DNA of 64,000 nt from Solirubrobacterales bacterium (lineage in GTDB: Bacteria; Actinomycetota; Thermoleophilia; Solirubrobacterales; Solirubrobacteraceae), in contig JBBSFX010000009.1 in NCBI GenBank assembly GCA_038254735.1, forward strand, positions 12,831-76,830, in the 5' to 3' direction. The notes under the pieces were generated by a model that did not search any database, was not told where the DNA came from, and was given only the letters and a program-made list of their open reading frames with translations. Below, piece by piece: positions 1-64,000 of the stretch (position 1 is its first letter; each line of letters begins with the position of its first letter). Position numbers and translations under genes: made by a program.

Positions 1-1158
1 GGCGTCGCCCTGGCCGCCGCCCGAGCAGATCGCCGCACAGCCCAGGCCGCCGCCGCGCCGGCGCAGCTCGAGCACCAGCGCGCCGAGGATGCGGGCGCCC
101 GACGCGCCGATCGGGTGGCCGAGCGCGACCGCGCCGCCGTTGACGTTGACCCTGTCCTCGTCGATGCCGAGCATCCGGATCGCGTTCAGCGTGACCGACG
201 CGAACGCCTCGTTGATCTCCCACAGGTCGATCTGCTCGGCGCTCAGTCCGGCCTTGGCCAGCGCCTTCTCCGCCGCCTGGGCGGGGGTCCGGGCGAGCAT
301 CGGGAAATCGTCGGCGACCTGCGCCTGGGCGACGATCGTGGCCAGCGCGGTGCGGCCGTTGCGGCGGGCCCACTCGTCGCTGGCCAGCACCACGGCGCCG
401 CCGCCGTCGTTGACGCCCGGCGAGTTGCCGGCGGTGTGGGACCCGTCCTTGCCGACCAGCCCGGGAAGCGCGGCGAGGCGCTCGAGCGAGGTGTCGCGGC
501 GCGGGCCCTCGTCGACCTCGACGACGGTGTCGCCTCTGCGGGACTTGACGGTCACGGCCACGATCTCCTCGGGCAGCCGGCCCTCGTCGGTGGCCTTGAT
601 CGCCAGCTCATGCGAGCGCAGCGCCCAGCGGTCGAGGTCGGGGCGGGTCAGCTCGAGCTTGTCGCCGACCTCGGTCGCCTCGTCGAACATCTGCCGACCG
701 GAGAACGGGTTGGTGAGCCCGTCGCTGATCATCGCGTCGATCGCCTTGGCGTCGCCCATCCGCAGGCCGAAGCGCGCGCCCTTCAGCATGTACGGAGCGT
801 TGGACATCGACTCCATCCCGCCGCCGACGCCGACCTCGATGTCGCCGGCGCGGATCGCCGCGTCGAGCAGGCCGGCGGCGCGGATGCCCGACGCGCACAC
901 CTTGTTGATCGTCTCGGAGGAGACCTCCTGGGGGATCCCGGCCTTGATCTGCGCCTGACGGGAGGGAATCTGGCCCTGGCCGGCCTGGAGCACCTGGCCC
1001 ATGACCACGTGGTCGACCTGCTCGGGGGCGACCTCGGCGCGCTCCAGCGCGGCCCGGATCGCCGTGCCGCCGAGCTCGGTCGCGTCGAGGCTCGAGAGCC
1101 CACCGCCGAGCTTTCCGATCGGCGTGCGAGCGGCGGACAGGATCACGGTCTTGGGCAT
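1..1158 (-). CDS. acetyl-CoA acetyltransferase (thiolase), 3' end runs off window
   Basis: Manual translation from ATG 1158: MPKTVILSAARTPIGKLGG...; window edge reads ICSGGGQGDA, the typical thiolase C-terminal motif; not in ORF track because it is open at the edge. Confidence 0.92.
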   Translation of the reverse strand, partial: MPKTVILSAARTPIGKLGGGLSSLDATELGGTAIRAALERAEVAPEQVDHVVMGQVLQAGQGQIPSRQAQIKAGIPQEVSSETINKVCASGIRAAGLLDAAIRAGDIEVGVGGGMESMSNAPYMLKGARFGLRMGDAKAIDAMISDGLTNPFSGRQMFDEATEVGDKLELTRPDLDRWALRSHELAIKATDEGRLPEEIVAVTVKSRRGDTVVEVDEGPRRDTSLERLAALPGLVGKDGSHTAGNSPGVNDGGGAVVLASDEWARRNGRTALATIVAQAQVADDFPMLARTPAQAAEKALAKAGLSAEQIDLWEINEAFASVTLNAIRMLGIDEDRVNVNGGAVALGHPIGASGARILGALVLELRRRGGGLGCAAICSGGGQGDA

Positions 1159-1216
1159 GGGCGCTTTGGTCTCCAGAGTCAGCGGTGGCCGGGTCAATCC
1201 TAGTAACGTGCCGCGC

Positions 1217-2656
1217 GTGGACGTCGAGGCGACGACTGAGAGCCCGTACGCGCTGCTCGGCGTCGACACGATCGCGGTCGGCGTGTTCGAAGGCGAGCAG
1301 GTTGCCCATGACGTCGGCAACGGGACGCTGCAGGGGCTCCTCGACGGCGGCGAGGCGAAGCGTACCCTCAATCACGTAACGGTCGCGCACGCCGAGCGCC
1401 GCCGGGTGATCTTGGTCGGCCTCGGCGACCGCGCGCGCTTTGACCCTGAACGCGCCCGCGCCGCGGCTGCGGCCGTCGTGCGCCGCGCCCGCGAGCTGAG
1501 CGCCGGCACGCTGTGCTGGGAGGCCCCCCACCACGTCGAGGACGCCACGATCGGCGCCCTCGTGGAGGGGACTCTGCTGCGTGCGTATCGCTTCGACCGC
1601 TACAAGCGCCCGGGCACCGAGGAGTCCGCGCGGCTCGGCCGGCTGCTGATCAGCGCCCACCACGACGTCTCCGCGCCGGTACGGACGGCGGCGGTGCTCG
1701 CCGCGGCCCAGAACCGTGCCCGCGACCTCGGCAACACGCCGGGCAACGACCTCACGCCGGCGGCGCTGGCCGCGTACGCGCAGGAGGCGGCCGAACGGAT
1801 CGAGGGCCTCGGCGTGGCGATCATGGACGAGGAGGCGATCGCCGCGGCCGGGATGGGGGCGTTCGCGGCGGTGGCCCAGGGCTCGGCACAGGGTGCCCGG
1901 CTGATCCGGCTCGAGTACGACGGCGGCCCGGGGCCGCTGCTGGGGCTGGTCGGCAAGGCGGTGACCTTCGACACCGGCGGGATCTCGCTCAAGCCCGCGG
2001 GCAAGATGCACGAGATGAAGTTCGACATGGGCGGCGGCGCCGCGGTGATCGAGGGGATCTCGGCGATCGCCGAGCTCGGGCTGCCGGTCCGTGCGCTGGG
2101 CGTCGTCGGCGCCACCGAGAACATGCCTGGCGGCCGCGCGATCAAGCCCGGCGACATCGTCACCGCGCTCGACGGGACAACGGTCGAGATCAACAACACC
2201 GATGCCGAGGGCCGGCTGGTGCTCGCCGACTGCCTCACCTACGCCCGCCGTGAGGGCGCGGAGCGACTCGTTGACCTGGCCACGCTGACCGGCGGCGTGG
2301 TGGTCGCGCTGGGCGCGGTGTACAGCGGGCTGATGAGCAACGACGACGCCTGGGCCGAACGTGTCCGGGCGGCCGGCGAGGCGACCGGCGAGCTGGCCTG
2401 GCGGCTGCCGCTGCACGAGGCCTACGCGGAGATGGTCAAGGGCCGCTACGCCCAGCTGACGAACCTGACCGAACGCCGCGAGGCGTCCTCGATCACCGCC
2501 GCCGAGTTCCTCCACCACTTCGTCGGCGAGACGCCATGGGCGCACCTCGACATCGCCGGCACCGGCTTCGACGCCAAGCGTCCGTACTTCGCCGACAAGG
2601 GCGCGACCGGATTCGGCGTGCGACTGCTGGTCGCGCTCGCGCGCGGCCTGTCCTGA
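1217..2656 (+). CDS. pepA: leucyl aminopeptidase (M17)
   Basis: GKAVTFDTGG, MKFDMGG, NTDAEGRL metal-binding motifs; start GTG 1217 chosen because TAACGT (-10-like) lies 7 nt upstream. Confidence 0.95.
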   Translation: MDVEATTESPYALLGVDTIAVGVFEGEQVAHDVGNGTLQGLLDGGEAKRTLNHVTVAHAERRRVILVGLGDRARFDPERARAAAAAVVRRARELSAGTLCWEAPHHVEDATIGALVEGTLLRAYRFDRYKRPGTEESARLGRLLISAHHDVSAPVRTAAVLAAAQNRARDLGNTPGNDLTPAALAAYAQEAAERIEGLGVAIMDEEAIAAAGMGAFAAVAQGSAQGARLIRLEYDGGPGPLLGLVGKAVTFDTGGISLKPAGKMHEMKFDMGGGAAVIEGISAIAELGLPVRALGVVGATENMPGGRAIKPGDIVTALDGTTVEINNTDAEGRLVLADCLTYARREGAERLVDLATLTGGVVVALGAVYSGLMSNDDAWAERVRAAGEATGELAWRLPLHEAYAEMVKGRYAQLTNLTERREASSITAAEFLHHFVGETPWAHLDIAGTGFDAKRPYFADKGATGFGVRLLVALARGLS

Positions 2657-2724
2657 GCCTACTCAGGCTCTGACGATCGCCGGCAGCCGGCGCATCAGCC
2701 GGCGGGCCCCGCGACGCGCACGCG

Positions 2725-3678
2725 TCAGCCCCTCAGGCGCCGCTCGAGGATCTCGCCCGCGGCGCTGGCCGGGTCGAGCTCGCGCGAGACGACCCGGTCG
2801 AGCACACCCTGGGTGCCCTGGTCGCCCTCGACCCACGCCTCGAGCTCGCGGCGCATCCGGTGGGTGGCGATCGCCACCACTTCGCTCAGCAGGTTGCGCC
2901 GGCGGCGCTCGGACAGCGTTCCCTCGGCCTCGATGTGGTCCCGGTGGGCGGCCATCTGGTCGAGCAGCTCCTCGACGCCTTTCCCCCGCGTCGCCTCGGT
3001 CTTGACGATCGGCACCTGCCACCCCTCGCGCGGGCCGAGCGCGAGGATCCCCTTGATCTCGCGCATCATCGTGTCGGTCAGCGGGTGGTCGGCCTTGTTG
3101 ACGACGATGATGTCGGGGATCTCCATCACCCCGGCCTTGAGCGCCTGGATCGAGTCGCCGGCGCCGGGCATCAGCACGAGCACGACGGTGTCGGCGTGGT
3201 CGATGATGTCGACCTCGGCCTGGCCCACCCCGACCGTCTCGAGCAGCACGATGTCGCGCCCGGAGGCGTCCATCAGCAGCGCCGCCTGCAGCGCCGCCTC
3301 GGACAGCCCCCCCAGCGCGCCGCGGCTGGCCATCGAGCGGATGAACACGCCGGGGTCGAGGAAGTGGTCGGAGAGGCGGATCCGGTCGCCGAGCAGGGCG
3401 CCCTTGGTGAACGGCGAGGAGGGATCGATCGACAGCACCGCCACGGTCTTCTCGCGCTCGCGCTCGAGCTTCGTCAGCGCGCTGAGCAGCGTCGACTTGC
3501 CGACGCCGGGCGGCCCGGTGAAGCCGACGACGGCGGCGTTGCCGGTGTGCGGGAAGACCTCGCGCACGAGCTTCCAACCATCCGGGTCGTCGTTCTCGAC
3601 CAGCGTGATCGCCCGCGCCAGCGCGCGCTTGTCGCCGGCCAGCAGACGCTCTGCCAGGGGGGCCTGGAAATCGGGCAT
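2725..3678 (-). CDS. meaB: methylmalonyl-CoA mutase-associated GTPase MeaB/ArgK
   Basis: GPPGVGKST, DPSSPF, SRGALGG, ETVGVGQ, NKAD motifs; start uncertain (3678-3693). Confidence 0.93.
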   Translation of the reverse strand: MPDFQAPLAERLLAGDKRALARAITLVENDDPDGWKLVREVFPHTGNAAVVGFTGPPGVGKSTLLSALTKLEREREKTVAVLSIDPSSPFTKGALLGDRIRLSDHFLDPGVFIRSMASRGALGGLSEAALQAALLMDASGRDIVLLETVGVGQAEVDIIDHADTVVLVLMPGAGDSIQALKAGVMEIPDIIVVNKADHPLTDTMMREIKGILALGPREGWQVPIVKTEATRGKGVEELLDQMAAHRDHIEAEGTLSERRRRNLLSEVVAIATHRMRRELEAWVEGDQGTQGVLDRVVSRELDPASAAGEILERRLRG

Positions 3679-3737
3679 GAGGCGGCGCATCATCGCAGGA
3701 GCGACCGATCGACGGAGGTCGATAAGGACGATTACGA

Positions 3738-4436
3738 TTGCTCACCGTGCCCGCACGTACGGTGAACAAGCCGCCGGCGCGGGCGGGTGGGAAAACCTCC
3801 ATTCGCCGGCCGCCCGCGCCGCTGCGCGGCGGACCGCTGACCTTTCTGCGCTTCGCCCGCAGCCATCACATGCTCCACCGCGGCTACGTCGTGCTGGTCG
3901 CCCGCTGGCTGTGGCTGAAGCTGCGCTGGCGGAGCCGCCTGCAGACCGACGGGCTGTGCTTCGTGTGCCCCGGGGTCAAGCTCGAGATCGGCCCGGAGGC
4001 GATCGTCCGGCTCGGGCGCTGGTCGTGGCTCGGCCACGGCTGCAAGATCCGTGCCCATGAGGGCGAGGTGTCGATCGGCGCCAAGACAGTGCTCGGCCAG
4101 GAGTGCACGATCTCGAGCTACCGGCACGTGTCGATCGGGCGCGAGTGCATCGTCGCCGACCGGGTGATGCTGATCGACTTCGACCACGGGATGGTCGAGG
4201 TCGAGCGCCCGATCCGCAACCAGGGGATCTACACCCGTGAGGTCAGGGTCGGCCACAACGTGTGGGTCGGCTACGGCGCCTGCATCCTCCGCGGCGTGAG
4301 CGTCGGCGACAACTCGGTGATCGGTACCAGCGCCGTCGTCACCAAGGACGTGCCCGACAACGCCGTCGTCGGCGGCGTGCCGGCCAAGCTGATCCGCATG
4401 CGCGACGCGCCCGCGACGTTCCGCTGGGGCGGGTAA
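3738..4436 (+). CDS. hexapeptide-repeat (left-handed beta-helix) acyltransferase, Rv3034c-like
   Basis: IRAHEG...IDFDH...QGI...VWVG..ILRGVSVGDNSVIG..VVTKDVP..VVGGVPAK pattern; start uncertain. Confidence 0.85.
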   Translation: MLTVPARTVNKPPARAGGKTSIRRPPAPLRGGPLTFLRFARSHHMLHRGYVVLVARWLWLKLRWRSRLQTDGLCFVCPGVKLEIGPEAIVRLGRWSWLGHGCKIRAHEGEVSIGAKTVLGQECTISSYRHVSIGRECIVADRVMLIDFDHGMVEVERPIRNQGIYTREVRVGHNVWVGYGACILRGVSVGDNSVIGTSAVVTKDVPDNAVVGGVPAKLIRMRDAPATFRWGG

Positions 4437-4449
4437 CGCCGCCAAACGC

Positions 4450-5919
4450 TCAGCGCAGGACCGGGGCGAGGTTGCGCATGCGATCCTCGAGCCCGACGTT
4501 GCCGCGCAGCGCCGCCTGCAGCTCGGCGTGGTGCCCGGCGGCGCGCTGCTCGGGGTAGTCGCCGGCCCACCCGCGGTCGGCCAGGAACGCCCAGTCGCTG
4601 GCCTGGAGCGCCAGCAGCTCGCGCAGCGCCCGGTCCCCGGCGCCCTCACCGTCGCGACCGCAGTGGCCGCCCGGTCCGCCGTGAGCACCGCCGGTCAGCG
4701 TGCGGAGCTCGGCGGTGCGCGCACGCCACGCGAAGTCTGCCACCTTGGGGCCGCTCCACGTCCTCAGGTCGCCGCCCTCGCCCCAGCTCGAGACCCCCAG
4801 ATCGTCCGGCGCCGCTACCGGCCGGCCCCCCTCGAGCATGCCGTCGAGCGCGTCGTCGAGCGCGTCGTCGAGCGTGCTCAGCGCGACCCCCTGGACGCCA
4901 GCCTCGGCGATCACGCCGGCCAGCCAGCTGACGCCCTCGTACCACCAGTGGCCGAACAGCTCGGTGTCGAACGCGCACACGCAGACGCCGCCGCCGGCCA
5001 CCCGCTCTCCGACGTGGGCGACAAAGTCGCGGGCGTCGGCCCGGACCTGGGTCGCGGCGCGGGCGGGGTCGTAGGGCTCGCCGTCGTTGGCCCAGATCCT
5101 GTGGTGACGGTCGGTCAGCCTGTCGTGGGCCCGGTAGGCGGCCCCGGCCGGATAGCCGCCGGCGCCCCAAACGAGGTCGATCGTCGCGCGGTCGATCGGC
5201 CACAGCACCGGCCCGTCGTCGGTCCGCAGCGGGCGCAAATGGCGAGCGTCGCCGCGGCCAAAGCGGCCGGTGAGCTCGACGCAGGTGGCCCGGACCCCGG
5301 CCTCCTCGAGCGCCGGGTGCAGCCACGGCGCGTGGGCGCACTCGGGCAGCCAGAAGCCCCCCGCCCACGACTCCCGGTCGGCGGCGAGGCGCCGGTCGGC
5401 GAAGCGGCGTCGGTGGGCGGCGATCCCCAGGGCGATCTGCAACTCGAGGCCGGCTTCCGTGCAGAGCAGCGGCAGCACCGCGTGGGTGGCCGACGAGGTC
5501 CAGCGCGCGTGCGCCCCGAGCGCGGGCAGCAGTCCCTCCCCGAGGCTCCGCAGCCGCCGCGCCACGGCCGCGTACTCGGCCGCTGAGCGCTCGAGCTCGG
5601 CGACCAGCCGGGGCTCTCCGGAATGGGCCTCGAGGTCGCGCGCGTGCGAGGCCGGCCGCACCTGCTCGAGGAACGCGACGCACCGGGAGATCGCCCCTGG
5701 CGCCTCGAGCTGATCGCACAGCACCGGGGTCAGCGACAGCGTCACCGCCGGGCTCGCGGGGCTGCCTGCGTCGAGCACGTCGAGCAGCGGCAGGTAGCTG
5801 GTGGCGATCGCCTCCCACAGCCACTCCTCGCCGAACGGCCACGTCCCGAAGCCCTCGACGTAGGGCATGTGGGTGTGCAGGACGAGCGCCAGCGCGCCAT
5901 CGGCGACGGCGTCGCTCAA
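4450..5919 (-). CDS. GH57 family 1,4-alpha-glucan branching enzyme, Rv3031-like
   Basis: LHTHMPY, EEWLWEA, GFWLPEC, FDTELFGHWWYEG, LQASDWAF; TTG start overlaps upstream TGA (TTGA). Confidence 0.9.
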   Translation of the reverse strand: MSDAVADGALALVLHTHMPYVEGFGTWPFGEEWLWEAIATSYLPLLDVLDAGSPASPAVTLSLTPVLCDQLEAPGAISRCVAFLEQVRPASHARDLEAHSGEPRLVAELERSAAEYAAVARRLRSLGEGLLPALGAHARWTSSATHAVLPLLCTEAGLELQIALGIAAHRRRFADRRLAADRESWAGGFWLPECAHAPWLHPALEEAGVRATCVELTGRFGRGDARHLRPLRTDDGPVLWPIDRATIDLVWGAGGYPAGAAYRAHDRLTDRHHRIWANDGEPYDPARAATQVRADARDFVAHVGERVAGGGVCVCAFDTELFGHWWYEGVSWLAGVIAEAGVQGVALSTLDDALDDALDGMLEGGRPVAAPDDLGVSSWGEGGDLRTWSGPKVADFAWRARTAELRTLTGGAHGGPGGHCGRDGEGAGDRALRELLALQASDWAFLADRGWAGDYPEQRAAGHHAELQAALRGNVGLEDRMRNLAPVLR

Positions 5920-6683
5920 CGGCACACGGCGAGGAAGTCGAGCGCCGCGTCGAGGTTCCCGGGGGCGATCGAGAAGTCGCTGGTGGCGATCGCCGGGGTG
6001 AAGCGCTCGTAGAACGGCCGGGTCAGGCCGAGCCGCTTGTGCACGTGGTCCCAGCCGAGCCTCAGCGCGAGCGCGTGAAGGCGGAGCTTGCCGGCGTGGG
6101 TGACCCCGTAGAGGTCGACCGAGTCGAACACCGAGGCGAGCAGCGCGCGGAGCTCCTCGGGCCGGTACTCCTTGAGATGCCATGGGTTGTCGGACTTCTC
6201 GGCCCCCGGGGGGGCGAGCGTGAGCAGGTTCGGGGTCGAGACATAGACGGCGCCGCCGGGACGCACCAGCGTCTGGAAGTGGCGCAGCACGGCCGCCGGG
6301 TCGTGGACGTGCTCGATCGTCTGCAGGAACGTCACGGCGTCGTAGGCGCCGGGATCGCCGTAGGTCTCGACCAGGCCGCGTTCGAAGCTCAGGTTCTCCC
6401 CCCGGTAGCGCAGCCGCGCGTGCTCGTAGGCCTCCGGGTTGGCGTCGAGACCGAGCACCGAGGCGGCCGCGCCAGCCAGCACGTGGGCCCCGTAGCCCTC
6501 GCCGCAGGCCATGTCGATCACCGCGGCCCCGGGCACGCGGGCGGCGATCCACTCGTACACGACGAGGTGCCGGCGATACCAGTAGTTCTCCGCCGGGACG
6601 TCCGGGAGCGTGCGCTCGCCGGTGAGCGCCAGCGGCGGCACTCCGGGGGCCTGATCCAGCTGTACGTAGGCGTTCGCCGGCAC
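5916..6683 (-). CDS. class I SAM-dependent methyltransferase, Rv3030-like
   Basis: LTGERTLP..ENYWYRRH and DMACGEGYG motifs; start GTG 6683 avoids overlap with the divergent gene. Confidence 0.88.
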   Translation of the reverse strand: MPANAYVQLDQAPGVPPLALTGERTLPDVPAENYWYRRHLVVYEWIAARVPGAAVIDMACGEGYGAHVLAGAAASVLGLDANPEAYEHARLRYRGENLSFERGLVETYGDPGAYDAVTFLQTIEHVHDPAAVLRHFQTLVRPGGAVYVSTPNLLTLAPPGAEKSDNPWHLKEYRPEELRALLASVFDSVDLYGVTHAGKLRLHALALRLGWDHVHKRLGLTRPFYERFTPAIATSDFSIAPGNLDAALDFLAVCR

Positions 6684-6711
6684 AACCCGACACAGTAATG
6701 TCATCGCCGCC

Positions 6712-7632
6712 ATGCAGGCAGTGAGGACAGCAAACGAGATCCGCGAGGTGAACACGCGCTACCACGACGTCGCGGCAGACGGCTACGACTCGAAGTGGGG
6801 AATCGACTTCGGCGAGGTCGGCCAGGCGCAGGTGCTCGGCAAGCTCCGCAAGCTGCTCGGCTCAGAGCTCGACCGGGGCTACCGCCGCTCGCTCGAGATC
6901 GGCGCCGGGACCGGCTACTTCACCCTCAACCTGCTCCAAGCCGGAGTGGTCGAAAAGGCAACCTGCACCGACATCTCGCCCGGGATGGTCTCGACCCTCG
7001 GGGCCAACGCCCGCCGGCTCGGACTCGATGTGCGGACCGCCCGGGCCGAGGCGGAGTCGCTGCCGTTCGCCGAGGACAGCTTCGACCTCGTGCTCGGCCA
7101 CGCCGTGCTCCACCACCTGCCCAACCTCGAGCGGGCGTTCTCGGAGTTCCACCGGGTGCTGCGCCCGGGCGGCCGGCTCGTGTTCGCCGGCGAGCCCTCG
7201 CGCTTCGGCGATCGCCTGGCCCGGATCCCCAAGCGGACGGCCGGGCGGGTCTCGCCGGTGTGGCGGACGCTGCTGCGCGCGCGCAGCGCGTCGCCGCCGT
7301 CAGCCGGCGGCTCGGGCCGCGGTCGCGATCACGCGCTCGAGGCGTTCGTCGACATCCACGCCTTCGTCCCCGGCGACCTGGCCAAGCTGGCCCGCCGGGC
7401 GGGCTTCGACGAGGTCCGCGTCCGCGGCGAGGAGCTCGTGGCCAACTGGTTCGGCTGGTTCAACCGCGTGCTCGAGGCGAGCGCGAACCCCGATGACGTG
7501 CCGATGCTGTGGCGCCGCTACGCATTCCACGGCTACCTGGCGCTGCAGAAGCTCGACGAGCACGTGCTCGAGCCGATGCTGCCGCCGGCGCTGTTCTACA
7601 ACCTGCTCGTGTCCGCGCGCCACCCCGGCTAG
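6712..7632 (+). CDS. class I SAM-dependent methyltransferase, Rv3038c-like
   Basis: YHD..A..YDSKW, LEIGAGTG, FDLVLGHAVLHH, VFAGEP, DIHAF, FYN motifs. Confidence 0.88.
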   Translation: MQAVRTANEIREVNTRYHDVAADGYDSKWGIDFGEVGQAQVLGKLRKLLGSELDRGYRRSLEIGAGTGYFTLNLLQAGVVEKATCTDISPGMVSTLGANARRLGLDVRTARAEAESLPFAEDSFDLVLGHAVLHHLPNLERAFSEFHRVLRPGGRLVFAGEPSRFGDRLARIPKRTAGRVSPVWRTLLRARSASPPSAGGSGRGRDHALEAFVDIHAFVPGDLAKLARRAGFDEVRVRGEELVANWFGWFNRVLEASANPDDVPMLWRRYAFHGYLALQKLDEHVLEPMLPPALFYNLLVSARHPG

Positions 7633-7667
7633 ATCCGGGCACCGCGGCTCCTAGACTCCCTCAGGAG

Positions 7668-8294
7668 ATGGAGTCGACCCGGACCGAGGACTTCCCGCTG
7701 TTCCCGCTGGGGCTCGTGGCGCTCCCGACCGAGCTCGTGCCGCTGCACATCTTCGAGGAGCGCTACAAGGCGATGATCAACCTGTGCCTCGAGGCGGAGC
7801 GCGAGTTCGGGATCGTGTGGCTGGCCGACGACGGGCTGCGGGAGATCGGGTGCGCCTGCCGCATCGAGCGGGTGCTCGAGCGCCTCGACGACGGCCGGAT
7901 CAACATCGTCGCGCGCGGCACCAGGCCGATCCGCGTGCTCGAGCGCCAGTCGCACCTGCCGTACCCGGCCGGGGTGATCGAGTACGTGTCCGATCGCGAC
8001 GAGGCGCCGGACGCCGAGGACGGCGCGACGGCACGGGCGGTCTACGCCGAGCTGGTCAAGCAGGCCACCGGGCGCGACCCCGACGAGGCCGACGTCGCCG
8101 AGATGAGCGCCTACGCGATGGCGGCGACGGTCGAGTTCGGGCTCGAGGCCAAGCAGGGGCTGCTCGACCTGCGCTCCGAGAACGCGCGCATGCGCTTCGT
8201 CAGCCGGCTGTTCCGCGGGGCGATCAAGCGGCTCGACTTCGCCGACCTGATCGAGACCCGCGCGCGCTCCAACGGCAAGGTCCGCTTCGGCTGA
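7668..8294 (+). CDS. LON peptidase substrate-binding domain protein
   Basis: FPLFPL...PLHIFEERYKAMI motif; AGGAG SD before ATG 7668. Confidence 0.88.
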   Translation: MESTRTEDFPLFPLGLVALPTELVPLHIFEERYKAMINLCLEAEREFGIVWLADDGLREIGCACRIERVLERLDDGRINIVARGTRPIRVLERQSHLPYPAGVIEYVSDRDEAPDAEDGATARAVYAELVKQATGRDPDEADVAEMSAYAMAATVEFGLEAKQGLLDLRSENARMRFVSRLFRGAIKRLDFADLIETRARSNGKVRFG

Positions 8295-8299
8295 GCCGC

Positions 8300-9211
8300 C
8301 TACGCGTTGTAGATGATCATCGCGGCACCGAAGATCAGGCAGTAGATCCCGAACGGGCGCAGGTTCCCGCGTCTGAAGTAGCGGGTGAGGAAGTGCACCG
8401 TGAAGACCGCGGTGACGGCGGCGACCGCGGCGCCGATCACGGCAGCGCCGCGGATCCCATTGCCGAGCTGCCCGGTCAGGTCGGGGAGCTTGTAGACGCC
8501 GGCGGCGAGGATGATCGGCGTGGCGAGCAGGAAGCCGTAGCGCGCCGCGTCGCTGTTGTCGAGCCCGCGCGCGAGGCCGGTGGCCATGACCACGCCGTCG
8601 CGGCTGATGCCGGCGATCAGGGCGGTCGATTCGGCGACCCCGATCAGCGCAGCCTCGCGGTACTCCAGCGAATCGAGCCGCCGCCCCCCGTTCTCCTTGG
8701 CCCCCTCCCGCTGGGCCAGCGCGCGCACCTCGACGCGGCGTCGCAGGCGCTCGGCCCCGATCAGGATACACCCGTTGACGACGAGGAAGATCGCGGCGAT
8801 CTCGGGCTTCGCCGTGGCCGTGCGGGCCGCGTGCTCGAACGCGATGCCGAGGATCCCGACGGGGATGCTCGCGACGATGATCAGCCACGCCAACCGCTCG
8901 GTCGGGGTCTCGATCCGGCGCTTGGAGAGGGTGGCGAAGAACGCCTTCACCAGCTGCACCCAATCGCGCCAGAAGTAGATCAGCAGGCCGATCGCGCTGC
9001 CCACGTGGAGCATCACGATGAACGCCAGCCACGGCGACTCCGACTGCGACTGGAAGTGCACGATCTGATCCCAGCCGAACAGCTTCGGGAACAGCACGGT
9101 ATGGCCGAGGCTGGAAATCGGGAACAGCTCGGCGACGCCCTGGAGCAGGCCGAGCACGATCGCGCGGAACGTGGTGAACCCATGGTTGGTGGCGAGCGCG
9201 AGCGCGAGCAC
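8300..9211 (-). CDS. uppP: undecaprenyl-diphosphate phosphatase (BacA/UppP)
   Basis: GLLQGVAELFPISSLGH and LIAGISR motifs; multiple TM segments. Confidence 0.92.
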   Translation of the reverse strand: MLALALATNHGFTTFRAIVLGLLQGVAELFPISSLGHTVLFPKLFGWDQIVHFQSQSESPWLAFIVMLHVGSAIGLLIYFWRDWVQLVKAFFATLSKRRIETPTERLAWLIIVASIPVGILGIAFEHAARTATAKPEIAAIFLVVNGCILIGAERLRRRVEVRALAQREGAKENGGRRLDSLEYREAALIGVAESTALIAGISRDGVVMATGLARGLDNSDAARYGFLLATPIILAAGVYKLPDLTGQLGNGIRGAAVIGAAVAAVTAVFTVHFLTRYFRRGNLRPFGIYCLIFGAAMIIYNA

Positions 9212-9302
9212 GGCGAAGGCGAGAACAGTAGCCGGGTTGGCCTCAGAACGTCCCAGCGCGAGATGAGGCGTTTCTCACGCTCGTGACGTCCCTGCGTCCC
9301 TG

Positions 9303-9758
9303 TCAACGGTGCCCGGCGCAGACGCCCTCGGCGCTCCGGGTCGCGAACAGCTCGGCCTGGGCGAGCGTCCGGTCCCGCGCGCCGGCGGTGTCGGGAAAGC
9401 TGATCGTGCCCTGCTGCAGGCTGACCGTGAAGAAGTCGACGGCGCCGTGGCCGGCCGGGAAGCGGGCGTGCTTCTGGACCTCCCTGGCCACGTTGTCGGC
9501 GAGGTCGCGAGCCTGGATCAGCGCCGGGTCCGGCAGGCTCCGCGCCGCGGCGCCGTTGCAGCGGATCGTGCCGCCGTCGTTGACCAGCAGCGTCAGCTTG
9601 CCCTGCGCGCCGGTCCGCGTGAGCAGGAACAGGTCAGCGGAGCGCACCTGGAAGCCGCAGCCGGCGGCGGCGAGGGCGGCCCACATGGCCGCCACCGCGG
9701 CGATGGGCGCGCGCGGGCGGGACGCTCGCGGGCGGCCCAGCAGGCCCGGCAGGCCCAT
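9303..9758 (-). CDS. hypothetical lipoprotein
   Basis: ATG overlaps ggt stop (TGATG); hydrophobic stretch ending LAAAGC (lipobox-like); high GC3. Confidence 0.6.
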   Translation of the reverse strand: MGLPGLLGRPRASRPRAPIAAVAAMWAALAAAGCGFQVRSADLFLLTRTGAQGKLTLLVNDGGTIRCNGAAARSLPDPALIQARDLADNVAREVQKHARFPAGHGAVDFFTVSLQQGTISFPDTAGARDRTLAQAELFATRSAEGVCAGHR

Positions 9759-11278
9759 CACGCGACGACGACGGCGTGACCGCCGCGGCGGGGATCGCCC
9801 CCGCCCCAGAAGCGCCCGGTCGCGTCGCGCTGGACCGCCTGCACGCCGCCGAAGAACAGATTCCGATCGCGGAACGGGACTACGCGGCGGCCGGCCGCCC
9901 GCAGCGCCGTCACGTCGATCCCGGGCTCGGCGTAGACGATCTCGTCCTCGTAGTGGAGGCGTGGCGCCCGCACCGCGTCGGCCGCCGGCAGCCCGTCGTC
10001 GAGCACGCGGACGATCGTCTGCAGGATCGCCGAGCGGATCCGGTTCGAGCCGGCGCTGCCGAGCACCAGCTCGGGCACGCCGTCGCGGCGGACCACGGTC
10101 GGGGCCATCATGCTGGGCAGCCGGCGTCCGGGCGGATGGCGGTGGAAGCCGAGGGGGTTGAGGTCCTGCTCGCCGAGCATGTTGTTCAGGTGCACGCCGG
10201 TGCCGGGGACGACCACCCCCGAGCACGAGCCGGCCGAGCACGTTACCGAGCAGGCCAGCGCGGACGCGTCGAGCACGGCGATGTGCGTGGTCGAACCGAG
10301 CCGACCCCCGCCGCAGTCCGTCCCGGGCGCGCCTTCGCCGGCGTCCCCGCGCAGGAACCGCTCGACGAACCCCGGATCGTCGAGGCCGGCGAGGAACTCG
10401 GGCGTACGCTCGCGCTGGGCGCGCTCGATCACCGCCGTGATCTGCTCGGCGTCCGGGGCGCCCGCGCCGGTGTCGGCATCGAGCATCGACAGGCCCAGCG
10501 CGATCAGGATCCCGCCCGCGGACGGCGGCGGGTTGGTCAGCACCTCCCGGCCGCGGTAGCGGGCGCGGATCGGCTCACGATCGATCACGGTGTAGGCGGC
10601 CAGGTCGGCGATGGTCAGCAGGCCGCCACGCTCGCCCAGCCACTCGACGATCGCCCGGCCGATGTCGCCGCCGTAGAACGGCTCGGCGCCCTCGGACCCG
10701 AGGCGCTCGAGCGCGTCGGCGAGCTCGGGCTGGCGGATCACCCCGCCCTCCCCGAGCAGTGTCCCGCCCGGGGCGAACAGCGCCGCGCACTCCGGGGTCG
10801 AGGTGACGATCCCGGCGAGGATCTCGACGATGTAGGCCTGCTGGCGGCTCAGCGGCACGCCGAGCCGGGCGTGCGCCGCCGCGGGCCGGGCGAGCTCGGC
10901 CAGCGGCACCGTCCCGAACCGCTCGGAGGCCGCGCACACCCCCGCGGGGACGCCGTAGCCGCCGACCGAGGCGACGCCGATGTTGAACTCCTGAACGACG
11001 TCGCCAAACGACACCGCGACGGGCAGCAGCTCCGCGTGGGCCTCAGGATCGCGCCCGCGTCCAGGCGCCTCGACGAAGAAGTCGAGCAGCACCGGGTCGC
11101 CGCGCGGCGGGGCGATCAGCATGTACCCGCCGGCGCCCAGGCCGGTGAGCAGCGGCTCGCACGCGAACGAGGTCAGCATCGCCCCAAGCGCCGCGTCGAC
11201 GGCGTTGCCGCCCGTGCGCAGCACCTCCGCCCCGGCATCGGCGCTGAGGGGATGGCCGGCAGCGACCACGCCGAGCAT
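9758..11278 (-). CDS. ggt: gamma-glutamyltransferase family protein
   Basis: GGNAVDAA, GLGAGG, nucleophile motif STTHIAV, LNNML, PSMMAP, GSAGS, DPRRGG. Confidence 0.92.
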   Translation of the reverse strand: MLGVVAAGHPLSADAGAEVLRTGGNAVDAALGAMLTSFACEPLLTGLGAGGYMLIAPPRGDPVLLDFFVEAPGRGRDPEAHAELLPVAVSFGDVVQEFNIGVASVGGYGVPAGVCAASERFGTVPLAELARPAAAHARLGVPLSRQQAYIVEILAGIVTSTPECAALFAPGGTLLGEGGVIRQPELADALERLGSEGAEPFYGGDIGRAIVEWLGERGGLLTIADLAAYTVIDREPIRARYRGREVLTNPPPSAGGILIALGLSMLDADTGAGAPDAEQITAVIERAQRERTPEFLAGLDDPGFVERFLRGDAGEGAPGTDCGGGRLGSTTHIAVLDASALACSVTCSAGSCSGVVVPGTGVHLNNMLGEQDLNPLGFHRHPPGRRLPSMMAPTVVRRDGVPELVLGSAGSNRIRSAILQTIVRVLDDGLPAADAVRAPRLHYEDEIVYAEPGIDVTALRAAGRRVVPFRDRNLFFGGVQAVQRDATGRFWGGGDPRRGGHAVVVA

Positions 11279-11302
11279 CCCGACTCCGGTCGGACGCCGG
11301 TG

Positions 11303-11335
11303 CCGCTAGTGGTCTCCGTTGGCGACCACTAGCGG
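11303..11335. terminator. perfect 12-bp-arm inverted repeat covering the ftsZ stop codon
   Basis: CCGCTAGTGGTC-(9 nt)-GACCACTAGCGG; no U-tract. Confidence 0.4.
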
Positions 11336-12963
11336 CGGGGGATGAACTCGGGCACGTCGAGATCGATCACCGGCTCGCGGCGACGCACGCGGCTGACCCG
11401 CGGCTCGCCGGCCGGCTCACGGTCCGCGCGGGGCTCCCGTCGCTCGCCGTAGCGACCCGCGTCCCCGCGCCGCCCCGAGTCCCCGCCGCGGACCGACTCG
11501 TGCGGGCGTACGGAGCTCAGCACCGGCCGCTCCTCGGTCCGTCGGGGGTGCCCGGCGCCGTAGCCGGTGGCCACGACCGTCACCCACACCTGGTCCTCGA
11601 GGCGCTCGTCGACCATCGCGCCGAAGATGATGTTGGCGTCGGGATGGGCGGCCTCGGCAACAGCCTTGGCCGCCTCGTTGACCTCCCACAGCGAGATGTC
11701 CCGCCCGCCGGTGATCGAGAGCAGGATCGAGTGGGCGCCGTCCATGCTCGTCTCGAGCAGCGGCGAGGCCACCGCCTGCTCGGCCGCCTCGACGGCCCGC
11801 CGGTCGCCGGTGCCCATGCCAATCCCGAGCAGCGCGTTGCCGGCGTTGGACATGATCGTGCGGACGTCGGCGAAGTCGAGGTTGATCAGCCCCGGCAGCG
11901 TCACCAGGTCGGAGATCCCCTGCACGCCCTGGCGCAGCACATCATCGGCGACGCGGAACGCCTCGACCATCGAGGTGTGGCGATCGAGCACGGTCAGCAG
12001 CCGGTTGTTGGGGACGACGATCAGCGTGTCGACCTCCTCGGCCAGGGCGGCGATCCCCACCTCGGCCTGATCACGCCGGCGTGTGCCCTCGAATTGGAAC
12101 GGGCGCGTGATGATCCCGACGGTCAGCGCACCGAGATCTCGGGCGATCTGCGCCACCACGGGGGCGGCGCCGGTGCCGGTGCCGCCGCCGGCGCCGGCGG
12201 CGATGAACACCATGTCCGAGCCGCGCAGCATCGCCTTGATCCGGTCGTGCTCCTCCTTGGCCGCGGCGCGGCCGAGCTCCGGGTTCGAGCCGGAGCCGAG
12301 GCCGCGGGTGATCGCGTCGCCGATGTGGAGGGTCTCGGGCGCGGCCGACTGCTGCAGCGACTGCAGGTCCGTGTTGATGGCGATGAACTCGACGCCCTCG
12401 ATCTCGGCCTCGATCATCCGGTTGACCGCGTTGACGCCGGCCCCGCCGACGCCGACCACGCGCAGCACCGGGGTCCCGACGGGCCGCGGCGGGGGAAACG
12501 CCTCGCCGGCCCGCTCCGAGCGGGCGTAGACGTCGGGCTCGGGCCGCGCGTACACGTCGGGCGCGGGGGCCTCGGGGGGCAGCGCGGGCTCGGAAGCGAG
12601 CGCGGGCTCGGAAGCGAGCGCGGGCTCGGGGGCAAGCGGCGGCTCGGGCGCCCGCTCGGGCTCCGGCGCCGGACGCTCCATCAGGCTCTCGGGGATGTCG
12701 GACGAGAACACCTGGCGCAGGCGCTCCTGCGGCGACGGGATCGCCGGCGGCTCGGCCGCGGCGTCCCCCGGCGCCCGCCTCTCGGCGTGGGCCGACGGCG
12801 ACGGCGACGGCGACGGGTGCGGACGGGACGGGCGCCCCTCGGGGGCGGTGTCCTGCGTCGGCGGCGCCGCGGCCTGCTCGGCGGCCGCCGCGTCCTCGGT
12901 CGTCTTGCGGAACAGGGCGGCCAGCGGTCCCTCACGCATGCTCGCCCGCTTAGCGTTTGGCAT
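11329..12963 (-). CDS. ftsZ: cell division protein FtsZ with ~165-aa N-terminal extension
   Basis: GVGGAGVNAVNRM, GAGGGTGTG, INLDFADV (T7), C-terminal DVPEFIP; ATG 12963 has AAGGAGGT SD embedded in the parA 3' end. Confidence 0.95.
   Translation of the reverse strand: MPNAKRASMREGPLAALFRKTTEDAAAAEQAAAPPTQDTAPEGRPSRPHPSPSPSPSAHAERRAPGDAAAEPPAIPSPQERLRQVFSSDIPESLMERPAPEPERAPEPPLAPEPALASEPALASEPALPPEAPAPDVYARPEPDVYARSERAGEAFPPPRPVGTPVLRVVGVGGAGVNAVNRMIEAEIEGVEFIAINTDLQSLQQSAAPETLHIGDAITRGLGSGSNPELGRAAAKEEHDRIKAMLRGSDMVFIAAGAGGGTGTGAAPVVAQIARDLGALTVGIITRPFQFEGTRRRDQAEVGIAALAEEVDTLIVVPNNRLLTVLDRHTSMVEAFRVADDVLRQGVQGISDLVTLPGLINLDFADVRTIMSNAGNALLGIGMGTGDRRAVEAAEQAVASPLLETSMDGAHSILLSITGGRDISLWEVNEAAKAVAEAAHPDANIIFGAMVDERLEDQVWVTVVATGYGAGHPRRTEERPVLSSVRPHESVRGGDSGRRGDAGRYGERREPRADREPAGEPRVSRVRRREPVIDLDVPEFIPRR
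12583..12630. repeat. 18-bp in-frame tandem repeat (PALASE) in FtsZ extension
   Basis: gcgggctcggaagcgagc twice plus a partial copy; protein EPALASEPALASEPAL. Confidence 0.85.
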
Positions 12964-13717
12964 TCGACAAGACCTCCTTCGCAAGCTGCCGGTAGGCGTG
13001 TGCGGCTAGACCGTCAGGATCGTACTTCAGCACCGACATGCCCTTGACCGGCGCTTCGGCGAAACGAACCGTCTTGCGGATCCGCGAGGCGAACACGCGG
13101 TCTCCGAAATTCTCCTCCAGCAGCTCGATCGCCTCCTTGGCGTGCAGCGTCCGTGAATCGACCAGCGTCGGCAGGATCCCCTCGATGTCCACGTTGGGGT
13201 TGAGGTTCTCGCGAATCATCGCCAGCGTGTTCTGCAGCTGGACCAGGCCGCGCATCGACAGATATTCGCACTGGACGGGGACGATCACCTTGTGCGCGGC
13301 CGTCAGCGCGTTGATCGTGAGCAGGCCGAGGCTCGGCGGCGTGTCGATGAAGACGAAGTCGTACTCCTCCTCGACCCCGCGCAGGGCCTTCTCCAGCGAG
13401 CGCTCGCGGCCGATCTGCGTCGACATCGCGATCTCGGCGCCGGCGAGATCGATCGAGGCGCAGGCCACGTCGATCTCGCGGGTCTGGATCACGTCGCCGA
13501 TCGGGATGTGGTGGACCAACACGTCGTACATCGACTTCTGCAGGGTGTCGGGGTCGATCCCCTGCGACATGGTCAGGTTGCCCTGGGGGTCCATGTCGCA
13601 GCACAGCACGCGATGACCCTCCTCGGCGAAGGCGACCGCGAGGTTCAGCGTGGTCGTAGTCTTGGCGACGCCACCCTTCTGGTTGGCGAACGCGATCACC
13701 TTGGCGGTGGCCGTCAC
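12950..13717 (-). CDS. parA: ParA/Soj family ATPase (no parB adjacent)
   Basis: deviant Walker A KGGVAKTT, DMDPQGN, DTPPSLG, DSRT, VRFAEAP; GGAG SD before GTG 13717. Confidence 0.93.
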   Translation of the reverse strand: MTATAKVIAFANQKGGVAKTTTTLNLAVAFAEEGHRVLCCDMDPQGNLTMSQGIDPDTLQKSMYDVLVHHIPIGDVIQTREIDVACASIDLAGAEIAMSTQIGRERSLEKALRGVEEEYDFVFIDTPPSLGLLTINALTAAHKVIVPVQCEYLSMRGLVQLQNTLAMIRENLNPNVDIEGILPTLVDSRTLHAKEAIELLEENFGDRVFASRIRKTVRFAEAPVKGMSVLKYDPDGLAAHAYRQLAKEVLSNAKR

Positions 13718-13824
13718 GGGTGGCTCCGGAGGGTCGAGGAACACATACGCGCCTGTATTCGTACGGATCGCCCGGATTCCTTTGCCGATGGCCGGTTTCC
13801 GGGGACCCGGTATGTTCCGCCCCC

Positions 13825-14772
13825 GTGCCAGGACTGCTGGATCACCGGCTGCTGTTCGTGACGGGCAAGGGTGGCGTCGGCAAGTCGACCGTGGCCACGG
13901 CGATCGGGCTGCTGGCCGCGCAGCGCGGGCTGCGCACGATCGTCGCCGAGCTGTCCGGGCAGGTGCAGATCCAGCACGCCCTCGGCCATCGCGGGGAGCG
14001 CTTCGAGGAGGTCGAGCTGGCGCCCGGCCTGTTCACGATCTCGATCGACCCCCAGCATGCGATGGAGGAGTACCTGCGCGTCAAGGCCGGCGTGCTCGGC
14101 GCTGCGCTCGGCCACAGCCGCCTGTTCGGGATCTTCGCGATGGCCACCCCGGGGATGCGCGAGCTGCTCAGCGTCGGCAAGGTGTGGGAGCTCTCGCAGG
14201 AGCGCCGGCGCTCGGAGGGCGGCGCCGCCTACGACCTGGTGATCGTCGACGCCCCAGCCACCGGGCACGGGGTCGGCTTGCTGCGCACGCCGCGGACGTT
14301 CGCCGAGATCGCCCGCGTCGGGCCGATCGCCGCCCAGGGCGCCACGATCGCCGCGACGATCGCCGACCGCGACTTCACCGGCGTGATCGCCGTGTGCACG
14401 GCCGAGGAGATGCCGGTCAATGAGACGCTCGAGCTCGAGGCGGAGCTGCATAGCGACGGGCTCGCTCTCGACGCGGTGGTCCTCAACGCGGCCTATCCGC
14501 GCCGGTTCGACGCCGACGAGGCGGCGGCGCTGGCGGCGGCTTCGTCGGACGCCGAGACGGTGGCGGTGCGCGGAGCGCTCCACGCGGCGCTGTCCGAGCA
14601 CGCCCGGGCGCAGACCCAGTCGGCGCAACGGGTGCGGCTCCGGTCGGGGCTCCGGGCGCCGGTGCTGGAGCTCTCGTACCTGTTCTGTGAGGAGGTCCGC
14701 CGGGGCGAGCTCGAGACGCTGGCCGACGAGCTCGACCTCGCGCTCGCAGGCCTCGGGGGAGCCTTCGCGTGA
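13825..14772 (+). CDS. ArsA/Get3-like ATPase (Rv3679-like)
   Basis: VTGKGGVGKS, PGMRELLSVGK, DAPATGH, EEMPVNET; TATGTT 8 nt before GTG. Confidence 0.88.
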   Translation: MPGLLDHRLLFVTGKGGVGKSTVATAIGLLAAQRGLRTIVAELSGQVQIQHALGHRGERFEEVELAPGLFTISIDPQHAMEEYLRVKAGVLGAALGHSRLFGIFAMATPGMRELLSVGKVWELSQERRRSEGGAAYDLVIVDAPATGHGVGLLRTPRTFAEIARVGPIAAQGATIAATIADRDFTGVIAVCTAEEMPVNETLELEAELHSDGLALDAVVLNAAYPRRFDADEAAALAAASSDAETVAVRGALHAALSEHARAQTQSAQRVRLRSGLRAPVLELSYLFCEEVRRGELETLADELDLALAGLGGAFA

Positions 14773-15920
14773 GCATCGCCAAGCTGCTCGAGGGCAAGCG
14801 CGTGTGCGTGTGCGCCGGCTCCGGCGGGGTGGGCAAGACGACCAGCGCGGCGGCGATCGCGCTGGGAATGGCGGCCCAGGGGGCGCGCGTCGCCGTGGTG
14901 ACGATCGACCCCGCGCGCCGGCTCGCCAACGCCCTCGGGCTGGAGGCGCTCCAGAACGAGCCGCGGCGGGTCGGGCCCGAGCGCCTGGCCGCCGCCGGGC
15001 GCGAGGTGCGCGGGGAGCTGTGGGCGATGATGCTCGACCCCAAGCGCACGTTCGACGAGCTGATCGAGCGGGTCGCCCCGGACCCCGCGCGCGCCGAGGA
15101 GATCAAGGCCAACCGGGTCTACCGCGAGCTGTCGAGCGCCGTCTCGGGCTCCCAGGAGTTCACGGCGATCGCCAAGCTCTACGACCTCCAGCGCGATGGC
15201 GGCTTCGACCTGCTGGTGCTCGACACGCCGCCGTCGCGCAACGCGCTCGACTTCCTCGATGCCCCCGGCCGGCTCACCTCGTTCCTGGAGGGCCGGGCGC
15301 TGAAGACGCTGCTGCGGCCGACAGGCCTGGGCATCGGTGTGCGGGTGCTCGGCCGCGGCGCCTCGCCGCTGTTCGGGGTGCTGCGCCGGATCACCGGGGT
15401 CGACCTGCTGTCGGACCTGTCGAGCTTCTTCGGGCTGCTCGGTGACATGACCGAGGACTTCAGCGAGCGCGCCGCCGCCGTCGAGGCGATGCTCAAAGCC
15501 CCCAGCACGGCGTTCCTGATCGTCACCTCGGCGCTCAGCCCCTCGATCGACGAGGCGATCTGGTTCCGCCGCACGCTCGGCGAGAGCGGGCTGCCGTTCG
15601 CCGGGGCGATCGTCAACCGCGTGCACCACGACCTCCTCGACGGGGGCGAGCCCGATGGCCTGGCCGGCCCCCTGGCCGACGCGCTCGGTCCCTCGCTCGG
15701 CGCCCGGGTGGTCCAGAACCTCCGCGACTATCACCTGCTGGCGCGTCGCGACGGGCGCAACATCGCCCGTCTGCAGCGGGCGCTCGGCCCCGGCCCATTG
15801 ATCCAGGTACCGCACTTCGACGACGATGTCCACGACATCGAGGGTCTGCTGGCCGTCGAGCGCTACCTGTTCGCCTCGGCGGCTGAGCGTGCCGCGATGC
15901 TCGCCTCAGTCGTCTCTTGA
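14769..15920 (+). CDS. ArsA/Get3-like ATPase (Rv3680-like)
   Basis: GSGGVGKTT, TIDPARRLA, DTPPSRNALDFLDAP; GTGA overlap with upstream paralog. Confidence 0.9.
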   Translation: MSIAKLLEGKRVCVCAGSGGVGKTTSAAAIALGMAAQGARVAVVTIDPARRLANALGLEALQNEPRRVGPERLAAAGREVRGELWAMMLDPKRTFDELIERVAPDPARAEEIKANRVYRELSSAVSGSQEFTAIAKLYDLQRDGGFDLLVLDTPPSRNALDFLDAPGRLTSFLEGRALKTLLRPTGLGIGVRVLGRGASPLFGVLRRITGVDLLSDLSSFFGLLGDMTEDFSERAAAVEAMLKAPSTAFLIVTSALSPSIDEAIWFRRTLGESGLPFAGAIVNRVHHDLLDGGEPDGLAGPLADALGPSLGARVVQNLRDYHLLARRDGRNIARLQRALGPGPLIQVPHFDDDVHDIEGLLAVERYLFASAAERAAMLASVVS

Positions 15921-16493
15921 GTCGCGCCCCGAGATCGACGCCTCGCCTGACCAGCTCCTCCACGCCAGCACGATCGGCTGCCAGCCCTCGCAGGCCACGG
16001 CGTCGCCGTCGCTCGGCGCATGGAGCTCCACGCGCCCGTGGTGCAGCAGCTCCCACACCGCCCGCTCGGCCAGCGCGAGCTGCTCGCTGACCCGCGAGTG
16101 CGGATGGCGCGCGCCGGCCAGGGCGGCGACCTCGCGCAACGGCAGGCGCCGGCCGGCGCAGGCGGCGAGCACGGCGGCCTTGAACTCCTCCAGCAGCACG
16201 TCCTGCGCGCTCGGCGCGGCCACGGCCCGGACCTCGGCGAGCAGCCGCTCGGTGATGTCCTCGCCGGCGCGGGCGGCATTGGCCCAGCCGCGGCCCATCC
16301 CGATCTCGTCGGTGCGCAGCTCGGGGCCCTCGATCACCTTCAGCTTGGCCTTCTCGGGCAGGTAGCCGCGCCCGTCGAGCTCGATCGACTCGCCGGCCAG
16401 CCACGGGACGAGGATCCGCGTGTCGAGCTGCTCGCGGGTCAGGTTGAAGCGCCTGACGCTGCTCGGGAACTGCCTGAGCTCGACGTGGAACAC
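15906..16493 (-). CDS. hypothetical protein (unknown N-terminal domain plus possible winged helix)
   Basis: High-GC3 ORF with ordinary composition; C-terminal LPLREVAALAG...AVWELLHHGRVEL looks wHTH-like. Confidence 0.7.
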   Translation of the reverse strand: MFHVELRQFPSSVRRFNLTREQLDTRILVPWLAGESIELDGRGYLPEKAKLKVIEGPELRTDEIGMGRGWANAARAGEDITERLLAEVRAVAAPSAQDVLLEEFKAAVLAACAGRRLPLREVAALAGARHPHSRVSEQLALAERAVWELLHHGRVELHAPSDGDAVACEGWQPIVLAWRSWSGEASISGRDSRDD

Positions 16494-16499
16494 CCGGGG

Positions 16500-16736
16500 T
16501 CAGTTGAGGCGGCCGCGGGCCACCGCCAGGCACGCCTCGCACCGAGGCCACGGCGGGTCCCACGGATAGCCGCTGACGTCGCGGCCGCACAGCGCGGTGT
16601 CGGGATCCTCGTCGGTGACGAGGTGGCACAGCTCCTCGAACCCGTCGGCGTTGCGGCCGGGGACGTTGAGGCAGCGCGGATCGACGTTCGGCGTCCGGAC
16701 CCGTTCGGCGCTCTCACTTCGCACACCCCGGAGCAT
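16500..16736 (-). CDS. small putative Zn-binding protein
   Basis: C...CHLV...TALCG...PRCEAC ligand pattern in 78 aa. Confidence 0.65.
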   Translation of the reverse strand: MLRGVRSESAERVRTPNVDPRCLNVPGRNADGFEELCHLVTDEDPDTALCGRDVSGYPWDPPWPRCEACLAVARGRLN

Positions 16737-16753
16737 AGCCCCGGACGCCGTAC

Positions 16754-16801
16754 GAGCGGGTCCGCCAGGACCCGCTCATACTCCGCCGAGATTTGCTGGC
16801 G
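16754..16801. repeat. C-GCCA-G loop palindrome plus truncated second copy
   Basis: GAGCGGGTCC-GCCA-GGACCCGCTC (16754-16777); GAGATTTGCTGGCG (16788-16801) is the exact reverse complement of 25809-25822. Confidence 0.85.
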
Positions 16802-16849
16802 TGGCCACACGAGGTGGCCCGATCGCGAGTGCCCGCCACCGGAAATAAC

Positions 16850-18121
16850 TTAGCCGACCCCGGCCACCGCATCCTGGAGCAGCCCGTCGGCGACGGCGCG
16901 CAGATCGACGTCGAGATGCCCACAGAGGACGTCGCGCAGCAGCGTCCGCAGGTGCTCGGCGAGCTCGTCGACCAGCCCGTCGGCGCCGGGGCCGGCCGGG
17001 GCGAGGCCGGCGATCACCGCGCGCTCGAGCGAGATCGCGTGCGCTACGCGCTCGGCCAGCGCGGCCCGGTGCTCCGGTGGGGCGCAGATCACCGCAAGCC
17101 GTTGGGCCAGGCGCCCGCTGGCCGGGCCCTCCGGCTCGAGCAGCGCCCGCAGGGCCAGGAGGTGGTCGGTCAGCGACTCGAAGGGAACGATCCGATCGCA
17201 GCCGAGCTCGTAGCGGCTGAGTGCCCACGCGACCTCGCCGCCGCTCGGGATGCGGCGGGCGATCAGGTTGCAGAACGCCCGCAGCTCATCCTCCTGCGCG
17301 ACCGGGATCAGCGTCACGAAGCGCGGGCGACCGGTGGCGCCGAAGGCGACCGGCCGCCACGAGCCGGCGTCCGCCCGCGACCACAGCATCGGGCCGAGCG
17401 CATAGCCGCCGCGCTCGAACAGCCGGATCGCCGTCAGCACCCGGCGAAAGCGGCCTCGAGCCTGCGAGATCGGCGGATGCGCCGCGCGCTCGTGGCTGGT
17501 CCTGAGCACCAGCAGCACATACGGCTGCTCGGTGCGGGGGTCGCCGGTTCCGGTCCCCCACACCGCCTCGGCCGGGGCGTCGGCGATCGCGTCACCGGGA
17601 ACCAGCGACAGGCCCTCGCCGAGCGGCAGCTCGCGCGTGCCCGGATCGAGCCCGATGCCGAGCAGCGGCGCGATCACGGTGGTCACGCAGCGGCCGTCGT
17701 AGAGCGCGTGCTCGAGCTCGTCGTAGGCGGCGGCGAAGCGCGCATCGTCGAGGCCGAACTCGCTGCGCTCCTCGAACACGCGCGCGAGGAAGCACCGCAG
17801 CACCGCGTCGGCTCGCTCCCGCGCCGCGGACGGGATCCGCTGTTCGCCACGCCGGCGTAGATAGGTTTCGGCGCCCTCGAGCTCGGCCAGCGCGCGGGAC
17901 ACCGCCGTATGACTCGGCAGCGCCGAGAGCACGCCGAGCCGCTCGCGGATGAACGAGCCGGTCAGCGGGCGGTAGCAGTACAGCGGGACGCGGCCGCGGC
18001 TGCCGTCGGTCTCGACGATCTCGAACGGGATCTCGACGCCACGCGCGGTCTCCGCGGTCAACTGCATCGACGAGTCGGCGGTGAACTCGAGCAGGCCCGC
18101 GTGCAGGGTGGCGTTGCGCAC
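16850..18121 (-). CDS. hypothetical protein with C-terminal HEPN-like (Apea-type) domain lacking the catalytic His
   Basis: ALSRYELG..FESLTDHLLALRALLE..RLAQRLAVI..R..ERAVIAG follows the HEPN pattern as I recall it. Confidence 0.65.
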   Translation of the reverse strand: MRNATLHAGLLEFTADSSMQLTAETARGVEIPFEIVETDGSRGRVPLYCYRPLTGSFIRERLGVLSALPSHTAVSRALAELEGAETYLRRRGEQRIPSAARERADAVLRCFLARVFEERSEFGLDDARFAAAYDELEHALYDGRCVTTVIAPLLGIGLDPGTRELPLGEGLSLVPGDAIADAPAEAVWGTGTGDPRTEQPYVLLVLRTSHERAAHPPISQARGRFRRVLTAIRLFERGGYALGPMLWSRADAGSWRPVAFGATGRPRFVTLIPVAQEDELRAFCNLIARRIPSGGEVAWALSRYELGCDRIVPFESLTDHLLALRALLEPEGPASGRLAQRLAVICAPPEHRAALAERVAHAISLERAVIAGLAPAGPGADGLVDELAEHLRTLLRDVLCGHLDVDLRAVADGLLQDAVAGVG

Positions 18122-18166
18122 GCTCGGAGGTTCTGCGCAGCCCGCGGCGATCCTGCCCCGCGGGCG

Positions 18167-18196
18167 GCGCGGTTGCGCGGTTGCGCGGTTGCGCGG
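18167..18196. repeat. 8-bp microsatellite (GCGCGGTT) x3.75, intergenic
   Basis: direct reading. Confidence 0.85.
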
Positions 18197-18287
18197 CGGG
18201 ACGCCCGGCGGCTAGCGGGCGGGCTGGACTCGGCGGCGACGCCGGTGAGCTCGTTCGCGGCGACCGCGATCCGCATCGCGCGACGGG

Positions 18288-18662
18288 TCAGGCGGCGGCG
18301 GCGGCGGGCGTCCGAGCCGCCGACTCGGCGCCGCAGGCGTCCCCGCCGGCCAGCCAGCGCCGGCCGTAGGTGCGCATGTCCTCGATCAGCGGGACCAGCG
18401 CCCGGCCCTTCTCGGTCAGCGCGTACTCGACCCGCGGCGGAACCTCCGGGAACGTCTGCCGGGCGACGACCCCCTCCTCCTCCAGCGCCCGCAGCCGCAG
18501 CGACAGCGTGCGCGGGCTGATGCCCTGGAGGGAGCGTTCGAGTTCGCAGAAGCGCGAGCGTCCGTCGGCGAGGTCGCGGATCAGCAGCAGCGTCCACTTG
18601 CCGCACACGATCTCCGCCGTGCGGCAGACGGGGCACGTGTCCTTGGCATCCAATCGATCCAT
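18288..18662 (-). CDS. HxlR family winged-helix transcriptional regulator
   Basis: CPV..GKWTLLLIRDL..RF.EL..GISPRTLS.RLR.LE..PPRVEYALTEKG. Confidence 0.93.
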   Translation of the reverse strand: MDRLDAKDTCPVCRTAEIVCGKWTLLLIRDLADGRSRFCELERSLQGISPRTLSLRLRALEEEGVVARQTFPEVPPRVEYALTEKGRALVPLIEDMRTYGRRWLAGGDACGAESAARTPAAAAA

Positions 18663-18754
18663 CTCAGAAGCCGAGTCTAGCGCAATGCTTCACCAACTGA
18701 AGCGGTGCCCTTCGGCCACTGGAGGATTTCGCAGCGGGAGATCTCTCCGGCTCG

Positions 18755-20014
18755 TCAGACCGGCACGCCGGGCGGGGGCGCCGAGGAGCGCGTGGCCGAG
18801 CTGATGCCCGGGGCGACCGACGGCGCGGGCGGTCGGGCGGTCGGAGCGGGCTCTCCGCCGGCTCCGGCATGGGGCCGGTTCAGCGTTCCCGGACCGTGGC
18901 CGAGGTCGGTGCCCCTGAAATCGTCCATCGAGGTGGAGGTGCGCCCGTCGGCGGCGACCAGCAGCTTGAAGTCGTGCGGGCTCGAGGCGACCCGGAGGGC
19001 GTCCGCCATCGTCACCCGGCCGGCTTGGTAGTGGTGGAGCAGCGCCTGGTCGAAGGTCTGCATCCCGTAATACTCGCCCTCGGCGATGACCTCGCGCAGG
19101 CGGCTCGTCTGCTCGGAGTCGAGGATCATGTCGCGGGCGCGGCCGGTCATCCGCAGGATCTCGCACACACACACCCGGCCGGAGCGGTCGGGGGTCTGCA
19201 CGAGCCGCTGGGAGACGACGCCCTTCAGCGTGCCGGCGAGCATCGCTCGGGCCTGGCTCTGCTCGTGCGGCGGGAAGAAGTCGATGATCCGGTTGATGCT
19301 CTCGGCCGCGTCCAGCGTGTGGACGGTCGAGAGCACGAGGTGGCCGGTCTCGGCCGCCGACAGAGCGGTGCGGACGGTCTCCTCGTCGCGCATCTCGCCG
19401 ATCAGGATCACGTCGGGGTCCTGGCGCAGCACGCGGCGCATGGCGCGGCTGAACGAGGCCGTGTCCATCCCCACCTCGCGCTGGTTGATGATCGAGCTGC
19501 GGTCGGCGTGCAGGTACTCGATCGGGTCCTCGATCGTGACGATGTGGCGAGCCTTGGTGGTGTTGATCTGGTCGATGATCGCGGCCAGCGTCGTCGACTT
19601 GCCCGAGCCCGTGGTGCCGGTGAGCAGGATCAGGCCGCGCTCCTCGTTGGCGAGGTCGCGGATCACCGCGGGCAGGCCGAGCTCGTCGACGGTGCGCACG
19701 GCGAACGGGATCGCGCGGGCGGCGATCGAGATCGAGCCGCGCTGGCGGAAGCCGTTGACACGGAAGCGGGCCATTCCGGGAACCGAGTAGGCGAAGTCGA
19801 CCTCGCCCTCGCGGTCGAACTCCTCGAGCTTGGCCGGATCGGTCAGCATCTGGCGCAGCACCCGCTCGGTGTCCTCGACGGACAGCGGCTCGTACTGCTG
19901 GATCGGCTCGAGCCGGCCGTGGGTGCGGACCAGCGGACGCGACCCGACTTTCAGATGGAGGTCAGAGCCCTCGGCTTGGACCAGCAGGCCGAGCGCCTCA
20001 TGCAGATCGAACAC
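18755..20014 (-). CDS. pilT: PilT/PilU family ATPase
   Basis: SDLHL, GTTGSGKSTT, IEDPIEY, QREVG, DPDVILIGEMRD, AETGHLV, GMQTFDQ. Confidence 0.92.
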   Translation of the reverse strand: MFDLHEALGLLVQAEGSDLHLKVGSRPLVRTHGRLEPIQQYEPLSVEDTERVLRQMLTDPAKLEEFDREGEVDFAYSVPGMARFRVNGFRQRGSISIAARAIPFAVRTVDELGLPAVIRDLANEERGLILLTGTTGSGKSTTLAAIIDQINTTKARHIVTIEDPIEYLHADRSSIINQREVGMDTASFSRAMRRVLRQDPDVILIGEMRDEETVRTALSAAETGHLVLSTVHTLDAAESINRIIDFFPPHEQSQARAMLAGTLKGVVSQRLVQTPDRSGRVCVCEILRMTGRARDMILDSEQTSRLREVIAEGEYYGMQTFDQALLHHYQAGRVTMADALRVASSPHDFKLLVAADGRTSTSMDDFRGTDLGHGPGTLNRPHAGAGGEPAPTARPPAPSVAPGISSATRSSAPPPGVPV

Positions 20015-20090
20015 GAACTATGTATCGGCCGCGGGCCGGAGCGCCTGAACCCGTCCCCGGAGCGACTGGACGCCGAGTGGACGTGGCGCG

Positions 20091-20115
20091 GGCCCGCGGG
20101 GCGAGCCCGCGGGCC
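20091..20115 (-). terminator. GC-rich hairpin downstream of rpoD
   Basis: GGCCCGCGGG-GCGAG-CCCGCGGGCC; no U-tract. Confidence 0.35.
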
Positions 20116-20143
20116 GGTGGGAAGCTCCCGCCGCTGCGCCTAC

Positions 20144-21244
20144 TCAGGCCACGTCGCGGAGCTTCTGCGCCTCGGCGAGGGACTGCAGCTTCTTCAGCGA
20201 CTGGTTCTCGATCTGGCGGATGCGCTCCCGCGTGACGTTGAAGGTGCGGCCGACCTCGTCGAGTGTGCGGGGATGCTCGCCGCCGAGGCCGTAGCGCAGC
20301 TCGAGGACGCGCCGCTCGCGGTAGGAGAGGTTCTCCAGCGCCTCGCGGAGCGCCTCCTTGGTGAGGATCTCCGCGGCCCGCTCGTATGGCGACTCCGCGC
20401 GCTCATCGGCGATGAACTGGCCGAACTCCGACTCCTCCTCGTCGCCGACCGGCTTCTCCAGCGAGACCGGGGCCTGCGCCGAGCGCTTGATCGACTCGAC
20501 CTCCTCGGGCTCGATGCCGGTCACCTCGGCGATCTCCTCGGCGGTCGGCTCGCGGCCGAGCTCGGTCACCAGCTTGCGCTCGGCGCGACCGATCTTGTTC
20601 AGCTTCTCGACCACGTGAACGGGAATCCGGATCGTCCGAGCCTTGTCGGCGAGCGCCCGCGCGATCGCCTGCCGGATCCACCACGTCGCGTAGGTGGAGA
20701 ACTTGAACCCCTTGCGGTAGTCGAACTTCTCCGCCGCGCGGACGAGCCCGAGCGTCCCCTCCTGGATCAGGTCGAGGAACGGCAGGCCCTGGTTGCGGTA
20801 GTTCTTGGCGATCGAGACGACGAGCCGGAGGTTCGATTCGACCATCTTCTGCTTCGCGTCGAGGTCACCGCGCTCGATGCGCTTGGCGAGATCAACTTCC
20901 TCCTGCGCCGTCAGCAGACGCACCTTGCCGATGTCCTTCAGGAACAGCTGAAGGGAATCGGTGGTCATGTCCGGCTTGAGATCCAGCGCCGTCTTGGCCT
21001 TACGGCGACCGCGCTTGTCCGGGGCGCGCTCGACCTCCGTCGCGGCCAGCGCCGGATCGACCTCCTCGACGAGCTCGATCTCCGCTCGCTCCAGGAAGCC
21101 GTGCAGCTCCTCGACGTCGGCCTCGTCGAGATCGAGCTCCGAAACCGCCGTCGCGATGTCGGCGTAGGTGAGCACGCCAAGCTGCTGCCCACGGTTGACG
21201 AGCCCCTTGACCTCTTCGAGTTCCTGCAGTTCCGCTACTGACAT
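20144..21244 (-). CDS. rpoD: RNA polymerase sigma-70 factor, RpoD/SigA type
   Basis: regions 1.1-4: [66 protein letters not shown]. Confidence 0.95.
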
Positions 21245-21354
21245 CTGATTCCGTTTCCGTCGCCAGGACCGACCCCTGGATAAGGCCGAGCTGATGGGAT
21301 CAATGAGTGGCAAAGGTGCGACAGGACGCACGCCCGCAACTCAAGCACGTTCAA

Positions 21355-21383
21355 ATTATAGACGCTATACTTTATGAAGTCAA
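21355..21383 (-). promoter_or_regulatory. near-consensus sigma-70 promoter of rpoD
   Basis: minus strand TTGACT-N17-TATAAT in a locally AT-rich patch. Confidence 0.85.
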
Positions 21384-21648
21384 GGCGCTTCAAGGACGCC
21401 AGATGTCGCCGGCTGGGCAACCGCACCACATTCGTGGTGCTCGAATTCCTATCTATACGTAGAACGTCGACAACCGTTTCAACTTGCGCCGCAATTCCGC
21501 GAATTCGCAGGGGTGCGCGAAGCGGGGCCTGTTCCTAGATCATTCCCACCATCGGCCGGTGTCGAACCTTTCTTCATCGTGAGGCGTCGTTCTGGCCCTC
21601 TCCACCGGCGAGCCCCCCGGCTGGACGACGACGGGACGGTGCGCGATC

Positions 21649-21987
21649 ATGTCGGGTTCGATGAGCGATCAACCCCCATCAGAGGTGCTCGGGGCGCTGC
21701 CCCGGTCCCGCCCGCACCGGCGCAGCGACAAGCGGGCGGCACGTCCGCGACCGGCCGCCGACGCTGTGGCCGCGTCCGCAGCCGCTGGGTCACGAGCCAC
21801 GCCGCCGATGCCGAAGCCCGTCCCGGCCGGCCGCGTGGCCGCGCAGAAGGCGGCCCAGCCGGAGCCCCGTGGCCGCACCGACGTGCTCGGCACGGCCGTC
21901 CAGGCGGCGGCGGAGCTGGCCGAGATCGGCCTGTCGGCGACCGCTCGGGCGATCCGCGGCGCGGTCGCCCGCCTCCCCCGCCCGTAG
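21649..21987 (+). CDS. hypothetical small protein
   Basis: C-terminal amphipathic helix LGTAVQAAAELAEIGLSATARAIRGAVARLP; start may be 21661. Confidence 0.6.
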   Translation: MSGSMSDQPPSEVLGALPRSRPHRRSDKRAARPRPAADAVAASAAAGSRATPPMPKPVPAGRVAAQKAAQPEPRGRTDVLGTAVQAAAELAEIGLSATARAIRGAVARLPRP

Positions 21988-22044
21988 GCGGCGACGGCCG
22001 GTCAGCCGCCCGAACCGGCGTCTCGTATACTTCGCCGTCTTCCA

Positions 22045-22176
22045 ACGCCGAACGGCTGCTCGCCCGCGAGCGGCCGACGGGGGACCCACTGCGGATGCCA
22101 TGTCCGCCGGGGCGAATCGGCTCCTCCTGGAGCCGTAGCGCGAATAGCGCGAGCCCGTCAGCTCACCCCGTAGGCA
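22045..22176 (+). promoter_or_regulatory. cyclic di-AMP (ydaO/yuaA) riboswitch
   Basis: GCCGAA..GGGGGACCCA..GGGGCGAATC..GCCCGTCAGCTCACCCCGTAGG; TATACT -10 at 22026-22031; upstream of a cell-wall enzyme. Confidence 0.88.
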
Positions 22177-22196
22177 CCAGGACCCAAGGGACCGGT

Positions 22197-22994
22197 GTGA
22201 TCCGACGCGTCAAACTCCATGCTGCTGCCGGCCTGCTCGTCACACTGAGCGCCCTGGTGGCGAGCACGTCGGCGCTCGCCGGGTCGGGCGGCGCCTCGCC
22301 GACCGCGGCATCCGGCGGATCCGGAGCCGGCGGCACCGGGGGCGGCTCCGGGAATCCGCTCGTCCACACCGGGAACAAAACGGTCACCGCCAGCGGCAGC
22401 GGCATCACCGTCTCCACGACGGCGTCCGCGCTGCTGCGCGACCAGCTCCAGTTCACCGGAAGCGTGCCCGGCTCCGACAGCGGTGCCGCGGTCGAGCTCG
22501 AGCGGCTCGGCCGCGAGACGAGCTGGACGTGGCAGCCGACCGCCCGGGTGAGCGTCAACCGCGACGGCAACTTTCGGGCGACCTGGACGACCGACCACAT
22601 CGGCCGGTTCGCGATCCGGGTCGTGATCTCGCGCGCCGGCGCCCGGGCCGCGGCGGCCTCCCCCCCGGTCTCGATCACCGTCTACCGCTCGTCCGTGGCC
22701 ACCTGGTACGGCCCCGGCTTCTTCGGCCGGCGGATGGCCTGCGGGGGCCGGCTGACCCGCGCCACGTTCGGGGTGGCCAACCGGCGCCTGCCCTGCGGCA
22801 CCGAGGTGGCGCTCTACTACCGGGGCCGCACGCTGACGGTGCCGGTCGTCGACCGCGGGCCCTACGCCAACGGGGCGGAGTGGGATCTGACCCAGGCGGC
22901 CAGCCGCGCGCTCGGGGTGGACGGCAAGGACACGATCGGCGCCGTCTCGCTGCCCGCCGCGACGCCGCCGAGCCGCGCCGTTCCGCACGGCTGA
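22197..22994 (+). CDS. secreted RlpA-like (DPBB) lytic transglycosylase family protein
   Basis: signal peptide; ATWYGPG..ACG..VANRRLPCGT..VPVVDRGPY..WDLT. Confidence 0.85.
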   Translation: MIRRVKLHAAAGLLVTLSALVASTSALAGSGGASPTAASGGSGAGGTGGGSGNPLVHTGNKTVTASGSGITVSTTASALLRDQLQFTGSVPGSDSGAAVELERLGRETSWTWQPTARVSVNRDGNFRATWTTDHIGRFAIRVVISRAGARAAAASPPVSITVYRSSVATWYGPGFFGRRMACGGRLTRATFGVANRRLPCGTEVALYYRGRTLTVPVVDRGPYANGAEWDLTQAASRALGVDGKDTIGAVSLPAATPPSRAVPHG

Positions 22995-23027
22995 GCTCGG
23001 GTCCCCTCGCGGGACCCGCTCACCCGC

Positions 23028-23966
23028 TCAGGACGGCCCGGGCGGTCCCACCGCCACGCCCGCCGCGCCGGCCGCGTAGCGCGCCTCCTCGGCGGCGTGG
23101 ATCAGTCCGCGGCCGCCGTCGGCGTCCTCGCCGAGGACCGCGATCCCGACGGCCACGGCCGGCGGCGCGCCGCGCCAGTCGGGCCCGGCACGCACCGCGG
23201 CGACGATCCGCTCCGCCAGCGCCCGCGCGTCGGCGCGATCGCGGCCGTGCGCGATCACCCAGGACCGCCGGCGATCCGCGTCGGCCACCACGTCTCCCGT
23301 GTCCAGGGCCGCGCAGACCGCATCGCGCAAGACGCCGAAGCCCGCCCACTCCGGTCCCTCGACCGCCAGCAACCGCTCGAGCTCGTCGAGCTCCACGAGC
23401 AGCAACGCCAGCGGCGCGCCGCGTCCGCGGGCGAGGGCGATCTCGTGCTCAAGCCGGGGCTCTGGCCCGTGCGGATCCGCCGCCGCGCCGCCGGGTCCCG
23501 AGCGGGCCGCGAATCCTCGCAGCGCCGCCGCTCGGACCGCCTCGAGTGCGACCGACAGGCGCTCGCCGAGCGCCCAGACGAGCTCAGGGTCCGGGTCGGG
23601 CGACTCGACGCGCAGGGCGCTCCAGATGACGCCGCGGAGCGCATCGAGCGCCGCCGACACCTCGTCGGCGCCGTGCGCGTCGACGAGCTCGCCGATCTCC
23701 GCCAGCAACGGCTCCAGCGCGCCTCCGGGCTGCAGCCGGGCGAGCTGCTCGTCGCACCGCAGGCCGCCGACGATTGCCTCGCAGATGCGCGGGGCCGATC
23801 CGACCAGCCCGCCGGCCAGGAGGCCCTCGGCGCGCTCGAGCGGACGCGCCTCGATGAGCTCGAGCAGCCAGCCCTTGCCGAGCCCGGCGCCACGATCGAG
23901 CAGCCGGTGCACCGGCGCGTCGGAGACCGGACGGGGGCGCCGGCGGCGGGGGGTCCGATCCTCCAT
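23028..23966 (-). CDS. degenerate GGDEF-like domain protein with helical N-terminal domain
   Basis: LEHEIALAR..PLALLLVELDEL..ARALAERI..VAVGIA..LIHAAEEA, with no GGDEF motif. Confidence 0.65.
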   Translation of the reverse strand: MEDRTPRRRRPRPVSDAPVHRLLDRGAGLGKGWLLELIEARPLERAEGLLAGGLVGSAPRICEAIVGGLRCDEQLARLQPGGALEPLLAEIGELVDAHGADEVSAALDALRGVIWSALRVESPDPDPELVWALGERLSVALEAVRAAALRGFAARSGPGGAAADPHGPEPRLEHEIALARGRGAPLALLLVELDELERLLAVEGPEWAGFGVLRDAVCAALDTGDVVADADRRRSWVIAHGRDRADARALAERIVAAVRAGPDWRGAPPAVAVGIAVLGEDADGGRGLIHAAEEARYAAGAAGVAVGPPGPS

Positions 23967-24039
23967 CGCGTTCCTTTTATCACCCCGGCCGGGCGGCCGG
24001 GAGGCGACGCGCCCTGCGAAGCCGTCAAAATCCGACGCC

Positions 24040-24780
24040 ATGACCGGTGCACTGGCAGCGGTCGCCGGGTTGATCGGACTGTTGATCGCCCGGCGGCGCA
24101 AGCGTTCGGCGCTGCCCGCGCGGGCCGTGATCGTCTCGCCGCGCAAGTCCACGTCGATCGCCCAGGACGGCGCGGTCAGCTCGGTGCAGTCGGCTGAACT
24201 GACGATCCCGGCCGCCGATCTCGAGCGGCTGTGGAGCCCGACCAACCTGGAGAACCTCGCGCGCACGTACTGGAGCTTCCTCGGACGAGTCACGCTCGGC
24301 GTGATCCGGGTGCGCTACGGGGAGACCTCGCGCGCGGTGTGCCTGCTCGGCCGGCCGCTGACGCTGCTGCGCTTCGAGCTGCCCGAGTACGACTTCGACC
24401 GCGACCACGGCAAGATCACGTGGCAGATCCGGGACGGGCTGCTGGTCGCCCGCGCGGGCCGCGGCTCCGGGCACCTGCAGGTCGAGGTGCGCCGGCTCGA
24501 GTCGCCGGCTTCGGACAAGGCGAATCTCCGCATCGAGGTCGACGTGTCAAACTTCTACCCGTCGATCGCCGCCGGTCTGAGCACGCCGGTCTACGAGGGC
24601 ACGCAGTCGTTCCTCCACGTGCTGGTCACGCACGCGTTCCTGCGCTCGCTGGCCACGCTGCAGCTGGTCGAGTCGCGAGTCGGCCAGCTCGCCGTCCCCA
24701 CCGACGCCAAGGGCGAGCCGCCGCCGGCCGAGCCGCCGCGGGGCAGCGACCGCGCCGCCCGCGGCGAGGCCGCCGGCTGA
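24040..24780 (+). CDS. hypothetical protein with N-terminal membrane anchor
   Basis: MTGALAAVAGLIGLLIARRRKR anchor, then a beta-rich domain; high GC3. Confidence 0.75.
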   Translation: MTGALAAVAGLIGLLIARRRKRSALPARAVIVSPRKSTSIAQDGAVSSVQSAELTIPAADLERLWSPTNLENLARTYWSFLGRVTLGVIRVRYGETSRAVCLLGRPLTLLRFELPEYDFDRDHGKITWQIRDGLLVARAGRGSGHLQVEVRRLESPASDKANLRIEVDVSNFYPSIAAGLSTPVYEGTQSFLHVLVTHAFLRSLATLQLVESRVGQLAVPTDAKGEPPPAEPPRGSDRAARGEAAG

Positions 24781-24781
24781 T

Positions 24782-25786
24782 CTAGCCGTAGCGCTCGCCG
24801 GAGTACACCCGCAGCTTCGAGCGGTCGTGGCGGGCGTTGACCCGCCGGACCGTGCCCGAGCGCGAGCGCATGACCAGCGACTCGGTGGTCGCGCTGCGGT
24901 TGCCCTGGTAGCGCACGCCCTGGAGGACGTCGCCGTCGGTGACGCCGGTGGCCGAGAAGAAGACGTCGTCGCCGGCCACCAGGTCGTCGGCGTTCAGCAC
25001 CCGCTCGAGGTCGTAGCCGGCGTCTCGCGCGGCCTGGCGCTCCTCGTTGCTCCGGGGCCACAGGCGGCCGAGCAGCTGGCCGCCGAGGCACTTGATCGCA
25101 GCGGCCGAGATCACGCCCTCCGGCGTCCCGCCGATGCCCCACAGCAGGTCGACGGCGGAGTTGTCGCTGACCGCCAGCAGCGCGGCGCTGACGTCGCCGT
25201 CGAGGATCAGGCGGACCCGCGCGCCGGCCTCGCGGACCTCGCGCATCATCTCGTGGTGGCGCTCGCGGTCGAGCATCACCACCATCACGTCACGGATCTC
25301 CCGGCCCTTGCGCTCGGCGATCAGCCGCAGCGTCTCGGGGAGCGGGCGGTCGAGGTCGAGCAGATCGGTGATTTCCGGGCCGCCGGCGATCTTCTCCATG
25401 TACACGCACGGGCCCGGGTCGAACATCGCGCCGCGCTCGGCCAGCGCGATCACCGCGAGCGCGCTCGGCATCCCCAGCGCGGTGAGGCGTGTGCCCTCCA
25501 GCGGGTCGACGGCGATGTCAACCTCGGGCGGCTCGCCGTCGCCGATCCGCTCACCGTTGTAGAGCATCGGCGCCTCGTCCTTCTCGCCCTCGCCGATCAC
25601 CACGATCCCGTCCATCGAGACGGTGTCGAGGACGATCCGCATCGCGTCGACGGCGGCCTGGTCGGCGCCCTCCTTGTCGCCGCGGCCGACCATCCGCGCC
25701 GCGGCCAGTGCGGCGGCCTCGGTCACGCGAACGAGTTCGAGGGCCAGGTTACGATCTGGCCGGTCGTGCTCTGGGGACGGGCTCAT
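24782..25786 (-). CDS. glpX: class II fructose-1,6-bisphosphatase
   Basis: VTEAAA, VVIGEGEKDEAPML, AVDPLEGT, DGDV, GIGGTPEGV, ATGVTDG. Confidence 0.96.
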   Translation of the reverse strand: MSPSPEHDRPDRNLALELVRVTEAAALAAARMVGRGDKEGADQAAVDAMRIVLDTVSMDGIVVIGEGEKDEAPMLYNGERIGDGEPPEVDIAVDPLEGTRLTALGMPSALAVIALAERGAMFDPGPCVYMEKIAGGPEITDLLDLDRPLPETLRLIAERKGREIRDVMVVMLDRERHHEMMREVREAGARVRLILDGDVSAALLAVSDNSAVDLLWGIGGTPEGVISAAAIKCLGGQLLGRLWPRSNEERQAARDAGYDLERVLNADDLVAGDDVFFSATGVTDGDVLQGVRYQGNRSATTESLVMRSRSGTVRRVNARHDRSKLRVYSGERYG

Positions 25787-25798
25787 CCGTCGCTCCCC

Positions 25799-25884
25799 GG
25801 GAGATTTGCGCCAGCAAATCTCCCCAGGGAACTTGCGCCAGCAAGTTCCCCGCTCCCCAGGAGATTTGCGCCAGCAAGTTCCCC
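25799..25884. repeat. three tandem palindromes with GCCA loop (REP/BIME-like)
   Basis: GGGAGATTTGC-GCCA-GCAAATCTCCC; GGGAACTTGC-GCCA-GCAAGTTCCC; chimeric GAGATTTGC-GCCA-GCAAGTTCC. Confidence 0.9.
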
Positions 25885-25886
25885 GC

Positions 25887-26348
25887 TCACAGCACGCCCG
25901 GGGGCTTGCGCCTCGTGGAGCTCTCCTGCGAGCGCCAGATCGCTCCGACGAGGATCAACATGCCGCCCAGCATAGCCACCCACCAGCCGTAGGAGACAGA
26001 GATCTGGCCGGGGGGCGAGCCGGGCTTGTCGATCACGCCGCGGAACACCACCAGGGTCAGCGCGGCCAGCGCGGTGACCGCCGTCAGCTCGCCGCGCGGC
26101 CACGACAGCGCGTGTCCGCGGACGATTATGTAGGCGAGGATCGCCGGGGCCAGCGCCGCCAGCAGCAGCAGGAAGCGCATCGCCTGCAGCGATGACCAGC
26201 CGGTGCAGGTGCCGCCGGGGCCCCTGCAGCCGCCCAGCACCGTGTAGCGGTCGCCCAGCGAGTACCAGGCGAGGAACAGCGAGACGCCGAGGAGTACCCC
26301 GCCGATCGCCGCCAGCAGCTCTCCTCGGTCCAGCTTGCCTAGCTCCAT
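25887..26348 (-). CDS. hypothetical membrane protein (4 TM)
   Basis: four hydrophobic segments; high GC3. Confidence 0.75.
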   Translation of the reverse strand: MELGKLDRGELLAAIGGVLLGVSLFLAWYSLGDRYTVLGGCRGPGGTCTGWSSLQAMRFLLLLAALAPAILAYIIVRGHALSWPRGELTAVTALAALTLVVFRGVIDKPGSPPGQISVSYGWWVAMLGGMLILVGAIWRSQESSTRRKPPGVL

Positions 26349-26427
26349 CGCGGGTGGCAGCCTAACCGTTTGGTTCAGCGTGCGTCACACGTTCCGCGCC
26401 ACTCGCGGGGTGCTAGGTTCGCCGCCG

Positions 26428-27195
26428 ATGCCGCCCGCTCCGGTGAGCTTCCGCCAGCTGCTGCCCGAGGCCGCCGAGCTCGATGCATCCGCGGCGCTCG
26501 ACGCCATGTTCGCCGCCCTGACGCCACCGGTCGACCGGCCGTTCACGATCGTCAACTTCGTCGCCAGCGCGGATGGGCGCGCGACCGTCCAGGGACGCTC
26601 GGCCGGCCTCGGCGACGACGGCGACAAGGCGATCTTCCACGGGCTGCGGGAACGCGTCGACGCGGTGCTGGCCGGCGGCGTGACGATGCGCACCGAGGGC
26701 TACGGGCGGATCCTCGGCAAGCCCGAGCGCAGACGGCGCCGGCGCGAGCGCGGCCTCCCGGACGAGCCACTGGCCTGCGTGATCACGCGCAGCGGCGAGG
26801 TCCCGACCGAGATCCCGCTGTTCGGCGAGCCGGAGGCCCGGATCATCGTGTTCGGTCCCCCGGCGCTGCGCGCGCCGCTGAGGGCCTGCCCCGCCCAGGT
26901 CGACCTGGTCGAGCTCGCCGGAGCGCAGCTGACGCTGTCGGCGGCGCTGGAGCGGCTGCGCGCTGAGCACGGAGTGCGGACGCTGCTGTGCGAGGGCGGC
27001 CCGCGGCTGTTCACCTCGCTGCTGCACGAAGGCCTCGTCGACGAGCTGTTCCTGACGCTGGCGCCGAAGCTCGTCGCGGGCGACGGCCCCACGGTCACCA
27101 CCGGACCCGAGTTGACGCCGCCGGCCCCAATGGAGCTGCGCTGGCTGCTGGCCCGCGAGCAGGCCCTGTACGCCCGCTACGCCCTGCGCCGTTAA
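26428..27195 (+). CDS. RibD C-terminal/dihydrofolate reductase-like protein
   Basis: NFVASADG, LRERVDAVLAG, LLCEGGPRL, VDELFLTLAP; TAGGTT 8 nt before ATG. Confidence 0.88.
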   Translation: MPPAPVSFRQLLPEAAELDASAALDAMFAALTPPVDRPFTIVNFVASADGRATVQGRSAGLGDDGDKAIFHGLRERVDAVLAGGVTMRTEGYGRILGKPERRRRRRERGLPDEPLACVITRSGEVPTEIPLFGEPEARIIVFGPPALRAPLRACPAQVDLVELAGAQLTLSAALERLRAEHGVRTLLCEGGPRLFTSLLHEGLVDELFLTLAPKLVAGDGPTVTTGPELTPPAPMELRWLLAREQALYARYALRR

Positions 27196-27233
27196 TACGT
27201 TGTTTTGTTTCCCCGCAGGGCCGGTTTGGAAGA

Positions 27234-28571
27234 ATGGCTGTCATGGGCAGCCTGATCGCAGCCGACGCCGCCCTGACTGCGCCCGCCGCGATCGAGGGGT
27301 TAACGGAGGCCCGCACGCGCACGCTCGATCTCGTCGCCTCACTCTCCGACGACGTGCTCGAGCGCGTCCACTCGCCGCTGATGAGCCCGCTGGTGTGGGA
27401 TCTCGGCCACATCGCCGCGTTCGAGGACCTGTGGCTGGTGCACCGGTCCGCGGGTCGGCCGCTGCTCCACGATGACCTCGCCGACGTCTACGACGCCTTC
27501 GAGACCCCACGCGCCGGCCGCGGCGAGCTGCCGTTCCTGCCCGGCGACGGCGCCCGCGAGTACCTCGGCGAGGTCCGCGCCCGGACGCTCGAGGTGATCG
27601 AGCGCCAGGGGGTCGGCGACGGGCTCGTGCACGAGATGGTGATCCGCCACGAGCACCAGCATTGCGAGACGATGCTGCAGACGATCCAGCTCGGCGAGCT
27701 CGCCCCCTACGTCCCGGTCCGTGGAGGGTCGGCCGCCCCCGACTCCATCGCCGGTGCGTCGGACGGCGAGCCCGCCGCGCTGACCGGGCTCGAGCTGGTC
27801 GAGGTGCGGGACGGCCCGTGCACGATCGGCGCCGGACCGGAGGGCTTCGCCTACGACAACGAGCGCGGCCGCCACGCCCGGCACCTCGGGAGCTTCCAGA
27901 TCGGGGGCGCGCCGGTGACCAACGCCACCTACCTGAGCTTCGTCGAGGGCGGCGGCTACGAGCGCCGCGAGTGGTGGTCGGATGAGGGCTGGGCGTGGAA
28001 GGAGGAGTACGACATCACGAGACCCGGTGGCTGGACGGAGGACCTCCGCTCGGAGTGGCGCCTAGGTGAGCTCGAGCCCCTGCATCCCGACCGACCGGTG
28101 GTCCACGTCTCCTGGTTCGAGGCCGAGGCCTTCGCCCGGACCCATGAGGCCCGCCTACCGAGCGAGTTCGAGTGGGAGAAGGCCGCGACCTGGGATCAGG
28201 AGCGGGGCGCCGCCCGCCGCTATCCATGGGGCGAGGATCCGCCGGTCCCCGGCCGGCACGCCAACCTCGACCACCACGCGTCGGGCCCGGTGGCCGCCGG
28301 CGCCTACCCCCACGGCGCCTCGCCGTACGGCTGCCTGGGAATGCTCGGCGACGTCTGGGAGTGGACGGCGAGCGAGTTCGACGGCTACCCCGGCTTCGCC
28401 GCTCACCCGTACCCGCAGTACTCCGAGGTGTTCTTCGGCCAGGGCTACCGCGTGCTGCGCGGCGGCTCGTGGGCGACGCGCGCGCGCGTCGTCACGCCGG
28501 CGTTAAGGAACTGGGACCACCCAATGCGTCGGCAGATCTTCGCCGGCTTCAGGATCGCGAGAGACTCGTAG
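27234..28571 (+). CDS. egtB: ergothioneine sulfoxide synthase EgtB (DinB + FGE-sulfatase domains)
   Basis: SPLVWDLGH, HEHQH iron ligands, PRAGR, YSEVF, RNWDHPMRRQIFAGFR; start 27234 or 27243. Confidence 0.88.
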   Translation: MAVMGSLIAADAALTAPAAIEGLTEARTRTLDLVASLSDDVLERVHSPLMSPLVWDLGHIAAFEDLWLVHRSAGRPLLHDDLADVYDAFETPRAGRGELPFLPGDGAREYLGEVRARTLEVIERQGVGDGLVHEMVIRHEHQHCETMLQTIQLGELAPYVPVRGGSAAPDSIAGASDGEPAALTGLELVEVRDGPCTIGAGPEGFAYDNERGRHARHLGSFQIGGAPVTNATYLSFVEGGGYERREWWSDEGWAWKEEYDITRPGGWTEDLRSEWRLGELEPLHPDRPVVHVSWFEAEAFARTHEARLPSEFEWEKAATWDQERGAARRYPWGEDPPVPGRHANLDHHASGPVAAGAYPHGASPYGCLGMLGDVWEWTASEFDGYPGFAAHPYPQYSEVFFGQGYRVLRGGSWATRARVVTPALRNWDHPMRRQIFAGFRIARDS

Positions 28572-28576
28572 ACACG

Positions 28577-29575
28577 ATGAAGTCCGTACTCAACACACCC
28601 GCCGTCCGGATCGACTCGTGGCTGTCGGAGGCCGAGGAGCGCAGCCTCGCCAACGACGTCCTCGACGGGCTCACGCGGCCGTTCAAGGAGCTCCCGCCCA
28701 AGCACTTCTACGACACCCGCGGCTCGGAGCTGTTCGAGCAGATCTGCGAGCTGCCCGAGTACTACCCGACGCGCACCGAGCTGGCGATCCTGCGACATGT
28801 GGCCCGGGAGCTGGTCGCCACCACCGGGGCCGGGGAGCTGATCGAGCTCGGCTCCGGGGCATCGGTCAAGGCGCGGATCCTGCTCGACGCGATGGCCGCC
28901 GAGGGGACGCTGCAGCGCTACGTGCCGCTCGACGTGTCCGCGGCCGCGGTCGAGGATGCCGCCGGCACGCTGATCGAGGACTACGCCGGGCTGCAGGTGC
29001 ATGGCGTGATCGGCGACTTCGAGCGTCATCTGAACCGCGTGCCGGACGCCAACGGCACGCCCCGGCTGGTGGCTCTGCTCGGCGGTACGATCGGCAACTT
29101 CCCGCCCGGCACCCGGCGCGGGCTGCTGCGCAAGATCGGGGACGTGCTCGGCCCCGCGGACCGGCTGCTGCTGGGGACCGACCTGGTCAAGGACCCGGCG
29201 GTGCTGGAGGCCGCCTACGACGACACCGCCGGCGTGACCGCCGAGTTCAACCGCAACGTGCTGCACGTGATCAACCGCGAGCTGGGCGCCGACTTCCCCG
29301 CCGACGCCTTCGAGCACGTGGCGTTCTACGACCGCCGCCACGAGTGGATCGAGATGCGGCTGCGATCGACGCGGCCCTGCAGCGTGCTCGTCGCGGAGCT
29401 CGGGCTGCGGGTCGAGTTCGCCGCCGGCGAGGAGCTGCGCACCGAGATCAGCGCCAAGTTCACGCGCCCTCGGATCGAGGCCGACTTCGCCGCGGCGGGG
29501 CTCGAGCTCGAGCGCTTCTATACCGACGACGAGGAGCTGTTCGCGCTCACGCTGGCGCGCCCTGCCCCGCAGTAG
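28577..29575 (+). CDS. egtD: L-histidine N-alpha-methyltransferase EgtD
   Basis: KELPPKHFYD, LPEYYPTR, ELGSG, GGTIGN, AYDDTAGVTAEFN, EISAKF. Confidence 0.94.
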   Translation: MKSVLNTPAVRIDSWLSEAEERSLANDVLDGLTRPFKELPPKHFYDTRGSELFEQICELPEYYPTRTELAILRHVARELVATTGAGELIELGSGASVKARILLDAMAAEGTLQRYVPLDVSAAAVEDAAGTLIEDYAGLQVHGVIGDFERHLNRVPDANGTPRLVALLGGTIGNFPPGTRRGLLRKIGDVLGPADRLLLGTDLVKDPAVLEAAYDDTAGVTAEFNRNVLHVINRELGADFPADAFEHVAFYDRRHEWIEMRLRSTRPCSVLVAELGLRVEFAAGEELRTEISAKFTRPRIEADFAAAGLELERFYTDDEELFALTLARPAPQ

Positions 29576-29637
29576 GGTTCCCGCCATGACGGAGGAGCTG
29601 ACTGGCATGTCCGGCAGGCCGCCGGCTGGTCAGGGCA

Positions 29638-30837
29638 TCACAGGCGTTCAACCAGCATCGCCTGGCCCATGCCTCCGGCCACGCACATCGACTCGATCCC
29701 GTAGCGGCCACCCGTCGTCTCGAGGCCGTTCAACAGCGTGGTCATGATCCGCGCGCCCGTCATCCCGAACGGATGCCCGAGGGCGATCGCGCCGCCGAAC
29801 GGGTTGAGCTTCTCCTCGGGGATCCCCAGCTCCTCGCGGCACGGGACGATCTGGGCGGCGAACGCCTCGTTGATCTCGACGATGTCGATCTCGTCGATCG
29901 TCATGCCGGTCTGCTCGAGCAGCGCCCGGATCGCCGGGATCGGCCCGAGGCCCATGATCTCGGGGCGGATCGCCGCAACCGTCGAGGCGATGATCCGCGC
30001 CTTCGGCTGCAGGCCGAGCGCCGCGGCGCGGGCGTCCGACATCACCAGCACCGCGGCGGCGCCGTCGTTGAGCGGACACGAGTTGCCCGCGGTGACGCTC
30101 CCGCCGGGCTTGAACGCGGGCTTCAGCCTGGCCAGGAGCTCGAGCGTGGTGCCGGAACGCGGGCCGTCGTCGCGCGTCATCACCGTCTCGGGCACGTCGA
30201 TCTCGGTGCCGTCGCGGTCTGTGTCGCGGTGCGCGGGCACGGTCACCGGCACGATCTCGGCATCGAAGTGACCCGCCGCCTGCGCCGCTACGGCACGGCT
30301 CTGCGAGATCACCGCCCACTCGTCCTGCTGCTCGCGGGTGATCCGGCAGCGCTCGGCGACGTTCTCGGCCGTCATCCCCATCGGGATGTAGACGTCGTAG
30401 AGGGAGCCCGGCGAACCGTCGAGCGCCGGGTTCTTCGCCGCCTCGATCATCCCGGCGCCGACCCCGGCGCGCGAGACCGCCTCGACCCCGGCCGCGATGT
30501 ACTGCTCTCCCTCCCCGGCCATGACCGCGTGGGCGGCCATCCGGATCGTCATCAGAGAGGAGGCGCAGAAGCGGTTGACCGTGCAGCCAGGCACGTGGTG
30601 GTCGAGCCCGGCCAGCAGCGCCGCGGTGCGCCCGATGTTGGAGCCCTGCTCGCCGATCCCCGAGGCCGCACCCATCAGCACGTCGACGGTCTCGGCGAAG
30701 TCGACCTGCGGGTTGCGCTCGATCAGCGCGCGGATCGGCGTGGCGGCGAGCTCGTCGGCGCGCACGGTCTTCAGCGACCCCTTGACCGCGCGTCCGATCG
30801 GGGTGCGGATCGCGTCGACGATCACGGCTTCTGTCAT
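29638..30837 (-). CDS. acetyl-CoA C-acyltransferase (thiolase)
   Basis: RTPIG, NRFCASS, NEAFA, GGAIALGHP, CVAGGMG. Confidence 0.95.
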   Translation of the reverse strand: MTEAVIVDAIRTPIGRAVKGSLKTVRADELAATPIRALIERNPQVDFAETVDVLMGAASGIGEQGSNIGRTAALLAGLDHHVPGCTVNRFCASSLMTIRMAAHAVMAGEGEQYIAAGVEAVSRAGVGAGMIEAAKNPALDGSPGSLYDVYIPMGMTAENVAERCRITREQQDEWAVISQSRAVAAQAAGHFDAEIVPVTVPAHRDTDRDGTEIDVPETVMTRDDGPRSGTTLELLARLKPAFKPGGSVTAGNSCPLNDGAAAVLVMSDARAAALGLQPKARIIASTVAAIRPEIMGLGPIPAIRALLEQTGMTIDEIDIVEINEAFAAQIVPCREELGIPEEKLNPFGGAIALGHPFGMTGARIMTTLLNGLETTGGRYGIESMCVAGGMGQAMLVERL

Positions 30838-30861
30838 CTGTGCTGCTCCTCTGTGGTGGGG

Positions 30862-31542
30862 TTACAGGCCGAGGCCGCGCACGCCGTTCTCGTCCCAGCC
30901 GAGGTGGTGGGCGAGCTCGTGGCGCACGGTCCGGATCACCTGGGCGCGGAGCAGCTCCGGGTCGTGGCCGAAGTCGCGGGTGAGCGTGTCGCGGAAGATG
31001 ACGATGCGGTCGTGGAAGTAGTCCTGGGCGACGGTGTCGCCCTGGTAGAGGCCGTAGGCGCCCCGCCGCCCGCGCCCGATCCGCGTGCGCCGGCCGCTGT
31101 CTGAGACGACGATCGCCACGTGCTCCAGCGCGCGGTGAACCTCGAGCGGCAGCTCGTCGACGGCGGAGCGGACGAGCGCCCGGAAGTCCTCGTCGGTGTC
31201 GAGCGCGTAGGCGGTGTCGAGCTCGTCGGCGGGCTCGAGCTCGTCCTCGTCCTCGTCCTCGTCTTCGTCCTCGGCGGCGGCCAGCCGCTCGCTGCGGCGC
31301 ACCAGCGCCTCGAACTCGTCCTCGGACCGGGGCTCCTTCCACCCGGCCAGGTGGACGAGCGCCAGCACCACGGCGCCACCGATCACCGCCGCGCCGGCGC
31401 CGAACACCGCGATGCCCTGGAGCAGCCGCACGGCGAACGAATCGCTGAAGCCGGTGATCAGGCTGACCACGCCGAAGCCGAGGCTCAGCGCCGTCAGCGC
31501 CGAAAGCAGCACGCGGCGGGTCGGCGGAGGCGCTCCCGACAC
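30862..31542 (-). CDS. minimal zincin (DUF1025-like) metallopeptidase with N-terminal TM pair and acidic linker
   Basis: LYGLYQG-like AYGLYQG, DRIVIFR, HELAHHLG; EDEDEDEDEDE linker. Confidence 0.82.
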   Translation of the reverse strand: MSGAPPPTRRVLLSALTALSLGFGVVSLITGFSDSFAVRLLQGIAVFGAGAAVIGGAVVLALVHLAGWKEPRSEDEFEALVRRSERLAAAEDEDEDEDEDELEPADELDTAYALDTDEDFRALVRSAVDELPLEVHRALEHVAIVVSDSGRRTRIGRGRRGAYGLYQGDTVAQDYFHDRIVIFRDTLTRDFGHDPELLRAQVIRTVRHELAHHLGWDENGVRGLGL

Positions 31543-31552
31543 GGAGCTCTCC

Positions 31553-32707
31553 CTAACGGAGCGTCCGGGCGATCACGAGACGCTGGATCTCGTTCGTGCC
31601 CTCGTAGATCTGCGTGATCTTGGCATCGCGCATCATCCGTTCGACCGGATAGTCCTTGACGAAGCCGTAGCCCCCCAGCACCTGGACCGCCTCGACCGTG
31701 ACCTCCATCGCCACGTCGGAGCAGAACAGCTTCGCCATCGCCGAGTACTTACCGAGATCGGGGTCGCCGCGGTCAACCTTGGCGCAGGCCTGGTAGAGCA
31801 GCTCGCGGGCGGCCGCGCACTTCGTCTCCATGTCAGCGAGCTTGAACTGGACGCCCTGGAAGGCGTTGATCGGCTTGCCGAACTGCCTGCGCTCGGCGGC
31901 GTAGCCGGCCGCGTAGTCGGTCGCCCCCTGGGCGATTCCGAGTGCCTGCGCGGCGACGCCGAGGCGCGAGCGGTCGAGCGTTGACATCGCCACCTTGAAG
32001 CCCTGGCCGATCTCGCCGATCACGTTCGTCGCGGGGACGCGGACGCCGTCGAAGATCGGCTGGCCGGTCGGCGAGCCCCGGATCCCCAGCTTGTGCTCGA
32101 GCTTGCCGGTGCTGAAGCCGGGGCGGTCGGCCTCGACGACGAACGCGGTGATGCCGCGCGAATGCCCGACCTCGCGGTCGGTGACGGCGAAGACGCAGTA
32201 GAAGTCGGCGATGCCGATGTTGGTGATCCAGTTCTTGGTCCCGTCGATCACCCACTCCTCGCCGTCCTTGACGGCGCGGGTGATCATCCCGCCCGGGTCC
32301 GATCCGGCCTCGGGCTCGGACAGCGCGAACGCCGGCGAGAGCTCGCCCGACGCGCACCGCGGCAGGAACCGCTCCTGAAGCTCGTCGCTGCCGAACAGTT
32401 TGATCGGAAGCGTGCCGAGCTCCTGGACCATCAGGATCAGCGCCGTCGACGCGCACGCCTTGGCGATCTCCTCCACGGCCATGTTGAGCATCAGCGAGCC
32501 GGTGCCGGTGCCGCCGTGCTCGGTCTCGAAGGGCAGCCCGAGGACGTCCTGCTCGCCGAGCAGCCGGCGCAGGTCGTGCGGATACTCGGCCTGCTCGTCG
32601 ATCTCGGCCGCCCGCGGGGCGATCCGCTCACGGGCGATCTGGCGGATCGTGTCGCGGAAGTCGAGGTGCTCCTGCGGAATCGTGTACAGATCGGCCAGCG
32701 CGGGCAT
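31553..32707 (-). CDS. acyl-CoA dehydrogenase
   Basis: FALSEPEAGSD, GTKNWITN, KLGIRGSPT, RQFG, QIYEGTNEIQR. Confidence 0.95.
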   Translation of the reverse strand: MPALADLYTIPQEHLDFRDTIRQIARERIAPRAAEIDEQAEYPHDLRRLLGEQDVLGLPFETEHGGTGTGSLMLNMAVEEIAKACASTALILMVQELGTLPIKLFGSDELQERFLPRCASGELSPAFALSEPEAGSDPGGMITRAVKDGEEWVIDGTKNWITNIGIADFYCVFAVTDREVGHSRGITAFVVEADRPGFSTGKLEHKLGIRGSPTGQPIFDGVRVPATNVIGEIGQGFKVAMSTLDRSRLGVAAQALGIAQGATDYAAGYAAERRQFGKPINAFQGVQFKLADMETKCAAARELLYQACAKVDRGDPDLGKYSAMAKLFCSDVAMEVTVEAVQVLGGYGFVKDYPVERMMRDAKITQIYEGTNEIQRLVIARTLR

Positions 32708-32873
32708 CTCGACTGGATCCTAGATCACACGATCGTCGGGCGGCTCGGCGACGCGCCACAGCCGCCGAGGGAGCGCCTGGGCGCCGGCGACAGGCGCCGC
32801 CGGCGCGCTCAGCGGGGCGTCGGGAGCCCGCGGCGGATCCCCGGCTCCCGCGCGTCCCCGGCCCCCTCCGTCA

Positions 32874-33001
32874 GATCAGTGGTCATGGCGGCTTCGCCAC
32901 CCGCGGAATGTGAAAATGGGCAGCGCGTAGCGGACCCTTTAGCCATGACGCGGAGCAGGCCGTACTCCGCGGGATGCGATCAGTGTGCAGGGATTTTACC
33001 A
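32874..33001 (-). ncRNA. candidate structured leader/sRNA with alternative pairings
   Basis: extended -10 TGGTAAAAT at 33001-32993, followed by several overlapping 7-8 bp perfect stems; family not recognised. Confidence 0.3.
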
Positions 33002-33024
33002 CTTTCGCCCGCAAGACTTTCGCT

Positions 33025-33873
33025 TCAGAAGCCGGTGGGATGGCGCTCGACGTAGCCCGAGTTCCTGGTCGGCGCCGAGCTCCAGCGGCTGCCGCCCGTC
33101 GAGCTCTGCGCGGCGGTGTCGAAGCGCAGGCCGGCGACGTACATGTACACGTGGCCGCCGTTGGCCCAGAGCGTGATCCACTGCCCGGCGCCGGCGCTGC
33201 CGTAGCTCTCGAGCGAGCCCGAGTCCTCGGTCTGCGACAGCAGGCCGCCGCCGTGCAGCGCGTAGCCGACCGAGCCCGAGCAGTCGTAGCCCGAGGAGTT
33301 CCAGCTGCCGTGGCCGCCGCCATAGACGTACGGCTTGAAGGCGATCTTGTTGGCAGCGGCTATCACGTCCTTGACCTCACGCGGGGCGCTGTCCGGCGCC
33401 ACGGCGAGCCCGCCCGACAGCGTCGCCTTGGCGGTCGGGTTGCTCGGCGACGTGGGGCCGATCGGCGGGTTGGGTCCGAGCGGCGGGTTCGGGACCGTGT
33501 AGGAGACGCCGCCGGTCGAGTCCGCCACCGCCTGGGTGCCCTGCCGGTTGGCGACGACGGAACGAATCATGGCGACGAAGTGCCGGCCGACGACGCCGAC
33601 CGCCGGGACCAGGCGGTAGCGGTGCTCGAAGGCGATCGCGTGATGCCTCGTCGTGGGGCCGAACGACCCGTCCGCCGGGGTCGCGAAGCCGGAGGAGGTG
33701 AGGTACTGCTGCAGCACCCGCACGTCGTGGCCGCTCATCCCCTCGCGCAGCGTCCGCTGCCCGAGATGTCGCGATGCAGCGCTCGCCGAGGCGCTGAACG
33801 AGAACGTGGACGCCGAGGCGAGCATGCCGATGGCGATCAGATGTCGTAGCCCCACTGCCCTGAAGTACGTCAA
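33025..33873 (-). CDS. secreted peptidoglycan-binding + NlpC/P60-like hydrolase
   Basis: signal peptide; LREGMSGHDVRVLQQYL..DGSFGP.T; YVYGGGH, YDCSG, GHV catalytic pattern. Confidence 0.87.
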   Translation of the reverse strand: MTYFRAVGLRHLIAIGMLASASTFSFSASASAASRHLGQRTLREGMSGHDVRVLQQYLTSSGFATPADGSFGPTTRHHAIAFEHRYRLVPAVGVVGRHFVAMIRSVVANRQGTQAVADSTGGVSYTVPNPPLGPNPPIGPTSPSNPTAKATLSGGLAVAPDSAPREVKDVIAAANKIAFKPYVYGGGHGSWNSSGYDCSGSVGYALHGGGLLSQTEDSGSLESYGSAGAGQWITLWANGGHVYMYVAGLRFDTAAQSSTGGSRWSSAPTRNSGYVERHPTGF

Positions 33874-33892
33874 TGCCGACCCTTTCTCTTTC

Positions 33893-34028
33893 CGCGCCTA
33901 CGGGGTTAGCTGTCGGGCTCGCGCTGAAAGAGCTGCGCTACGTCGAAAGATTCGGCGATTCGCCCCAGAGGCCTATGGCCTCGGTGGGTCCCCCGTTCCT
34001 CGCAAGCAGAGTTGCGAGGATTCGGCTG
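33893..34028 (-). promoter_or_regulatory. cyclic di-AMP (ydaO/yuaA) riboswitch
   Basis: minus strand GCCGAATCC..GGAACGGGGGACCCA..GGGGCGAATC..GCCCGACAGCTAACCCCGTAGGC. Confidence 0.92.
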
Positions 34029-34132
34029 TATCTGGCACGGCAGAGTAACGGAGATGCAAGACGGATGTCGCGCGCAGGGTTATGGCAACCGAGCGTGTCG
34101 GGCAGACTCTCCGTATCGATAGCCTGCCCACG

Positions 34133-34468
34133 ATGTCCGGCGAATACACACCGAGTCAGGTCGCTGACCTTCAGGTCCGTGGCGAGATCGAGCTGATCGA
34201 CGTGCGCGCGCCCCACGAGCACGCCGCCGGTCGCATCGCCGGGGACCGGCTGATCGAGCTCGGCGAGCTCTCCGCGAAGGCCGCGACGATCGACCGCGAA
34301 CGCCCGATCGTGTTCTACTGCCGCAGCGGCAGCCGCTCGGCGATGGCCACCCAGGCCTTCCGCCAGGCCGGCTACGACGCGCACAACATGGCCGGCGGAC
34401 TGCTCCGCTGGCGCGACGAGAACCTGCCGATCGAGCCGGCCGACGGCCGCGTGGCGGACCCCGGGTAA
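34133..34468 (+). CDS. rhodanese-like domain protein
   Basis: LIDVR..HE..GRIAG, YCRSGSRS; TAGCCT 7 nt before ATG. Confidence 0.9.
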   Translation: MSGEYTPSQVADLQVRGEIELIDVRAPHEHAAGRIAGDRLIELGELSAKAATIDRERPIVFYCRSGSRSAMATQAFRQAGYDAHNMAGGLLRWRDENLPIEPADGRVADPG

Positions 34469-34487
34469 TCGGCTGGCGCCGATTACC
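34464..34487. repeat. C-GCCA-G loop palindrome overlapping the rhodanese stop codon
   Basis: GGTAATCGGC-TGGC-GCCGATTACC, perfect 10-bp arms. Confidence 0.85.
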
Positions 34488-34666
34488 TTGGGAGCATCGC
34501 CCTGGGGGGATTCTCCCGGGCGCTGAGGTGTTCGTCCCGCCCAGTCGGCCATCGTGGAGTCGCCGTCGGGCCGTCGCGTCCAGTCGGCCGCCGGGCGGCG
34601 ACTGCGTTTGAGGGATCGCCCAGGGGGGCGGTCCGGGGCGGGGGCAACTTCGTCAGGGAGCGCCGC

Positions 34667-34870
34667 TCAGAGCTTGATGACGTTGATGGCCTTGGGGCCC
34701 TTGGGGCCCGCCTCCTCCTCGTAGGACACCTTCGCGCCCTCGGCGAGTGAGCGGTAGCCATCGGCGTTGATGCTCGAGTGGTGCACGAACAGGTCGCGAC
34801 TGCCCTCATCGGGCGTGATGAACCCGAAGCCCTTCTCGTCGCTGAACCATTTGACCGTACCGGTGGGCAT
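34667..34870 (-). CDS. cold-shock protein
   Basis: [25 protein letters not shown]; GGAGG SD. Confidence 0.96.
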
Positions 34871-34875
34871 TTGGA

Positions 34876-34924
34876 GTGATCCTCCGTAGTTAGATGCTGC
34901 TACCACGGAGGATGTCTCGATCAC
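34876..34924 (-). promoter_or_regulatory. SD-sequestering hairpin in csp 5' UTR
   Basis: minus strand ATCCTCCGTGGTAG...CTACGGAGGAT pairs the GGAGG SD. Confidence 0.5.
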
Positions 34925-35066
34925 CGCCCGGGCCTGCACCTGCTTTGACGCCTACCTCGTCTGTGAGGCGGCCTTACGGCGCGGCACGGTAGCACCTGCG
35001 CCAAACCAAAGTGTTTCAGACGAACGTCGAATTTCACACCCCGGACACACTCCCATTCTGAGAGCA

Positions 35067-35480
35067 ATGGCAGACGAGCTTTCCATCGCCCGCGGCGTCG
35101 CGATCCCCCTACGGGAGATCACGATTCGCGCCTCTCGCTCCTCGGGGCCCGGCGGCCAGCACGCCAACGTGACGGCGTCGCGGATCGAGGCGAGCTTCGA
35201 CGTGGCCGCGTCGGCATCGCTGACCGACGCGCAGAAGCAGCGGATCATCTCCCGCAACGGGCCCCGCGTAGTCGCCGTGGCCCAGGACGCCCGCAGCCAG
35301 GCACGCAACCGCGAGCTGGCGCTCGACCGGCTGCAGCGGCGGCTGGCGGCAGCGCTGGCGGTGCCGCGAAGCCGGACGGCGACCCAGCCGACGCGATCGG
35401 CCCGCCAGCGCCGGCTCGAGGCCAAGCGCCGCCAGGCCGATCGCAAGCGCGAGCGCCGCCGCCCCGACACCGGCGAGTGA
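35067..35480 (+). CDS. arfB: alternative ribosome rescue peptidyl-tRNA hydrolase ArfB
   Basis: SGPGGQHAN (GGQ), RSQARNR, basic C-terminal tail. Confidence 0.93.
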   Translation: MADELSIARGVAIPLREITIRASRSSGPGGQHANVTASRIEASFDVAASASLTDAQKQRIISRNGPRVVAVAQDARSQARNRELALDRLQRRLAAALAVPRSRTATQPTRSARQRRLEAKRRQADRKRERRRPDTGE

Positions 35481-35540
35481 GCCGCCCCACCGCGGGCGCC
35501 CGACGCCCGCGCACGCGCGCGCGTACGTACAGTCGGGGCG

Positions 35541-35915
35541 ATGCGCTGGCTGGTCGACGGGATGAACGTGATCGGGACCCGCCCGGACAACTGGTGGCGG
35601 GACCGCGACGCGGCGATGCTCCGGCTCGTGGACCTGCTCGAGCGCTGGGTGGCGGCCGAGGGCGACGAGCTGACCGTCGTGTTCGAGCGCAAACCCTCGC
35701 CGCCGATCCGCTCCTCGGTGATCGAGGTGGCGCACGCGCCGAAGCCCAAGCGCGACGCCGCCGACGACGAGATCATCCGCCGCCTGCGGGCCGATCCACA
35801 GCCCGGGGCGGTCCGCGTGGTCACCTCCGACCGGTGGCTGGCCGACCGCGCGTGGGCGCTCGGGGCGTCGGTCGAGGGCGCCGAATCCTTCCGGAACCGG
35901 CTGGAAAACGAATAA
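35541..35915 (+). CDS. NYN (YacP-like) domain protein
   Basis: WLVDGMNV, VVFE, ADDEI, VVTSDR. Confidence 0.85.
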   Translation: MRWLVDGMNVIGTRPDNWWRDRDAAMLRLVDLLERWVAAEGDELTVVFERKPSPPIRSSVIEVAHAPKPKRDAADDEIIRRLRADPQPGAVRVVTSDRWLADRAWALGASVEGAESFRNRLENE

Positions 35916-35957
35916 ACCGGCCACTCCGACGTCGCAGCTTGCGACAATCAGACTCCA

Positions 35958-37991
35958 ATGTCCGACGAGACCCCCAGGCGCCCGGCCACGACGCGCGGCC
36001 GGCAAGGCGAGTCGCCCCCGCCCACGCCGGGGTGGAAGGTCACGCCGGCGCCCGACGGCCGCGGCGCTGAGAAGAAGCCGGCGCAGAAGTCCTGGGGGCC
36101 CAACCCGCGGTGGCTGGTGGCGCTCCTGGTCGTCGGCCTGCTGGCGCTCAACCTGTGGATCTCCTCGGAGGCACTGAAGCCCAACGCGCGGGTGCGGATC
36201 CCCTACAGCCCGAACTTCCTCACGCAGATCATGCACGGGAACGTGGCCGAGATCGCCTCCACCGGCGACGCGATCCAGGGGACCTTCCGGCAGGGCTACG
36301 ACTCCCAGGGCGGCTCGACGATCTACTTCTCGACCCAGGTCCCGTCGTTCGCCGACCACCAGACGCTGTCGCATCTGCTGATCAAGCAGGGCGTGACGAT
36401 CGACGCCCAGTCGACCAACCAGGGCCCGTCGTTCCTGACCAGCATCCTGTTCGGGTTCGGGCCGACGCTGCTGCTGGTGCTGCTGTTCGTGTTCCTGATG
36501 CGCCGCGCCGCGGCCGCCGGCGGCGGACCGGGCGGGCTGATGTCGTTCGGGCGCTCGCGGGCTCGCCGGGTTGAGGCCATCGATCAGCCGGTGACCTTCG
36601 AAGACGTGGCCGGGATCGACGAGGCCAAGGAGGAGCTGACCGAGATCGTCGACTTCCTCAAGAACCCCGACAAGTACCTCGCGCTGGGAGCCAAGATCCC
36701 CCGTGGCGTGCTGCTCAGCGGGCAGCCGGGGACCGGCAAGACGCTGCTGGCGCGCGCCGTCGCCGGCGAGGCCGGCGTGCCGTTCTTCCAGATGTCGGCC
36801 TCCGAGTTCGTCGAGATGATCGTCGGCGTCGGCGCCAGCCGCGTGCGCGACCTGTTCACGCAGGCCAAGGAGGCGGCCCCCGCGATCATCTTCATCGACG
36901 AGCTCGACGCCGTCGGGCGCTCGCGCTCCTCCGGCGGCCCGAACATCTCCGGCGGCCACGACGAGCGCGAGCAGACGCTCAACCAGATCCTCACCGAGAT
37001 GGACGGATTCGACCCGCGTAGCGGCGTGATCGTGCTCGGGGCGACGAACCGCCCGGAGATCCTCGACCCGGCGCTGCTGCGCCCCGGCCGCTTCGACCGC
37101 CGCGTCGTCGTACAGCCGCCCGACCGGGCCGGACGCGAGGCGATCCTCGCCGTGCACACGCGCTCGGTCCCGCTGGCTCCCGAGGTGACGCTCGGGGCGA
37201 TCGCCTCGACCACGCCGGGGATGGTCGGCGCCGACCTCGCCAACCTGGTCAACGAGGGCGCGTTGCTGGCCGCCCGGCGGGGCCACGACAAGGTCGGACA
37301 GGAGGACTTCACCGACGCGCTCGAGCGGATCGTGCTCGGCGCCGCGCGCAACGTGATGGTGTCCGAGGAGGATCGCAAGCGGACCGCCTACCACGAGGGC
37401 GGGCACGCACTGGTGGGCATGCTGACCGCCGGCGCCGACCCCGTGCGCAAGGTCTCGATCATCCCCCGCGGCCAGGCGCTCGGCGTCACCTTCTCAGCCC
37501 CGGACGCCGATCGCTTCAACTACGACCAACGCCACCTCGTAGCCCAGATCAAGGTCGCGCTGGGCGGCCGCGCCGCCGAGGAGATGGTGTTCGGCGACCT
37601 CACCACGGGCGCCGAGTCGGACATCCAGCAGCTGACCCGGATCGCCCGCTACATGGTCGGCCGGTGGGGCATGAGCCGAGCGATCGGACCGATCGCGGTG
37701 ATCCCCAGCGATGGCGCCGGGATGCTGTTCCCAGGCGTCTCGGAGACCTCGGAGGCGACGGCCCGGCTGATCGACGAGGAGGTGCGGCGGATCGTCGAGT
37801 CGGCCCACCAGGAGGTGCATGAGCTGCTGCGGCGCAACCGGCCCGCCCTCGACGAGCTCGTCGCCTCACTGCTCAAGCACGAGACGCTCGACGAGACCGA
37901 CGCGTATGCGGCCGCGGGGCTCACGCGCGCGTCGCAGAACGGCGAGCTGGCGGCCGGCGCCCCGGCGGCTCCGCCGCTGCTCGGCGGCTGA
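35958..37991 (+). CDS. ftsH: ATP-dependent zinc metalloprotease FtsH
   Basis: 2 [35 protein letters not shown]. Confidence 0.96.
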
Positions 37992-38065
37992 TCCGATCCG
38001 CAGGTTCGAGCGCGGCCAGCGACGGCCCACACGGGGCCACGGCCGGCCCGGCGGCTCGCGCGGGA

Positions 38066-38371
38066 TCAGTCGCCCAGGTGGGTCATCCGCGCCAGCGCCT
38101 CGTGGCACTCGACGACGCGCTGCTTGACCCGGTCCTTGTCGGGCCGGTCGTGGACCAGGTCCCACGTACGGTCGGCGATCTCGCGCGCCGTCTCGGGGGT
38201 CGCTCCCTCCCACAGCCGGTTGACCAGCTTCAGCTCGAAGTCGCAGATCTGGTCGGCCGGGTCGCCGGGGGCCAGACGCGGCAGCGCCTCGCCGGTCGTC
38301 TCCTTCCACATCCCGGTCGCCACGAGCAGTCGGTTGCGCAGCGTGATCTGGTCCATCAGGCCGAGAATCAT
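38066..38371 (-). CDS. hypothetical protein
   Basis: helical, high-GC3 ORF; start uncertain (38356-38410). Confidence 0.65.
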   Translation of the reverse strand: MILGLMDQITLRNRLLVATGMWKETTGEALPRLAPGDPADQICDFELKLVNRLWEGATPETAREIADRTWDLVHDRPDKDRVKQRVVECHEALARMTHLGD

Positions 38372-38406
38372 CCTAGATACCGGCGTGCAGCGTAGCGAGG
38401 TCGGGC

Positions 38407-38910
38407 TCACCCGCCGAGTCGCCGGCGGATCCGCGCGAAAGTGCTCGTCAGCGCGTCGCTGGCGACGCCGGTGACGCGGGCCAGGGAGTTGGCGGCGGCG
38501 ACCTCGAGCTCGGGGCGCCGCGCCTGCCGGGCGATCACGACCAGGCGCTGATGATAGCCCCCGGCGATGCTGACCAGCCGACGATGCAGCACGGCGATGC
38601 CGAGGGGCGGGTGAATCGCCGCCAGCCCGACGGCGAGGCGATCGATGGCCCGCGCCAGCAGCCCGATCGTGTGCGACAGCGCCGCCGGGGTGCGGGGGCG
38701 CGCCGGAAGCGCCGCCTCGGCACGACCGAGCCGCGACTGCGCTGCGCTCAGCTGCTCGAGGTAGCGGGCGGCGACGTCGCGCCGGGGCCGCGGACCCGCG
38801 CCCGCCTGCCCGCCGTGCGCGAGCAGCGTCCGGCTACCCGCGCAGCCGGCCGCGAGGATCGCCACGGCGAGCAGCATCAGCGGCAGCGATCGGTGACGGG
38901 CGCTCGACAT
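38407..38910 (-). CDS. hypothetical lipoprotein
   Basis: LLAVAILAAGC lipobox followed by helical repeats. Confidence 0.6.
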   Translation of the reverse strand: MSSARHRSLPLMLLAVAILAAGCAGSRTLLAHGGQAGAGPRPRRDVAARYLEQLSAAQSRLGRAEAALPARPRTPAALSHTIGLLARAIDRLAVGLAAIHPPLGIAVLHRRLVSIAGGYHQRLVVIARQARRPELEVAAANSLARVTGVASDALTSTFARIRRRLGG

Positions 38911-39032
38911 CACGGCCGTTGTAGCGCATCGCGCCGGCGCGCTGGTCAACGTCCGGAGTGGCGGGCGGTCAGCCGGCGATGGCGCCGATCGGGACCGACT
39001 CGGCGGTGCGAAGCCTGGCGGTCAGTCGCGGG

Positions 39033-41765
39033 TCAGCCCGAGCGCGCGGCGCCGGGCGCCGGCAGCCGCTGGACGAGGCCGGCCGTGGGGGCGAACAGGT
39101 CCCCCGATTCCGCCACCCGCGCCAGCACCTGGTCGGTGTCGAAGGTGAGCAGCCCGGGGTCCCGCTGCTCGCGGCAGCGCTCGACCTCCTCCCAGCGCAG
39201 CGGCGTCGACACCGTCGGCCGCGAGCGAGCGCGCACCGAATACACGGTGACCGTCGTCTTGTGCCGGTCGTTCTGGCTCCAGTCGACGAGCACGCGACCG
39301 GGGCGCAGGGTCTTGGTCATCCGGGAGACGACGAGCTGCGGCAGCCGCTGCTCGAGCAGCTCGGCGATCTGGCGGGCGAACGGCTTGGTTGCCTGGTAGC
39401 TGCCCGCGTCGTTCAGCGGGAGGTACACCTGCATCCCCTTGGAGCCCGAGGTCTTGGCCCACGTCTCGAGCCCGAGCCGGGCGAACAGCCCGCACAGCAG
39501 CAGCGCCACCTCGCAGCACTCGACGAGGCCGGCCGGGGGGCCCGGGTCGAGATCGAAGGCGAGCATCGTCGGGCTCTCCGGCGCCGCAGCGAGCGCGAGC
39601 GACGTGTGGAGCTCGAGATCGGCCAGGTTGGCCAGCCAGATCAGCGTCGGGCGGTCCTGGGCGAGCGTGTAGCGGACGTCGCCGATCTGCGCCGTGTCGA
39701 CCCACTCGGGGCGGTGCGAGGGCGACTGCTTCTCGTAGAAGTACGGGTGATCGATGCCGTTCGGGTAGCGCTTGAGCGTCAGCGGGCGGTCACGCAGGTG
39801 CGGCAGCACGGCGGGCGCGACCCGGGCGTAGTAGGCGATCAGATCGCCCTTGGTGAACCCGGTCTCTGGAAATAGGACCTTGTCCCAGTTGCTCAGCTTC
39901 AGCCGCCGACCCTCGGTGGCGACGTTCAGATCGCCGCCGGGGAGCCGCTCGACCTCGTCGAACAGCGCTTCCGGGGTGGCCGGGGCGGTCCGAACGTCGG
40001 TGGCGCCTCGGGCCGGGTCCGCGGAGGGCGCGGCCGCGGGCGGCGGCGCCTCGCGCACGACCTCCACGGCCGGCTTGTCGGTGCGCAGGCCCTTGAACGA
40101 CGGCGCCCGCATCGCCCCGTCGGCGGTCCACTCGGTGAACTCGACCTCGGCCACCAGCTCGGGCGCCACGAACACCGCCTCGCGGGACAGCTTGGGCGCC
40201 CGCGCGAACGGGCACTCGGCGACTCGCAGCGGCGCCAGCCGCGCCGCCAGGTCGTCGAGCGTGTGCTCGGTGAAGCCGGTGCCGACGCGCCCGGCGTACA
40301 CGAGCTCGCCGGACTCGAAGTGGCCCATCAGCAGCGCCCCGATTCGCTCCTGGCGGCGCCCCTCGCCGGGCAGCCACCCGGCGATCACCAGCTCCTGGCG
40401 CTGGGTGTGCTTGATCTTCAGCCACGCGCCGTTGCGGCGCCCCGGCTCGTAGCGGGAGTTCAGGCGCTTGGCGACGATTCCCTCGAGCCCCTGGGCGCGG
40501 GTCGCCTCGAGCAGCCGCTCGCCGTCGCCGGCGTGGGCCGCGGGCACCCGCCACGCGGGGCCGCCGAGCTCCAGCGACTCGAGCCGGCGGCGGCGCTCGG
40601 CGTACTCGAGCTCCATCAGCGGGATGCCGTCGAGGTACAGCAGGTCGAAGATCGCATAGATGACCGGGGTGCCGGCGGCCCGGCGCCTGACCGCCGAGGC
40701 CGAGGTCACGTGCATGCGCTTCTGCAACAGGCCGAAGCTGGGGCGCCCGTCCGGGCCGAAGGCGACGATCTCGCCATCGAGCACCGCCTCTCGCATTCCC
40801 AGGTCGCCGAGCAGGCCGCGGAGCTCGGGGTAACCGTCGGTGATCTCGCGCAGGTTCCGGCTCTCCAGCCGCAGCCGCCCGGGCTTGACGTAGGCGAGCG
40901 CCCGGACCCCGTCCCACTTGACCTCGAACGACCACTGCTCGGCGGGCCGCGGGACCTGCGCCACCGGCGCGGCCCGGGCCAGCATCGGCGCCAAGCGCTC
41001 GGGCATCGGCCGCCGAGCTGGTTCCTCGGGCGGGTCCATCCGGTGGATCATCCAGTCGTCCTTGCCGTCCTTGCCGGCCTTGCCGGCCTTGCCGTCCCTG
41101 CCGGCCTTGCCGTCCCTGCCGTCCCTGCCGTCCCTGCCGTCCCTGCCGTCCCTGCCGTCCTTGCCGTCTTTGCCGGCCCTGCCGGCCTTGCCGGCCTTGC
41201 CGCCGATCGGGAACAGGCCGTAGCGGCCGTGCAGACGCTCGCCGTGGAAGGTCACCTCGACCTTGTCGGAGTCGAACTTGTGCGTCTCGTAGGTGCCGTG
41301 GTCCCAGATCCGCATCGTCCCGGCGCCATAGGAGCCCTTGGGGATCTCGCCCTCGAACTCGAGGTACTCGATCGGGTGGTCCTCGGTATGGACGGCGAGC
41401 CGGTTCTCGGAGCGGTCGGCCGGGATCCCGTTGGGGATCGCCCACGACACGGCGACGCCGTCGTGCTCGAGCCGCAGGTCCCAGTGCAGGCGGGTCGCGT
41501 GGTGCTCCTGGACGACGAACCGGGGGCGACTTCGTCGCCCTTGCGAGGTGGCCTGGCGGGGCCGGCTTCGCCGGCCTTGGGAGTTGGCCTGGCGGCCAAC
41601 ATCCCCGCCAACGTCGCGGGGCCCGCTTCGCGATCCTTCGGAGTTGGCCTGGCGGCCAACCTCCCGGGAGCCGCCGGCGCCGCTCGGGGCGCCGGCGCCG
41701 GCGGGCTCCGCGGTGGCGTCGAAATCGCGCTTGCGTCGGTAGGTGTCGAGCCTGTCGGCGGGCAT
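39033..41765 (-). CDS. ligD: multifunctional NHEJ protein LigD (phosphoesterase-ligase-polymerase)
   Basis: PE: VVQEHHATRLHWDLRLE; LIG: FEVKWDG, LDGE, GLEG, WLKIK, RAPSF; POL: KRYPNG, FDLDPG, KTSGSKG, DWSQN. Confidence 0.94.
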   Translation of the reverse strand: MPADRLDTYRRKRDFDATAEPAGAGAPSGAGGSREVGRQANSEGSRSGPRDVGGDVGRQANSQGRRSRPRQATSQGRRSRPRFVVQEHHATRLHWDLRLEHDGVAVSWAIPNGIPADRSENRLAVHTEDHPIEYLEFEGEIPKGSYGAGTMRIWDHGTYETHKFDSDKVEVTFHGERLHGRYGLFPIGGKAGKAGRAGKDGKDGRDGRDGRDGRDGRDGKAGRDGKAGKAGKDGKDDWMIHRMDPPEEPARRPMPERLAPMLARAAPVAQVPRPAEQWSFEVKWDGVRALAYVKPGRLRLESRNLREITDGYPELRGLLGDLGMREAVLDGEIVAFGPDGRPSFGLLQKRMHVTSASAVRRRAAGTPVIYAIFDLLYLDGIPLMELEYAERRRRLESLELGGPAWRVPAAHAGDGERLLEATRAQGLEGIVAKRLNSRYEPGRRNGAWLKIKHTQRQELVIAGWLPGEGRRQERIGALLMGHFESGELVYAGRVGTGFTEHTLDDLAARLAPLRVAECPFARAPKLSREAVFVAPELVAEVEFTEWTADGAMRAPSFKGLRTDKPAVEVVREAPPPAAAPSADPARGATDVRTAPATPEALFDEVERLPGGDLNVATEGRRLKLSNWDKVLFPETGFTKGDLIAYYARVAPAVLPHLRDRPLTLKRYPNGIDHPYFYEKQSPSHRPEWVDTAQIGDVRYTLAQDRPTLIWLANLADLELHTSLALAAAPESPTMLAFDLDPGPPAGLVECCEVALLLCGLFARLGLETWAKTSGSKGMQVYLPLNDAGSYQATKPFARQIAELLEQRLPQLVVSRMTKTLRPGRVLVDWSQNDRHKTTVTVYSVRARSRPTVSTPLRWEEVERCREQRDPGLLTFDTDQVLARVAESGDLFAPTAGLVQRLPAPGAARSG
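41058..41201. repeat. 9-bp VNTR encoding 16 G-[KR]-[AD] triplets inside LigD
   Basis: GKA GKA GRA GKD GKD GRD x5 GKA GRD GKA GKA GKD GKD. Confidence 0.95.
41522..41665. repeat. three composite palindromic units inserted in frame in ligD
   Basis: C-TTC-G triloop hairpins (41524-41540, 41560-41576) alternate with GTTGGCC-TGGC-GGCCAAC hairpins (41583-41600, 41643-41660); protein VGRQANS x2 and RQATS. Confidence 0.85.
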
Positions 41766-41774
41766 CCGCTCTGA

Positions 41775-41819
41775 GGCGTGGTGAGAAAGCGATCAGCTTG
41801 ATCGCTATCTCACCACGCC
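41775..41819. repeat. 45-bp near-perfect palindrome between divergent ligD and xth
   Basis: GGCGTGGTGAGA-A-AGCGATCA-GCT-TGATCGCT-A-TCTCACCACGCC. Confidence 0.9.
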
Positions 41820-41853
41820 CCTGCAGCCTACGCGGTTCCATACCCTGGACCCG

Positions 41854-42756
41854 GTGCGGATCGTGACCTGGAACGTCAACTCGCTGCGGGCCCGGCTCCC
41901 CCGCGTGCTGCAGTTCCTCGCCGAGCACCGGCCCGACGTCGCCTGCCTGCAGGAGACCAAGTGCGCCCCCGACACGTTCCCGCTCGACGCGCTGGCCGAC
42001 GCCGGCTACGACGCCGTCCACCACTCGGGCGGCCAGTGGGCGGGAGTGGCGCTGCTGGCCCGCGCCGGCCTCCGCCTCGAGGAGCCGCGGCTCCGGCTGC
42101 CGGGCGACCCGGCCACCGTGTCATCGGCCGGCGCCGATGCCGTTGGGGAATCACCCGAAGCGCGCATCACCAGCGAGGCGCGCTGGTGCGAGGCGACGGT
42201 CGCCGGGATCCGCTTCGCCAGCACCTACGTCCCCAACGGTCGCACCCTGGACAGCCCCGAGTATCCGCGCAAGCTCGCGTTCCTGACCGCGATCCGCGAC
42301 CACGCGGCCGCCCTCCCGCGTCCCGGGCAAGCTGGCCCCCCGCCCGCGGCCAACGACGCGGGCGACGCGGGCGACGCGGGCACCGGCGCGCAGCCGGCGA
42401 CGCCGTGGGTGATCGCCGGGGACTTCAACATCGCCCCCGCCGACGCCGACGTCTACGACCCGGCGGCGTTCATCGGCGGCACCCACGTCAGCGCGCCCGA
42501 GCGGGCCCGGCTGACCGCGATCCTCGACACCGGACTGGTCGACTGCTACCGCGCGCTGCACCCCGACACCCCGCAGTTCACCTGGTGGGACTACCGCGCG
42601 GGGCACTTCCACAAGGGCCTCGGGCTGCGGATCGACCTCGTGTTGGCCGCCGCCGAGCTGGCCCCGAGGCTGCGCCGGTGCGCGATCGAGCGCAACTACC
42701 GCAAGGGCCAGAAGCCCTCCGACCACGCGCCGCTGGTCGTCGAGCTCGACCGGTGA
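41854..42756 (+). CDS. xth: exodeoxyribonuclease III / AP endonuclease
   Basis: TWNVNS, LQETK, YVPNG, GDFN, TWWDYR, LRIDLV, SDHAP; two low-complexity inserts. Confidence 0.94.
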   Translation: MRIVTWNVNSLRARLPRVLQFLAEHRPDVACLQETKCAPDTFPLDALADAGYDAVHHSGGQWAGVALLARAGLRLEEPRLRLPGDPATVSSAGADAVGESPEARITSEARWCEATVAGIRFASTYVPNGRTLDSPEYPRKLAFLTAIRDHAAALPRPGQAGPPPAANDAGDAGDAGTGAQPATPWVIAGDFNIAPADADVYDPAAFIGGTHVSAPERARLTAILDTGLVDCYRALHPDTPQFTWWDYRAGHFHKGLGLRIDLVLAAAELAPRLRRCAIERNYRKGQKPSDHAPLVVELDR

Positions 42757-42810
42757 CCCCACCGCACCAGCTCTTCACGTTTTGTTAGGCGCAGGCGGCA
42801 TGATCCACCG

Positions 42811-43485
42811 ATGGCACGTGTGCTGGTCGTCGACGACGAGCCCGCCGTCAGGCGGGCGCTCGAGCGGGCGCTGAAGCTGGACAGCTACGACGTCGACCTC
42901 GCCGCCGACGGCGAGGAGGCGCTCGACGCGCTGGCCGCCACCCCGGCCGACGCGGTGATCCTCGACGTCGGAATGCCGCGGCTCGACGGGCTCGAGGTAT
43001 GCCGGCGGATGCGAGCGGCGGGGGACCGCACCCCGGTGCTGATGCTGACCGCGCGCGACGCGATCGACGACCGCGTCCGCGGCCTCGACGTCGGCGCCGA
43101 CGACTACCTGGTCAAGCCGTTCGCGCTGCGCGAGCTGCAGGCCCGGCTGCGGGCGCTGCTGCGCCGCTCGGGCGACGGCGCCGACGGCGAGGTGCTGCGC
43201 TACGCCGACCTGTGCCTCGACCCCATGGCCCACGAGGTGCGCCGTGGCGAGCGGCTGATCGAGCTCTCGAAGACCGAGTTCCTGCTGCTCGAGCTGTTCC
43301 TCCGCCACCCCCGCCAGGTGCTGACCCGCTCGACCATCTTCGAGAACGTGTGGGGCTACGACTTCGGACCGACCTCCAACGCGCTGGGCGTGTACATGGG
43401 CTACCTGCGCCGCAAGACCGAGGAGGGCGGGGAGCCGCGCCTGCTCCACACGGTCCGGGGCGTCGGCTACGTCCTCAAGGACTGA
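42811..43485 (+). CDS. OmpR-family response regulator (MprA-like)
   Basis: [37 protein letters not shown]. Confidence 0.93.
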
Positions 43486-43492
43486 GGTTCCG

Positions 43493-44920
43493 GTGCCGCT
43501 GCGCCGCCGGATCGGATTCGTGGCCGCCTGTGCGGTGGGGATCGCCGTGGTGCTCGCCGTGTGCGTGTGCTACTTCGTCGTCCGCGACCAGCTCCGCGGT
43601 CAGATCGACAGCTCGCTGCGGGCGCAGGCGGTGGCGGTCGAGCAGGCGGGTCTGCGCGCGATCGGCGGCGCGGTGGCGGCGATCCCGCCGAGCGCGGGCG
43701 GGCCGGCCCCGTACGCCCAACTGGTGGTCGGCAACCAGGTCGCGCCGCTGACCGACAACGGCGTCACGCTGCCGGTCACCGACGCCACCCGCGCCGTCCT
43801 CACCGGCGCCCACCGTACGTACCTGACCGACGTCAACGCGGGCGGCAGCCACCTGCGCGAGATCACCTTCGGCGGCGTCACGATCGCCGCCACCGGTCAG
43901 GCGGCGGCGATCCAGCTGGCCCGCCCGCTCGACGGCATCGACCGGATCCTCGCCCACCTGCGCCTGGTGCTGATCGGCGTGGTGCTGGGTGGGACGGCGC
44001 TGGCCGCCGTGCTCGGTCGCCTCGCCGCCCGGCGCGTGCTGGCGCCGCTGGCCGAGGTCACGCGGACGGCCGAGGTGATCGGCGAGACCGACGACCTCAG
44101 CCGCCGGATCGCGGTTCACGCCGACGACGAGGTCGGGCAGCTGGCGATCCGCTTCAACCAGATGCTCGAGCGGCTCGAGCGCTCGCGCTCCGAGCTTGAC
44201 ACCTCGGTCTCCGCCCAGCGTCAGCTGGTCGCCGACGCCTCGCACGAGCTGCGCACGCCGGTGACCAGCCTGCGCACCAACATCGAGGTCCTGCTCGCCT
44301 CCGAGCACCTCGATCGCGAGGACCGCCGCCAGCTGCTCGCCGACGTCGTCGAGCAGGGGGACGAGCTGACGGCTCTGGTCGGCGACCTGATCGAGCTGGC
44401 CCGTGGAGACCTCCCCGCCGGGGGGACCGAGGACGTGCGCGTAGACCGCGTGGTCGCCGAGGCGGTCGCCCGCTCGCGGCGCAACTCGCCTGAGATCGAG
44501 GTGCGCGCGGAGCTGCACCCGGTGGTCGTCGAGGGCGTCCCCGACCGCCTGCACCGGGTGATCAACAACCTGCTCGACAACGCGGCGCGACATTCGCCGC
44601 CGGGCGGGGTGGTCGAGGTGGTGCTGGACAGCGACGGCATCCGCGTCCGCGACCACGGCAGCGGGATCGACGAGCAGGACCTCCCGTACGTGTTCGACCG
44701 CTTCTACCGCGGCGCCAATGCGCGCGGCCGGCAGGGCAGCGGGCTCGGCCTGGCGATCGTCCGCCAGGTGGTCGAGCAGCACGGCGGCAGCGCGACCGCG
44801 GCCAACGCGCCGGGCGGCGGCGCCGAGTTCACGATCCGCCTGCCCACGGCGAGCCCGGCCGCGGACGCCCCGGCCGCCGTCGAGGAGCCGCCCGAGCGCG
44901 TCTCCTCGCCGCTGTTCTAG
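43493..44920 (+). CDS. HAMP sensor histidine kinase (MprB-like)
   Basis: 2 TM, HAMP, DASHELRTP, NLLDNA, DHGSGI, FDRFYR, GSGLGL. Confidence 0.93.
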   Translation: MPLRRRIGFVAACAVGIAVVLAVCVCYFVVRDQLRGQIDSSLRAQAVAVEQAGLRAIGGAVAAIPPSAGGPAPYAQLVVGNQVAPLTDNGVTLPVTDATRAVLTGAHRTYLTDVNAGGSHLREITFGGVTIAATGQAAAIQLARPLDGIDRILAHLRLVLIGVVLGGTALAAVLGRLAARRVLAPLAEVTRTAEVIGETDDLSRRIAVHADDEVGQLAIRFNQMLERLERSRSELDTSVSAQRQLVADASHELRTPVTSLRTNIEVLLASEHLDREDRRQLLADVVEQGDELTALVGDLIELARGDLPAGGTEDVRVDRVVAEAVARSRRNSPEIEVRAELHPVVVEGVPDRLHRVINNLLDNAARHSPPGGVVEVVLDSDGIRVRDHGSGIDEQDLPYVFDRFYRGANARGRQGSGLGLAIVRQVVEQHGGSATAANAPGGGAEFTIRLPTASPAADAPAAVEEPPERVSSPLF

Positions 44921-44974
44921 GCCGGCCGGCGACGCACCGCCACGGCCGCGGTCCAGAGTGCCTAGAGTTGAGCT

Positions 44975-45391
44975 ATGAGCGCACAGAAGCCGCTCGAGCT
45001 GATCCTGGCCAGGAACCTGCTATCGAGCCTTTCGACGCCCGCGTTCCTCGTCGGCGACCAGGGCGCGCTGCTCTACTACAACGGAGCCGCCGGGGCGATG
45101 CTGGGCCGCGGCTTCGACGAGACCGGCAACATGTCGGCAGCGGCGTGGACGAGCGAGTTCGGCCCGTTCGGCCCCGACGACACGCCGCTCCCCTACGACC
45201 AGATCCCGGCCACCATCGCCGTGCGGGAGAATCGGCCTTACCACGGAAGTTTCCGAATCCGGGCGCCCGGCGGCGGCCATCAGGATATTGTCGCCAGCGC
45301 GATCCCGATCGTCGGGCTCGGAGGCTTGAGCGGCGGTGCGATCGTGATCTTCTGGCCGGTAACGGACGAGCAGGGCGGAGAGCTAGCTTGA
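44975..45391 (+). CDS. stand-alone PAS-domain protein
   Basis: PAFLVGDQGALLYYNGAAGAMLG PAS start, C-terminal ASAIPI..AIVIFW strands; TAGAGT 6 nt before ATG. Confidence 0.75.
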   Translation: MSAQKPLELILARNLLSSLSTPAFLVGDQGALLYYNGAAGAMLGRGFDETGNMSAAAWTSEFGPFGPDDTPLPYDQIPATIAVRENRPYHGSFRIRAPGGGHQDIVASAIPIVGLGGLSGGAIVIFWPVTDEQGGELA

Positions 45392-46275
45392 AACTCAAGG
45401 TTTGGGGGGCGCGCGGATCGATCCCGGCGCCCGGTCCGGAGACGATGCACTACGGCGGCAACACGTCGTGCGTGGAGCTGACGCTGTCGGACGGGAGCAC
45501 GCTGATCCTCGACGCGGGCACCGGCATCCGCAACCTCGGGCTCTCGCTCCCGCGCCAGTCGCAGCAGATCAACATCCTGCTCACCCATCTCCACCTCGAC
45601 CACATCCAGGGGCTGATGTTCTTCGCCCCCGCGTTCTGGCCCGAATCCGAGATCACGATCTGGGGCCCCGCCTCGCCGGAGGCCTCGCTCCAGGACCGGG
45701 TCGCCCGCTACATCTCGGCGCCGCTGGCCCCCGTCGAGGTCCGCGAGCTGCCCTCCCAGGTCTCCTTTCGCGAGGCCGAGCCGGTGCAGTGGGAGATCGG
45801 CCCCGCCACCGTCAGCGCTCAGGCGGTCACCCACCGCGGCCCGACGCTCGGCTACCGGATCGAGGACCACGGCTCGACCGTGTGCTACATCCCCGACCAC
45901 GAGCCCGGACTCGGGGCGCCGATGGCCGAGCTCGAGGACGACTGGATCTCCGGCTTCGAGCTCGCCCACGACGCCGAGCTGCTGATCCACGACTGCCAGT
46001 ACACCGACGCCGAGTACGCCGGTCACCTCGGCTGGGGTCACTGCCCGATCTCCGACGCGCTGGCCTTCGCCCGGCGGGTGGCGGCGAAGCGGCTGCTGCT
46101 GTTCCACCACGACCCGCTGCACTCCGACGAGTTCCTGGACGAGGTCGCCGGCGAAGTGGCGACGCGGTGGGCGGAGCTCGGTGGGATGCCGCAGGCAATC
46201 GAGCTGGCCAGTGAGCGGATGGAGCTCGACGTCGCCGCGGCGATCGCCGAGCGCGCGGCAGCGCGCGCATCCTGA
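45388..46275 (+). CDS. metallo-beta-lactamase-fold hydrolase (putative phosphodiesterase)
   Basis: WGARGSIP, GGNTSC, DAGTG, THLHLDHIQG, DHE, HDCQY, GHC, FHHDP; TTGA overlap with PAS gene. Confidence 0.9.
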   Translation: MKLKVWGARGSIPAPGPETMHYGGNTSCVELTLSDGSTLILDAGTGIRNLGLSLPRQSQQINILLTHLHLDHIQGLMFFAPAFWPESEITIWGPASPEASLQDRVARYISAPLAPVEVRELPSQVSFREAEPVQWEIGPATVSAQAVTHRGPTLGYRIEDHGSTVCYIPDHEPGLGAPMAELEDDWISGFELAHDAELLIHDCQYTDAEYAGHLGWGHCPISDALAFARRVAAKRLLLFHHDPLHSDEFLDEVAGEVATRWAELGGMPQAIELASERMELDVAAAIAERAAARAS

Positions 46276-46277
46276 CG

Positions 46278-47114
46278 CTAGTCCCAGCGGTGGCGCCCGG
46301 CCCGCAGCGCGCGGAGCTCCGAGACCGCGAAGCCGACCTCGGCCGAGCCGACCGGGGCGCCGGCGTCGACCCCGCCGAGTAGGCGCACCTTCACCGGCGT
46401 CTCGCTGACGCCGCCGGCGCCGTCGGGGCTAACCCGCACGACCCGGGCGCCGGGCCGCGAGGCGACGCACTCGGCCAGCCGCGGGCCCGCGTAGAGCAGC
46501 GCGGCGCCGTCATCGGCGGCGTAGCCCGGGTCCAGCGCGCCGGCGGCGACGGCCGCGTGGTAAGCGGCAAGGCGCTCGGGCTCGCCGTCAAGATGCACGG
46601 ACAGGCTGCCCTCCAGCAGCCCGAGACCGCGGATCGCCTCGGGGGCGCCCCCGCTCATCGAGATCCCGCCCTGGAACCAGCACATCGCTCCGGCGCTCAG
46701 TCCGGCCAGGAGGATCCCGCGCTGCCAGGCGACCCGCATCGCCTCGTCGATCCCGTGCTCGCGCCAGATCGCCAGCATGTTGCGCATCGAGCCCCCGCCG
46801 ACATAGATCGCGTCCTGGGCAAGCAGATGCGCGACGGGATCGATCCGGTCGCGACCGAGGTGGAACAGCGAGACGATACTCGGCTCGCACGGCCAGTCCC
46901 CGAAGCGCTCGTAGAAGCGGGTGACCTGTTCGCGGGGGTCGCCGCTGGCCGTGGGCAGGAAGCAGACCCTGGGGATCGGCCGCTCCGTGAGCGCCAGCAC
47001 CAGGCGGTCGAGCGCCGGCGTCGGGTCGGGCATCGTGAAGCCGCCCCCGCCCATCGCCAGGATCCGCTGGCGATCCCCGCCCCTGTTTGGTGAGGCCAAC
47101 GTCAGTGGCACCAC
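46278..47114 (-). CDS. pepE: peptidase E (S51) paralog 2
   Basis: GGGGF, FLPTASGD, YVGGG, GLSAGA, SVH; start uncertain. Confidence 0.85.
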   Translation of the reverse strand: MVPLTLASPNRGGDRQRILAMGGGGFTMPDPTPALDRLVLALTERPIPRVCFLPTASGDPREQVTRFYERFGDWPCEPSIVSLFHLGRDRIDPVAHLLAQDAIYVGGGSMRNMLAIWREHGIDEAMRVAWQRGILLAGLSAGAMCWFQGGISMSGGAPEAIRGLGLLEGSLSVHLDGEPERLAAYHAAVAAGALDPGYAADDGAALLYAGPRLAECVASRPGARVVRVSPDGAGGVSETPVKVRLLGGVDAGAPVGSAEVGFAVSELRALRAGRHRWD

Positions 47115-47864
47115 TTACGCGGCGAGCGCGCCCGCGCACAGAGCGGCGGGAGCGCCCAGGTAGCGGACCGCGAGCTCGCGCTCGATCGCGCCACCGTTGC
47201 CGTCGGGACATACGTACATGGCCCGGGCCTCGGGACGAGACGACACAACCTCGTGCAACTCGGTGCCGAGGAAGTGCAGTGCCGCCGAGTCGCCGGCCCC
47301 GTAGCCGGGCGCCAACCCCGCCGCCACCGCCGCGGTGAACCCGTCGCGGCGGCCGGGCTCCTCGTGGTAGTGGGCGGCGCTCGACCAGGGGAGGAAGCCG
47401 AGCGCCTCGATCTGCCGGGCCGGGCCCTCGTGGAACCCCGACAGCGCGTGGGCGAACCAGCACAGCGCGCCGGCCGACCCGCCGCACATCACCACCCCGG
47501 CCTGCCACGCCTCGCGCAGCGCCTCGTCGATCCCGTGCGCGCGCCAGGTCCCGAGCAGCGACACCAGGCTGCCGCCGCCGACGTAGATCAGGTCCTGGGC
47601 CAGCAGGTGCGCGCGGGGGTCACCCACCCCGGTCTCGCGCCGGAACAGCGAGATGTGCGACGGCTCGCATCGGCCGGCCGGGAAGGCCCGGTAGAAGCGG
47701 ACCACGTAGTGGTCGGCGTCCCCCGAGGCGGTGGGCAGGAAGCACACCCGCGGCCGCTGCACCCCGGTCAGCGACAGCACATGGTCGTCGAGCAGCGTGT
47801 TCCCCCACTCCATCGAGAAGCCGCCGCCGCCGAAGGCGACGATCTGCGGTGGCCGCGTGCGCAT
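47115..47864 (-). CDS. pepE: peptidase E (S51) paralog 1
   Basis: GGGGF, FLPTASGD, YVGGG, GGSAGA, AHY. Confidence 0.87.
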   Translation of the reverse strand: MRTRPPQIVAFGGGGFSMEWGNTLLDDHVLSLTGVQRPRVCFLPTASGDADHYVVRFYRAFPAGRCEPSHISLFRRETGVGDPRAHLLAQDLIYVGGGSLVSLLGTWRAHGIDEALREAWQAGVVMCGGSAGALCWFAHALSGFHEGPARQIEALGFLPWSSAAHYHEEPGRRDGFTAAVAAGLAPGYGAGDSAALHFLGTELHEVVSSRPEARAMYVCPDGNGGAIERELAVRYLGAPAALCAGALAA

Positions 47865-48035
47865 GGGGCCAAGGTATTGCCGACACGGCGGGAGGTCATT
47901 GGCCCACTGGCCAATCTTGACCCCGTCGGGGTGGCCGCGATGTGCGGCGACGCGCCAGACCGGCGACGTGATCCTGCTCGCCGAGCACACCCCGCGAGCT
48001 GCTGCGGGCCGGGCACCCGCCGCCGACGCCGCGTC

Positions 48036-48716
48036 CTACGCCGAGTTGGCGCTCTCGGCCAGCTCGCGGAACAGCCCGGTGACCACGAACACGATCTGCT
48101 CGGCGATGTCGACGGTGTTGTCGCCGATCCGCTCGAGGCATCGCGCAACGAGGATCATGAACATCGCCCACTCACGCATGTCGAGGTCGTCGCCGACGTC
48201 CACGGCACGCCGGAAGATCGAGCGGTTAAGCCGGTTGATCTCAGCGTCCTGGCGAACCAGGTCCTTGGCCAGCGCGACGTTGCGCCCCGCGAACGCCTCC
48301 TTGATCTGGACCACCTGCGACCGGGCGAGCTGACCCATCCGCTCGATCGCGTCGAGGATCTCCTTGTCCTTCGGGGACTCGTAGCCGGACAGGGGCACGA
48401 GCTTGGCGATGTTGACGCACTGGTCGCCCATCCGCTCGATGCAGCGGATCATGTGGAGCAGCGCCGCGACGATCCGCAGGTCGGTGGCCACGGGCGCCTG
48501 GCGGGCCAGCAGCGAGAGAATCCCCTGATGGACCTCGAGGTAGCGTCCGTCGATGCGATCGTCGTCGGCCACCACCATCGTGGCCAGCTCGACGTCCTGG
48601 TAGCTCAGCGACTCGAGCGCGCGGTCGAGCTGGAACACGACGAGGTCGAGGCCGCCGAGCGTCTGGGCCTCGAGCTCCTTGAGCGACTCCCGAAACTGGT
48701 GGCGGACCTCCTGCAT
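48036..48716 (-). CDS. phoU: phosphate signalling protein PhoU
   Basis: DDRID, QAPVATDLR, ERMGD, LERIGD repeats. Confidence 0.95.
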   Translation of the reverse strand: MQEVRHQFRESLKELEAQTLGGLDLVVFQLDRALESLSYQDVELATMVVADDDRIDGRYLEVHQGILSLLARQAPVATDLRIVAALLHMIRCIERMGDQCVNIAKLVPLSGYESPKDKEILDAIERMGQLARSQVVQIKEAFAGRNVALAKDLVRQDAEINRLNRSIFRRAVDVGDDLDMREWAMFMILVARCLERIGDNTVDIAEQIVFVVTGLFRELAESANSA

Positions 48717-48727
48717 GTCCGCGACTA

Positions 48728-48839
48728 CCCGAATTTCCCAGGAAGTGACCCGAATCGTCGCATCGCGCCCACGCTCACCCGAACTTCCCAGGAAGTGACC
48801 CGAATCGTCGCATCGCAGCCACGCTCACCCGAACTTCCC
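48728..48839. repeat. 50-bp tandem duplication spanning the pstB stop and pstB-phoU spacer
   Basis: cccgaa(t/c)ttcccaggaagtgacccgaatcgtcgcatcgc..ccacgctca x2 plus partial third copy. Confidence 0.92.
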
Positions 48840-49712
48840 GGTGACATAGCGCTCGGTGCGCTCGTCACAGGGGTTGGTGAAGATCCGGTTGGTCGGGGCG
48901 TGCTCGACGAGCTCGCCGTCGAGCATGAACGCCGTCGTGTTGGAGACGCGCGCGGCCTGCTGCATGTTGTGGGTGACGATCACGATCGTGTAGCGCTCCT
49001 TGAGCTCGTCGATCAGCTCCTCGATCTTCAGCGTGGCCACCGGGTCGAGCGCCGAGCAGGGCTCGTCCATCAGGATCACCCCGGGCTCGACGGCGATCGT
49101 GCGGGCGATGCACAGCCGCTGCTGCTGCCCTCCCGAGAGGCCGATCCCCGGCGCGTTCAGCCGGTTCTTGACCTCCTCCCACAGCCCGACCGCGCGCAGC
49201 GCCCGGTGGACGCGCTCGCGGAGGTTCTCGCCCTTGGTCCCGGTCAGCCGCAGGCCGGCGGCGACGTTGTCGAAGATCGACATCGTCGGGAAGGGGTTGG
49301 GCTTCTGAAACACCATCCCGATCAGCCGCCGCACCGCTGTGACGTCGACGCCGGGCTCGTAGACGTCAAGCTGGTCGAGGGTGACGCAGCCGGTGGCCCG
49401 GGCGCCGGGGATCTCCTCGTGCATCCGGTTGATGCAGCGCACCAGCGTCGACTTGCCGCAGCCGGACGGGCCGATGATCGCCGTCACCTGGTTGGCGGCG
49501 AAGGTCAGCGACACGCCTTTGACGGCGTGCTGCTCGCCGTAGTAGGCGTGGAGGTCACCCAGCACCACGTTGTGGGCGCCGGGCTTGGCGGCTCCGCCAG
49601 GGCTCGCGTTCGCCGGCTCGGCGCCCGCGTCTCCCTGAGCGGTTGGATCCTCCTTGGTCGACACGTCGACCGGCTCCTTGCTCGTGGGGCTCGTGGTGTC
49701 AGTGGGGATCAT
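48825..49712 (-). CDS. pstB: phosphate ABC transporter ATPase
   Basis: [47 protein letters not shown]. Confidence 0.96.
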
Positions 49713-50629
49713 GCCAGGCGGCTCCTTCGGGCGGCGAATCGCGCGACCAGGTTGAGAATCAGGATCATCGCCACCAGGGTCAGCGCGGCGCCCCAGGCCC
49801 GGTCGTAGAAGTTGCTCGTGTTCTGGCCCAAGTCGGCGAAGATCTGGCTGGGCAGCGAGTTCATCGGCTGGCCGAGGTTCCCGGTCAGCACGTGAGCGGC
49901 GCCGATGGTGAACAGCAGCGGCGCGGTCTCGCCGGCGCCGCGGGCGATCGCCAACAGCGAGCCGGTGATCAAACCCGAGCGCGCCGTCGGCAGCACCACC
50001 CGGGCGATGACCCGCCAGCGCGGGGCGCCGAGGGCCAGCGCGGCCTCGCGCAGGCTGGCCGGGACGAGGCTCAGCACCACCTCGGCGGAGCGCACGACGA
50101 TCGGCAGCATCAGTAGCGCCAGCGACAGCGCCCCCTTCCAGCCGACGGCATCGCCACCCACGTGGCTGACCACCAGCACGATGTAGATGAACAGTCCAAA
50201 GACGATCGACGGCACGCCGGTCATCACGTCGACGAAGTAGCGGACCAGGTTGGCGAACGGCGAGGCCTTGCCGTACTCGGTCAGATACAACGCCACCCCG
50301 ATCCCGGCCGGGATCGCCACCAGGCTGGCCAGACCGACGATCTCGAGCGTGCCCAGCACGGCGCTGCGGATCCCCCCGATGTCGCACGGGGGCGGCGGCG
50401 GAGCCCCGGGCACGTGCGGGAAGCATTGGCTGAGGTTCGGATCGGTGCTGAACAGGTTGCCGCTGATCGTGCCGAGGCCCTGCTTGAGCAGGTAGTAGAG
50501 GATCAGCGCGAGCGGGACCAGGGCCAGCAGCGTGGCCGCGCCGAGCAGGCCGCGCATCAGCCGATCCTTGCGCCGTCGCCCGGCGCTGACCGGCGCCAGC
50601 GTGATCTCGGAGCGGACCTCGGTGGCCAT
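49709..50629 (-). CDS. pstA: phosphate ABC transporter permease
   Basis: [27 protein letters not shown]. Confidence 0.95.
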
Positions 50630-50631
50630 CG

Positions 50632-51708
50632 TCAGGTGGCCCGCGGCTCGAGCTCTGAGATTCCCGGCAGCGCCGCGCCGCCGCCGGTGCGCCCGGCGCC
50701 GCGCCGCGGCCCGGTGCGGCCGGCGCTGACCACGTAACGCCGCGCGATCAGGTTCACCACCAGCGTCAGCACGAACAGGATCAGCCCCGAGGCCAGCAGC
50801 GAGGACTTGTACAGCGGCGTCGACTCAGCCTCCCCGAACTGGAGCGCGATCACCCCGGCCAGCGACTGCCCCTGCTGGAAGATCGAGTGGCCAAGGGTGG
50901 TCGAGCCGCCGATCACGTAGGCGACGGCGATCGTCTCGCCGACGGCGCGCCCGAGCCCGAGCATCGCGCCGCCGGCGATCCCCGGCCGGGCATACGGAAT
51001 CACCGCCATGCGGATCATCTCCCAGCGCGTCGCCCCGAGGCCGAGCGCCGCCTCCTTGTGCTCGGCCGGCACCGTGGCGATCACCTCGCGTGAGATGGCC
51101 GAGACGATCGGCAGGATCATGATGGCCAGGATCAGCCCGGCGAGGAAGTAGCTCGGGCCGGCCACCGTGCCCTCCCAGAATGGCAGGAACGAGAGCTTGT
51201 CGGCGAGGAACTGCTGGAAGCCGCGGAGCTTCGGCGCGAGCACGAGGAACCCCCACAGCCCGTACACGACCGACGGCACGGCGGCCAGGAGGTCGACGAG
51301 AATCGACAGCGGCCCGCGCGCCCGGCGCGGACACAGCTCGGTCAGGAACAGCGCCGTGCCGACCGCCACCGGCACCCCGATGACGAGGGCGATGCCGGCG
51401 GTCAGGAGCGTGCCCAGCAGCATCGGCCAGGCGCCGAACGTGCAGTGTGAGCCGACCTGGCAGGCGCCGCCCTGGGACAGCTGCGAGATGTCCCAGTTGT
51501 TGTGGAACAGGAAGCTGAGCACCCCGACGTGGCTGAGCGCGCTCGAGGACTGCGCGATCAGCACCACGAAGAAGGCGCCGAGCAGGATCAGCACCGCCGC
51601 CGCCAACCCGGCCAGCCCGAACTGCAGGAACCAGTCGGGGAGGCGGCTCAGCGGCGAGCGCTCGAGACTCGAGCGACCGCCGCCGAGCGTGGTGGCGCTT
51701 ACCTCCAC
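50632..51708 (-). CDS. pstC: phosphate ABC transporter permease
   Basis: [33 protein letters not shown]. Confidence 0.95.
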
Positions 51709-51715
51709 CGGGCGC

Positions 51716-52849
51716 CTAGGAGACCGGCGCCCCGTTGCACTGCAGCGTCGCCAGCTGGGCCTTGGCCTTGGCCAGCAGCGACGCGGGCAGCGGCGCGTAG
51801 TCGAGCTGCCGCTCGACCTGCTGGCCGTCGCCGAGGCCGTAATTCAGCAGCGCCTTGACCCCCTTGGCGGCAGCGGCCGAGCGGCCCGCCTTGCACATGT
51901 CCTTGTAGACGATCAGGAACGTCTGCGAGGTGATGGGGTACGACGTCGCGCCGGGGGCGTTGATCGTCGAGATCGTCAGGTCGGGCGGCGGCTTCGAGTT
52001 GGCGGCGGCGGCCGAGGCGGCCTGCAGCGTCGGCGTCACGAACTGGCCCGCCAGGTTCTTGACCGCCGCGTAGGTGAAGCCGTTCTGCAACGCGTAGGCC
52101 TGCTCGACGTAGCCGATCGCCCCCGGCGTCTGCTTGATCGCCGCGGCCACGCCGGCGTTCTTCGGTGCGCCGGTCCCGACCGGCCACTTGGCCGTCTTGT
52201 CGGGCATGCCGGCGACCTTGGCCCACTGCGGGTCGTAGGCGGCCAGGAAGGTCACGAAGCCCTTGGTGGTGCCCGAGGAGTCGGAGCGGTGCACGACGGT
52301 GATCGGCGTGCCCGGCAGCTTCACGCCCGGGTTGAGCTTCGTGATCGCGGGGGCGCTCCACTTCCTGATCGTGCCGAGGAAGATCTCGGCCAGCGTCTTG
52401 CCGTCGAGCTTCAGCCCGGTCTTCACGCCGGGGAGGTTATAGGAGGCGGTGATCGCGCCGAAGGCGAGCGGGAACTGCAGCACGGGGCCCTTGCCGGCCT
52501 TGATCTCGGCCGGCTTCTCGGCCGGGTCCGAGCCGGCGAAGTCAACCGTCGAGCCCTGCAGGCCGGCGATCCCGGCGCCCGAGCCGAGCGCGTTGTAGTT
52601 GAGCGTCAGGCCGTGCTTGGACAGGTTCTGGCCCCACTGGTCGTAGATCGGCGCGGCGAACGTCGAGCCGGCGCCGTTGATCGTGCCGCTCGCGCCGGTG
52701 GTGGTGGCGGTCGAGCTCGGCGCGGGTGCGGCGCTGCCGCTATTGGCCGCGCCCTTGGGGCTCGAGCTGCTGCTCGAGCCGCAGGCGGCGAGCGCCAGGG
52801 ATGCCGAGAGCGCAATCGCGATGGTTCCGATTCGACGTTTTCTCACTGC
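51716..52849 (-). CDS. pstS: phosphate-binding lipoprotein
   Basis: LAAC lipobox, GAGSTF, GSGAG, DFAGSD, HRSDSSGTT, YPI; GAAGGAG SD before GTG 52849. Confidence 0.95.
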   Translation of the reverse strand, partial: AVRKRRIGTIAIALSASLALAACGSSSSSSPKGAANSGSAAPAPSSTATTTGASGTINGAGSTFAAPIYDQWGQNLSKHGLTLNYNALGSGAGIAGLQGSTVDFAGSDPAEKPAEIKAGKGPVLQFPLAFGAITASYNLPGVKTGLKLDGKTLAEIFLGTIRKWSAPAITKLNPGVKLPGTPITVVHRSDSSGTTKGFVTFLAAYDPQWAKVAGMPDKTAKWPVGTGAPKNAGVAAAIKQTPGAIGYVEQAYALQNGFTYAAVKNLAGQFVTPTLQAASAAAANSKPPPDLTISTINAPGATSYPITSQTFLIVYKDMCKAGRSAAAAKGVKALLNYGLGDGQQVERQLDYAPLPASLLAKAKAQLATLQCNGAPVS

Positions 52850-52897
52850 TTCTCCTTCAGTCATGGATTCAGGGGAGTCTGCGAGGTCGCGCCGGGA

Positions 52898-52930
52898 CAG
52901 TTGTTATCGACCTGTGAACGCGACATGAAC
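52898..52930 (-). promoter_or_regulatory. PHO-box-like array (3 x 11-nt direct repeats) upstream of pstS
   Basis: GTTCATGTCGC GTTCACAGGTC GATAACAACTG. Confidence 0.75.
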
Positions 52931-53083
52931 TGGTCCACCCGCCGGGCCAGCTCTCAGCTGCCGCAGCGCGCGGATCGACAGCGTGAGCTTGCTCCCACCG
53001 ACCCGAGCGAGACGGTCCTCGGGCAGGATCTCCAGCGGGGCGACCTCGATCACCTCGTGGCCCGACGGGGCGGTGGCTGCCAT
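52904..53083 (-). pseudogene. frameshifted/truncated remnant of a stand-alone OmpR-type winged-helix gene
   Basis: MAATAPSGHEVIEVAPLEILPEDRLARVGGSKLTLSIRALRQL, then the frame shifted at 52954 continues ELARRVDQFMSR with high GC3. Confidence 0.6.
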
Positions 53084-53111
53084 GCGGTGATGCTCGCCTC
53101 AGCCCCCCACG

Positions 53112-53155
53112 ACGGCGTTACCGACCCGTGACGAACCTGTGAAAGACCGGTTATC
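53112..53155 (-). promoter_or_regulatory. PHO-box-like array (4 x 11-nt direct repeats) overlapping the regulator stop codon
   Basis: GATAACCGGTC TTTCACAGGTT CGTCACGGGTC GGTAACGCCGT. Confidence 0.7.
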
Positions 53156-54035
53156 GCCCCACGGGCGCGAACTCCGGGGCGGCGGCGAGCTCGGCGCCGG
53201 CGAGCTCGGCCTCGAGCGGCGCGCCGGCGGCGATCCGCTCGGTCGCATCGCTGCCGCTCTGGACCCCCGTCTCCTCGCCGTCCCGCTCGGGGGCGAACCG
53301 GTAGCCGACCCCGAAGTGGGTGTGGATGTAGCTCCACTCCGGCGAGCCGGCGCGCAGCTTCTGGCGCAGCTTGCGCACGAACACGTCGACCGAGCGGTCG
53401 CCGTGGGCCATCGCGTAGCCCCAAACGCGCTCGTAGATCTCCTCGCGCCGGAGCACGCGGTCCGACTGCGAGAGCAGGTTGAGGATCTCGAACTCGCGGG
53501 CGGTCAGCTCGAGGCTCGTCTCGCCCGCATACGCCTGGTACAGGTCGGGGCGGATCGCGATCTCGCCGACCATCGTCCCGTCCTCCAGGTCGGGGATCTC
53601 GTTACGGCGGTGACGGCGGATCGCCGCCTCGATCACGCAGATCAGCTCCTCGGCGTGGCACGGCTTGGTCATCCAGGCGTCGGCGCCGAGCCGCAGCCCG
53701 CGCACACGCTGGGCCACCGACGAGGGCCCGGTACAGATGACCACGGCCAGCCCGGGCAGCCGGGCGCGGACCCGCTCGAGGTAGTCCCAGCTCCCCGGTC
53801 CGACGACGGCGAGGTCGACGACCAGCGCGTTCAGGCGCATCGCCACCAGCGCCTCGGGGGTGACCGCCGAGGAGACGGCGCGTAGCTCGATCCCCAGCGC
53901 GTCGAGGCGGTTCGAGAGGACCTGCATGAATCCGGGGTCGCGGTCGATCACGGCGATCCGGAGACGGTTCTGCGGGCGCTGGGTGGCCGCCCGCGGCTGA
54001 GTGGCCACGTGCGCGCCGCTCCCTGTGGGCGACAT
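53151..54035 (-). CDS. orphan OmpR/PhoB-family response regulator (probable Pho regulator)
   Basis: receiver (IDRD, VVD, ICTG, TKP) + wHTH (LTAREFE, RSVDVFVRKLRQK, HTHFGVGY); TACAGT 7 nt before ATG. Confidence 0.88.
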   Translation of the reverse strand: MSPTGSGAHVATQPRAATQRPQNRLRIAVIDRDPGFMQVLSNRLDALGIELRAVSSAVTPEALVAMRLNALVVDLAVVGPGSWDYLERVRARLPGLAVVICTGPSSVAQRVRGLRLGADAWMTKPCHAEELICVIEAAIRRHRRNEIPDLEDGTMVGEIAIRPDLYQAYAGETSLELTAREFEILNLLSQSDRVLRREEIYERVWGYAMAHGDRSVDVFVRKLRQKLRAGSPEWSYIHTHFGVGYRFAPERDGEETGVQSGSDATERIAAGAPLEAELAGAELAAAPEFAPVGR

Positions 54036-54085
54036 GTCCGGGACTGTAAAGCAGAGATCGCGGCCGAGGTAATCGCCGGCGCCCC

Positions 54086-54107
54086 GGTCACAGGATCTTC
54101 ACACGCT
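54086..54107 (+). promoter_or_regulatory. possible PHO-box pair in the divergent regulator/lipoprotein spacer
   Basis: GGTCACAGGAT CTTCACACGCT, 11-nt period. Confidence 0.45.
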
Positions 54108-54247
54108 CCTTGCGGGGATTTCGGGCGCGTGGTGATGGTCACCTCGACCTGGCTCGCGGCTGTGGCGTGGCTACTCTCGGCGGTCAACACCTGACGCTCA
54201 CCGCCCACCTGCGCGTCGTAATCTGAAAACGCGTGATGATGCGGCCC

Positions 54248-55294
54248 ATGTCCCGAACCGGTAATCCGTTCCCCGGCGCCCCCGCCCTGATCGCCGCGCT
54301 GGCCCTCGCCGGCTGTGGCTCCGCGAGCAGCTCGCGCCACGCCCCCAAGCCATTCTCCCGAGCCGCCACGACGAGCGCCACCACCGCGACGACGGCCGGC
54401 CCGGCGCCCGTCGTCGACGAGCTCGCGGCCGCCGAGCACCCCCGGGCGACGGACTTCCCCGCCCCCCACGGCCGCACGCTCCAACAGCTCGCGCGCCTCG
54501 CCCGCGCCCAGGTGCAGCTCGGCGCCGCGACCGGCGTGTACACGCCCGGGCGACGCCGCCTGGCGTTCGCGCTCAACACGAGCTCCGGGGCGTTCGTGTA
54601 CGCGCCGACCGCCGTGTACGTGGCGACGAGCCCCCACGCCGCCGCCACCGGGCCGTACCTCGCCCCCGCCGACCCGATGTCGGTCGCGGCGCCGTACCGC
54701 AGCCGCCAGAACAGCGGGCCGGGCGGGATCCTCGCCATCTACGGGGCCGAGTTGGCGCTGCCGCATCCCGGCACCTACTCGGTGCTGACGCTGACGCCCA
54801 CGGCCAAGGGCGTGGTCGGGGCCACCGGCGAGGTCGCCGTCGCGGCATCGTCGCCGATCCCCGGCGCCGGCGATCGCGCGCCGGCGATCGCCACCGACAC
54901 GCTCGCGACCGTGCACGGGAACGTGTCGCTGCTGACCACGCGGCTGCCGCCCGAGAGCATGCACGCGGTGTCGTTCAGGGACGTGCTCGGCAAGCGCCCG
55001 ATCGCGCTGCTGATCTCGACTCCCCAGCTCTGCACCTCGCGCGTGTGCGGCCCGGTGACCGACGTCGCCGTCCAGCTCCAGCAGCAGTTCGGCAGCCGGA
55101 TCGCCTTCATCCATCAGGAGGTGTACGTCGATAACCAGCCCGGGAAGGGGCTGCGGCCGCAGCTCACGGCGTTCCACCTGCAGACCGAGCCGTGGCTGTT
55201 CACGATCGACCGCCGCGGGGTGATCCGGGCCCGGCTGGAGGGCGCGTTCGGGCTGACCGAGGCGCGCGCGGCGCTCGAGGCGGCACTGCGATGA
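54248..55294 (+). CDS. lipoprotein with C-terminal thioredoxin-like domain
   Basis: LALAGC lipobox; ISTPQLCTSRVCGP, FIHQEVY, TEPWLFTIDRRG. Confidence 0.75.
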   Translation: MSRTGNPFPGAPALIAALALAGCGSASSSRHAPKPFSRAATTSATTATTAGPAPVVDELAAAEHPRATDFPAPHGRTLQQLARLARAQVQLGAATGVYTPGRRRLAFALNTSSGAFVYAPTAVYVATSPHAAATGPYLAPADPMSVAAPYRSRQNSGPGGILAIYGAELALPHPGTYSVLTLTPTAKGVVGATGEVAVAASSPIPGAGDRAPAIATDTLATVHGNVSLLTTRLPPESMHAVSFRDVLGKRPIALLISTPQLCTSRVCGPVTDVAVQLQQQFGSRIAFIHQEVYVDNQPGKGLRPQLTAFHLQTEPWLFTIDRRGVIRARLEGAFGLTEARAALEAALR

Positions 55295-55489
55295 GGCTCC
55301 GGCCGGCCGCCACGACCGCCGCGCGGAAGCTTCGGCTCGCTGCGGCGGCGTTGCCGCTCGCTGCGGCGGCGCTGCCGCTGACGGCTCGCACCGCTGGTCG
55401 CGCTCGCGACAGGCGCCGTTGCGGCGCTCGTCGCTATCGTACTGCTCAAGGGTGCCCTCTCTGACGGGCCTCGACCTGTGACGGCAACG

Positions 55490-56227
55490 ATGGCATCACG
55501 CGTTAAGCAAAAGGAAGAAGCACGCAAGCGCCGATTGGCGGAGGAGCAGGCCCACGCCGCACTCGAGCGTCGCGGCCGCCGGCTGCGGATGTCCGGCGGC
55601 CTGGTCCTCAGCGTCGTCGCCGTGGTAGCGGTCGTGGTCGCGATCGCGAGCGGCGGCTCCAGCAAGACCAGCGGGCGGATCGTGCCGGCGCCTGGAAAGG
55701 TCAAGCTTCCGGCGCTCTCCGTCACAAACCTTCCCGCCGCGGCGAAGGCGGCCGGCTGCGTCCTGACCAGCACGCCCGACTCGATCGCCCGGATCTCCTC
55801 AAACCGAACTCACGTCGCGCCGGGCACCAAGGTTCCGTACGCGACCAACCCGCCGAGCTACGGCCCGCACTATCCGATGCCGGCCTCCGACGGCGAGTAC
55901 AAGCCGAACGCCACGCCGGCCACTGGCTACCTCCTGCACGCGCTCGAGCACGGGCGGATCGAGTACCAGTACCGGCCGGGAACACCGACGAGCGAGGTCA
56001 AGCAACTCGAGGCGCTGTTCAGCGAGACTGACGGCCCCTGGGCACCGGGGCAGCTGCTGCTGCTGTTCGAAAACCACAGCAGGATGCCGTACGCAATCGC
56101 GGCGACGGCGTGGGGTCATGTGCTCGGGTGCAGGACGTTCAACCCGAAGATCTTCGACGCACTGCGGGACTTCCGGCTGTCGTACACCAACCAGGCCCCC
56201 GAGCAGCTTGGTACCGGCCCCGAATAG
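55490..56227 (+). CDS. DUF3105 domain membrane protein
   Basis: basic N-terminus + TM; HV..YATNPPSYGPH, HALEHG.I..QY, ATAWG. Confidence 0.85.
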   Translation: MASRVKQKEEARKRRLAEEQAHAALERRGRRLRMSGGLVLSVVAVVAVVVAIASGGSSKTSGRIVPAPGKVKLPALSVTNLPAAAKAAGCVLTSTPDSIARISSNRTHVAPGTKVPYATNPPSYGPHYPMPASDGEYKPNATPATGYLLHALEHGRIEYQYRPGTPTSEVKQLEALFSETDGPWAPGQLLLLFENHSRMPYAIAATAWGHVLGCRTFNPKIFDALRDFRLSYTNQAPEQLGTGPE

Positions 56228-56374
56228 CTGACGCTCACCTTCGTACCTCGGTCACTGGGACCGCGAGATCCGGCGCGGCCTGGCCGCCCATGGGTTCGAT
56301 TTCTCGACGCTGCTGCTCGACCTGCCGGCCACGGCCCGGGGCGTGTCGTCCGCGGCTCCGTCGATGATCACGCC

Positions 56375-57955
56375 GTGAGCTGGCGCACCACCCGCGCGAC
56401 GGACCACGATCAGCGCTCTCACCCGCAGGTCGCGGTCATCGACCTCGGATCCAACTCGTGGCGGCTGGTCGTCTTCACCTACGCCGGCGGCGCGCGCCCG
56501 CGGTGGTGGAAGCGCACCGACGAGCTCTACGAGACGGTCCGGATCGGCGCGGGGCTGGGCGCCACCGGCGCGCTCGGCGAGGCGGCGATGGCCCGCGGGT
56601 TGGAGACGCTGGTGGTGTTCGAGCGCTTCTGCCGCGCCGGCGGCCTGGACCGCTCCGACGTCCACGCGATCGCCACCAGCGCGATCCGCGATGCGACGAA
56701 CCGCGACGAGTTCCTGGCCCGCGCCCGCGACGCCACCGGGCTGGCGATCGAGGTGCTCTCGGCCGAGGACGAGGCGCGCTACGGCTACGTCGCGGCGGTC
56801 AACACGACGACGCTGAGCGAAGGGGTCGTCGTCGAGCTGGGCGGCGGCAGCATGCAGCTGATCGAGGTGCGCGACCGCCGGTCCGGCCAGCTCGGCTCGT
56901 TCCCGCTCGGGGCGGTGCGGCTGACGGAGCTGCTACTCCCCGGCGAGGGGCCGGCGCGGCGCAAGGACCTCGCCCGCGTGCGCGACCACGTCCGGGCGGA
57001 GCTGGCCGGGCTCGGTTGGCTCCGGGCCGGCTCCGCGGAGCGACGGCTGGTCGGCGTCGGCGGCGCCGTGCGCAACCTCGCCGGGGCCGCCCAGCGGGCC
57101 GCCGGCTCGCTCGACGTCGGCGTGCAGGGGTTCGTGATCACCCCTCAGGTGCTAGACGGGCTGATCTCCGAGCTGGCAGCGCTGCCGGTGTCCGAGCGAG
57201 GCGCCGTGCCGGGGATCAAGCCCGGCCGCGGCGACATCATCCTGGCCGCCGCGCTGACCCTCCAGACGGTGCTCGAGCTGGGTGGCTTCACCGGCCTCGA
57301 GGTGACCGAGGCGGGGCTGCGCGACGGCGTGTTCCTGGCCCGCACGCTGCTGGCCGGCGGCGAGCCGCTGTTCGCCGACGTCCGCGAGGCCGCGGTCCGC
57401 AACCTGGCAATCCAGTACGAGGCCGACCTCGCCCACGTCGAGCACGTCTCACGCCTGGCCCTGCAGATGCACGATTCGCTGCGCGACGCCGGTGTGCTGG
57501 CGCCCGAGCCCGGCGAGCGCGAGCTGCTGTGGGCGGCGGCGATGCTCCACGACGTCGGGATGACGATCTCCTACGACGACCACCACAAACACTCGCGCTA
57601 CCTGATCGCCTCGGCCGAGCTGCCCGGCTTCACTCCGCGCGAGCGGGCCCTGATCGCCCAGATCAGCCGCTACCACCGCAAGGGCGCGGCCAAGCTCGGC
57701 GAGATGGCCGGGCTGGCTCGGCCCGGCGACGAGGCGCTGCTCGACCGCTGCGCGGTGATCCTGCGGCTCGCCGAGCACCTCGAGCGCGGCCGCGACCAGT
57801 CGGTCCGCGAGGCCCGGCTGGGCGCCGGCGGCGACGGCGTCGACCTCCACCTCGAGGCGGCCGGCGACCTGACGCTCCCCCGCTGGAGCGTCGAGCGCTA
57901 CGGCGACGGCGAGGCGTTCGAGCGCGTGTTCGGCCGCCGGCTGCTGATCGGCTGA
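56375..57955 (+). CDS. ppx: Ppx/GppA exopolyphosphatase with HD domain
   Basis: IDLGSNS, ATSAIRDA, EARYG, ELGGGS, GLRDG, LHDVG, RYHRK. Confidence 0.93.
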   Translation: MSWRTTRATDHDQRSHPQVAVIDLGSNSWRLVVFTYAGGARPRWWKRTDELYETVRIGAGLGATGALGEAAMARGLETLVVFERFCRAGGLDRSDVHAIATSAIRDATNRDEFLARARDATGLAIEVLSAEDEARYGYVAAVNTTTLSEGVVVELGGGSMQLIEVRDRRSGQLGSFPLGAVRLTELLLPGEGPARRKDLARVRDHVRAELAGLGWLRAGSAERRLVGVGGAVRNLAGAAQRAAGSLDVGVQGFVITPQVLDGLISELAALPVSERGAVPGIKPGRGDIILAAALTLQTVLELGGFTGLEVTEAGLRDGVFLARTLLAGGEPLFADVREAAVRNLAIQYEADLAHVEHVSRLALQMHDSLRDAGVLAPEPGERELLWAAAMLHDVGMTISYDDHHKHSRYLIASAELPGFTPRERALIAQISRYHRKGAAKLGEMAGLARPGDEALLDRCAVILRLAEHLERGRDQSVREARLGAGGDGVDLHLEAAGDLTLPRWSVERYGDGEAFERVFGRRLLIG

Positions 57956-58013
57956 GCACGGTCTTGCCAACCGTTCACACTCCGGGGCGGGGGCGGGGCC
58001 GTAGAGTTAGACG

Positions 58014-58505
58014 ATGCTCTGGCTCCTGCGACACGCCGACGCCGCCGCGGGCAGCCCCGACGACGAGCGCCCGCTGACCGCCCAGGGCGTCGAGCAGGCC
58101 ACCGCCGCCGGTCGGGCGCTGGCCCGGCTCGGGGTGAGGCTCGAGCTGTGCCTGAGCAGCCCCAGGCTGCGGGCGATGCAGACCGCCGAGCTGGCGTGCG
58201 CGCCGCTCGGCACGGCGCCGATCCCCGAGCCCGCGCTGGGCGGCCAGCCGTTCGACGCCACGGCGCTCACGGCCGGGCTCGAGGACGTCCTGCTGGTCGG
58301 TCACGATCCGTCCTTCACGCTGACCGTCCACGATCTCACCGGCGCCCAGGCGCGGATGCGCAAGGGGGGACTGGCGGCGATCAAGAAGGGTGAGCTGATC
58401 GTGCTGCTGCGACCGGCCGAGGTCGCCGCGATCGGCGCCTCCCGCGAGGACGCGACCACCGACCGCGAGCACGCGGCGGATGAGCTGAAGGCGCCCGTGC
58501 GGTGA
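58014..58505 (+). CDS. sixA: SixA phosphohistidine phosphatase
   Basis: LLRHA, RPLT, SSPRLRAMQTA, LVGHDP. Confidence 0.9.
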   Translation: MLWLLRHADAAAGSPDDERPLTAQGVEQATAAGRALARLGVRLELCLSSPRLRAMQTAELACAPLGTAPIPEPALGGQPFDATALTAGLEDVLLVGHDPSFTLTVHDLTGAQARMRKGGLAAIKKGELIVLLRPAEVAAIGASREDATTDREHAADELKAPVR

Positions 58506-60616
58506 GCGACGGCGTCGCCACGCGGGCGGACTCCGAGGCGCCGCCGGCGCTGGGCGACTCCTCCCTGTACATCAACCGCGAGCTGTCCTGGCTCGAATTC
58601 AATGACCGCGTCCTGCAGCTCGCCGAGGACGAGTCGCTGCCGCTGATCGAGCGACTCAAGTTCCTGGCCATCTTCGTCACCAACCTCGACGAGTTCTTCA
58701 TGGTCCGCGTCGCCGGGGTCCACGACCAGGTCGACGCCCGGATCGATGCCCGCGGTCCGGACGGCCTGCTCCCCTACGAGGTGCTCGACGAGATCGCCGA
58801 GCGCGTCCGCTGCCTCGACACCCGCCACGCGCGCCAGTTCACCGAGGTGATCCGCCCCGAGCTGGCCGAGCACGGGATCCGGATCGTCACCTGCGAGGAG
58901 TCCGGAGCGCCCGCGGAGTCGATCGAACGGCACTTCCGCGAGCAGATCTTCCCCGTGCTGACTCCGCTGGCGATCGGCCCGGGCCGTCCGTTCCCGTATA
59001 TCTCGAACCTCTCGCTGAGCGTGATCGTCCGCCTCCGCGACCCCGACCTCGAACACGACGCCTACGCGCGGGTGAAGGTGCCGAAGGAGGTCCTGCCGCG
59101 CTTCGTCGAGGTCGCCAAGCACACCTTCATCCCGCTCGAGAACGTGATCGCCCGCCACCTCGGCACGCTGTTCCCGGGCCTGGAGATCGTCAGCCACGAC
59201 CTCTTCCGGGTCACCCGCGACGCCGACTTCGAGGTCTCCGACGAGGCCGACGACCTGCTCCAGGCGGTCGAGGACGAGCTGCGCCGCCGGCGCTTCGGCG
59301 AGGTCGTGCGGCTCGAGGTCGGGGCCGGCATGGACCCGACGCTGCGCACCCGGCTGATCGACTGGCTGGACGTCGACGAGCAGCAGGTCTACGACGTCGA
59401 CGGGCTGCTCGACCTCGGCGACCTGTGGCAGATCGCCGGCGTCGAGGCCGCTCCGGAGCTGCGCCAGACGCCGTGGACCCCGATCACCCATCCGGCGTTC
59501 GTGCCGAGCCCCGGCGCCGAGGACGCGCAGCCCGACGTGTTCGCCCCGATGCGAGCCGGCGACGTGCTCGTCCACTATCCATACCACTCGTTCGCCACCA
59601 GCGTCGAGCGATTCGTCGAACAGGCCGTCAACGACCCCAACGTGCTGGCGATCAAGATGACGGTGTACCGGACCTCGGACGACTCGACGCTCGTCCCCCG
59701 GCTGATCGACGCGGCCGAGAAGGGCAAGCAGGCGGTCTGCATGGTCGAGCTCAAGGCGCGCTTTGACGAGCGCCAGAACATCCGCTGGTCACGCGCGCTG
59801 GAGGAGGTCGGCGCCCACGTCGTCCACGGCATCCCCGGGCTCAAGACCCATGCCAAGGCGATCCTCGTGGTCCGCCGCGAGCGCTCCGGAATCCGCCACT
59901 ACGTGATGATCGGCACCGGCAACTTCCACGCCAAGAACGCCCGGCTGTACGAGGACTATGGGCTGTTCACGACCGACCGCGAGCTCGGCGAGGAGGTGGC
60001 CAACCTGTTCAACTCGCTTACCGGGTACGGGCACCCGGCCCGCGAGCAGCAGGTCCTGGTCGCGCCGCACTGGATGCGCGAGCCGTTGATCGAGGAGATC
60101 GACCGCACGATCGAGGCCCACCAGCAGGGACTCGACGCGCGGATCAGCATGAAGATGAACTCGCTGGTCGACCAGCGCTGCATCGAGGCGCTATACCGGG
60201 CCTCGCAGGCCGGCGTTCCCGTCGACCTCAATGTCCGCGGGATCTGCTGCCTGAGGCCCGGCGTACCCGGCGTCAGCGAGACGATCGGCGTCATCTCGGT
60301 GGTCGGCCGGTTCCTCGAGCACACGCGGATCTACTCCTTCCAGCGCGGTCCCGCGCGCAGCTACTACATCGGCTCGGCCGACCTGATGCCGCGCAACCTC
60401 GACACGCGGGTCGAGCTGCTCACCCCGGTCGACCCGCCGGAGCTCCGTGCCGACCTGCAGGACACGCTTGAGCGCTGCTTCGCCGATGACACCAACGCCT
60501 GGACGCTCGCCGCCGACGGCACCTGGGAGCGCCGCCAGGGACAGACGCGCTCCGTCCACCGGGAGCTGATGGAGCGCACGCTGGCCGCGGCCTCGACCGG
60601 TCCCGCGCCGAGCTAG
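58502..60616 (+). CDS. ppk1: polyphosphate kinase 1
   Basis: NRELSWLEFN, NLDEFFMVR, HYPYHSF, ELKARFDE, KTHAK, GRFLEHTR, DLMPRNLD. Confidence 0.96.
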   Translation: MSDGVATRADSEAPPALGDSSLYINRELSWLEFNDRVLQLAEDESLPLIERLKFLAIFVTNLDEFFMVRVAGVHDQVDARIDARGPDGLLPYEVLDEIAERVRCLDTRHARQFTEVIRPELAEHGIRIVTCEESGAPAESIERHFREQIFPVLTPLAIGPGRPFPYISNLSLSVIVRLRDPDLEHDAYARVKVPKEVLPRFVEVAKHTFIPLENVIARHLGTLFPGLEIVSHDLFRVTRDADFEVSDEADDLLQAVEDELRRRRFGEVVRLEVGAGMDPTLRTRLIDWLDVDEQQVYDVDGLLDLGDLWQIAGVEAAPELRQTPWTPITHPAFVPSPGAEDAQPDVFAPMRAGDVLVHYPYHSFATSVERFVEQAVNDPNVLAIKMTVYRTSDDSTLVPRLIDAAEKGKQAVCMVELKARFDERQNIRWSRALEEVGAHVVHGIPGLKTHAKAILVVRRERSGIRHYVMIGTGNFHAKNARLYEDYGLFTTDRELGEEVANLFNSLTGYGHPAREQQVLVAPHWMREPLIEEIDRTIEAHQQGLDARISMKMNSLVDQRCIEALYRASQAGVPVDLNVRGICCLRPGVPGVSETIGVISVVGRFLEHTRIYSFQRGPARSYYIGSADLMPRNLDTRVELLTPVDPPELRADLQDTLERCFADDTNAWTLAADGTWERRQGQTRSVHRELMERTLAAASTGPAPS

Positions 60617-60632
60617 CGGCGGGCTCGTCTCG

Positions 60633-61775
60633 GTGCGCAGCGACGTCCTGCTGGTGATCGTCGTCGTCGCCGCGCTCGCGTTCGACTTCACCAACGGCTT
60701 TCACGACACCGCCAACGTCATCGCCACCGTGATCTCGACGCGCGCCCTGCGTCCGCGCACCGCGGTGCTGCTCGCCGCGGTGCTCAACTTCGCCGGTGCG
60801 CTGATCTCGCTGAAGGTTGCCGCCACCGTCGGCACGGGGATCATCCAGGCCGGCCAGGTGACGCTGACGATCGCCTTCGCAGGGCTGATCGGGGCGATCG
60901 CCTGGAACCTGCTCACCTGGTTCTACGGGCTCCCCTCGAGCTCGTCGCACGCGCTCATCGGCGGGTTGATCGGCGCCCTGCTGGCCGCCGGGGATGGCGG
61001 CGGGATCAAGTGGCACGGCGTCCTGACCAAGGTCGTGGTGCCCGCGCTGGTGGCGCCGGCGGTCGCGCTGGTGCTCGCCGCAGTGCTGATCGTGGTGCTC
61101 TACCGGCTGTTCGGACGCCGCCGCCCCGGCCCGACCGCGAAGGGGTTCCGGCTCGCCCAGATCGTCTCGAGCTCGGCCCTGTCGATCGCCCACGGCACCA
61201 ATGACGCCCAGAAGACGATGGGCGTGATCGGCGTCGCGCTGATCGCCCACGGGGACTTCGACGCCCAGCACTTCCACGTGCCGACGTGGGTGGTGCTCGC
61301 CGCCGCCAGCGCGATCGCGCTCGGCACCTACGCCGGCGGCTGGCGGATCGTCCGCACCGTCGGCACGCGCATCATCCGCATGGACAGCGCCCAGGGCGCC
61401 TCCGCCCAGGGCGCGGGGGCCGCGGTGATCCTCGTCTCCTCGCACCTCGGCTATCCCCTGTCCTCGACCCACGTGATCTCCGGCGGGGTCGTCGGCGCCG
61501 GGGTGGCCAAGCGCGTCTCGGCCGTCCGCTGGGGGGTCGCCGGGGACATCGTGATGGCGTGGCTGCTGACGCTGCCGCTGGCCGCCGCGCTCGGGGCGCT
61601 GATCTGGTGGCTGGCCGACGTGTTCGGCCGCGGCGCCCTCGGGCCGCTGCTGATCAGCGCGATCGTCGTCTCGGCGGTGACCCGCGGGCTGGTCGTCCGC
61701 CAGGGCGCGCTGACCCGCCGGAGCGGCCCCGAGCCGGAGACGCCGCCCCGCTCCGGGACGGCGTCTCCGGCGTAG
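60633..61775 (+). CDS. Pit family inorganic phosphate transporter
   Basis: NGFHDTAN, PSSSSH, HGTNDAQK, PLSSTH. Confidence 0.93.
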   Translation: MRSDVLLVIVVVAALAFDFTNGFHDTANVIATVISTRALRPRTAVLLAAVLNFAGALISLKVAATVGTGIIQAGQVTLTIAFAGLIGAIAWNLLTWFYGLPSSSSHALIGGLIGALLAAGDGGGIKWHGVLTKVVVPALVAPAVALVLAAVLIVVLYRLFGRRRPGPTAKGFRLAQIVSSSALSIAHGTNDAQKTMGVIGVALIAHGDFDAQHFHVPTWVVLAAASAIALGTYAGGWRIVRTVGTRIIRMDSAQGASAQGAGAAVILVSSHLGYPLSSTHVISGGVVGAGVAKRVSAVRWGVAGDIVMAWLLTLPLAAALGALIWWLADVFGRGALGPLLISAIVVSAVTRGLVVRQGALTRRSGPEPETPPRSGTASPA

Positions 61776-61788
61776 CCGGGCGGCCCGG

Positions 61789-62919
61789 TCAGCCGCCGGT
61801 TGGCGAGGTGGCCGGCCGCGTGCCCAGCCTCAGCTTCACGTGCTGGGTCTGGCCGCCCCGCTTGATCGTCAGCGTGATCGTCTGGCCGGGGGCAAAGTTG
61901 TCGACGGTGGCGATGAACGCCTCGGTCGAGGCGACCGGGTTGCCGTTGATCTGGGTGATCACGTCCTTCGGCTGCAGGCCGGCCTGCTCGGCCGGGGAGC
62001 CGATCCTGATCGTCGTCACCTGGGCGCCGCCGGGCGAGTTGCCGTTCAGCTCGACGCCCACGAACGGGTGCTTGACGGGGTGCCCGGCGATGATCGCGCC
62101 GGCGATCCGGGCCGCCGTGTTCGACGGAACCGCGAAGCCGACGCCCGAGCTCGAGCCCTGACCGCTGACCGTCGTGTTGTTGGTCTCGATCTGGTCGCTC
62201 AGCCCGAGCACGCGGCCCTGGGCGTCGAGCAGCGGTCCGCCCGAGTTGCCGGGGTTGATCGCCGCGTCGGTCTGGATCGCGCCCGTGATCGTGTAGTTGT
62301 TCGGCGCGGTGATGCTCCGGGCGACGGCGCTGACGATCCCCTGGGTGGTCGTCTCGGGCAGGCTGAACGGGCTCCCGATCGCCACCACCGGGTCGCCGAC
62401 CTGAGCCCGCGAGGAGTCGGCGAACGAGATCGGGTGGAGCTCCGAGGCGGGCACGTTGACGTGGATCACCGCGACGTCGGTCGAGGGGTCGGTGCCGACG
62501 ACGGTGGCCTTGGCGGTCTGGCCGTCCTGGAAGTGGACGCTGACGCCGCCCGGCTGCGCGCCGGCGACCACGTGCTCGTCGGTGAGGATGTTGCCGCTGT
62601 GGTCGTAGACGACGCCCGCGCCCTCGCCCTCCCGGGCCTGCTGGGCGCCGCCCCCGCCGCCGAACAGGGTCGGGCCGGCGGAGCTGGTACTGATCACCGT
62701 GATGTCGACCACTCCGGGGCTGTCCTGGCGGTAGATCTGGTTGATCGACAGCCCCTTGCCAGTGCTGCTGAAGGAGGTCGGGAGCGCCGCGGCGCCCGGC
62801 GTCGACTGCACGATCGTGGTCGTGCGCTGGTTACCCGAGCCGCCGGCCAGCGCGAGCGCGATCAGGCCGCCGATCACCGCGCTGATGACGACGGGTAGAA
62901 GGGCCTTGTAGCGAGTCAT
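61789..62919 (-). CDS. HtrA/DegP-like serine protease with PDZ domain
   Basis: TDEHVV, DVAV, QTDAAINPGNSGGPL, C-terminal PDZ. Confidence 0.93.
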   Translation of the reverse strand: MTRYKALLPVVISAVIGGLIALALAGGSGNQRTTTIVQSTPGAAALPTSFSSTGKGLSINQIYRQDSPGVVDITVISTSSAGPTLFGGGGGAQQAREGEGAGVVYDHSGNILTDEHVVAGAQPGGVSVHFQDGQTAKATVVGTDPSTDVAVIHVNVPASELHPISFADSSRAQVGDPVVAIGSPFSLPETTTQGIVSAVARSITAPNNYTITGAIQTDAAINPGNSGGPLLDAQGRVLGLSDQIETNNTTVSGQGSSSGVGFAVPSNTAARIAGAIIAGHPVKHPFVGVELNGNSPGGAQVTTIRIGSPAEQAGLQPKDVITQINGNPVASTEAFIATVDNFAPGQTITLTIKRGGQTQHVKLRLGTRPATSPTGG

Positions 62920-63159
62920 GACTTCGTTATCTCCTGACCAGACTGGGCAATTCAGTATCCGGCACTTCACCAGGGGCGCGTGAGAAACCATTCAGCAGCC
63001 GGGAAGAAGCCCGTAAGAACGCCTACCCGGTCTCGGCGCCGGGCACCCGCGGCATGGGCCCGGATCGCCGTAGGGGCGGCGGCGGCCCGGAGCGGCTCCG
63101 GCTGCTCCGGCCGGGCCGGGCGACGTGTGCGCCCTTCGCGCGACGGTCGGCGGGTCGGC

Positions 63160-64000
63160 TCAACGCCCGGCCGCCATCGCCACGAACGGATCCAGCGCCC
63201 GTGGGTTGGCCAGCGACTCGCGGCTCGCCGCCTGCTCGACCGGGGTGCCGGTGAGGATCCGCTTGACCGGCACCTCGAGCACCTTGCCCGATAGCGTGCG
63301 CGGCACCTCGGCGATCTGGCGGATCTCGTCGGGCACGTGCCGGGGCGAGCAGTCGGAGCGGATCCGCGCGCGGATCGCCGCCCGGAGCTCGTCGCTCAGC
63401 GAGGCGTCCTCGCGCAGCACCACGAACAGCGGCATCCACCCGTCGGTGTGCTCGCGCGGGAGATCGACGACAAGCGCGTCGAGAACCTCCGGCTGGGCCA
63501 GCACGGCGCGGTAGATCTCGCTCGTCCCCATCCGCACGCCGCCGCGGTTGATCGTCGAGTCCGAGCGCCCGTAGATGATCGCGGTGCCGCGCGCGGTGAT
63601 CTCGATCCAGTCGCCGTGGCGCCAGATCCCCGGGTACATCGAAAAGTAGCTGTCGTGGTAGCGCTCACCGGCCGCGTCGCCCCAGAAGTAGATCGGCATC
63701 GACGGCATCGGCTCGGTGATCACCAGCTCGCCGACGCGGTCGAGGTGCGGGTGGCCGTCCTCGTCCCACGACTCCACGCTCGCCCCGAGGCAGCGTGCCT
63801 GCAGCTCGCCGAGGTACACCGGCAGCGTCGCCACGCCGCCGACGAACGCCGTGCACATGTCGGTCCCGCCCGAGGTCGAGAACAGCCAGACGTCGTCGCC
63901 GAGCTGCTCGTAGACCCAGCGGAAGCCCTCGGGCGCGAGCGGGGAGCCGGTCGACCCGAGCGCCCGCAGCGCGCCCAGCTCGCGCCCCTCCCGCGGGGCG
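63160..64000 (-). CDS. acetoacetate-CoA ligase, 5' part outside window
   Basis: SGGTDMCTAF, PMPSMP, WRHGDW, GRSDSTINRGGVRMG, SGKVLEVPVK. Confidence 0.9.
   Translation of the reverse strand, partial: APREGRELGALRALGSTGSPLAPEGFRWVYEQLGDDVWLFSTSGGTDMCTAFVGGVATLPVYLGELQARCLGASVESWDEDGHPHLDRVGELVITEPMPSMPIYFWGDAAGERYHDSYFSMYPGIWRHGDWIEITARGTAIIYGRSDSTINRGGVRMGTSEIYRAVLAQPEVLDALVVDLPREHTDGWMPLFVVLREDASLSDELRAAIRARIRSDCSPRHVPDEIRQIAEVPRTLSGKVLEVPVKRILTGTPVEQAASRESLANPRALDPFVAMAAGR

What the first reader, a model, noticed from the sequence alone, without database searches (positions are those of the whole stretch)
11329..13717. Orphan ParA translationally coupled to an FtsZ that begins with a ParB-like ParA-activating peptide
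Seen: parA overlaps ftsZ by 14 nt, with a perfect AAGGAGGT SD inside the parA 3' end, and no parB is adjacent. FtsZ has an intact GTPase core and C-terminal peptide, but is preceded by ~165 aa: a short basic/amphipathic head (MPNAKRASMREGPLAALFRKT) and a long Pro/Ala/Glu linker. The gene lies outside a dcw cluster. Known: ParB/Spo0J proteins stimulate ParA through an N-terminal K/R-rich ...G-L-x-A-L-L/F peptide. Inference: this head mimics that peptide, so FtsZ itself could be the ParA partner. That would be a two-gene division-site positioning system linking a nucleoid-binding ATPase directly to the Z-ring. ParA keeps basic residues at the Soj DNA-binding positions (DSRT, IRKTVR).
Basis: partly seen in the sequence, partly recalled or inferred. 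Interest (0 to 1): 0.85.

Follow-up and report, generated by a model that had tools for sequence, protein, structure and literature searches.

The report
ParA gene coupled to peptide-tagged FtsZ
In a whole class of soil actinobacteria, the cell-division protein FtsZ carries a near-invariant short peptide at its start and is always encoded overlapping a ParA-type positioning ATPase, which suggests, but does not prove, that FtsZ itself is what this ATPase binds.

Summary
On the minus strand, parA (12950-13744) overlaps ftsZ (11329-12963) by 14 nt, with AAGGAGGT 8 nt before the ftsZ ATG. FtsZ has a ~165-aa N-terminal extension. No parB, dcw gene or second ftsZ lies in the 64-kb window.

The head KRASMREGPLAxLFR is essentially invariant in over 200 homolog clusters from two orders of Thermoleophilia (Solirubrobacterales, Gaiellales), while the linker after it is hypervariable. 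Its codons vary mainly at third positions, so it is translated. A ParA (82-93% identical within Solirubrobacterales, 72-74% in Gaiellales) sits directly upstream in 79 of 81 loci that carry the head (84 fetched), with a 14-nt overlap in 70 of 79. This ParA keeps its ATPase motifs, a DNA-binding arginine, and every residue of the peptide pocket mapped in Myxococcus ParA.

"ParB-like" is only a resemblance. The canonical LG(R/K)GLxxL(I/L) register is not met, and similarity to a verified Spo0J peptide is not significant.

Best reading (about 0.55): the head is a ParA-binding and activating peptide, so FtsZ filaments act as cargo and activator of nucleoid-bound ParA. I found no prior report. It is a new variant of ParA/MinD positioning systems.

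Untested: direct binding, a second ftsZ, and a canonical parAB elsewhere in the genome.

The parts
12950..13744 (-). parA: Soj/ParA-type deviant Walker A ATPase. The longest ORF is 264 aa; the likely start is the GTG at 13717, giving 255 aa.
   Evidence: Pfam AAA_31 at 202 bits and CbiA at 99 bits. The nearest solved structures are the M. smegmatis ParA-like protein 4PFS/5IF9 (208 bits), M. xanthus ParA 8RAY (195 bits, 40.6% identity) and T. thermophilus Soj 1WCV (178 bits). Most homologs are 255 aa. K23, K28, D50, D52, N56, Y73, D74, I105, L139, L141, I144, M176, L181, R198 and R227 align to functional residues of M. xanthus ParA.
12972..12979 (-). Shine-Dalgarno sequence AAGGAGGT for ftsZ, inside the 3' end of parA, 8 nt upstream of the ATG.
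   Evidence: Read directly. GGAGG lies within 18 nt upstream of the ATG in 77 of 81 related loci.
12950..12963 (-). 14-nt overlap of the parA 3' end (including its stop) with the ftsZ 5' end, an arrangement consistent with translational coupling.
   Evidence: The same 14-nt overlap occurs in 70 of 79 paired loci. The others have 8, 11, 17 or 29 nt of overlap, or a gap of 26-27 nt.
11329..12963 (-). ftsZ, 544 aa plus stop.
   Evidence: TIGR00065 ftsZ equivalog at 418 bits (cut-off 295); Pfam Tubulin and FtsZ_C.
12892..12963 (-). Head peptide, aa 1-24: MPNAKRASMREGPLAALFRKTTED. This is the proposed ParA-binding and activating peptide.
   Evidence: K5 R6 A7 M9 R10 G12 P13 L14 L17 F18 R19 are invariant in the alignments. 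The head is conserved in Gaiellales as MARKRASMREGPLAELFRAT. Variation is mainly at third codon positions. It sits at or near the predicted N-terminus in all 150 listed hits of a profile search that found 991 proteins.
12472..12891 (-). Pro/Ala/Glu-rich disordered linker, aa 25-164. It is hypervariable in length and sequence and contains an 18-nt tandem repeat.
   Evidence: Conservation map. The AlphaFold2 model has low confidence here (mostly pLDDT 40-58 per 10-residue block) and no regular structure except one short helix. Homolog lengths range from 434 to 571 aa.
12664..12741 (-). Second conserved linear motif, aa 75-100: IPSPQERLRQVFSSDIPESLMERPAP. Solirubrobacterales only; function unknown.
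   Evidence: Predicted helix at aa 78-87. Absent from Gaiellales FtsZ.
12508..12543 (-). Third conserved linear motif, aa 141-152: (E)PDVYARSER.
11554..12471 (-). FtsZ GTPase core and C-terminal domain, aa 165-470, including GGGTGTG and the T7-loop sequence NLDFADV.
   Evidence: Median 87% identity across 82 loci.
11332..11364 (-). C-terminal conserved peptide DLDVPEFIPRR, the usual docking site for membrane anchors and regulators.

Best explanation
parA and ftsZ form a translationally coupled two-gene module that is conserved across the class Thermoleophilia.

Shown:
- FtsZ carries a translated, near-invariant N-terminal peptide of about 20 residues, followed by a disordered linker of about 90-140 residues.
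- A Soj-type ParA with intact ATPase motifs, a DNA-binding arginine and the bipartite activator-peptide pocket is encoded directly upstream and overlaps ftsZ.
- No ParB or other activator gene is adjacent.

Inferred:
- The head folds into a short amphipathic helix (L14, L17, F18, with M9 and R10 upstream). [quoted passage not shown]
- A single peptide binds weakly and a ParA dimer has two pockets. FtsZ filaments present many heads, so they rather than monomers would bind and stimulate nucleoid-bound ParA-ATP.
- From established FtsZ geometry, the N-terminus of FtsZ points away from the membrane-tethered C-terminus. The long linker could therefore reach from the Z-ring to the nucleoid.
- The expected outcome is a ParA-dependent link between nucleoid and Z-ring that places the ring. 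This would most likely work by a ParA-gradient or flux mechanism, as for PomXYZ or McdAB cargo, with FtsZ acting as both cargo and activator.
For: 1. Head conservation. The head is near-invariant in 103 of the 120 listed Solirubrobacterales homologs; nearly all the rest start at M9 or later because of the start-codon call. It is present in 106 of 120 Gaiellales homologs. The sequence after it is unalignable. Between the two orders the head matches at 15/17, against 65% for the FtsZ core.
2. Translation. Head codon entropy is 0.24/0.26/1.09 bits at positions 1/2/3.
3. Linkage. ParA is directly upstream in 79 of 81 loci that carry the head, with a 14-nt overlap in 70 and GGAGG present in 77 of 81. 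The same adjacency, with a 29-nt overlap, occurs in Gaiellaceae, where the genes upstream of parA differ.
4. ParA is under tighter constraint than FtsZ: 72-74% against 65% between orders.
5. Pocket residues shown by mutagenesis and NMR to bind the ParB peptide in M. xanthus ParA (V116, L150, L152, L155, L187, L192, plus Y81/E82) are I105, L139, L141, I144, M176, L181 and Y73/D74 here. DNA-binding R238 aligns to R227 (PMC12462528).
6. The architecture is a short basic N-terminal peptide followed by an Ala/Pro-rich unstructured region. This is the common design of ParA/MinD activators, and such peptides are modular across unrelated proteins (PMC7993993).
7. No ParB box or ParB-type N-terminus lies within 6 kb on either side in 80 genomes or in the window.
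Against: - There is no direct evidence of binding; complex modelling was not available.
- The head does not fit the canonical ParB motif register, and its similarity to a verified Spo0J peptide is not significant.
- The ParA pocket would be conserved equally if this ParA worked with a ParB encoded elsewhere, which I could not check.
- Covariation between head variants and ParA residues follows clades and is uninformative.
- No lineage was found that lacks either the head or the ParA, so co-loss could not be tested.
- In Solirubrobacterales, other conserved motifs in the extension show that the N-terminal region has additional, unknown partners.
Confidence: 0.55

Rival explanations
1. The head does bind ParA, but the system is inhibitory, like nucleoid occlusion or MipZ/MinCD. 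Nucleoid-bound ParA-ATP captures FtsZ by its head and prevents ring assembly over the DNA. Rings then form only where ParA is absent.
For: This reading uses the same genomic evidence as the best explanation. ParA/MinD relatives that control FtsZ negatively are well known (MinD-MinC, MipZ). Pfam gives a partial MipZ match at 50 bits. Overexpressing ParA-like Rv1708/MSMEG_3743 causes filamentation in mycobacteria (PMC10482377).
Against: The MipZ match covers only profile positions 2-142 of 262 and is far weaker than the generic ParA match. Nothing in the sequence distinguishes positive from negative control. A peptide that activates ATP hydrolysis releases ParA from DNA, which fits a transient tether better than stable sequestration.
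Confidence: 0.2
2. The head has a function independent of ParA. It could be a membrane-binding amphipathic helix, a DNA-binding basic patch, a regulator of FtsZ polymerisation, or a site for another partner. In that case the parA-ftsZ operon only ensures co-expression. ParA would work with a ParB encoded elsewhere, or contact the FtsZ core.
For: N-terminal FtsZ peptides with other roles exist: one is required for polymerisation in Anabaena (PMC6175996), and an amphipathic helix mediates direct membrane binding in Mycoplasma FtsZ (bioRxiv 10.1101/2023.08.29.555414), both listed. Actinobacteria lack FtsA (my own knowledge). The head is basic and partly hydrophobic. Its similarity to ParB peptides is not significant. 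Mycobacterial ParA-like Rv1708 interacts with ParB and ScpA.
Against: Membrane-targeting helices generally tolerate substitution (my own knowledge). Here charged and Gly-Pro positions are invariant across two orders, which points to a specific protein interface. The head has only three large hydrophobic residues. The head is the only part of the extension conserved together with ParA in Gaiellales. The overlap with parA is maintained even where the flanking genes differ.
Confidence: 0.22
3. The extension is an annotation artefact: the true FtsZ start lies near the tubulin domain and the upstream ORF is untranslated.
For: High-GC genomes give long spurious ORF extensions. A few database entries start at internal Met codons (P0065, P0092, P0102).
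Against: The amino-acid sequence of the head is under purifying selection, with third-position variation only. There is a conserved ATG and Shine-Dalgarno site. The frame stays open in over 200 homolog clusters despite indel-rich linkers. Additional conserved peptide motifs lie in the extension.
Confidence: 0.01

Closest known systems
PomXYZ of Myxococcus xanthus: ParA/MinD ATPase PomZ with activators PomX and PomY positions the Z-ring
   Same: A nucleoid-binding ParA-type ATPase is dedicated to division-site placement. The activator (PomX) uses a conserved, positively charged N-terminal peptide of 22 residues followed by an Ala/Pro-rich unstructured region. The cargo is a large multivalent assembly (PMC7993993).
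   Different: There, two dedicated adaptor proteins form the cargo and recruit FtsZ. Here no adaptor gene is present and the peptide is on FtsZ itself. The ATPase gene overlaps ftsZ. The peptide sequences are unrelated.
Chromosomal ParABS: Soj/ParA with the ParB N-terminal ParA-binding motif
   Same: The ParA is Soj-like (178-195 bits to solved chromosomal ParA structures). It retains the hydrophobic peptide pocket, the Y/acidic Arg-docking site and a DNA-binding arginine. The downstream gene starts with a basic, Gly-containing peptide ending in LxxL[I/F], and the two genes are tightly coupled like parA-parB.
   Different: The downstream protein is FtsZ, not a CTPase/HTH ParB. No parS site is found in the window. 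The motif register differs: M-R-E-G-P-L-A-A-L-F against L-G-R-G-L-x-x-L-I. Similarity is not statistically significant.
MipZ-ParB (Caulobacter) and MinCDE
   Same: ParA/MinD-family ATPases that set the position of FtsZ assembly.
   Different: MipZ and MinCD inhibit FtsZ, and their ATPase cycle is driven by ParB or MinE, not by FtsZ. This ParA shows no MinD-type C-terminal membrane helix. It scores far below the MinD equivalog cut-offs (50 against 213 bits) and matches only part of the MipZ profile.
Cargo-borne activators: TlpT-PpfA (chemoreceptor cluster) and McdB-McdA (carboxysomes)
   Same: A component of the cargo carries a basic N-terminal extension, which in McdB, and by suggestion in TlpT, activates its ParA-like ATPase (discussed in PMC7993993).
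   Different: The cargoes differ. FtsZ has not been reported as such a cargo in the literature searched.
Orphan actinobacterial ParA-like proteins: PldP of Corynebacterium, Rv1708/MSMEG_3743, and the M. smegmatis protein of PDB 4PFS
   Same: Actinobacterial ParA paralogs without an adjacent parB, with division-related phenotypes and septal or mid-cell localisation (PMC10482377; bioRxiv 10.1101/2025.07.02.662783). The best structural match of the window ParA is a M. smegmatis ParA-like protein.
   Different: Those genes are not next to ftsZ (my own knowledge of the mycobacterial and corynebacterial gene order). No dedicated activator has been identified for them in the papers read, though Rv1708 interacts with ParB. 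Orthology with the Thermoleophilia ParA was not established.
Other FtsZ N-terminal peptides (heterocystous cyanobacteria; Mycoplasma)
   Same: A lineage-specific conserved N-terminal peptide on FtsZ with a functional role (papers listed).
   Different: Neither is reported there with a ParA gene, and I saw no sequence resemblance. Their roles are in polymerisation or membrane binding.

Membership tests
FtsZ (TIGR00065 equivalog) | Tubulin-type GTPase domain plus FtsZ C-terminal domain, scoring above the curated equivalog cut-off | tested here: met
   418 bits against a cut-off of 295. Pfam Tubulin E = 1.4e-46 and FtsZ_C E = 6.2e-32.
FtsZ (TIGR00065 equivalog) | GGGTGTG nucleotide-binding loop, T7 loop, and C-terminal conserved peptide | tested here: met
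   GGGTGTG, NLDFADV and DLDVPEFIPRR were read in the translation and are invariant in alignment A2.
FtsZ (TIGR00065 equivalog) | Being the only (housekeeping) FtsZ of the genome | not testable with these tools
   There is one ftsZ per locus and per window. The best 80 loci come from 80 different genome records. The search patterns were specific to this subfamily, however, so a divergent second copy would have been missed.
ParA/Soj partition ATPase (type Ib) | Deviant Walker A KGGxxK[ST], catalytic Asp/Asn of motif 2, Walker B | tested here: met
   NQKGGVAKTT; K23, K28, D50, D52 and N56 align to M. xanthus K31, K36, D58, D60 and N64.
ParA/Soj partition ATPase (type Ib) | Residue for non-specific DNA binding | tested here: met
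   R227 aligns to M. xanthus R238, whose R238E variant lacks DNA binding (PMC12462528). Binding itself was not assayed.
ParA/Soj partition ATPase (type Ib) | Activator-peptide pocket at the dimer interface | tested here: met
   I105, L139, L141, I144, M176 and L181, plus Y73/D74, align to V116, L150, L152, L155, L187 and L192, plus Y81/E82.
ParA/Soj partition ATPase (type Ib) | Adjacent parB and parS | tested here: not met
   No ParB box or ParB N-terminal motif lies in the window or within 6 kb on either side in 80 loci. No parS within 3 mismatches occurs in the window.
ParA/Soj partition ATPase (type Ib) | Score above an NCBIfam equivalog cut-off | tested here: not met
   The best match is ParA_partition at 118.8 bits against a cut-off of 180. 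All other models are also below their cut-offs.
ParB-type ParA-binding motif | N-terminal, in an unstructured region ahead of the folded domain | tested here: met
   The head is aa 1-24. The AlphaFold2 model is disordered to about aa 165. Profile hits are at or near the predicted N-terminus in all 150 listed.
ParB-type ParA-binding motif | Four hydrophobic residues at i, i+4, i+7, i+8 with a central R/K at i+2 (L11-G-R13-G-L15-x-x-L18-I19 in M. xanthus) | tested here: not met
   L14, L17 and F18 fit positions i+4, i+7 and i+8. The upstream hydrophobic residue and Arg (M9, R10) are out of register, as M-R-E-G-P-L.
ParB-type ParA-binding motif | Detectable sequence similarity to ParB N-termini | tested here: not met
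   phmmer of the head against PDB gave 0 hits at E <= 10. Local alignment to the verified T. thermophilus Spo0J 1-22 was reached by 3169 and 1471 of 20000 shuffles.
ParA/MinD ATPase-activating proteins in general (ParB, MinE, PomX, ParG, McdB, TlpT) | Short conserved N-terminal stretch rich in positive charge, encoded with the cognate ATPase | tested here: met
   K5, R6, R10, R19 and K20 are (near-)invariant. The gene overlaps parA. The criterion is taken from PMC7993993.
ParA/MinD ATPase-activating proteins in general (ParB, MinE, PomX, ParG, McdB, TlpT) | Stimulates the ATPase activity of its partner | not testable with these tools
   This needs biochemistry, or at least multimer modelling, which was not available.
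MinD | C-terminal membrane-targeting amphipathic helix; MinD equivalog score | tested here: not met
   The protein ends ...YRQLAKEVLSNAKR, within the last helix of the ParA fold. TIGR01968 scores 50 bits against a cut-off of 213.
MipZ | Full-length match to the MipZ profile | tested here: not met
   PF09140 scores 50 bits but covers only profile positions 2-142 of 262, against 202 bits for the generic AAA_31 model.

The most novel reading that the evidence does not exclude
The parA-ftsZ operon is a remodelled partition operon. FtsZ has taken the place of ParB, perhaps by capturing or converging on a ParB-like N-terminal tag. The cytokinetic polymer would then be a self-positioning ParA cargo, giving a minimal two-protein system that reads the nucleoid to place the division ring, used by an entire class of abundant soil bacteria.
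Probability: 0.35. Interest if true: 0.9.

Novelty: new variant of a known kind. Interest (0 to 1): 0.78.

Why it matters
Division-site placement in actinobacteria is poorly understood. They lack Min and Noc, and the activators of their orphan ParA-like proteins have not been identified.

If the head is the ParA partner, this would be, as far as I found, the first case in which FtsZ itself carries the activating peptide of a ParA/MinD ATPase. That would reduce a positioning system to two proteins and link nucleoid and Z-ring directly.

The idea can be tested with a 25-residue peptide, a purified ParA and DNA. Cultured Conexibacter (a C. arvalis ParA homolog is in the hit list) and probably Solirubrobacter offer organisms for in vivo work.

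It would also add strong evidence that ParA-activating peptides are portable tags that evolution attaches to new cargoes.

Tried and rejected
- **Head-profile search (34 columns) over 1.84 billion representatives, looking for the head on other protein types.** It gave 991 hits, but the 150 shown are N-terminal FtsZ fragments or frameshifted or chimeric reads (P0216, P0241, P0130). There is no evidence for other carriers, and weaker hits were not visible.
- **Covariation between head variants (A16D and others) and ParA columns.** The top pairs track one clade and are confounded by phylogeny, so this is uninformative.
- **AlphaFold2 of full-length FtsZ with 61 sequences.** Mean pLDDT was 61. It shows only that the extension is disordered, with short helices at aa 15-17 and 78-87; there was no docking information.
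- **Search for a phyletic boundary.** All three protein searches and the genome scan returned only head-bearing FtsZ with a linked ParA (Solirubrobacterales, Gaiellales). The co-loss test was therefore impossible.
- **Identity of the window's source contig.** Exact-product look-up failed, possibly because of start-codon differences.
- **Identity of PDB 4PFS (which M. smegmatis gene).** Not found in the literature searched.
- **Promoter and terminator scan of 11000-14100.** Nothing was found.
- **MinD or MipZ identity for the ParA.** Rejected.
- **Start near the tubulin domain.** Rejected.
Full report
**What is in the sequence**

Both genes lie on the minus strand. The parA ORF runs 13744 to 12950, with its TAA stop at 12950-12952. 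The ftsZ ATG is at 12963-12961 and the ORF ends at 11329. The two genes therefore overlap by 14 nt (12950-12963). AAGGAGGT lies at 12972-12979, 8 nt before the ATG.

The downstream protein is a bona fide FtsZ. It scores 418 bits on the TIGR00065 equivalog, against a cut-off of 295. Pfam places Tubulin at aa 168-326 and FtsZ_C at aa 375-467. The sequence contains GGGTGTG, the T7-loop sequence NLDFADV and the C-terminal peptide DLDVPEFIPRR. About 165 residues precede the core.

The upstream protein is a Soj-type Walker ATPase. Pfam AAA_31 scores 202 bits. It also matches solved ParA structures: 208 bits to a M. smegmatis ParA-like protein, 195 bits to M. xanthus ParA and 178 bits to T. thermophilus Soj. 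Most homologs are 255 aa, which points to the GTG at 13717 as the real start.

Pfam scans of 45 ORFs (most of the likely genes across the 64-kb window) and a tblastn with the FtsZ core found only housekeeping genes. These include GGT, UppP/BacA, a BagA/BagB-like ATPase pair, a principal sigma factor, FtsH, LigD, and pst/phoU/ppk. There was no dcw gene, no parB and no second ftsZ.

**Is the extension real and is the head conserved?**

A search of 5.8 billion proteins returned 120 close homologs at 63-84% identity, named Solirubrobacteraceae where a name exists. Of these, 103 begin M-x-x-x-KRASMREGPLAALFRKT. Nearly all the rest start at M9 or later because of the start-codon call. The sequence becomes unalignable immediately after residue 24.

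A per-residue map shows three things: the head (aa 1-24), two further motifs (aa 75-100 and 141-152) in an otherwise hypervariable linker, and a highly conserved core. Across 81 loci the head codons have entropy of 0.24, 0.26 and 1.09 bits at positions 1, 2 and 3. This is the signature of selection on the peptide. GGAGG lies within 18 nt of the ATG in 77 of 81 loci. The idea that the true start is near the tubulin domain is therefore rejected.

AlphaFold2 with 61 sequences predicts the extension to be disordered, with short helices at aa 15-17 and 78-87.

**Is the link with parA conserved?**

A scan of one genome per GTDB species returned 80 loci from 80 different Solirubrobacterales genomes, including Conexibacteraceae. 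Among all 84 fetched loci, 81 carry the head, and 79 of those have a ParA ORF ending at the ftsZ start. The window ParA is 82-93% identical to the ParAs of the 82 loci first fetched. The overlap is exactly 14 nt in 70 loci. In the others it is 8, 11, 17 or 29 nt, or there is a gap of 26-27 nt.

Two ParA hits led to Gaiellales contigs, a different order of the class. There parA again overlaps ftsZ, by 29 nt, and the genes upstream of parA are different. FtsZ begins MARKRASMREGPLAELFRAT. That head is present in 106 of 120 Gaiellales homologs, with the remainder being start-call variants or carrying R10H.

Between the two orders the head matches at 15 of 17 positions, the FtsZ core at 65% and ParA at 72-74%. 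The rest of the extension, including motifs 2 and 3, is not shared. The head is thus the only part of the extension that travels with ParA.

**Is the ParA competent to use such a peptide?**

A 2025 study mapped the ParB-peptide site of M. xanthus ParA by mutagenesis and NMR. It consists of a hydrophobic pocket (V116, L150, L152, L155, L187, L192) and an adjacent region (Y81/E82) that receives the central Arg. R238 is needed for DNA binding (PMC12462528).

I aligned the window ParA to the crystallised protein, 8RAY, identified by its D60A substitution. The corresponding residues are I105, L139, L141, I144, M176, L181, Y73/D74 and R227. The catalytic residues K23, K28, D50, D52 and N56 are also present. 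The ATPase, the DNA-binding residue and the peptide pocket therefore all appear intact.

The protein has no MinD-type C-terminal membrane helix. It falls below every NCBIfam equivalog cut-off, including MinD, and matches only part of the MipZ profile.

**Is the head "ParB-like"?**

Only loosely. The defined motif is L-G-R/K-G-L-x-x-L-I. The head reads M9-R10-E-G-P-L14-A-A-L17-F18. The LxxL[I/F] half fits, but the upstream hydrophobic residue and the Arg are out of register.

phmmer of the head against all PDB sequences finds nothing at E <= 10. I verified the T. thermophilus Spo0J N-terminus (MSRKPSGLGRGLEALLPKT...), the classic activating peptide. Local alignment gives LAALFRKT against LEALLPKT, but 16% and 7% of shuffles score as well.

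What the head does share with all known activators (ParB, MinE, ParG, PomX, McdB, TlpT) is the general design described for PomX. That design is a short, conserved, positively charged N-terminal peptide ahead of an unstructured, Ala/Pro-rich region, usually encoded with its ATPase (PMC7993993). The 2025 paper also notes that plasmid ParAs keep the same pocket while their ParBs use different peptide sequences, probably to avoid cross-talk. A non-canonical peptide is therefore not evidence against pocket binding.

**Most likely mechanism**

The shown and inferred steps are separated in the Best explanation section. In brief, the head is a ParA-interaction peptide. ParA-ATP dimers sit on the nucleoid. 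FtsZ filaments display many heads on linkers of about 90-140 residues. Each ParA dimer has two pockets and single peptides bind weakly (PMC12462528), so filaments rather than monomers should engage ParA and trigger ATP hydrolysis.

The N-terminus of FtsZ faces away from the membrane-tethered C-terminus. This comes from established knowledge of FtsZ filament geometry and was not tested here. The extension can therefore reach the nucleoid. This would tether and position the ring relative to the DNA, with FtsZ as both cargo and activator, as in PomXYZ or McdAB.

Whether the net effect is positive placement or nucleoid occlusion cannot be told from sequence. I put 0.55 on the interaction-and-positioning model, 0.2 on an inhibitory variant, about 0.22 on a ParA-independent role of the head, and about 0.01 on an annotation artefact.

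**What remains open**

I could not determine whether these genomes also hold a canonical parAB-parS or a second ftsZ in a dcw cluster. No lineage lacking either partner was reached, so co-loss could not be tested. Covariation was confounded by phylogeny. No complex modelling was possible.

**Novelty**

Full-text searches combined FtsZ, ParA, N-terminal extension, Thermoleophilia, Conexibacter, PldP, orphan ParA and related terms. They found no description of this arrangement. The closest published systems are PomXYZ, ParABS, MipZ, MinCDE, the cargo-borne activators TlpT and McdB, and the orphan actinobacterial ParA-like proteins PldP and Rv1708. No dedicated activator has been identified for these orphan proteins in the papers read.

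I file this as a new variant of a known kind, a ParA/MinD positioning system, with high interest. It is conserved across a whole class, simple, and directly testable.

Noticed in passing
window 12664-12741 and 12508-12543 (minus strand; FtsZ aa 75-100 and 141-152): Two more conserved short motifs sit in the otherwise hypervariable FtsZ N-terminal linker: IPSPQERLRxxFSxDIPExxMERPAP (predicted helix at aa 78-87) and EPDVYARxER. They are conserved in Solirubrobacterales but absent in Gaiellales, so they probably serve partners other than ParA.
   Followed up: partly
window 11383-11424 (minus strand; FtsZ aa 514-527): A conserved REPxGEPRVSR motif lies in the C-terminal linker, upstream of the usual C-terminal peptide. 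Its function is unknown.
   Followed up: no
window about 12586-12640: An 18-nt tandem repeat encodes EPALAS about 2.5 times inside the disordered linker. This fits the rapid length variation of the linker among relatives.
   Followed up: no
window 13720-15920 (plus strand): A pair of Get3/ArsA-like ATPases is transcribed divergently from parA. They match the mycobacterial BagA and BagB models, at 137 and 311 bits, both below the equivalog cut-offs. The pair is present in 51-59 of 82 related loci but not next to parA in the Gaiellaceae locus.
   Followed up: partly
window 9758-11278 (minus strand); L083 11048-12607: A gamma-glutamyltranspeptidase gene follows ftsZ in 77 of 82 loci, and also, after an acetyltransferase, in the Gaiellaceae locus. 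This downstream neighbour is unusually stable.
   Followed up: partly
window 12950-12970: Across the overlap, both reading frames encode NAKR: ParA ends ...SNAKR and FtsZ starts MPNAKRA. The ParA tail varies in relatives, so this is probably chance.
   Followed up: partly
proteins P0216, P0241, P0130: In these database entries the head peptide is followed by unrelated sequence. The tail of P0241 looks to me like a TolA/TonB C-terminal domain (by eye, not tested). They are most likely chimeric metagenome assemblies rather than other head-carrying proteins.
   Followed up: partly
proteins P0271-P0273; L083 8001-9125; L084 1409-2545: These ParA entries of 335-378 aa contain an internal duplication of about 110-120 residues at roughly 70-90% identity. 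They look like collapsed strain variants in assemblies, not real domain duplications.
   Followed up: no
window 26988-29575: Two ergothioneine-type genes sit side by side: an FGE-sulfatase/DinB_2 protein, which would be EgtB-like, and a histidine-specific methyltransferase, which would be EgtD-like (the Egt names are my inference from the domains). Their longest ORFs overlap because of extended start calls.
   Followed up: no
window 39033-41765 (minus strand): A three-domain LigD (phosphoesterase, ligase, primase-polymerase) carries a collagen-like Gly-X-Y stretch between its domains (aa 189-234).
   Followed up: no
window 48036-60616: A phosphate-handling cluster: phoU, pst transporter genes, a response regulator, a Ppx/GppA phosphatase and polyphosphate kinase 1.
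   Followed up: no
window 16850-18121 and 23028-24293 (minus strand): Two long ORFs (423 and 421 aa) with coding-like GC3 have no Pfam match. The second overlaps an ORF on the opposite strand, so the gene call there is uncertain.
   Followed up: no

Follow-up and report, generated by a model that had tools for sequence, protein, structure and literature searches.

To our knowledge, the small repeats called MIRUs have until now been regarded as a peculiarity of mycobacteria, and we know of no account of how they move. In the descriptions used for comparison here (PMC12548453; PMC3184786, both summarising Supply et al., 1997) they are units of tens of nucleotides, often in tandem, lying between the cistrons of an operon in the same direction as its genes. 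Their open reading frames reach into the adjacent stop and start codons with a -4 spacing, and filled and empty sites, short direct repeats and a copy number that varies between relatives have been reported, with no known transposase (PMC3184786; PMC12548453). REP/BIME elements are recognised by a GT(A/G)G head, alternating clusters and the RAYT, whose gene often has the repeats on its flanks (PMC2817692), the RNA targets of ANTAR proteins by hexaloops having A1 and G4 in both stem-loops (PMC8164766), and palindromic elements inserted in frame inside genes are known from Rickettsia and comparable cases (PMC3184786).

The hairpins described here were found in a 64-kb stretch of DNA from a soil bacterium of the Solirubrobacterales (the window). 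It is rather probable that they form a family of short, non-autonomous repeats in Solirubrobacteraceae, MIRU-like in its insertion and in its bridging frame. The observations cover the insertion itself, its position and orientation, the reading frame, the periodicity, differences in copy number and how well the hairpins are conserved compared with the tail. MIRUs rather than REPs are the closest analogue because of the placement on stop and start codons, the sense orientation, the multiple-of-three periods and the bridging mini-ORF. Like MIRUs, the repeats are intercistronic, co-oriented with the genes, bridged by an ORF, present at filled and empty sites and variable in copy number. They differ in their host, which belongs to another order of Actinomycetota, the Solirubrobacterales, and in the unit itself, which consists of two hairpins, each near-perfect and closing on the invariant loop, and in one variant carries its own TAA. 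Since the host is not Mycobacterium and the comparison is one of properties, the family is regarded as a MIRU analogue and not as a member.

An earlier note on this DNA had pointed to hairpins with a C-GCCA-G loop at four places, and such hairpins are indeed present at all of them (Table 1). The first, at 16754-16777, has 10-bp arms around a GCCA loop. Three tandem units lie before glpX, the first two with 11 and 10 bp and the third a chimera with its 5' arm from unit 1 and its 3' arm from unit 2. The 10-bp hairpin at 34464-34487, with TGGC on the plus strand, covers the rhodanese stop codon TAA (34466-34468), and the two ligD hairpins (41583-41600 and 41643-41660) have 7 bp each. The reported 14-nt match between 16788-16801 and 25809-25822 is exact and in inverted orientation; in this comparison two matches with at most one mismatch were seen against 0.05 expected.

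The loop-specific excess over controls that the earlier note had proposed to look for was found within the window, far above chance. Against 200 sequences simulated from the window with a second-order Markov model, the number of all perfect hairpins with a stem of at least 7 bp and a 4-nt loop is ordinary (20 observed, simulated mean 16). Hairpins with a GCCA/TGGC loop number six against a simulated mean of 0.2 (maximum 3), and those with this loop and a stem of at least 10 bp four against 0.01. The window has 126 CGCCAG/CTGGCG hexamers, and the number of complementary bases flanking them is bimodal: 9-10 in four, 6 in two and at most 4 in the rest. When hairpins are ascertained by the stem only (perfect, at least 10 bp, loop of 3-5 nt), this loop occurs in four of the five found in the window. 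Covariation counting was left unused as evidence, since the hairpins had been ascertained by complementarity. Of the proposal that the stems differ yet stay complementary, the complementarity stands and independent covariation does not: all of them go back to a single sequence, GG(G)A(A/G)(A/C)T(T/C)(T)G, from which the copies have diverged. The loop is constant within the window, and in relatives it is sometimes CCGGCG or TCCGGCG. The hairpins are thus supported as a real, dispersed family that shares a conserved loop.

The basic unit of approximately 55-70 nt is composed of two hairpins on the same strand, a variable B followed after 2-5 nt by a conserved A, and a short tail. The A hairpin is GGGAGATTTG-CTGGCG-CAAATCTCCC, and both A and B close on C-UGGC-G. 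The loops of B and A are 27 nt apart in every array, and the periods (27, 33, 54, 60 and 69 nt) are all multiples of three. The calculated stability of the folded RNA hairpins, -15 to -21 kcal/mol, would suit independent, ordinary intrinsic terminators or 3'-end stabilisers sharing a favoured tetraloop by chance, and the copies at 16754, at 34464 and in L036 do follow stop codons; isolated hairpins with the same loop are found by T-runs or a tRNA end in other phyla (L008, L017 and L019). However, no T-run corresponding to the U-tract that follows the G+C-rich hairpin of a terminator is present after any window copy, arrays are located inside operons at overlapping gene junctions, and L036 has a separate canonical terminator with a T-tract approximately 20 nt beyond its unit. 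As stems and flanks are homologous between loci, the hairpins are not of independent origin, and the terminator explanation is very improbable.

Table 1. Members of the hairpin family and associated features in the window.
Feature	Position	Strand	Description
Single hairpin	16754..16777	-	GAGCGGGTC-C(UGGC)G-GACCCGCTC, -20.6 kcal/mol
Half copy of A hairpin (5' arm and loop)	16788..16801	+	Opposite orientation to 16754-16777
Bridging mini-ORF, 35 codons	25783..25890	-	VSGELAGANLLGSGELAGASSLGRFAGANLPGSDG*
100-nt hairpin array	25787..25886	-	Fills gap between 153-aa gene (stop 25887-25889) and glpX (ATG 25784-25786)
A hairpin	25799..25824	-	GGGAGATTTG-C(UGGC)G-CAAATCTCCC, -17.7 kcal/mol; conserved member of the family
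B-type hairpin	25827..25850	-	GGGAACTTG-C(UGGC)G-CAAGTTCCC; loop 27 nt from A loop
Chimeric unit	25860..25884	-	One B arm and one A arm (repeat family D18)
Stop-bearing B hairpin and decayed A copy	34464..34520	+	49.5 bits, covariance model
ligD two-hairpin subtype, two and a half copies	41520..41668	+	60- and 36-nt periods; antisense to ligD

On the mRNA strand the array before glpX comprises the chimeric unit (33 nt), the B-type unit (27 nt), the A unit and a 15-nt tail. The covariance model matches it with 84 bits at 25796-25852, and its predicted RNA fold has -71 kcal/mol (z = -4.0). The chimeric unit looks like a duplicated B-A pair that would have lost 27 nt by a loop-to-loop deletion, and a comparable deletion is seen in protein P0242. 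In five syntenic relatives with 88-91% identical glpX the 153-aa gene and glpX overlap (GTGA/ATGA) with no hairpin between them, so that the presence/absence comparison suggested in the earlier note gave one filled site, with 100 extra nucleotides, and five empty ones. Judged from these sequences, the glpX array is an insertion. It is flanked by TGAGC on both sides, with the former GTGA retained at the left and a new ATGA at the right. In the metagenome contigs aligned on the array, in which many related strains are mixed, the relatives skip it. Apparent direct repeats vary in length among sites (TGAGC, GCTGATG, TGAA and TGA) and the element boundaries are fuzzy; these repeats may belong to the element itself or have arisen by selection.

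The identical A 22-mer occurs at non-syntenic sites in six other loci (L007, L012, L025, L026, L031 and L043), with B preceding A at every dispersed site by the same 27 nt from loop to loop. The pheS-pheT junction carries it in three of them (L007, L031 and L043), and the A-hairpin loci elsewhere in Solirubrobacterales are junctions non-homologous to those of the window. As in MIRUs, tandem co-oriented intercistronic units are found, namely in the glpX array, L007/L031/L043, L012, L025 and L026, and empty sites and TGAGC direct repeats are accompanied by variation between one and two units. The latter is seen at pheS-pheT, where the number of units in relatives is one or two and their length 54 or 69 nt. 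Between genomes the hairpin pair of this orthologous insertion is 88-91% identical and its tail 56-69%, with the 30-nt tail length kept, while the flanking coding DNA is 81-91% identical. In L036 a two-hairpin unit begins on the sigma-70 stop codon, and five relatives have TAG or TGA at the end of the sigma-70 gene and lack the unit.

The family is rare among the representatives, metagenomes and proteins searched. The exact A hairpin was found in only four of the GTDB species representatives and in a single metagenome contig from Solirubrobacterales. The metagenome scan gave three loci, one of them from Solirubrobacterales (L031), and relatives have 0-1 copy per 21 kb. A profile census of the mini-ORF in 5.8 billion proteins yielded only five matches at E<=10, three of them from pheS-pheT; P0244 was rejected as an unrelated repeat with 46% GC, and the fifth match is P0245. 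Pattern matches in L009, L013, L014 and L022 (Solirubrobacterales and Rubrobacter) proved to be a metallophosphoesterase coding motif and not the element. The family had been thought undescribed, and nothing found here speaks otherwise: it is absent from Rfam and its sequence is without match in the searchable literature. At gathering thresholds, Rfam detected only c-di-AMP riboswitches and rRNA in the window and 13 loci, none at the hairpins, and a permissive scan of the array gave nothing at the hairpins. The literature search for the hairpin sequence returned unrelated primers only, and no match to the hairpin family was found in viral contigs.

The combination of two stem-loops, a 2-5-nt linker and formally six-membered loops whose fourth position is G, near a start codon, invites comparison with ANTAR-target RNAs, and paired hairpins of this kind could be cis-regulatory sites for an RNA-binding regulator of downstream translation or termination. 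They end 9-30 nt before the start codon and a GGGGAG Shine-Dalgarno-like run, and they are better conserved than the tail. Position 1 of the loop, however, is C in every copy and not A, so that the CUGGCG loops (C1, G4) depart from the A1/G4 rule, and the C1-G6 pair leaves a tetraloop. The stems are long (8-12 bp), and the A hairpin is identical in sequence at unrelated genes (glpX, pheT and others), whereas the orthologous loci of relatives are empty. Copies are also located after stop codons and antisense in ligD. None of the other A-hairpin loci is syntenic with the window, which argues against a conserved glpX regulator. Altogether we regard a cis-regulatory RNA as quite unlikely.

The placement relative to genes is more consistent with the MIRU-like reading. 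The earlier note had suggested checking positions against stop codons, and the copies do sit on stop and start codons between genes. The element is in sense orientation, with CUGGCG on the mRNA strand, at all eight independent intergenic places, and inside the window its strand flips with the gene strand. At three stop/start junctions a mini-ORF runs in one fixed frame (..GRFAGANLPG..) from the upstream stop codon to the downstream start codon. In the glpX array the mini-ORF begins with a GTG that overlaps the TGA upstream (GTGA) and ends with a TGA that overlaps the ATG of glpX (ATGA). As described for MIRUs, mini-ORFs overlapping both flanking stop and start codons occur in this array and in L007, L031, L043 and L025, the overlaps being GTGA...ATGA in the window and L025, and GTGA or TGATG...TGATG in L031, L043 and L007. 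One mini-ORF had been annotated by the JGI gene caller at 279-437, with neighbours ending at 282 and starting at 437 (4-nt and 1-nt overlaps). In L026 the frame is fused to the upstream ORF and extends its C-terminus. Five independent loci read the loop as GCU-GGC-GCx (AGA). Since the element is open in all three frames of either orientation, an open frame alone is weak evidence.

As for mobility, the family shares with REP/BIME elements short, dispersed, palindromic and extragenic repeats at filled and empty sites, stable mRNA or ssDNA hairpins and the capacity to cluster at regular spacing, and its conserved single-stranded loop fits structure-specific recognition. IS200/IS605-type enzymes insert site-specifically and in a specific orientation, which the two same-strand hairpins and the left flank, TGA plus 0-4 nt at four junctions, resemble. 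The hairpins could thus be classical REP/BIMEs, extragenic palindromes spread as ssDNA hairpins by a RAYT (HUH Y1) encoded elsewhere in the genome. Yet the GT(A/G)G head is absent, with CTGG, ATTG, GTGG or GTTG before the A hairpin at six loci, and tandem copies are direct and not alternating, the lone inverted neighbour being the half copy at 16788. REPs are not codon-phased, unlike the present repeats, and copy number, which exceeds 100 per genome in REP/BIMEs, is apparently low here, with four loci in the 64 kb. The earlier note had listed no transposase in the window, and Pfam scans agree: no RAYT or TnpA was detected in the 64 kb, nor in the other loci examined. In the RAYT survey Actinobacteria are not mentioned (PMC2817692). 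We consider the REP/BIME explanation unlikely, and of the earlier interpretation the dispersed, inserted family stands while its REP-like character is not supported.

The identical 22-mer also occurs in Alphaproteobacteria, as part of CCCCTCCCC/GGGGAGGG repeat modules; plasmid BLAST with such a module gave no match, and no transposase was found beside hairpin-bearing repeats in Chloroflexota (L011) or Ruminiclostridium (L002). It is conceivable, albeit with low probability, that the invariant loop is the recognition code of an undescribed structure-specific enzyme, e.g. a HUH-type single-strand nuclease, which pastes the minimal two-hairpin cassette 3' of stop codons, the system or the hairpin being shared by Actinomycetota and Alphaproteobacteria. 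If so, the cassette would consist of a left-end and a right-end hairpin, and the site immediately 3' of TGA/TAA would be a safe harbour that keeps operons working.

Under the preferred, MIRU-like reading, copies would be inserted in sense orientation at gene boundaries, preferably at overlapping stop/start codons (GTGA, ATGA, TGATG) of co-transcribed genes or at the stop codon itself, and arrays would expand and contract by multiples of 3 nt with one mini-ORF frame fixed throughout. The mini-ORF is probably translated and, because it joins the upstream stop to the downstream start, the downstream gene would stay translationally coupled, with translating ribosomes able to melt the hairpins. The invariant loop and the A stem may serve a protein that copies, maintains or binds the element, and the RNA hairpins may, like REPs, also make the upstream portion of the transcript more stable. 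The element thus seems to behave like a MIRU: mobile, variable in copy number and preserving translational coupling. It would be a second MIRU-like family, apparently unrelated in sequence (compared by properties only), in a distant uncultured actinobacterial order. The same solution of stop/start overlap and bridging frame suggests a general route by which small repeats colonise operons with coupling intact, and two hairpins with one invariant loop and one invariant stem offer a concrete handle for finding the recognising protein. In annotation, the arrays give rise to small 'hypothetical proteins' that are spurious and to gene ends that are altered, as at the rhodanese and sigma-70 stop codons and in the ligD linker.

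The hairpin at 16754-16777 lies downstream of a 423-aa gene, in the 5' part of a small, Cys-rich gene of 74 aa. At the aligned position L037 has GAGCTC, with the inner 16-18 nt absent (the alignment is moderately reliable), and the hairpin resembles an insertion of 16-18 nt, a size below that of a transposon. The rhodanese hairpin reads G-TAA-TCGG-CTGGCG-CCGATTACC, its TAA being the rhodanese stop, and the locus continues through a decayed A copy (34490-34517) to the shared tail GGGCGC, ending at 34520. This stop-bearing B variant provides the TAA of three unrelated genes, the rhodanese, one in L012 and sigma-70 in L036, in the same frame in all three (*SAGADY / *SPGGDY).

The ligD subtype has the form [stem-TTC-stem] TTGGGAG [TTGGC-CTGGCG-GCCAA], and its copies (repeat family D7) score 25.6 and 16.8 bits with the covariance model and contribute (S)R(E/D)VGRQANSQGRRSRPR, in frame, to the N-terminal linker. 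It is also found on an ATGA junction in L007 (6610-6660), and ligD of L039 has one copy with a compensated second hairpin. Presence of the hairpin in the ligD of a 71%-identical relative shows that it is old, only the 60-nt duplication being specific to the window. The ligD copies, as a linker peptide, recall the in-gene palindromic elements of Rickettsia (PMC3184786), as do the C-terminal extension in L026 and the TAA variant that replaces a native stop, but the present units are much shorter and mostly located at gene junctions rather than in domains. Between a pstB-like gene and phoU the window has a second repeat, a coupling chain of non-hairpin type, and this supports the phenomenon being common in this lineage.

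The hairpins listed in the earlier note were all recovered at their places in the window, which has a G+C content of 72% and whose host is placed in the Solirubrobacteraceae by its glpX and ligD homologues. For the window's 126 CGCCAG/CTGGCG hexamers, complementarity of the flanks is bimodal, with 9-10 complementary bases at four of them, 6 at two and at most 4 at the others. An excess is seen for this loop specifically, as judged within the window by second-order Markov simulations: there is no overall excess of hairpins (20 observed vs. 16 simulated), those with a GCCA/TGGC loop number 6 vs. 0.2, and those with this loop and stems of at least 10 bp number 4 vs. 0.01. When hairpins were picked by stem only (perfect stem of at least 10 bp, loop of 3-5 nt), four out of five had the GCCA/TGGC loop; the fifth (GGCCCGCGGG-GCGAG-CCCGCGGGCC), 3' of a sigma-70 gene, looks like an ordinary terminator type, with no clear T-run. 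The 14-nt match between 16788 and 25809 is significant as well (0.05 matches expected).

With the loop written as CTGGCG, the hairpins have the 5' arms GGGAGATTTG, GGGAACTTG, GGGAAACTCG, GGAAATCG, GGGGTCGG, GGTAATCGG and GTAATCGC. Variable stems around a constant loop had been described; the loop is indeed constant in the window, but judging from these arms the stems are not free, having diverged from a single sequence. With one genome taken per prokaryotic species, a degenerate pattern of the conserved hairpin A (GGGAGATTTG-CTGGCG-CAAATCTCCC) and the variable hairpin B matched 29 loci, and four non-coding matches are Solirubrobacterales MAGs (L007, L012, L025 and L026). Two further loci came from scanning metagenomes for the exact A hairpin (L031) and from searching proteins (L043). 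At all six loci a same-strand B with the same loop precedes A, at a loop-to-loop distance of exactly 27 nt. None of them is syntenic with the window; the pheS-pheT junction is one site common to L007, L031 and L043. A covariance model built from the B-A pair was searched over the window and the retrieved loci (see the table). Since family-like stems in L007 (GGGAGATCGC-TCCGGCG-GCGATCTCCC), L026 (GGAGAAATC-TGC-GATTTCTCC) and L036 (GTAATCGG-CCGGCG-CCGACTAC) bear other loops, the TGGC-type loop is not absolutely invariant outside the window.

Covariance-model matches and other features (window coordinates unless a locus is named)
Feature	Location	Strand	Context	Score (bits)
Covariance-model match	25796-25852	-	within array (25787-25886), 153-aa gene/glpX	84
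Covariance-model match	34462-34520	+	B + decayed A, rhodanese stop	49.5
Covariance-model matches	41520-41668	+	ligD repeats	25.6 and 16.8
Covariance-model match	L036		unit 3' of sigma-70 gene	46
Covariance-model match	L039		unit in ligD	33.6
Covariance-model match	L007		second unit	31.8
Stem with other loop	L007 6631-6657
Stem with other loop	L026 465-485		23S-5S spacer
Stem with other loop	L036 17477-17498
Fifth perfect hairpin	20091-20115
Conserved ~90-nt element	L035 ~19850-19960; L037, L038 ~20690-20800		5' of 74-aa Cys-rich small gene
9-nt repeat, ~25 copies	41025-41248	-	ligD
Two tandem 50-nt units	48727-48826	-	between pstB-like ABC ATPase gene (48825-50426) and phoU (48036-48716)
c-di-AMP (ydaO-type) riboswitch	22036-22191	+	5' of DPBB/lytic-transglycosylase-like gene
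c-di-AMP (ydaO-type) riboswitch	33881-34037	-	5' of peptidoglycan-binding-domain gene

Comparison of filled and empty sites in close relatives, as had been proposed, identifies the hairpin units at the sequence level as inserted DNA. The array site is empty in all five relatives retrieved with 10-kb flanks around glpX (88-91% identical): their 153-159-aa gene overlaps glpX by 4 nt (GTGA or ATGA), and their 105 kb contain no long hairpins with the family loop. The same junction in the window has 100 extra nt with TGAGC on both sides (...ctgTGAGC[array]...ggaTGAGCccg), the left side retaining the old GTGA and the right side having gained an ATGA, and the N-terminus of glpX is of the same length as in the relatives. 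In the relative L036 the unit starts at the stop codon of the sigma-70 gene (gcg TAA TCGG...), and the same protein (...RDVA*) ends with TAG or TGA, without the unit, in five relatives. L037 has GAGCTC opposite the 16754 hairpin, without the inner 16-18 nt, in a less secure alignment. A conserved ~90-nt element (GCTCCCTACTCGGTCCC..GGGG.CGGGAGTGT..) found in the relatives L035, L037 and L038 is missing at the matching place in the window, where the 16754 hairpin region stands instead.

With respect to the neighbouring genes, CUGGCG is on the mRNA strand at all eight independent intergenic places, and within the window the element switches strand with the gene (16754 and the array vs. the rhodanese locus), which argues against purely replication-oriented placement. 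At all three independent stop/start junctions (the window array, pheS-pheT and L025) a mini-ORF crosses the hairpins in one frame (loop GCU-GGC-GCx; peptide ...IGRFAGANLPG...), from a GTG/ATG overlapping the upstream stop to a TGA that overlaps the start codon of the next gene; one was annotated by the JGI gene caller, with overlaps of 4 nt and 1 nt. The exception is L026, in which the family frame lengthens the preceding ORF, with GTGA at its end. The repeat periods (27, 33, 54, 60 and 69 nt) are all multiples of 3. A B variant whose 5' arm contains TAA (G TAA TCG GCT GGC GCC GAT TAC) provides the stop codon of the window rhodanese gene, an unrelated L012 gene and the L036 sigma-70 gene, and the frame after this stop is identical at all three (*SAGADY or *SPGGDY). 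Because the element is open in all three frames in both orientations, what counts as evidence is not openness but the constancy of the frame and the overlaps at the junctions.

Terminators require a U-tract. That the hairpins are only ordinary terminators, a possibility raised earlier, does not agree with the copies, which no U-tract follows, nor with the arrays lying within operons; L036 also has its own terminator downstream. REP/BIME elements have a GTAG head and alternating orientation (PMC2817692). The element has neither, which makes the REP-like reading of the earlier note unlikely. No RAYT was seen at its loci or in the window, and the earlier statement that the 64-kb window holds no transposase was borne out. 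ANTAR targets require hexaloops with A1/G4 (PMC8164766); this identity is unlikely too, as every loop has C at position 1 and sits on a long stem, and the hairpins are missing from orthologous sites. Rfam gave no match at the hairpin sites, and the hairpin sequence was not found in the searchable literature.

[quoted passage not shown] The Solirubrobacterales element shares every one of these behaviours but its host belongs to another order, and it may be filed as MIRU-like, an analogue by behaviour. Predicted RNA stability is -15 to -21 kcal/mol per hairpin and -71 kcal/mol for the array; plausibly, a translated bridging frame could keep the downstream start codon accessible despite such hairpins. 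Among three genomes with the orthologous pheS-pheT insertion, identity is 88-91% for the hairpin pair and 81-91% for the flanking coding DNA. The tail from A to the pheT start is only 56-69% identical at a constant 30 nt; thus the hairpins and the length of the tail are kept, whereas its sequence drifts. The number of copies varies at this site: one unit in L031, two of 54 nt in L007 and two of 69 nt in L043. The simplest explanation for the invariant loop and A stem is that they serve as a handle for a putative protein copying, homogenising or binding the element.

Compared with some 120 homologues, the window LigD has ~90 extra aa, partly owing to a 2.6-fold repeat (periods 60 and 36 nt) within its N-terminal linker. 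The repeat codes for (S)R(E/D)VGRQANSQGRRSRPR and reads, antisense to ligD, [stem-TTC-stem] TTGGGAG [TTGGC-CTGGCG-GCCAA]. The same subtype occurs in L007, 9 nt 5' of an ATGA junction ([GCCGAC-TTC-GTCGGC] ATT followed by the GGGAGATCGC hairpin). The L039 ligD (71% identical) has one copy, its first hairpin compensated (GGCAAAC...GTTTGCC vs. GGCCGGC...GCCGGCC), and in L040, the closest LigD, the copy is decayed; the ligD element is thus an old in-frame family member, only its duplication being recent. A ~45-aa collagen-like G-K/R-D/A tract, encoded by the 9-nt repeat, sits between the phosphoesterase and ligase domains and is absent in aligned homologues.

The A-type 22-mer was also found at non-homologous sites in seven alphaproteobacterial species representatives (L006, L010, L015, L016, L018, L028 and L030), and the exact A sequence in two metagenome contigs (L032 and L033). 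The hairpin at these loci, G(A/G)AATTTG-CTGGCG-CAAAT(T/C)TC, is identical or near-identical to the Solirubrobacterales A, sits between CCCCTCCCC and GGGGAGGG hairpin modules and on inspection appears to be in mixed orientation with respect to nearby ORFs; L010 and L030 have it immediately 5' of a start codon, GGGGAGGG being a Shine-Dalgarno-like run. Chance sharing of the 22-mer by two repeat families in two phyla seems unlikely, as only ~4 matches to the A/B pattern are expected, assuming uniform base composition.

The pstB-like/phoU units are a second MIRU-like translational-coupling chain in the genome, a non-hairpin one. Each is a 17-codon mini-ORF, VSV[A/G]AMRRFGSLPGKFG*, whose GTG overlaps the preceding TGA (GTGA), hence the 50-nt period (a 54-nt ORF minus the 4-nt overlap), and each contains a repeat of the codons (GKFG*) with which the upstream pstB-like gene ends.
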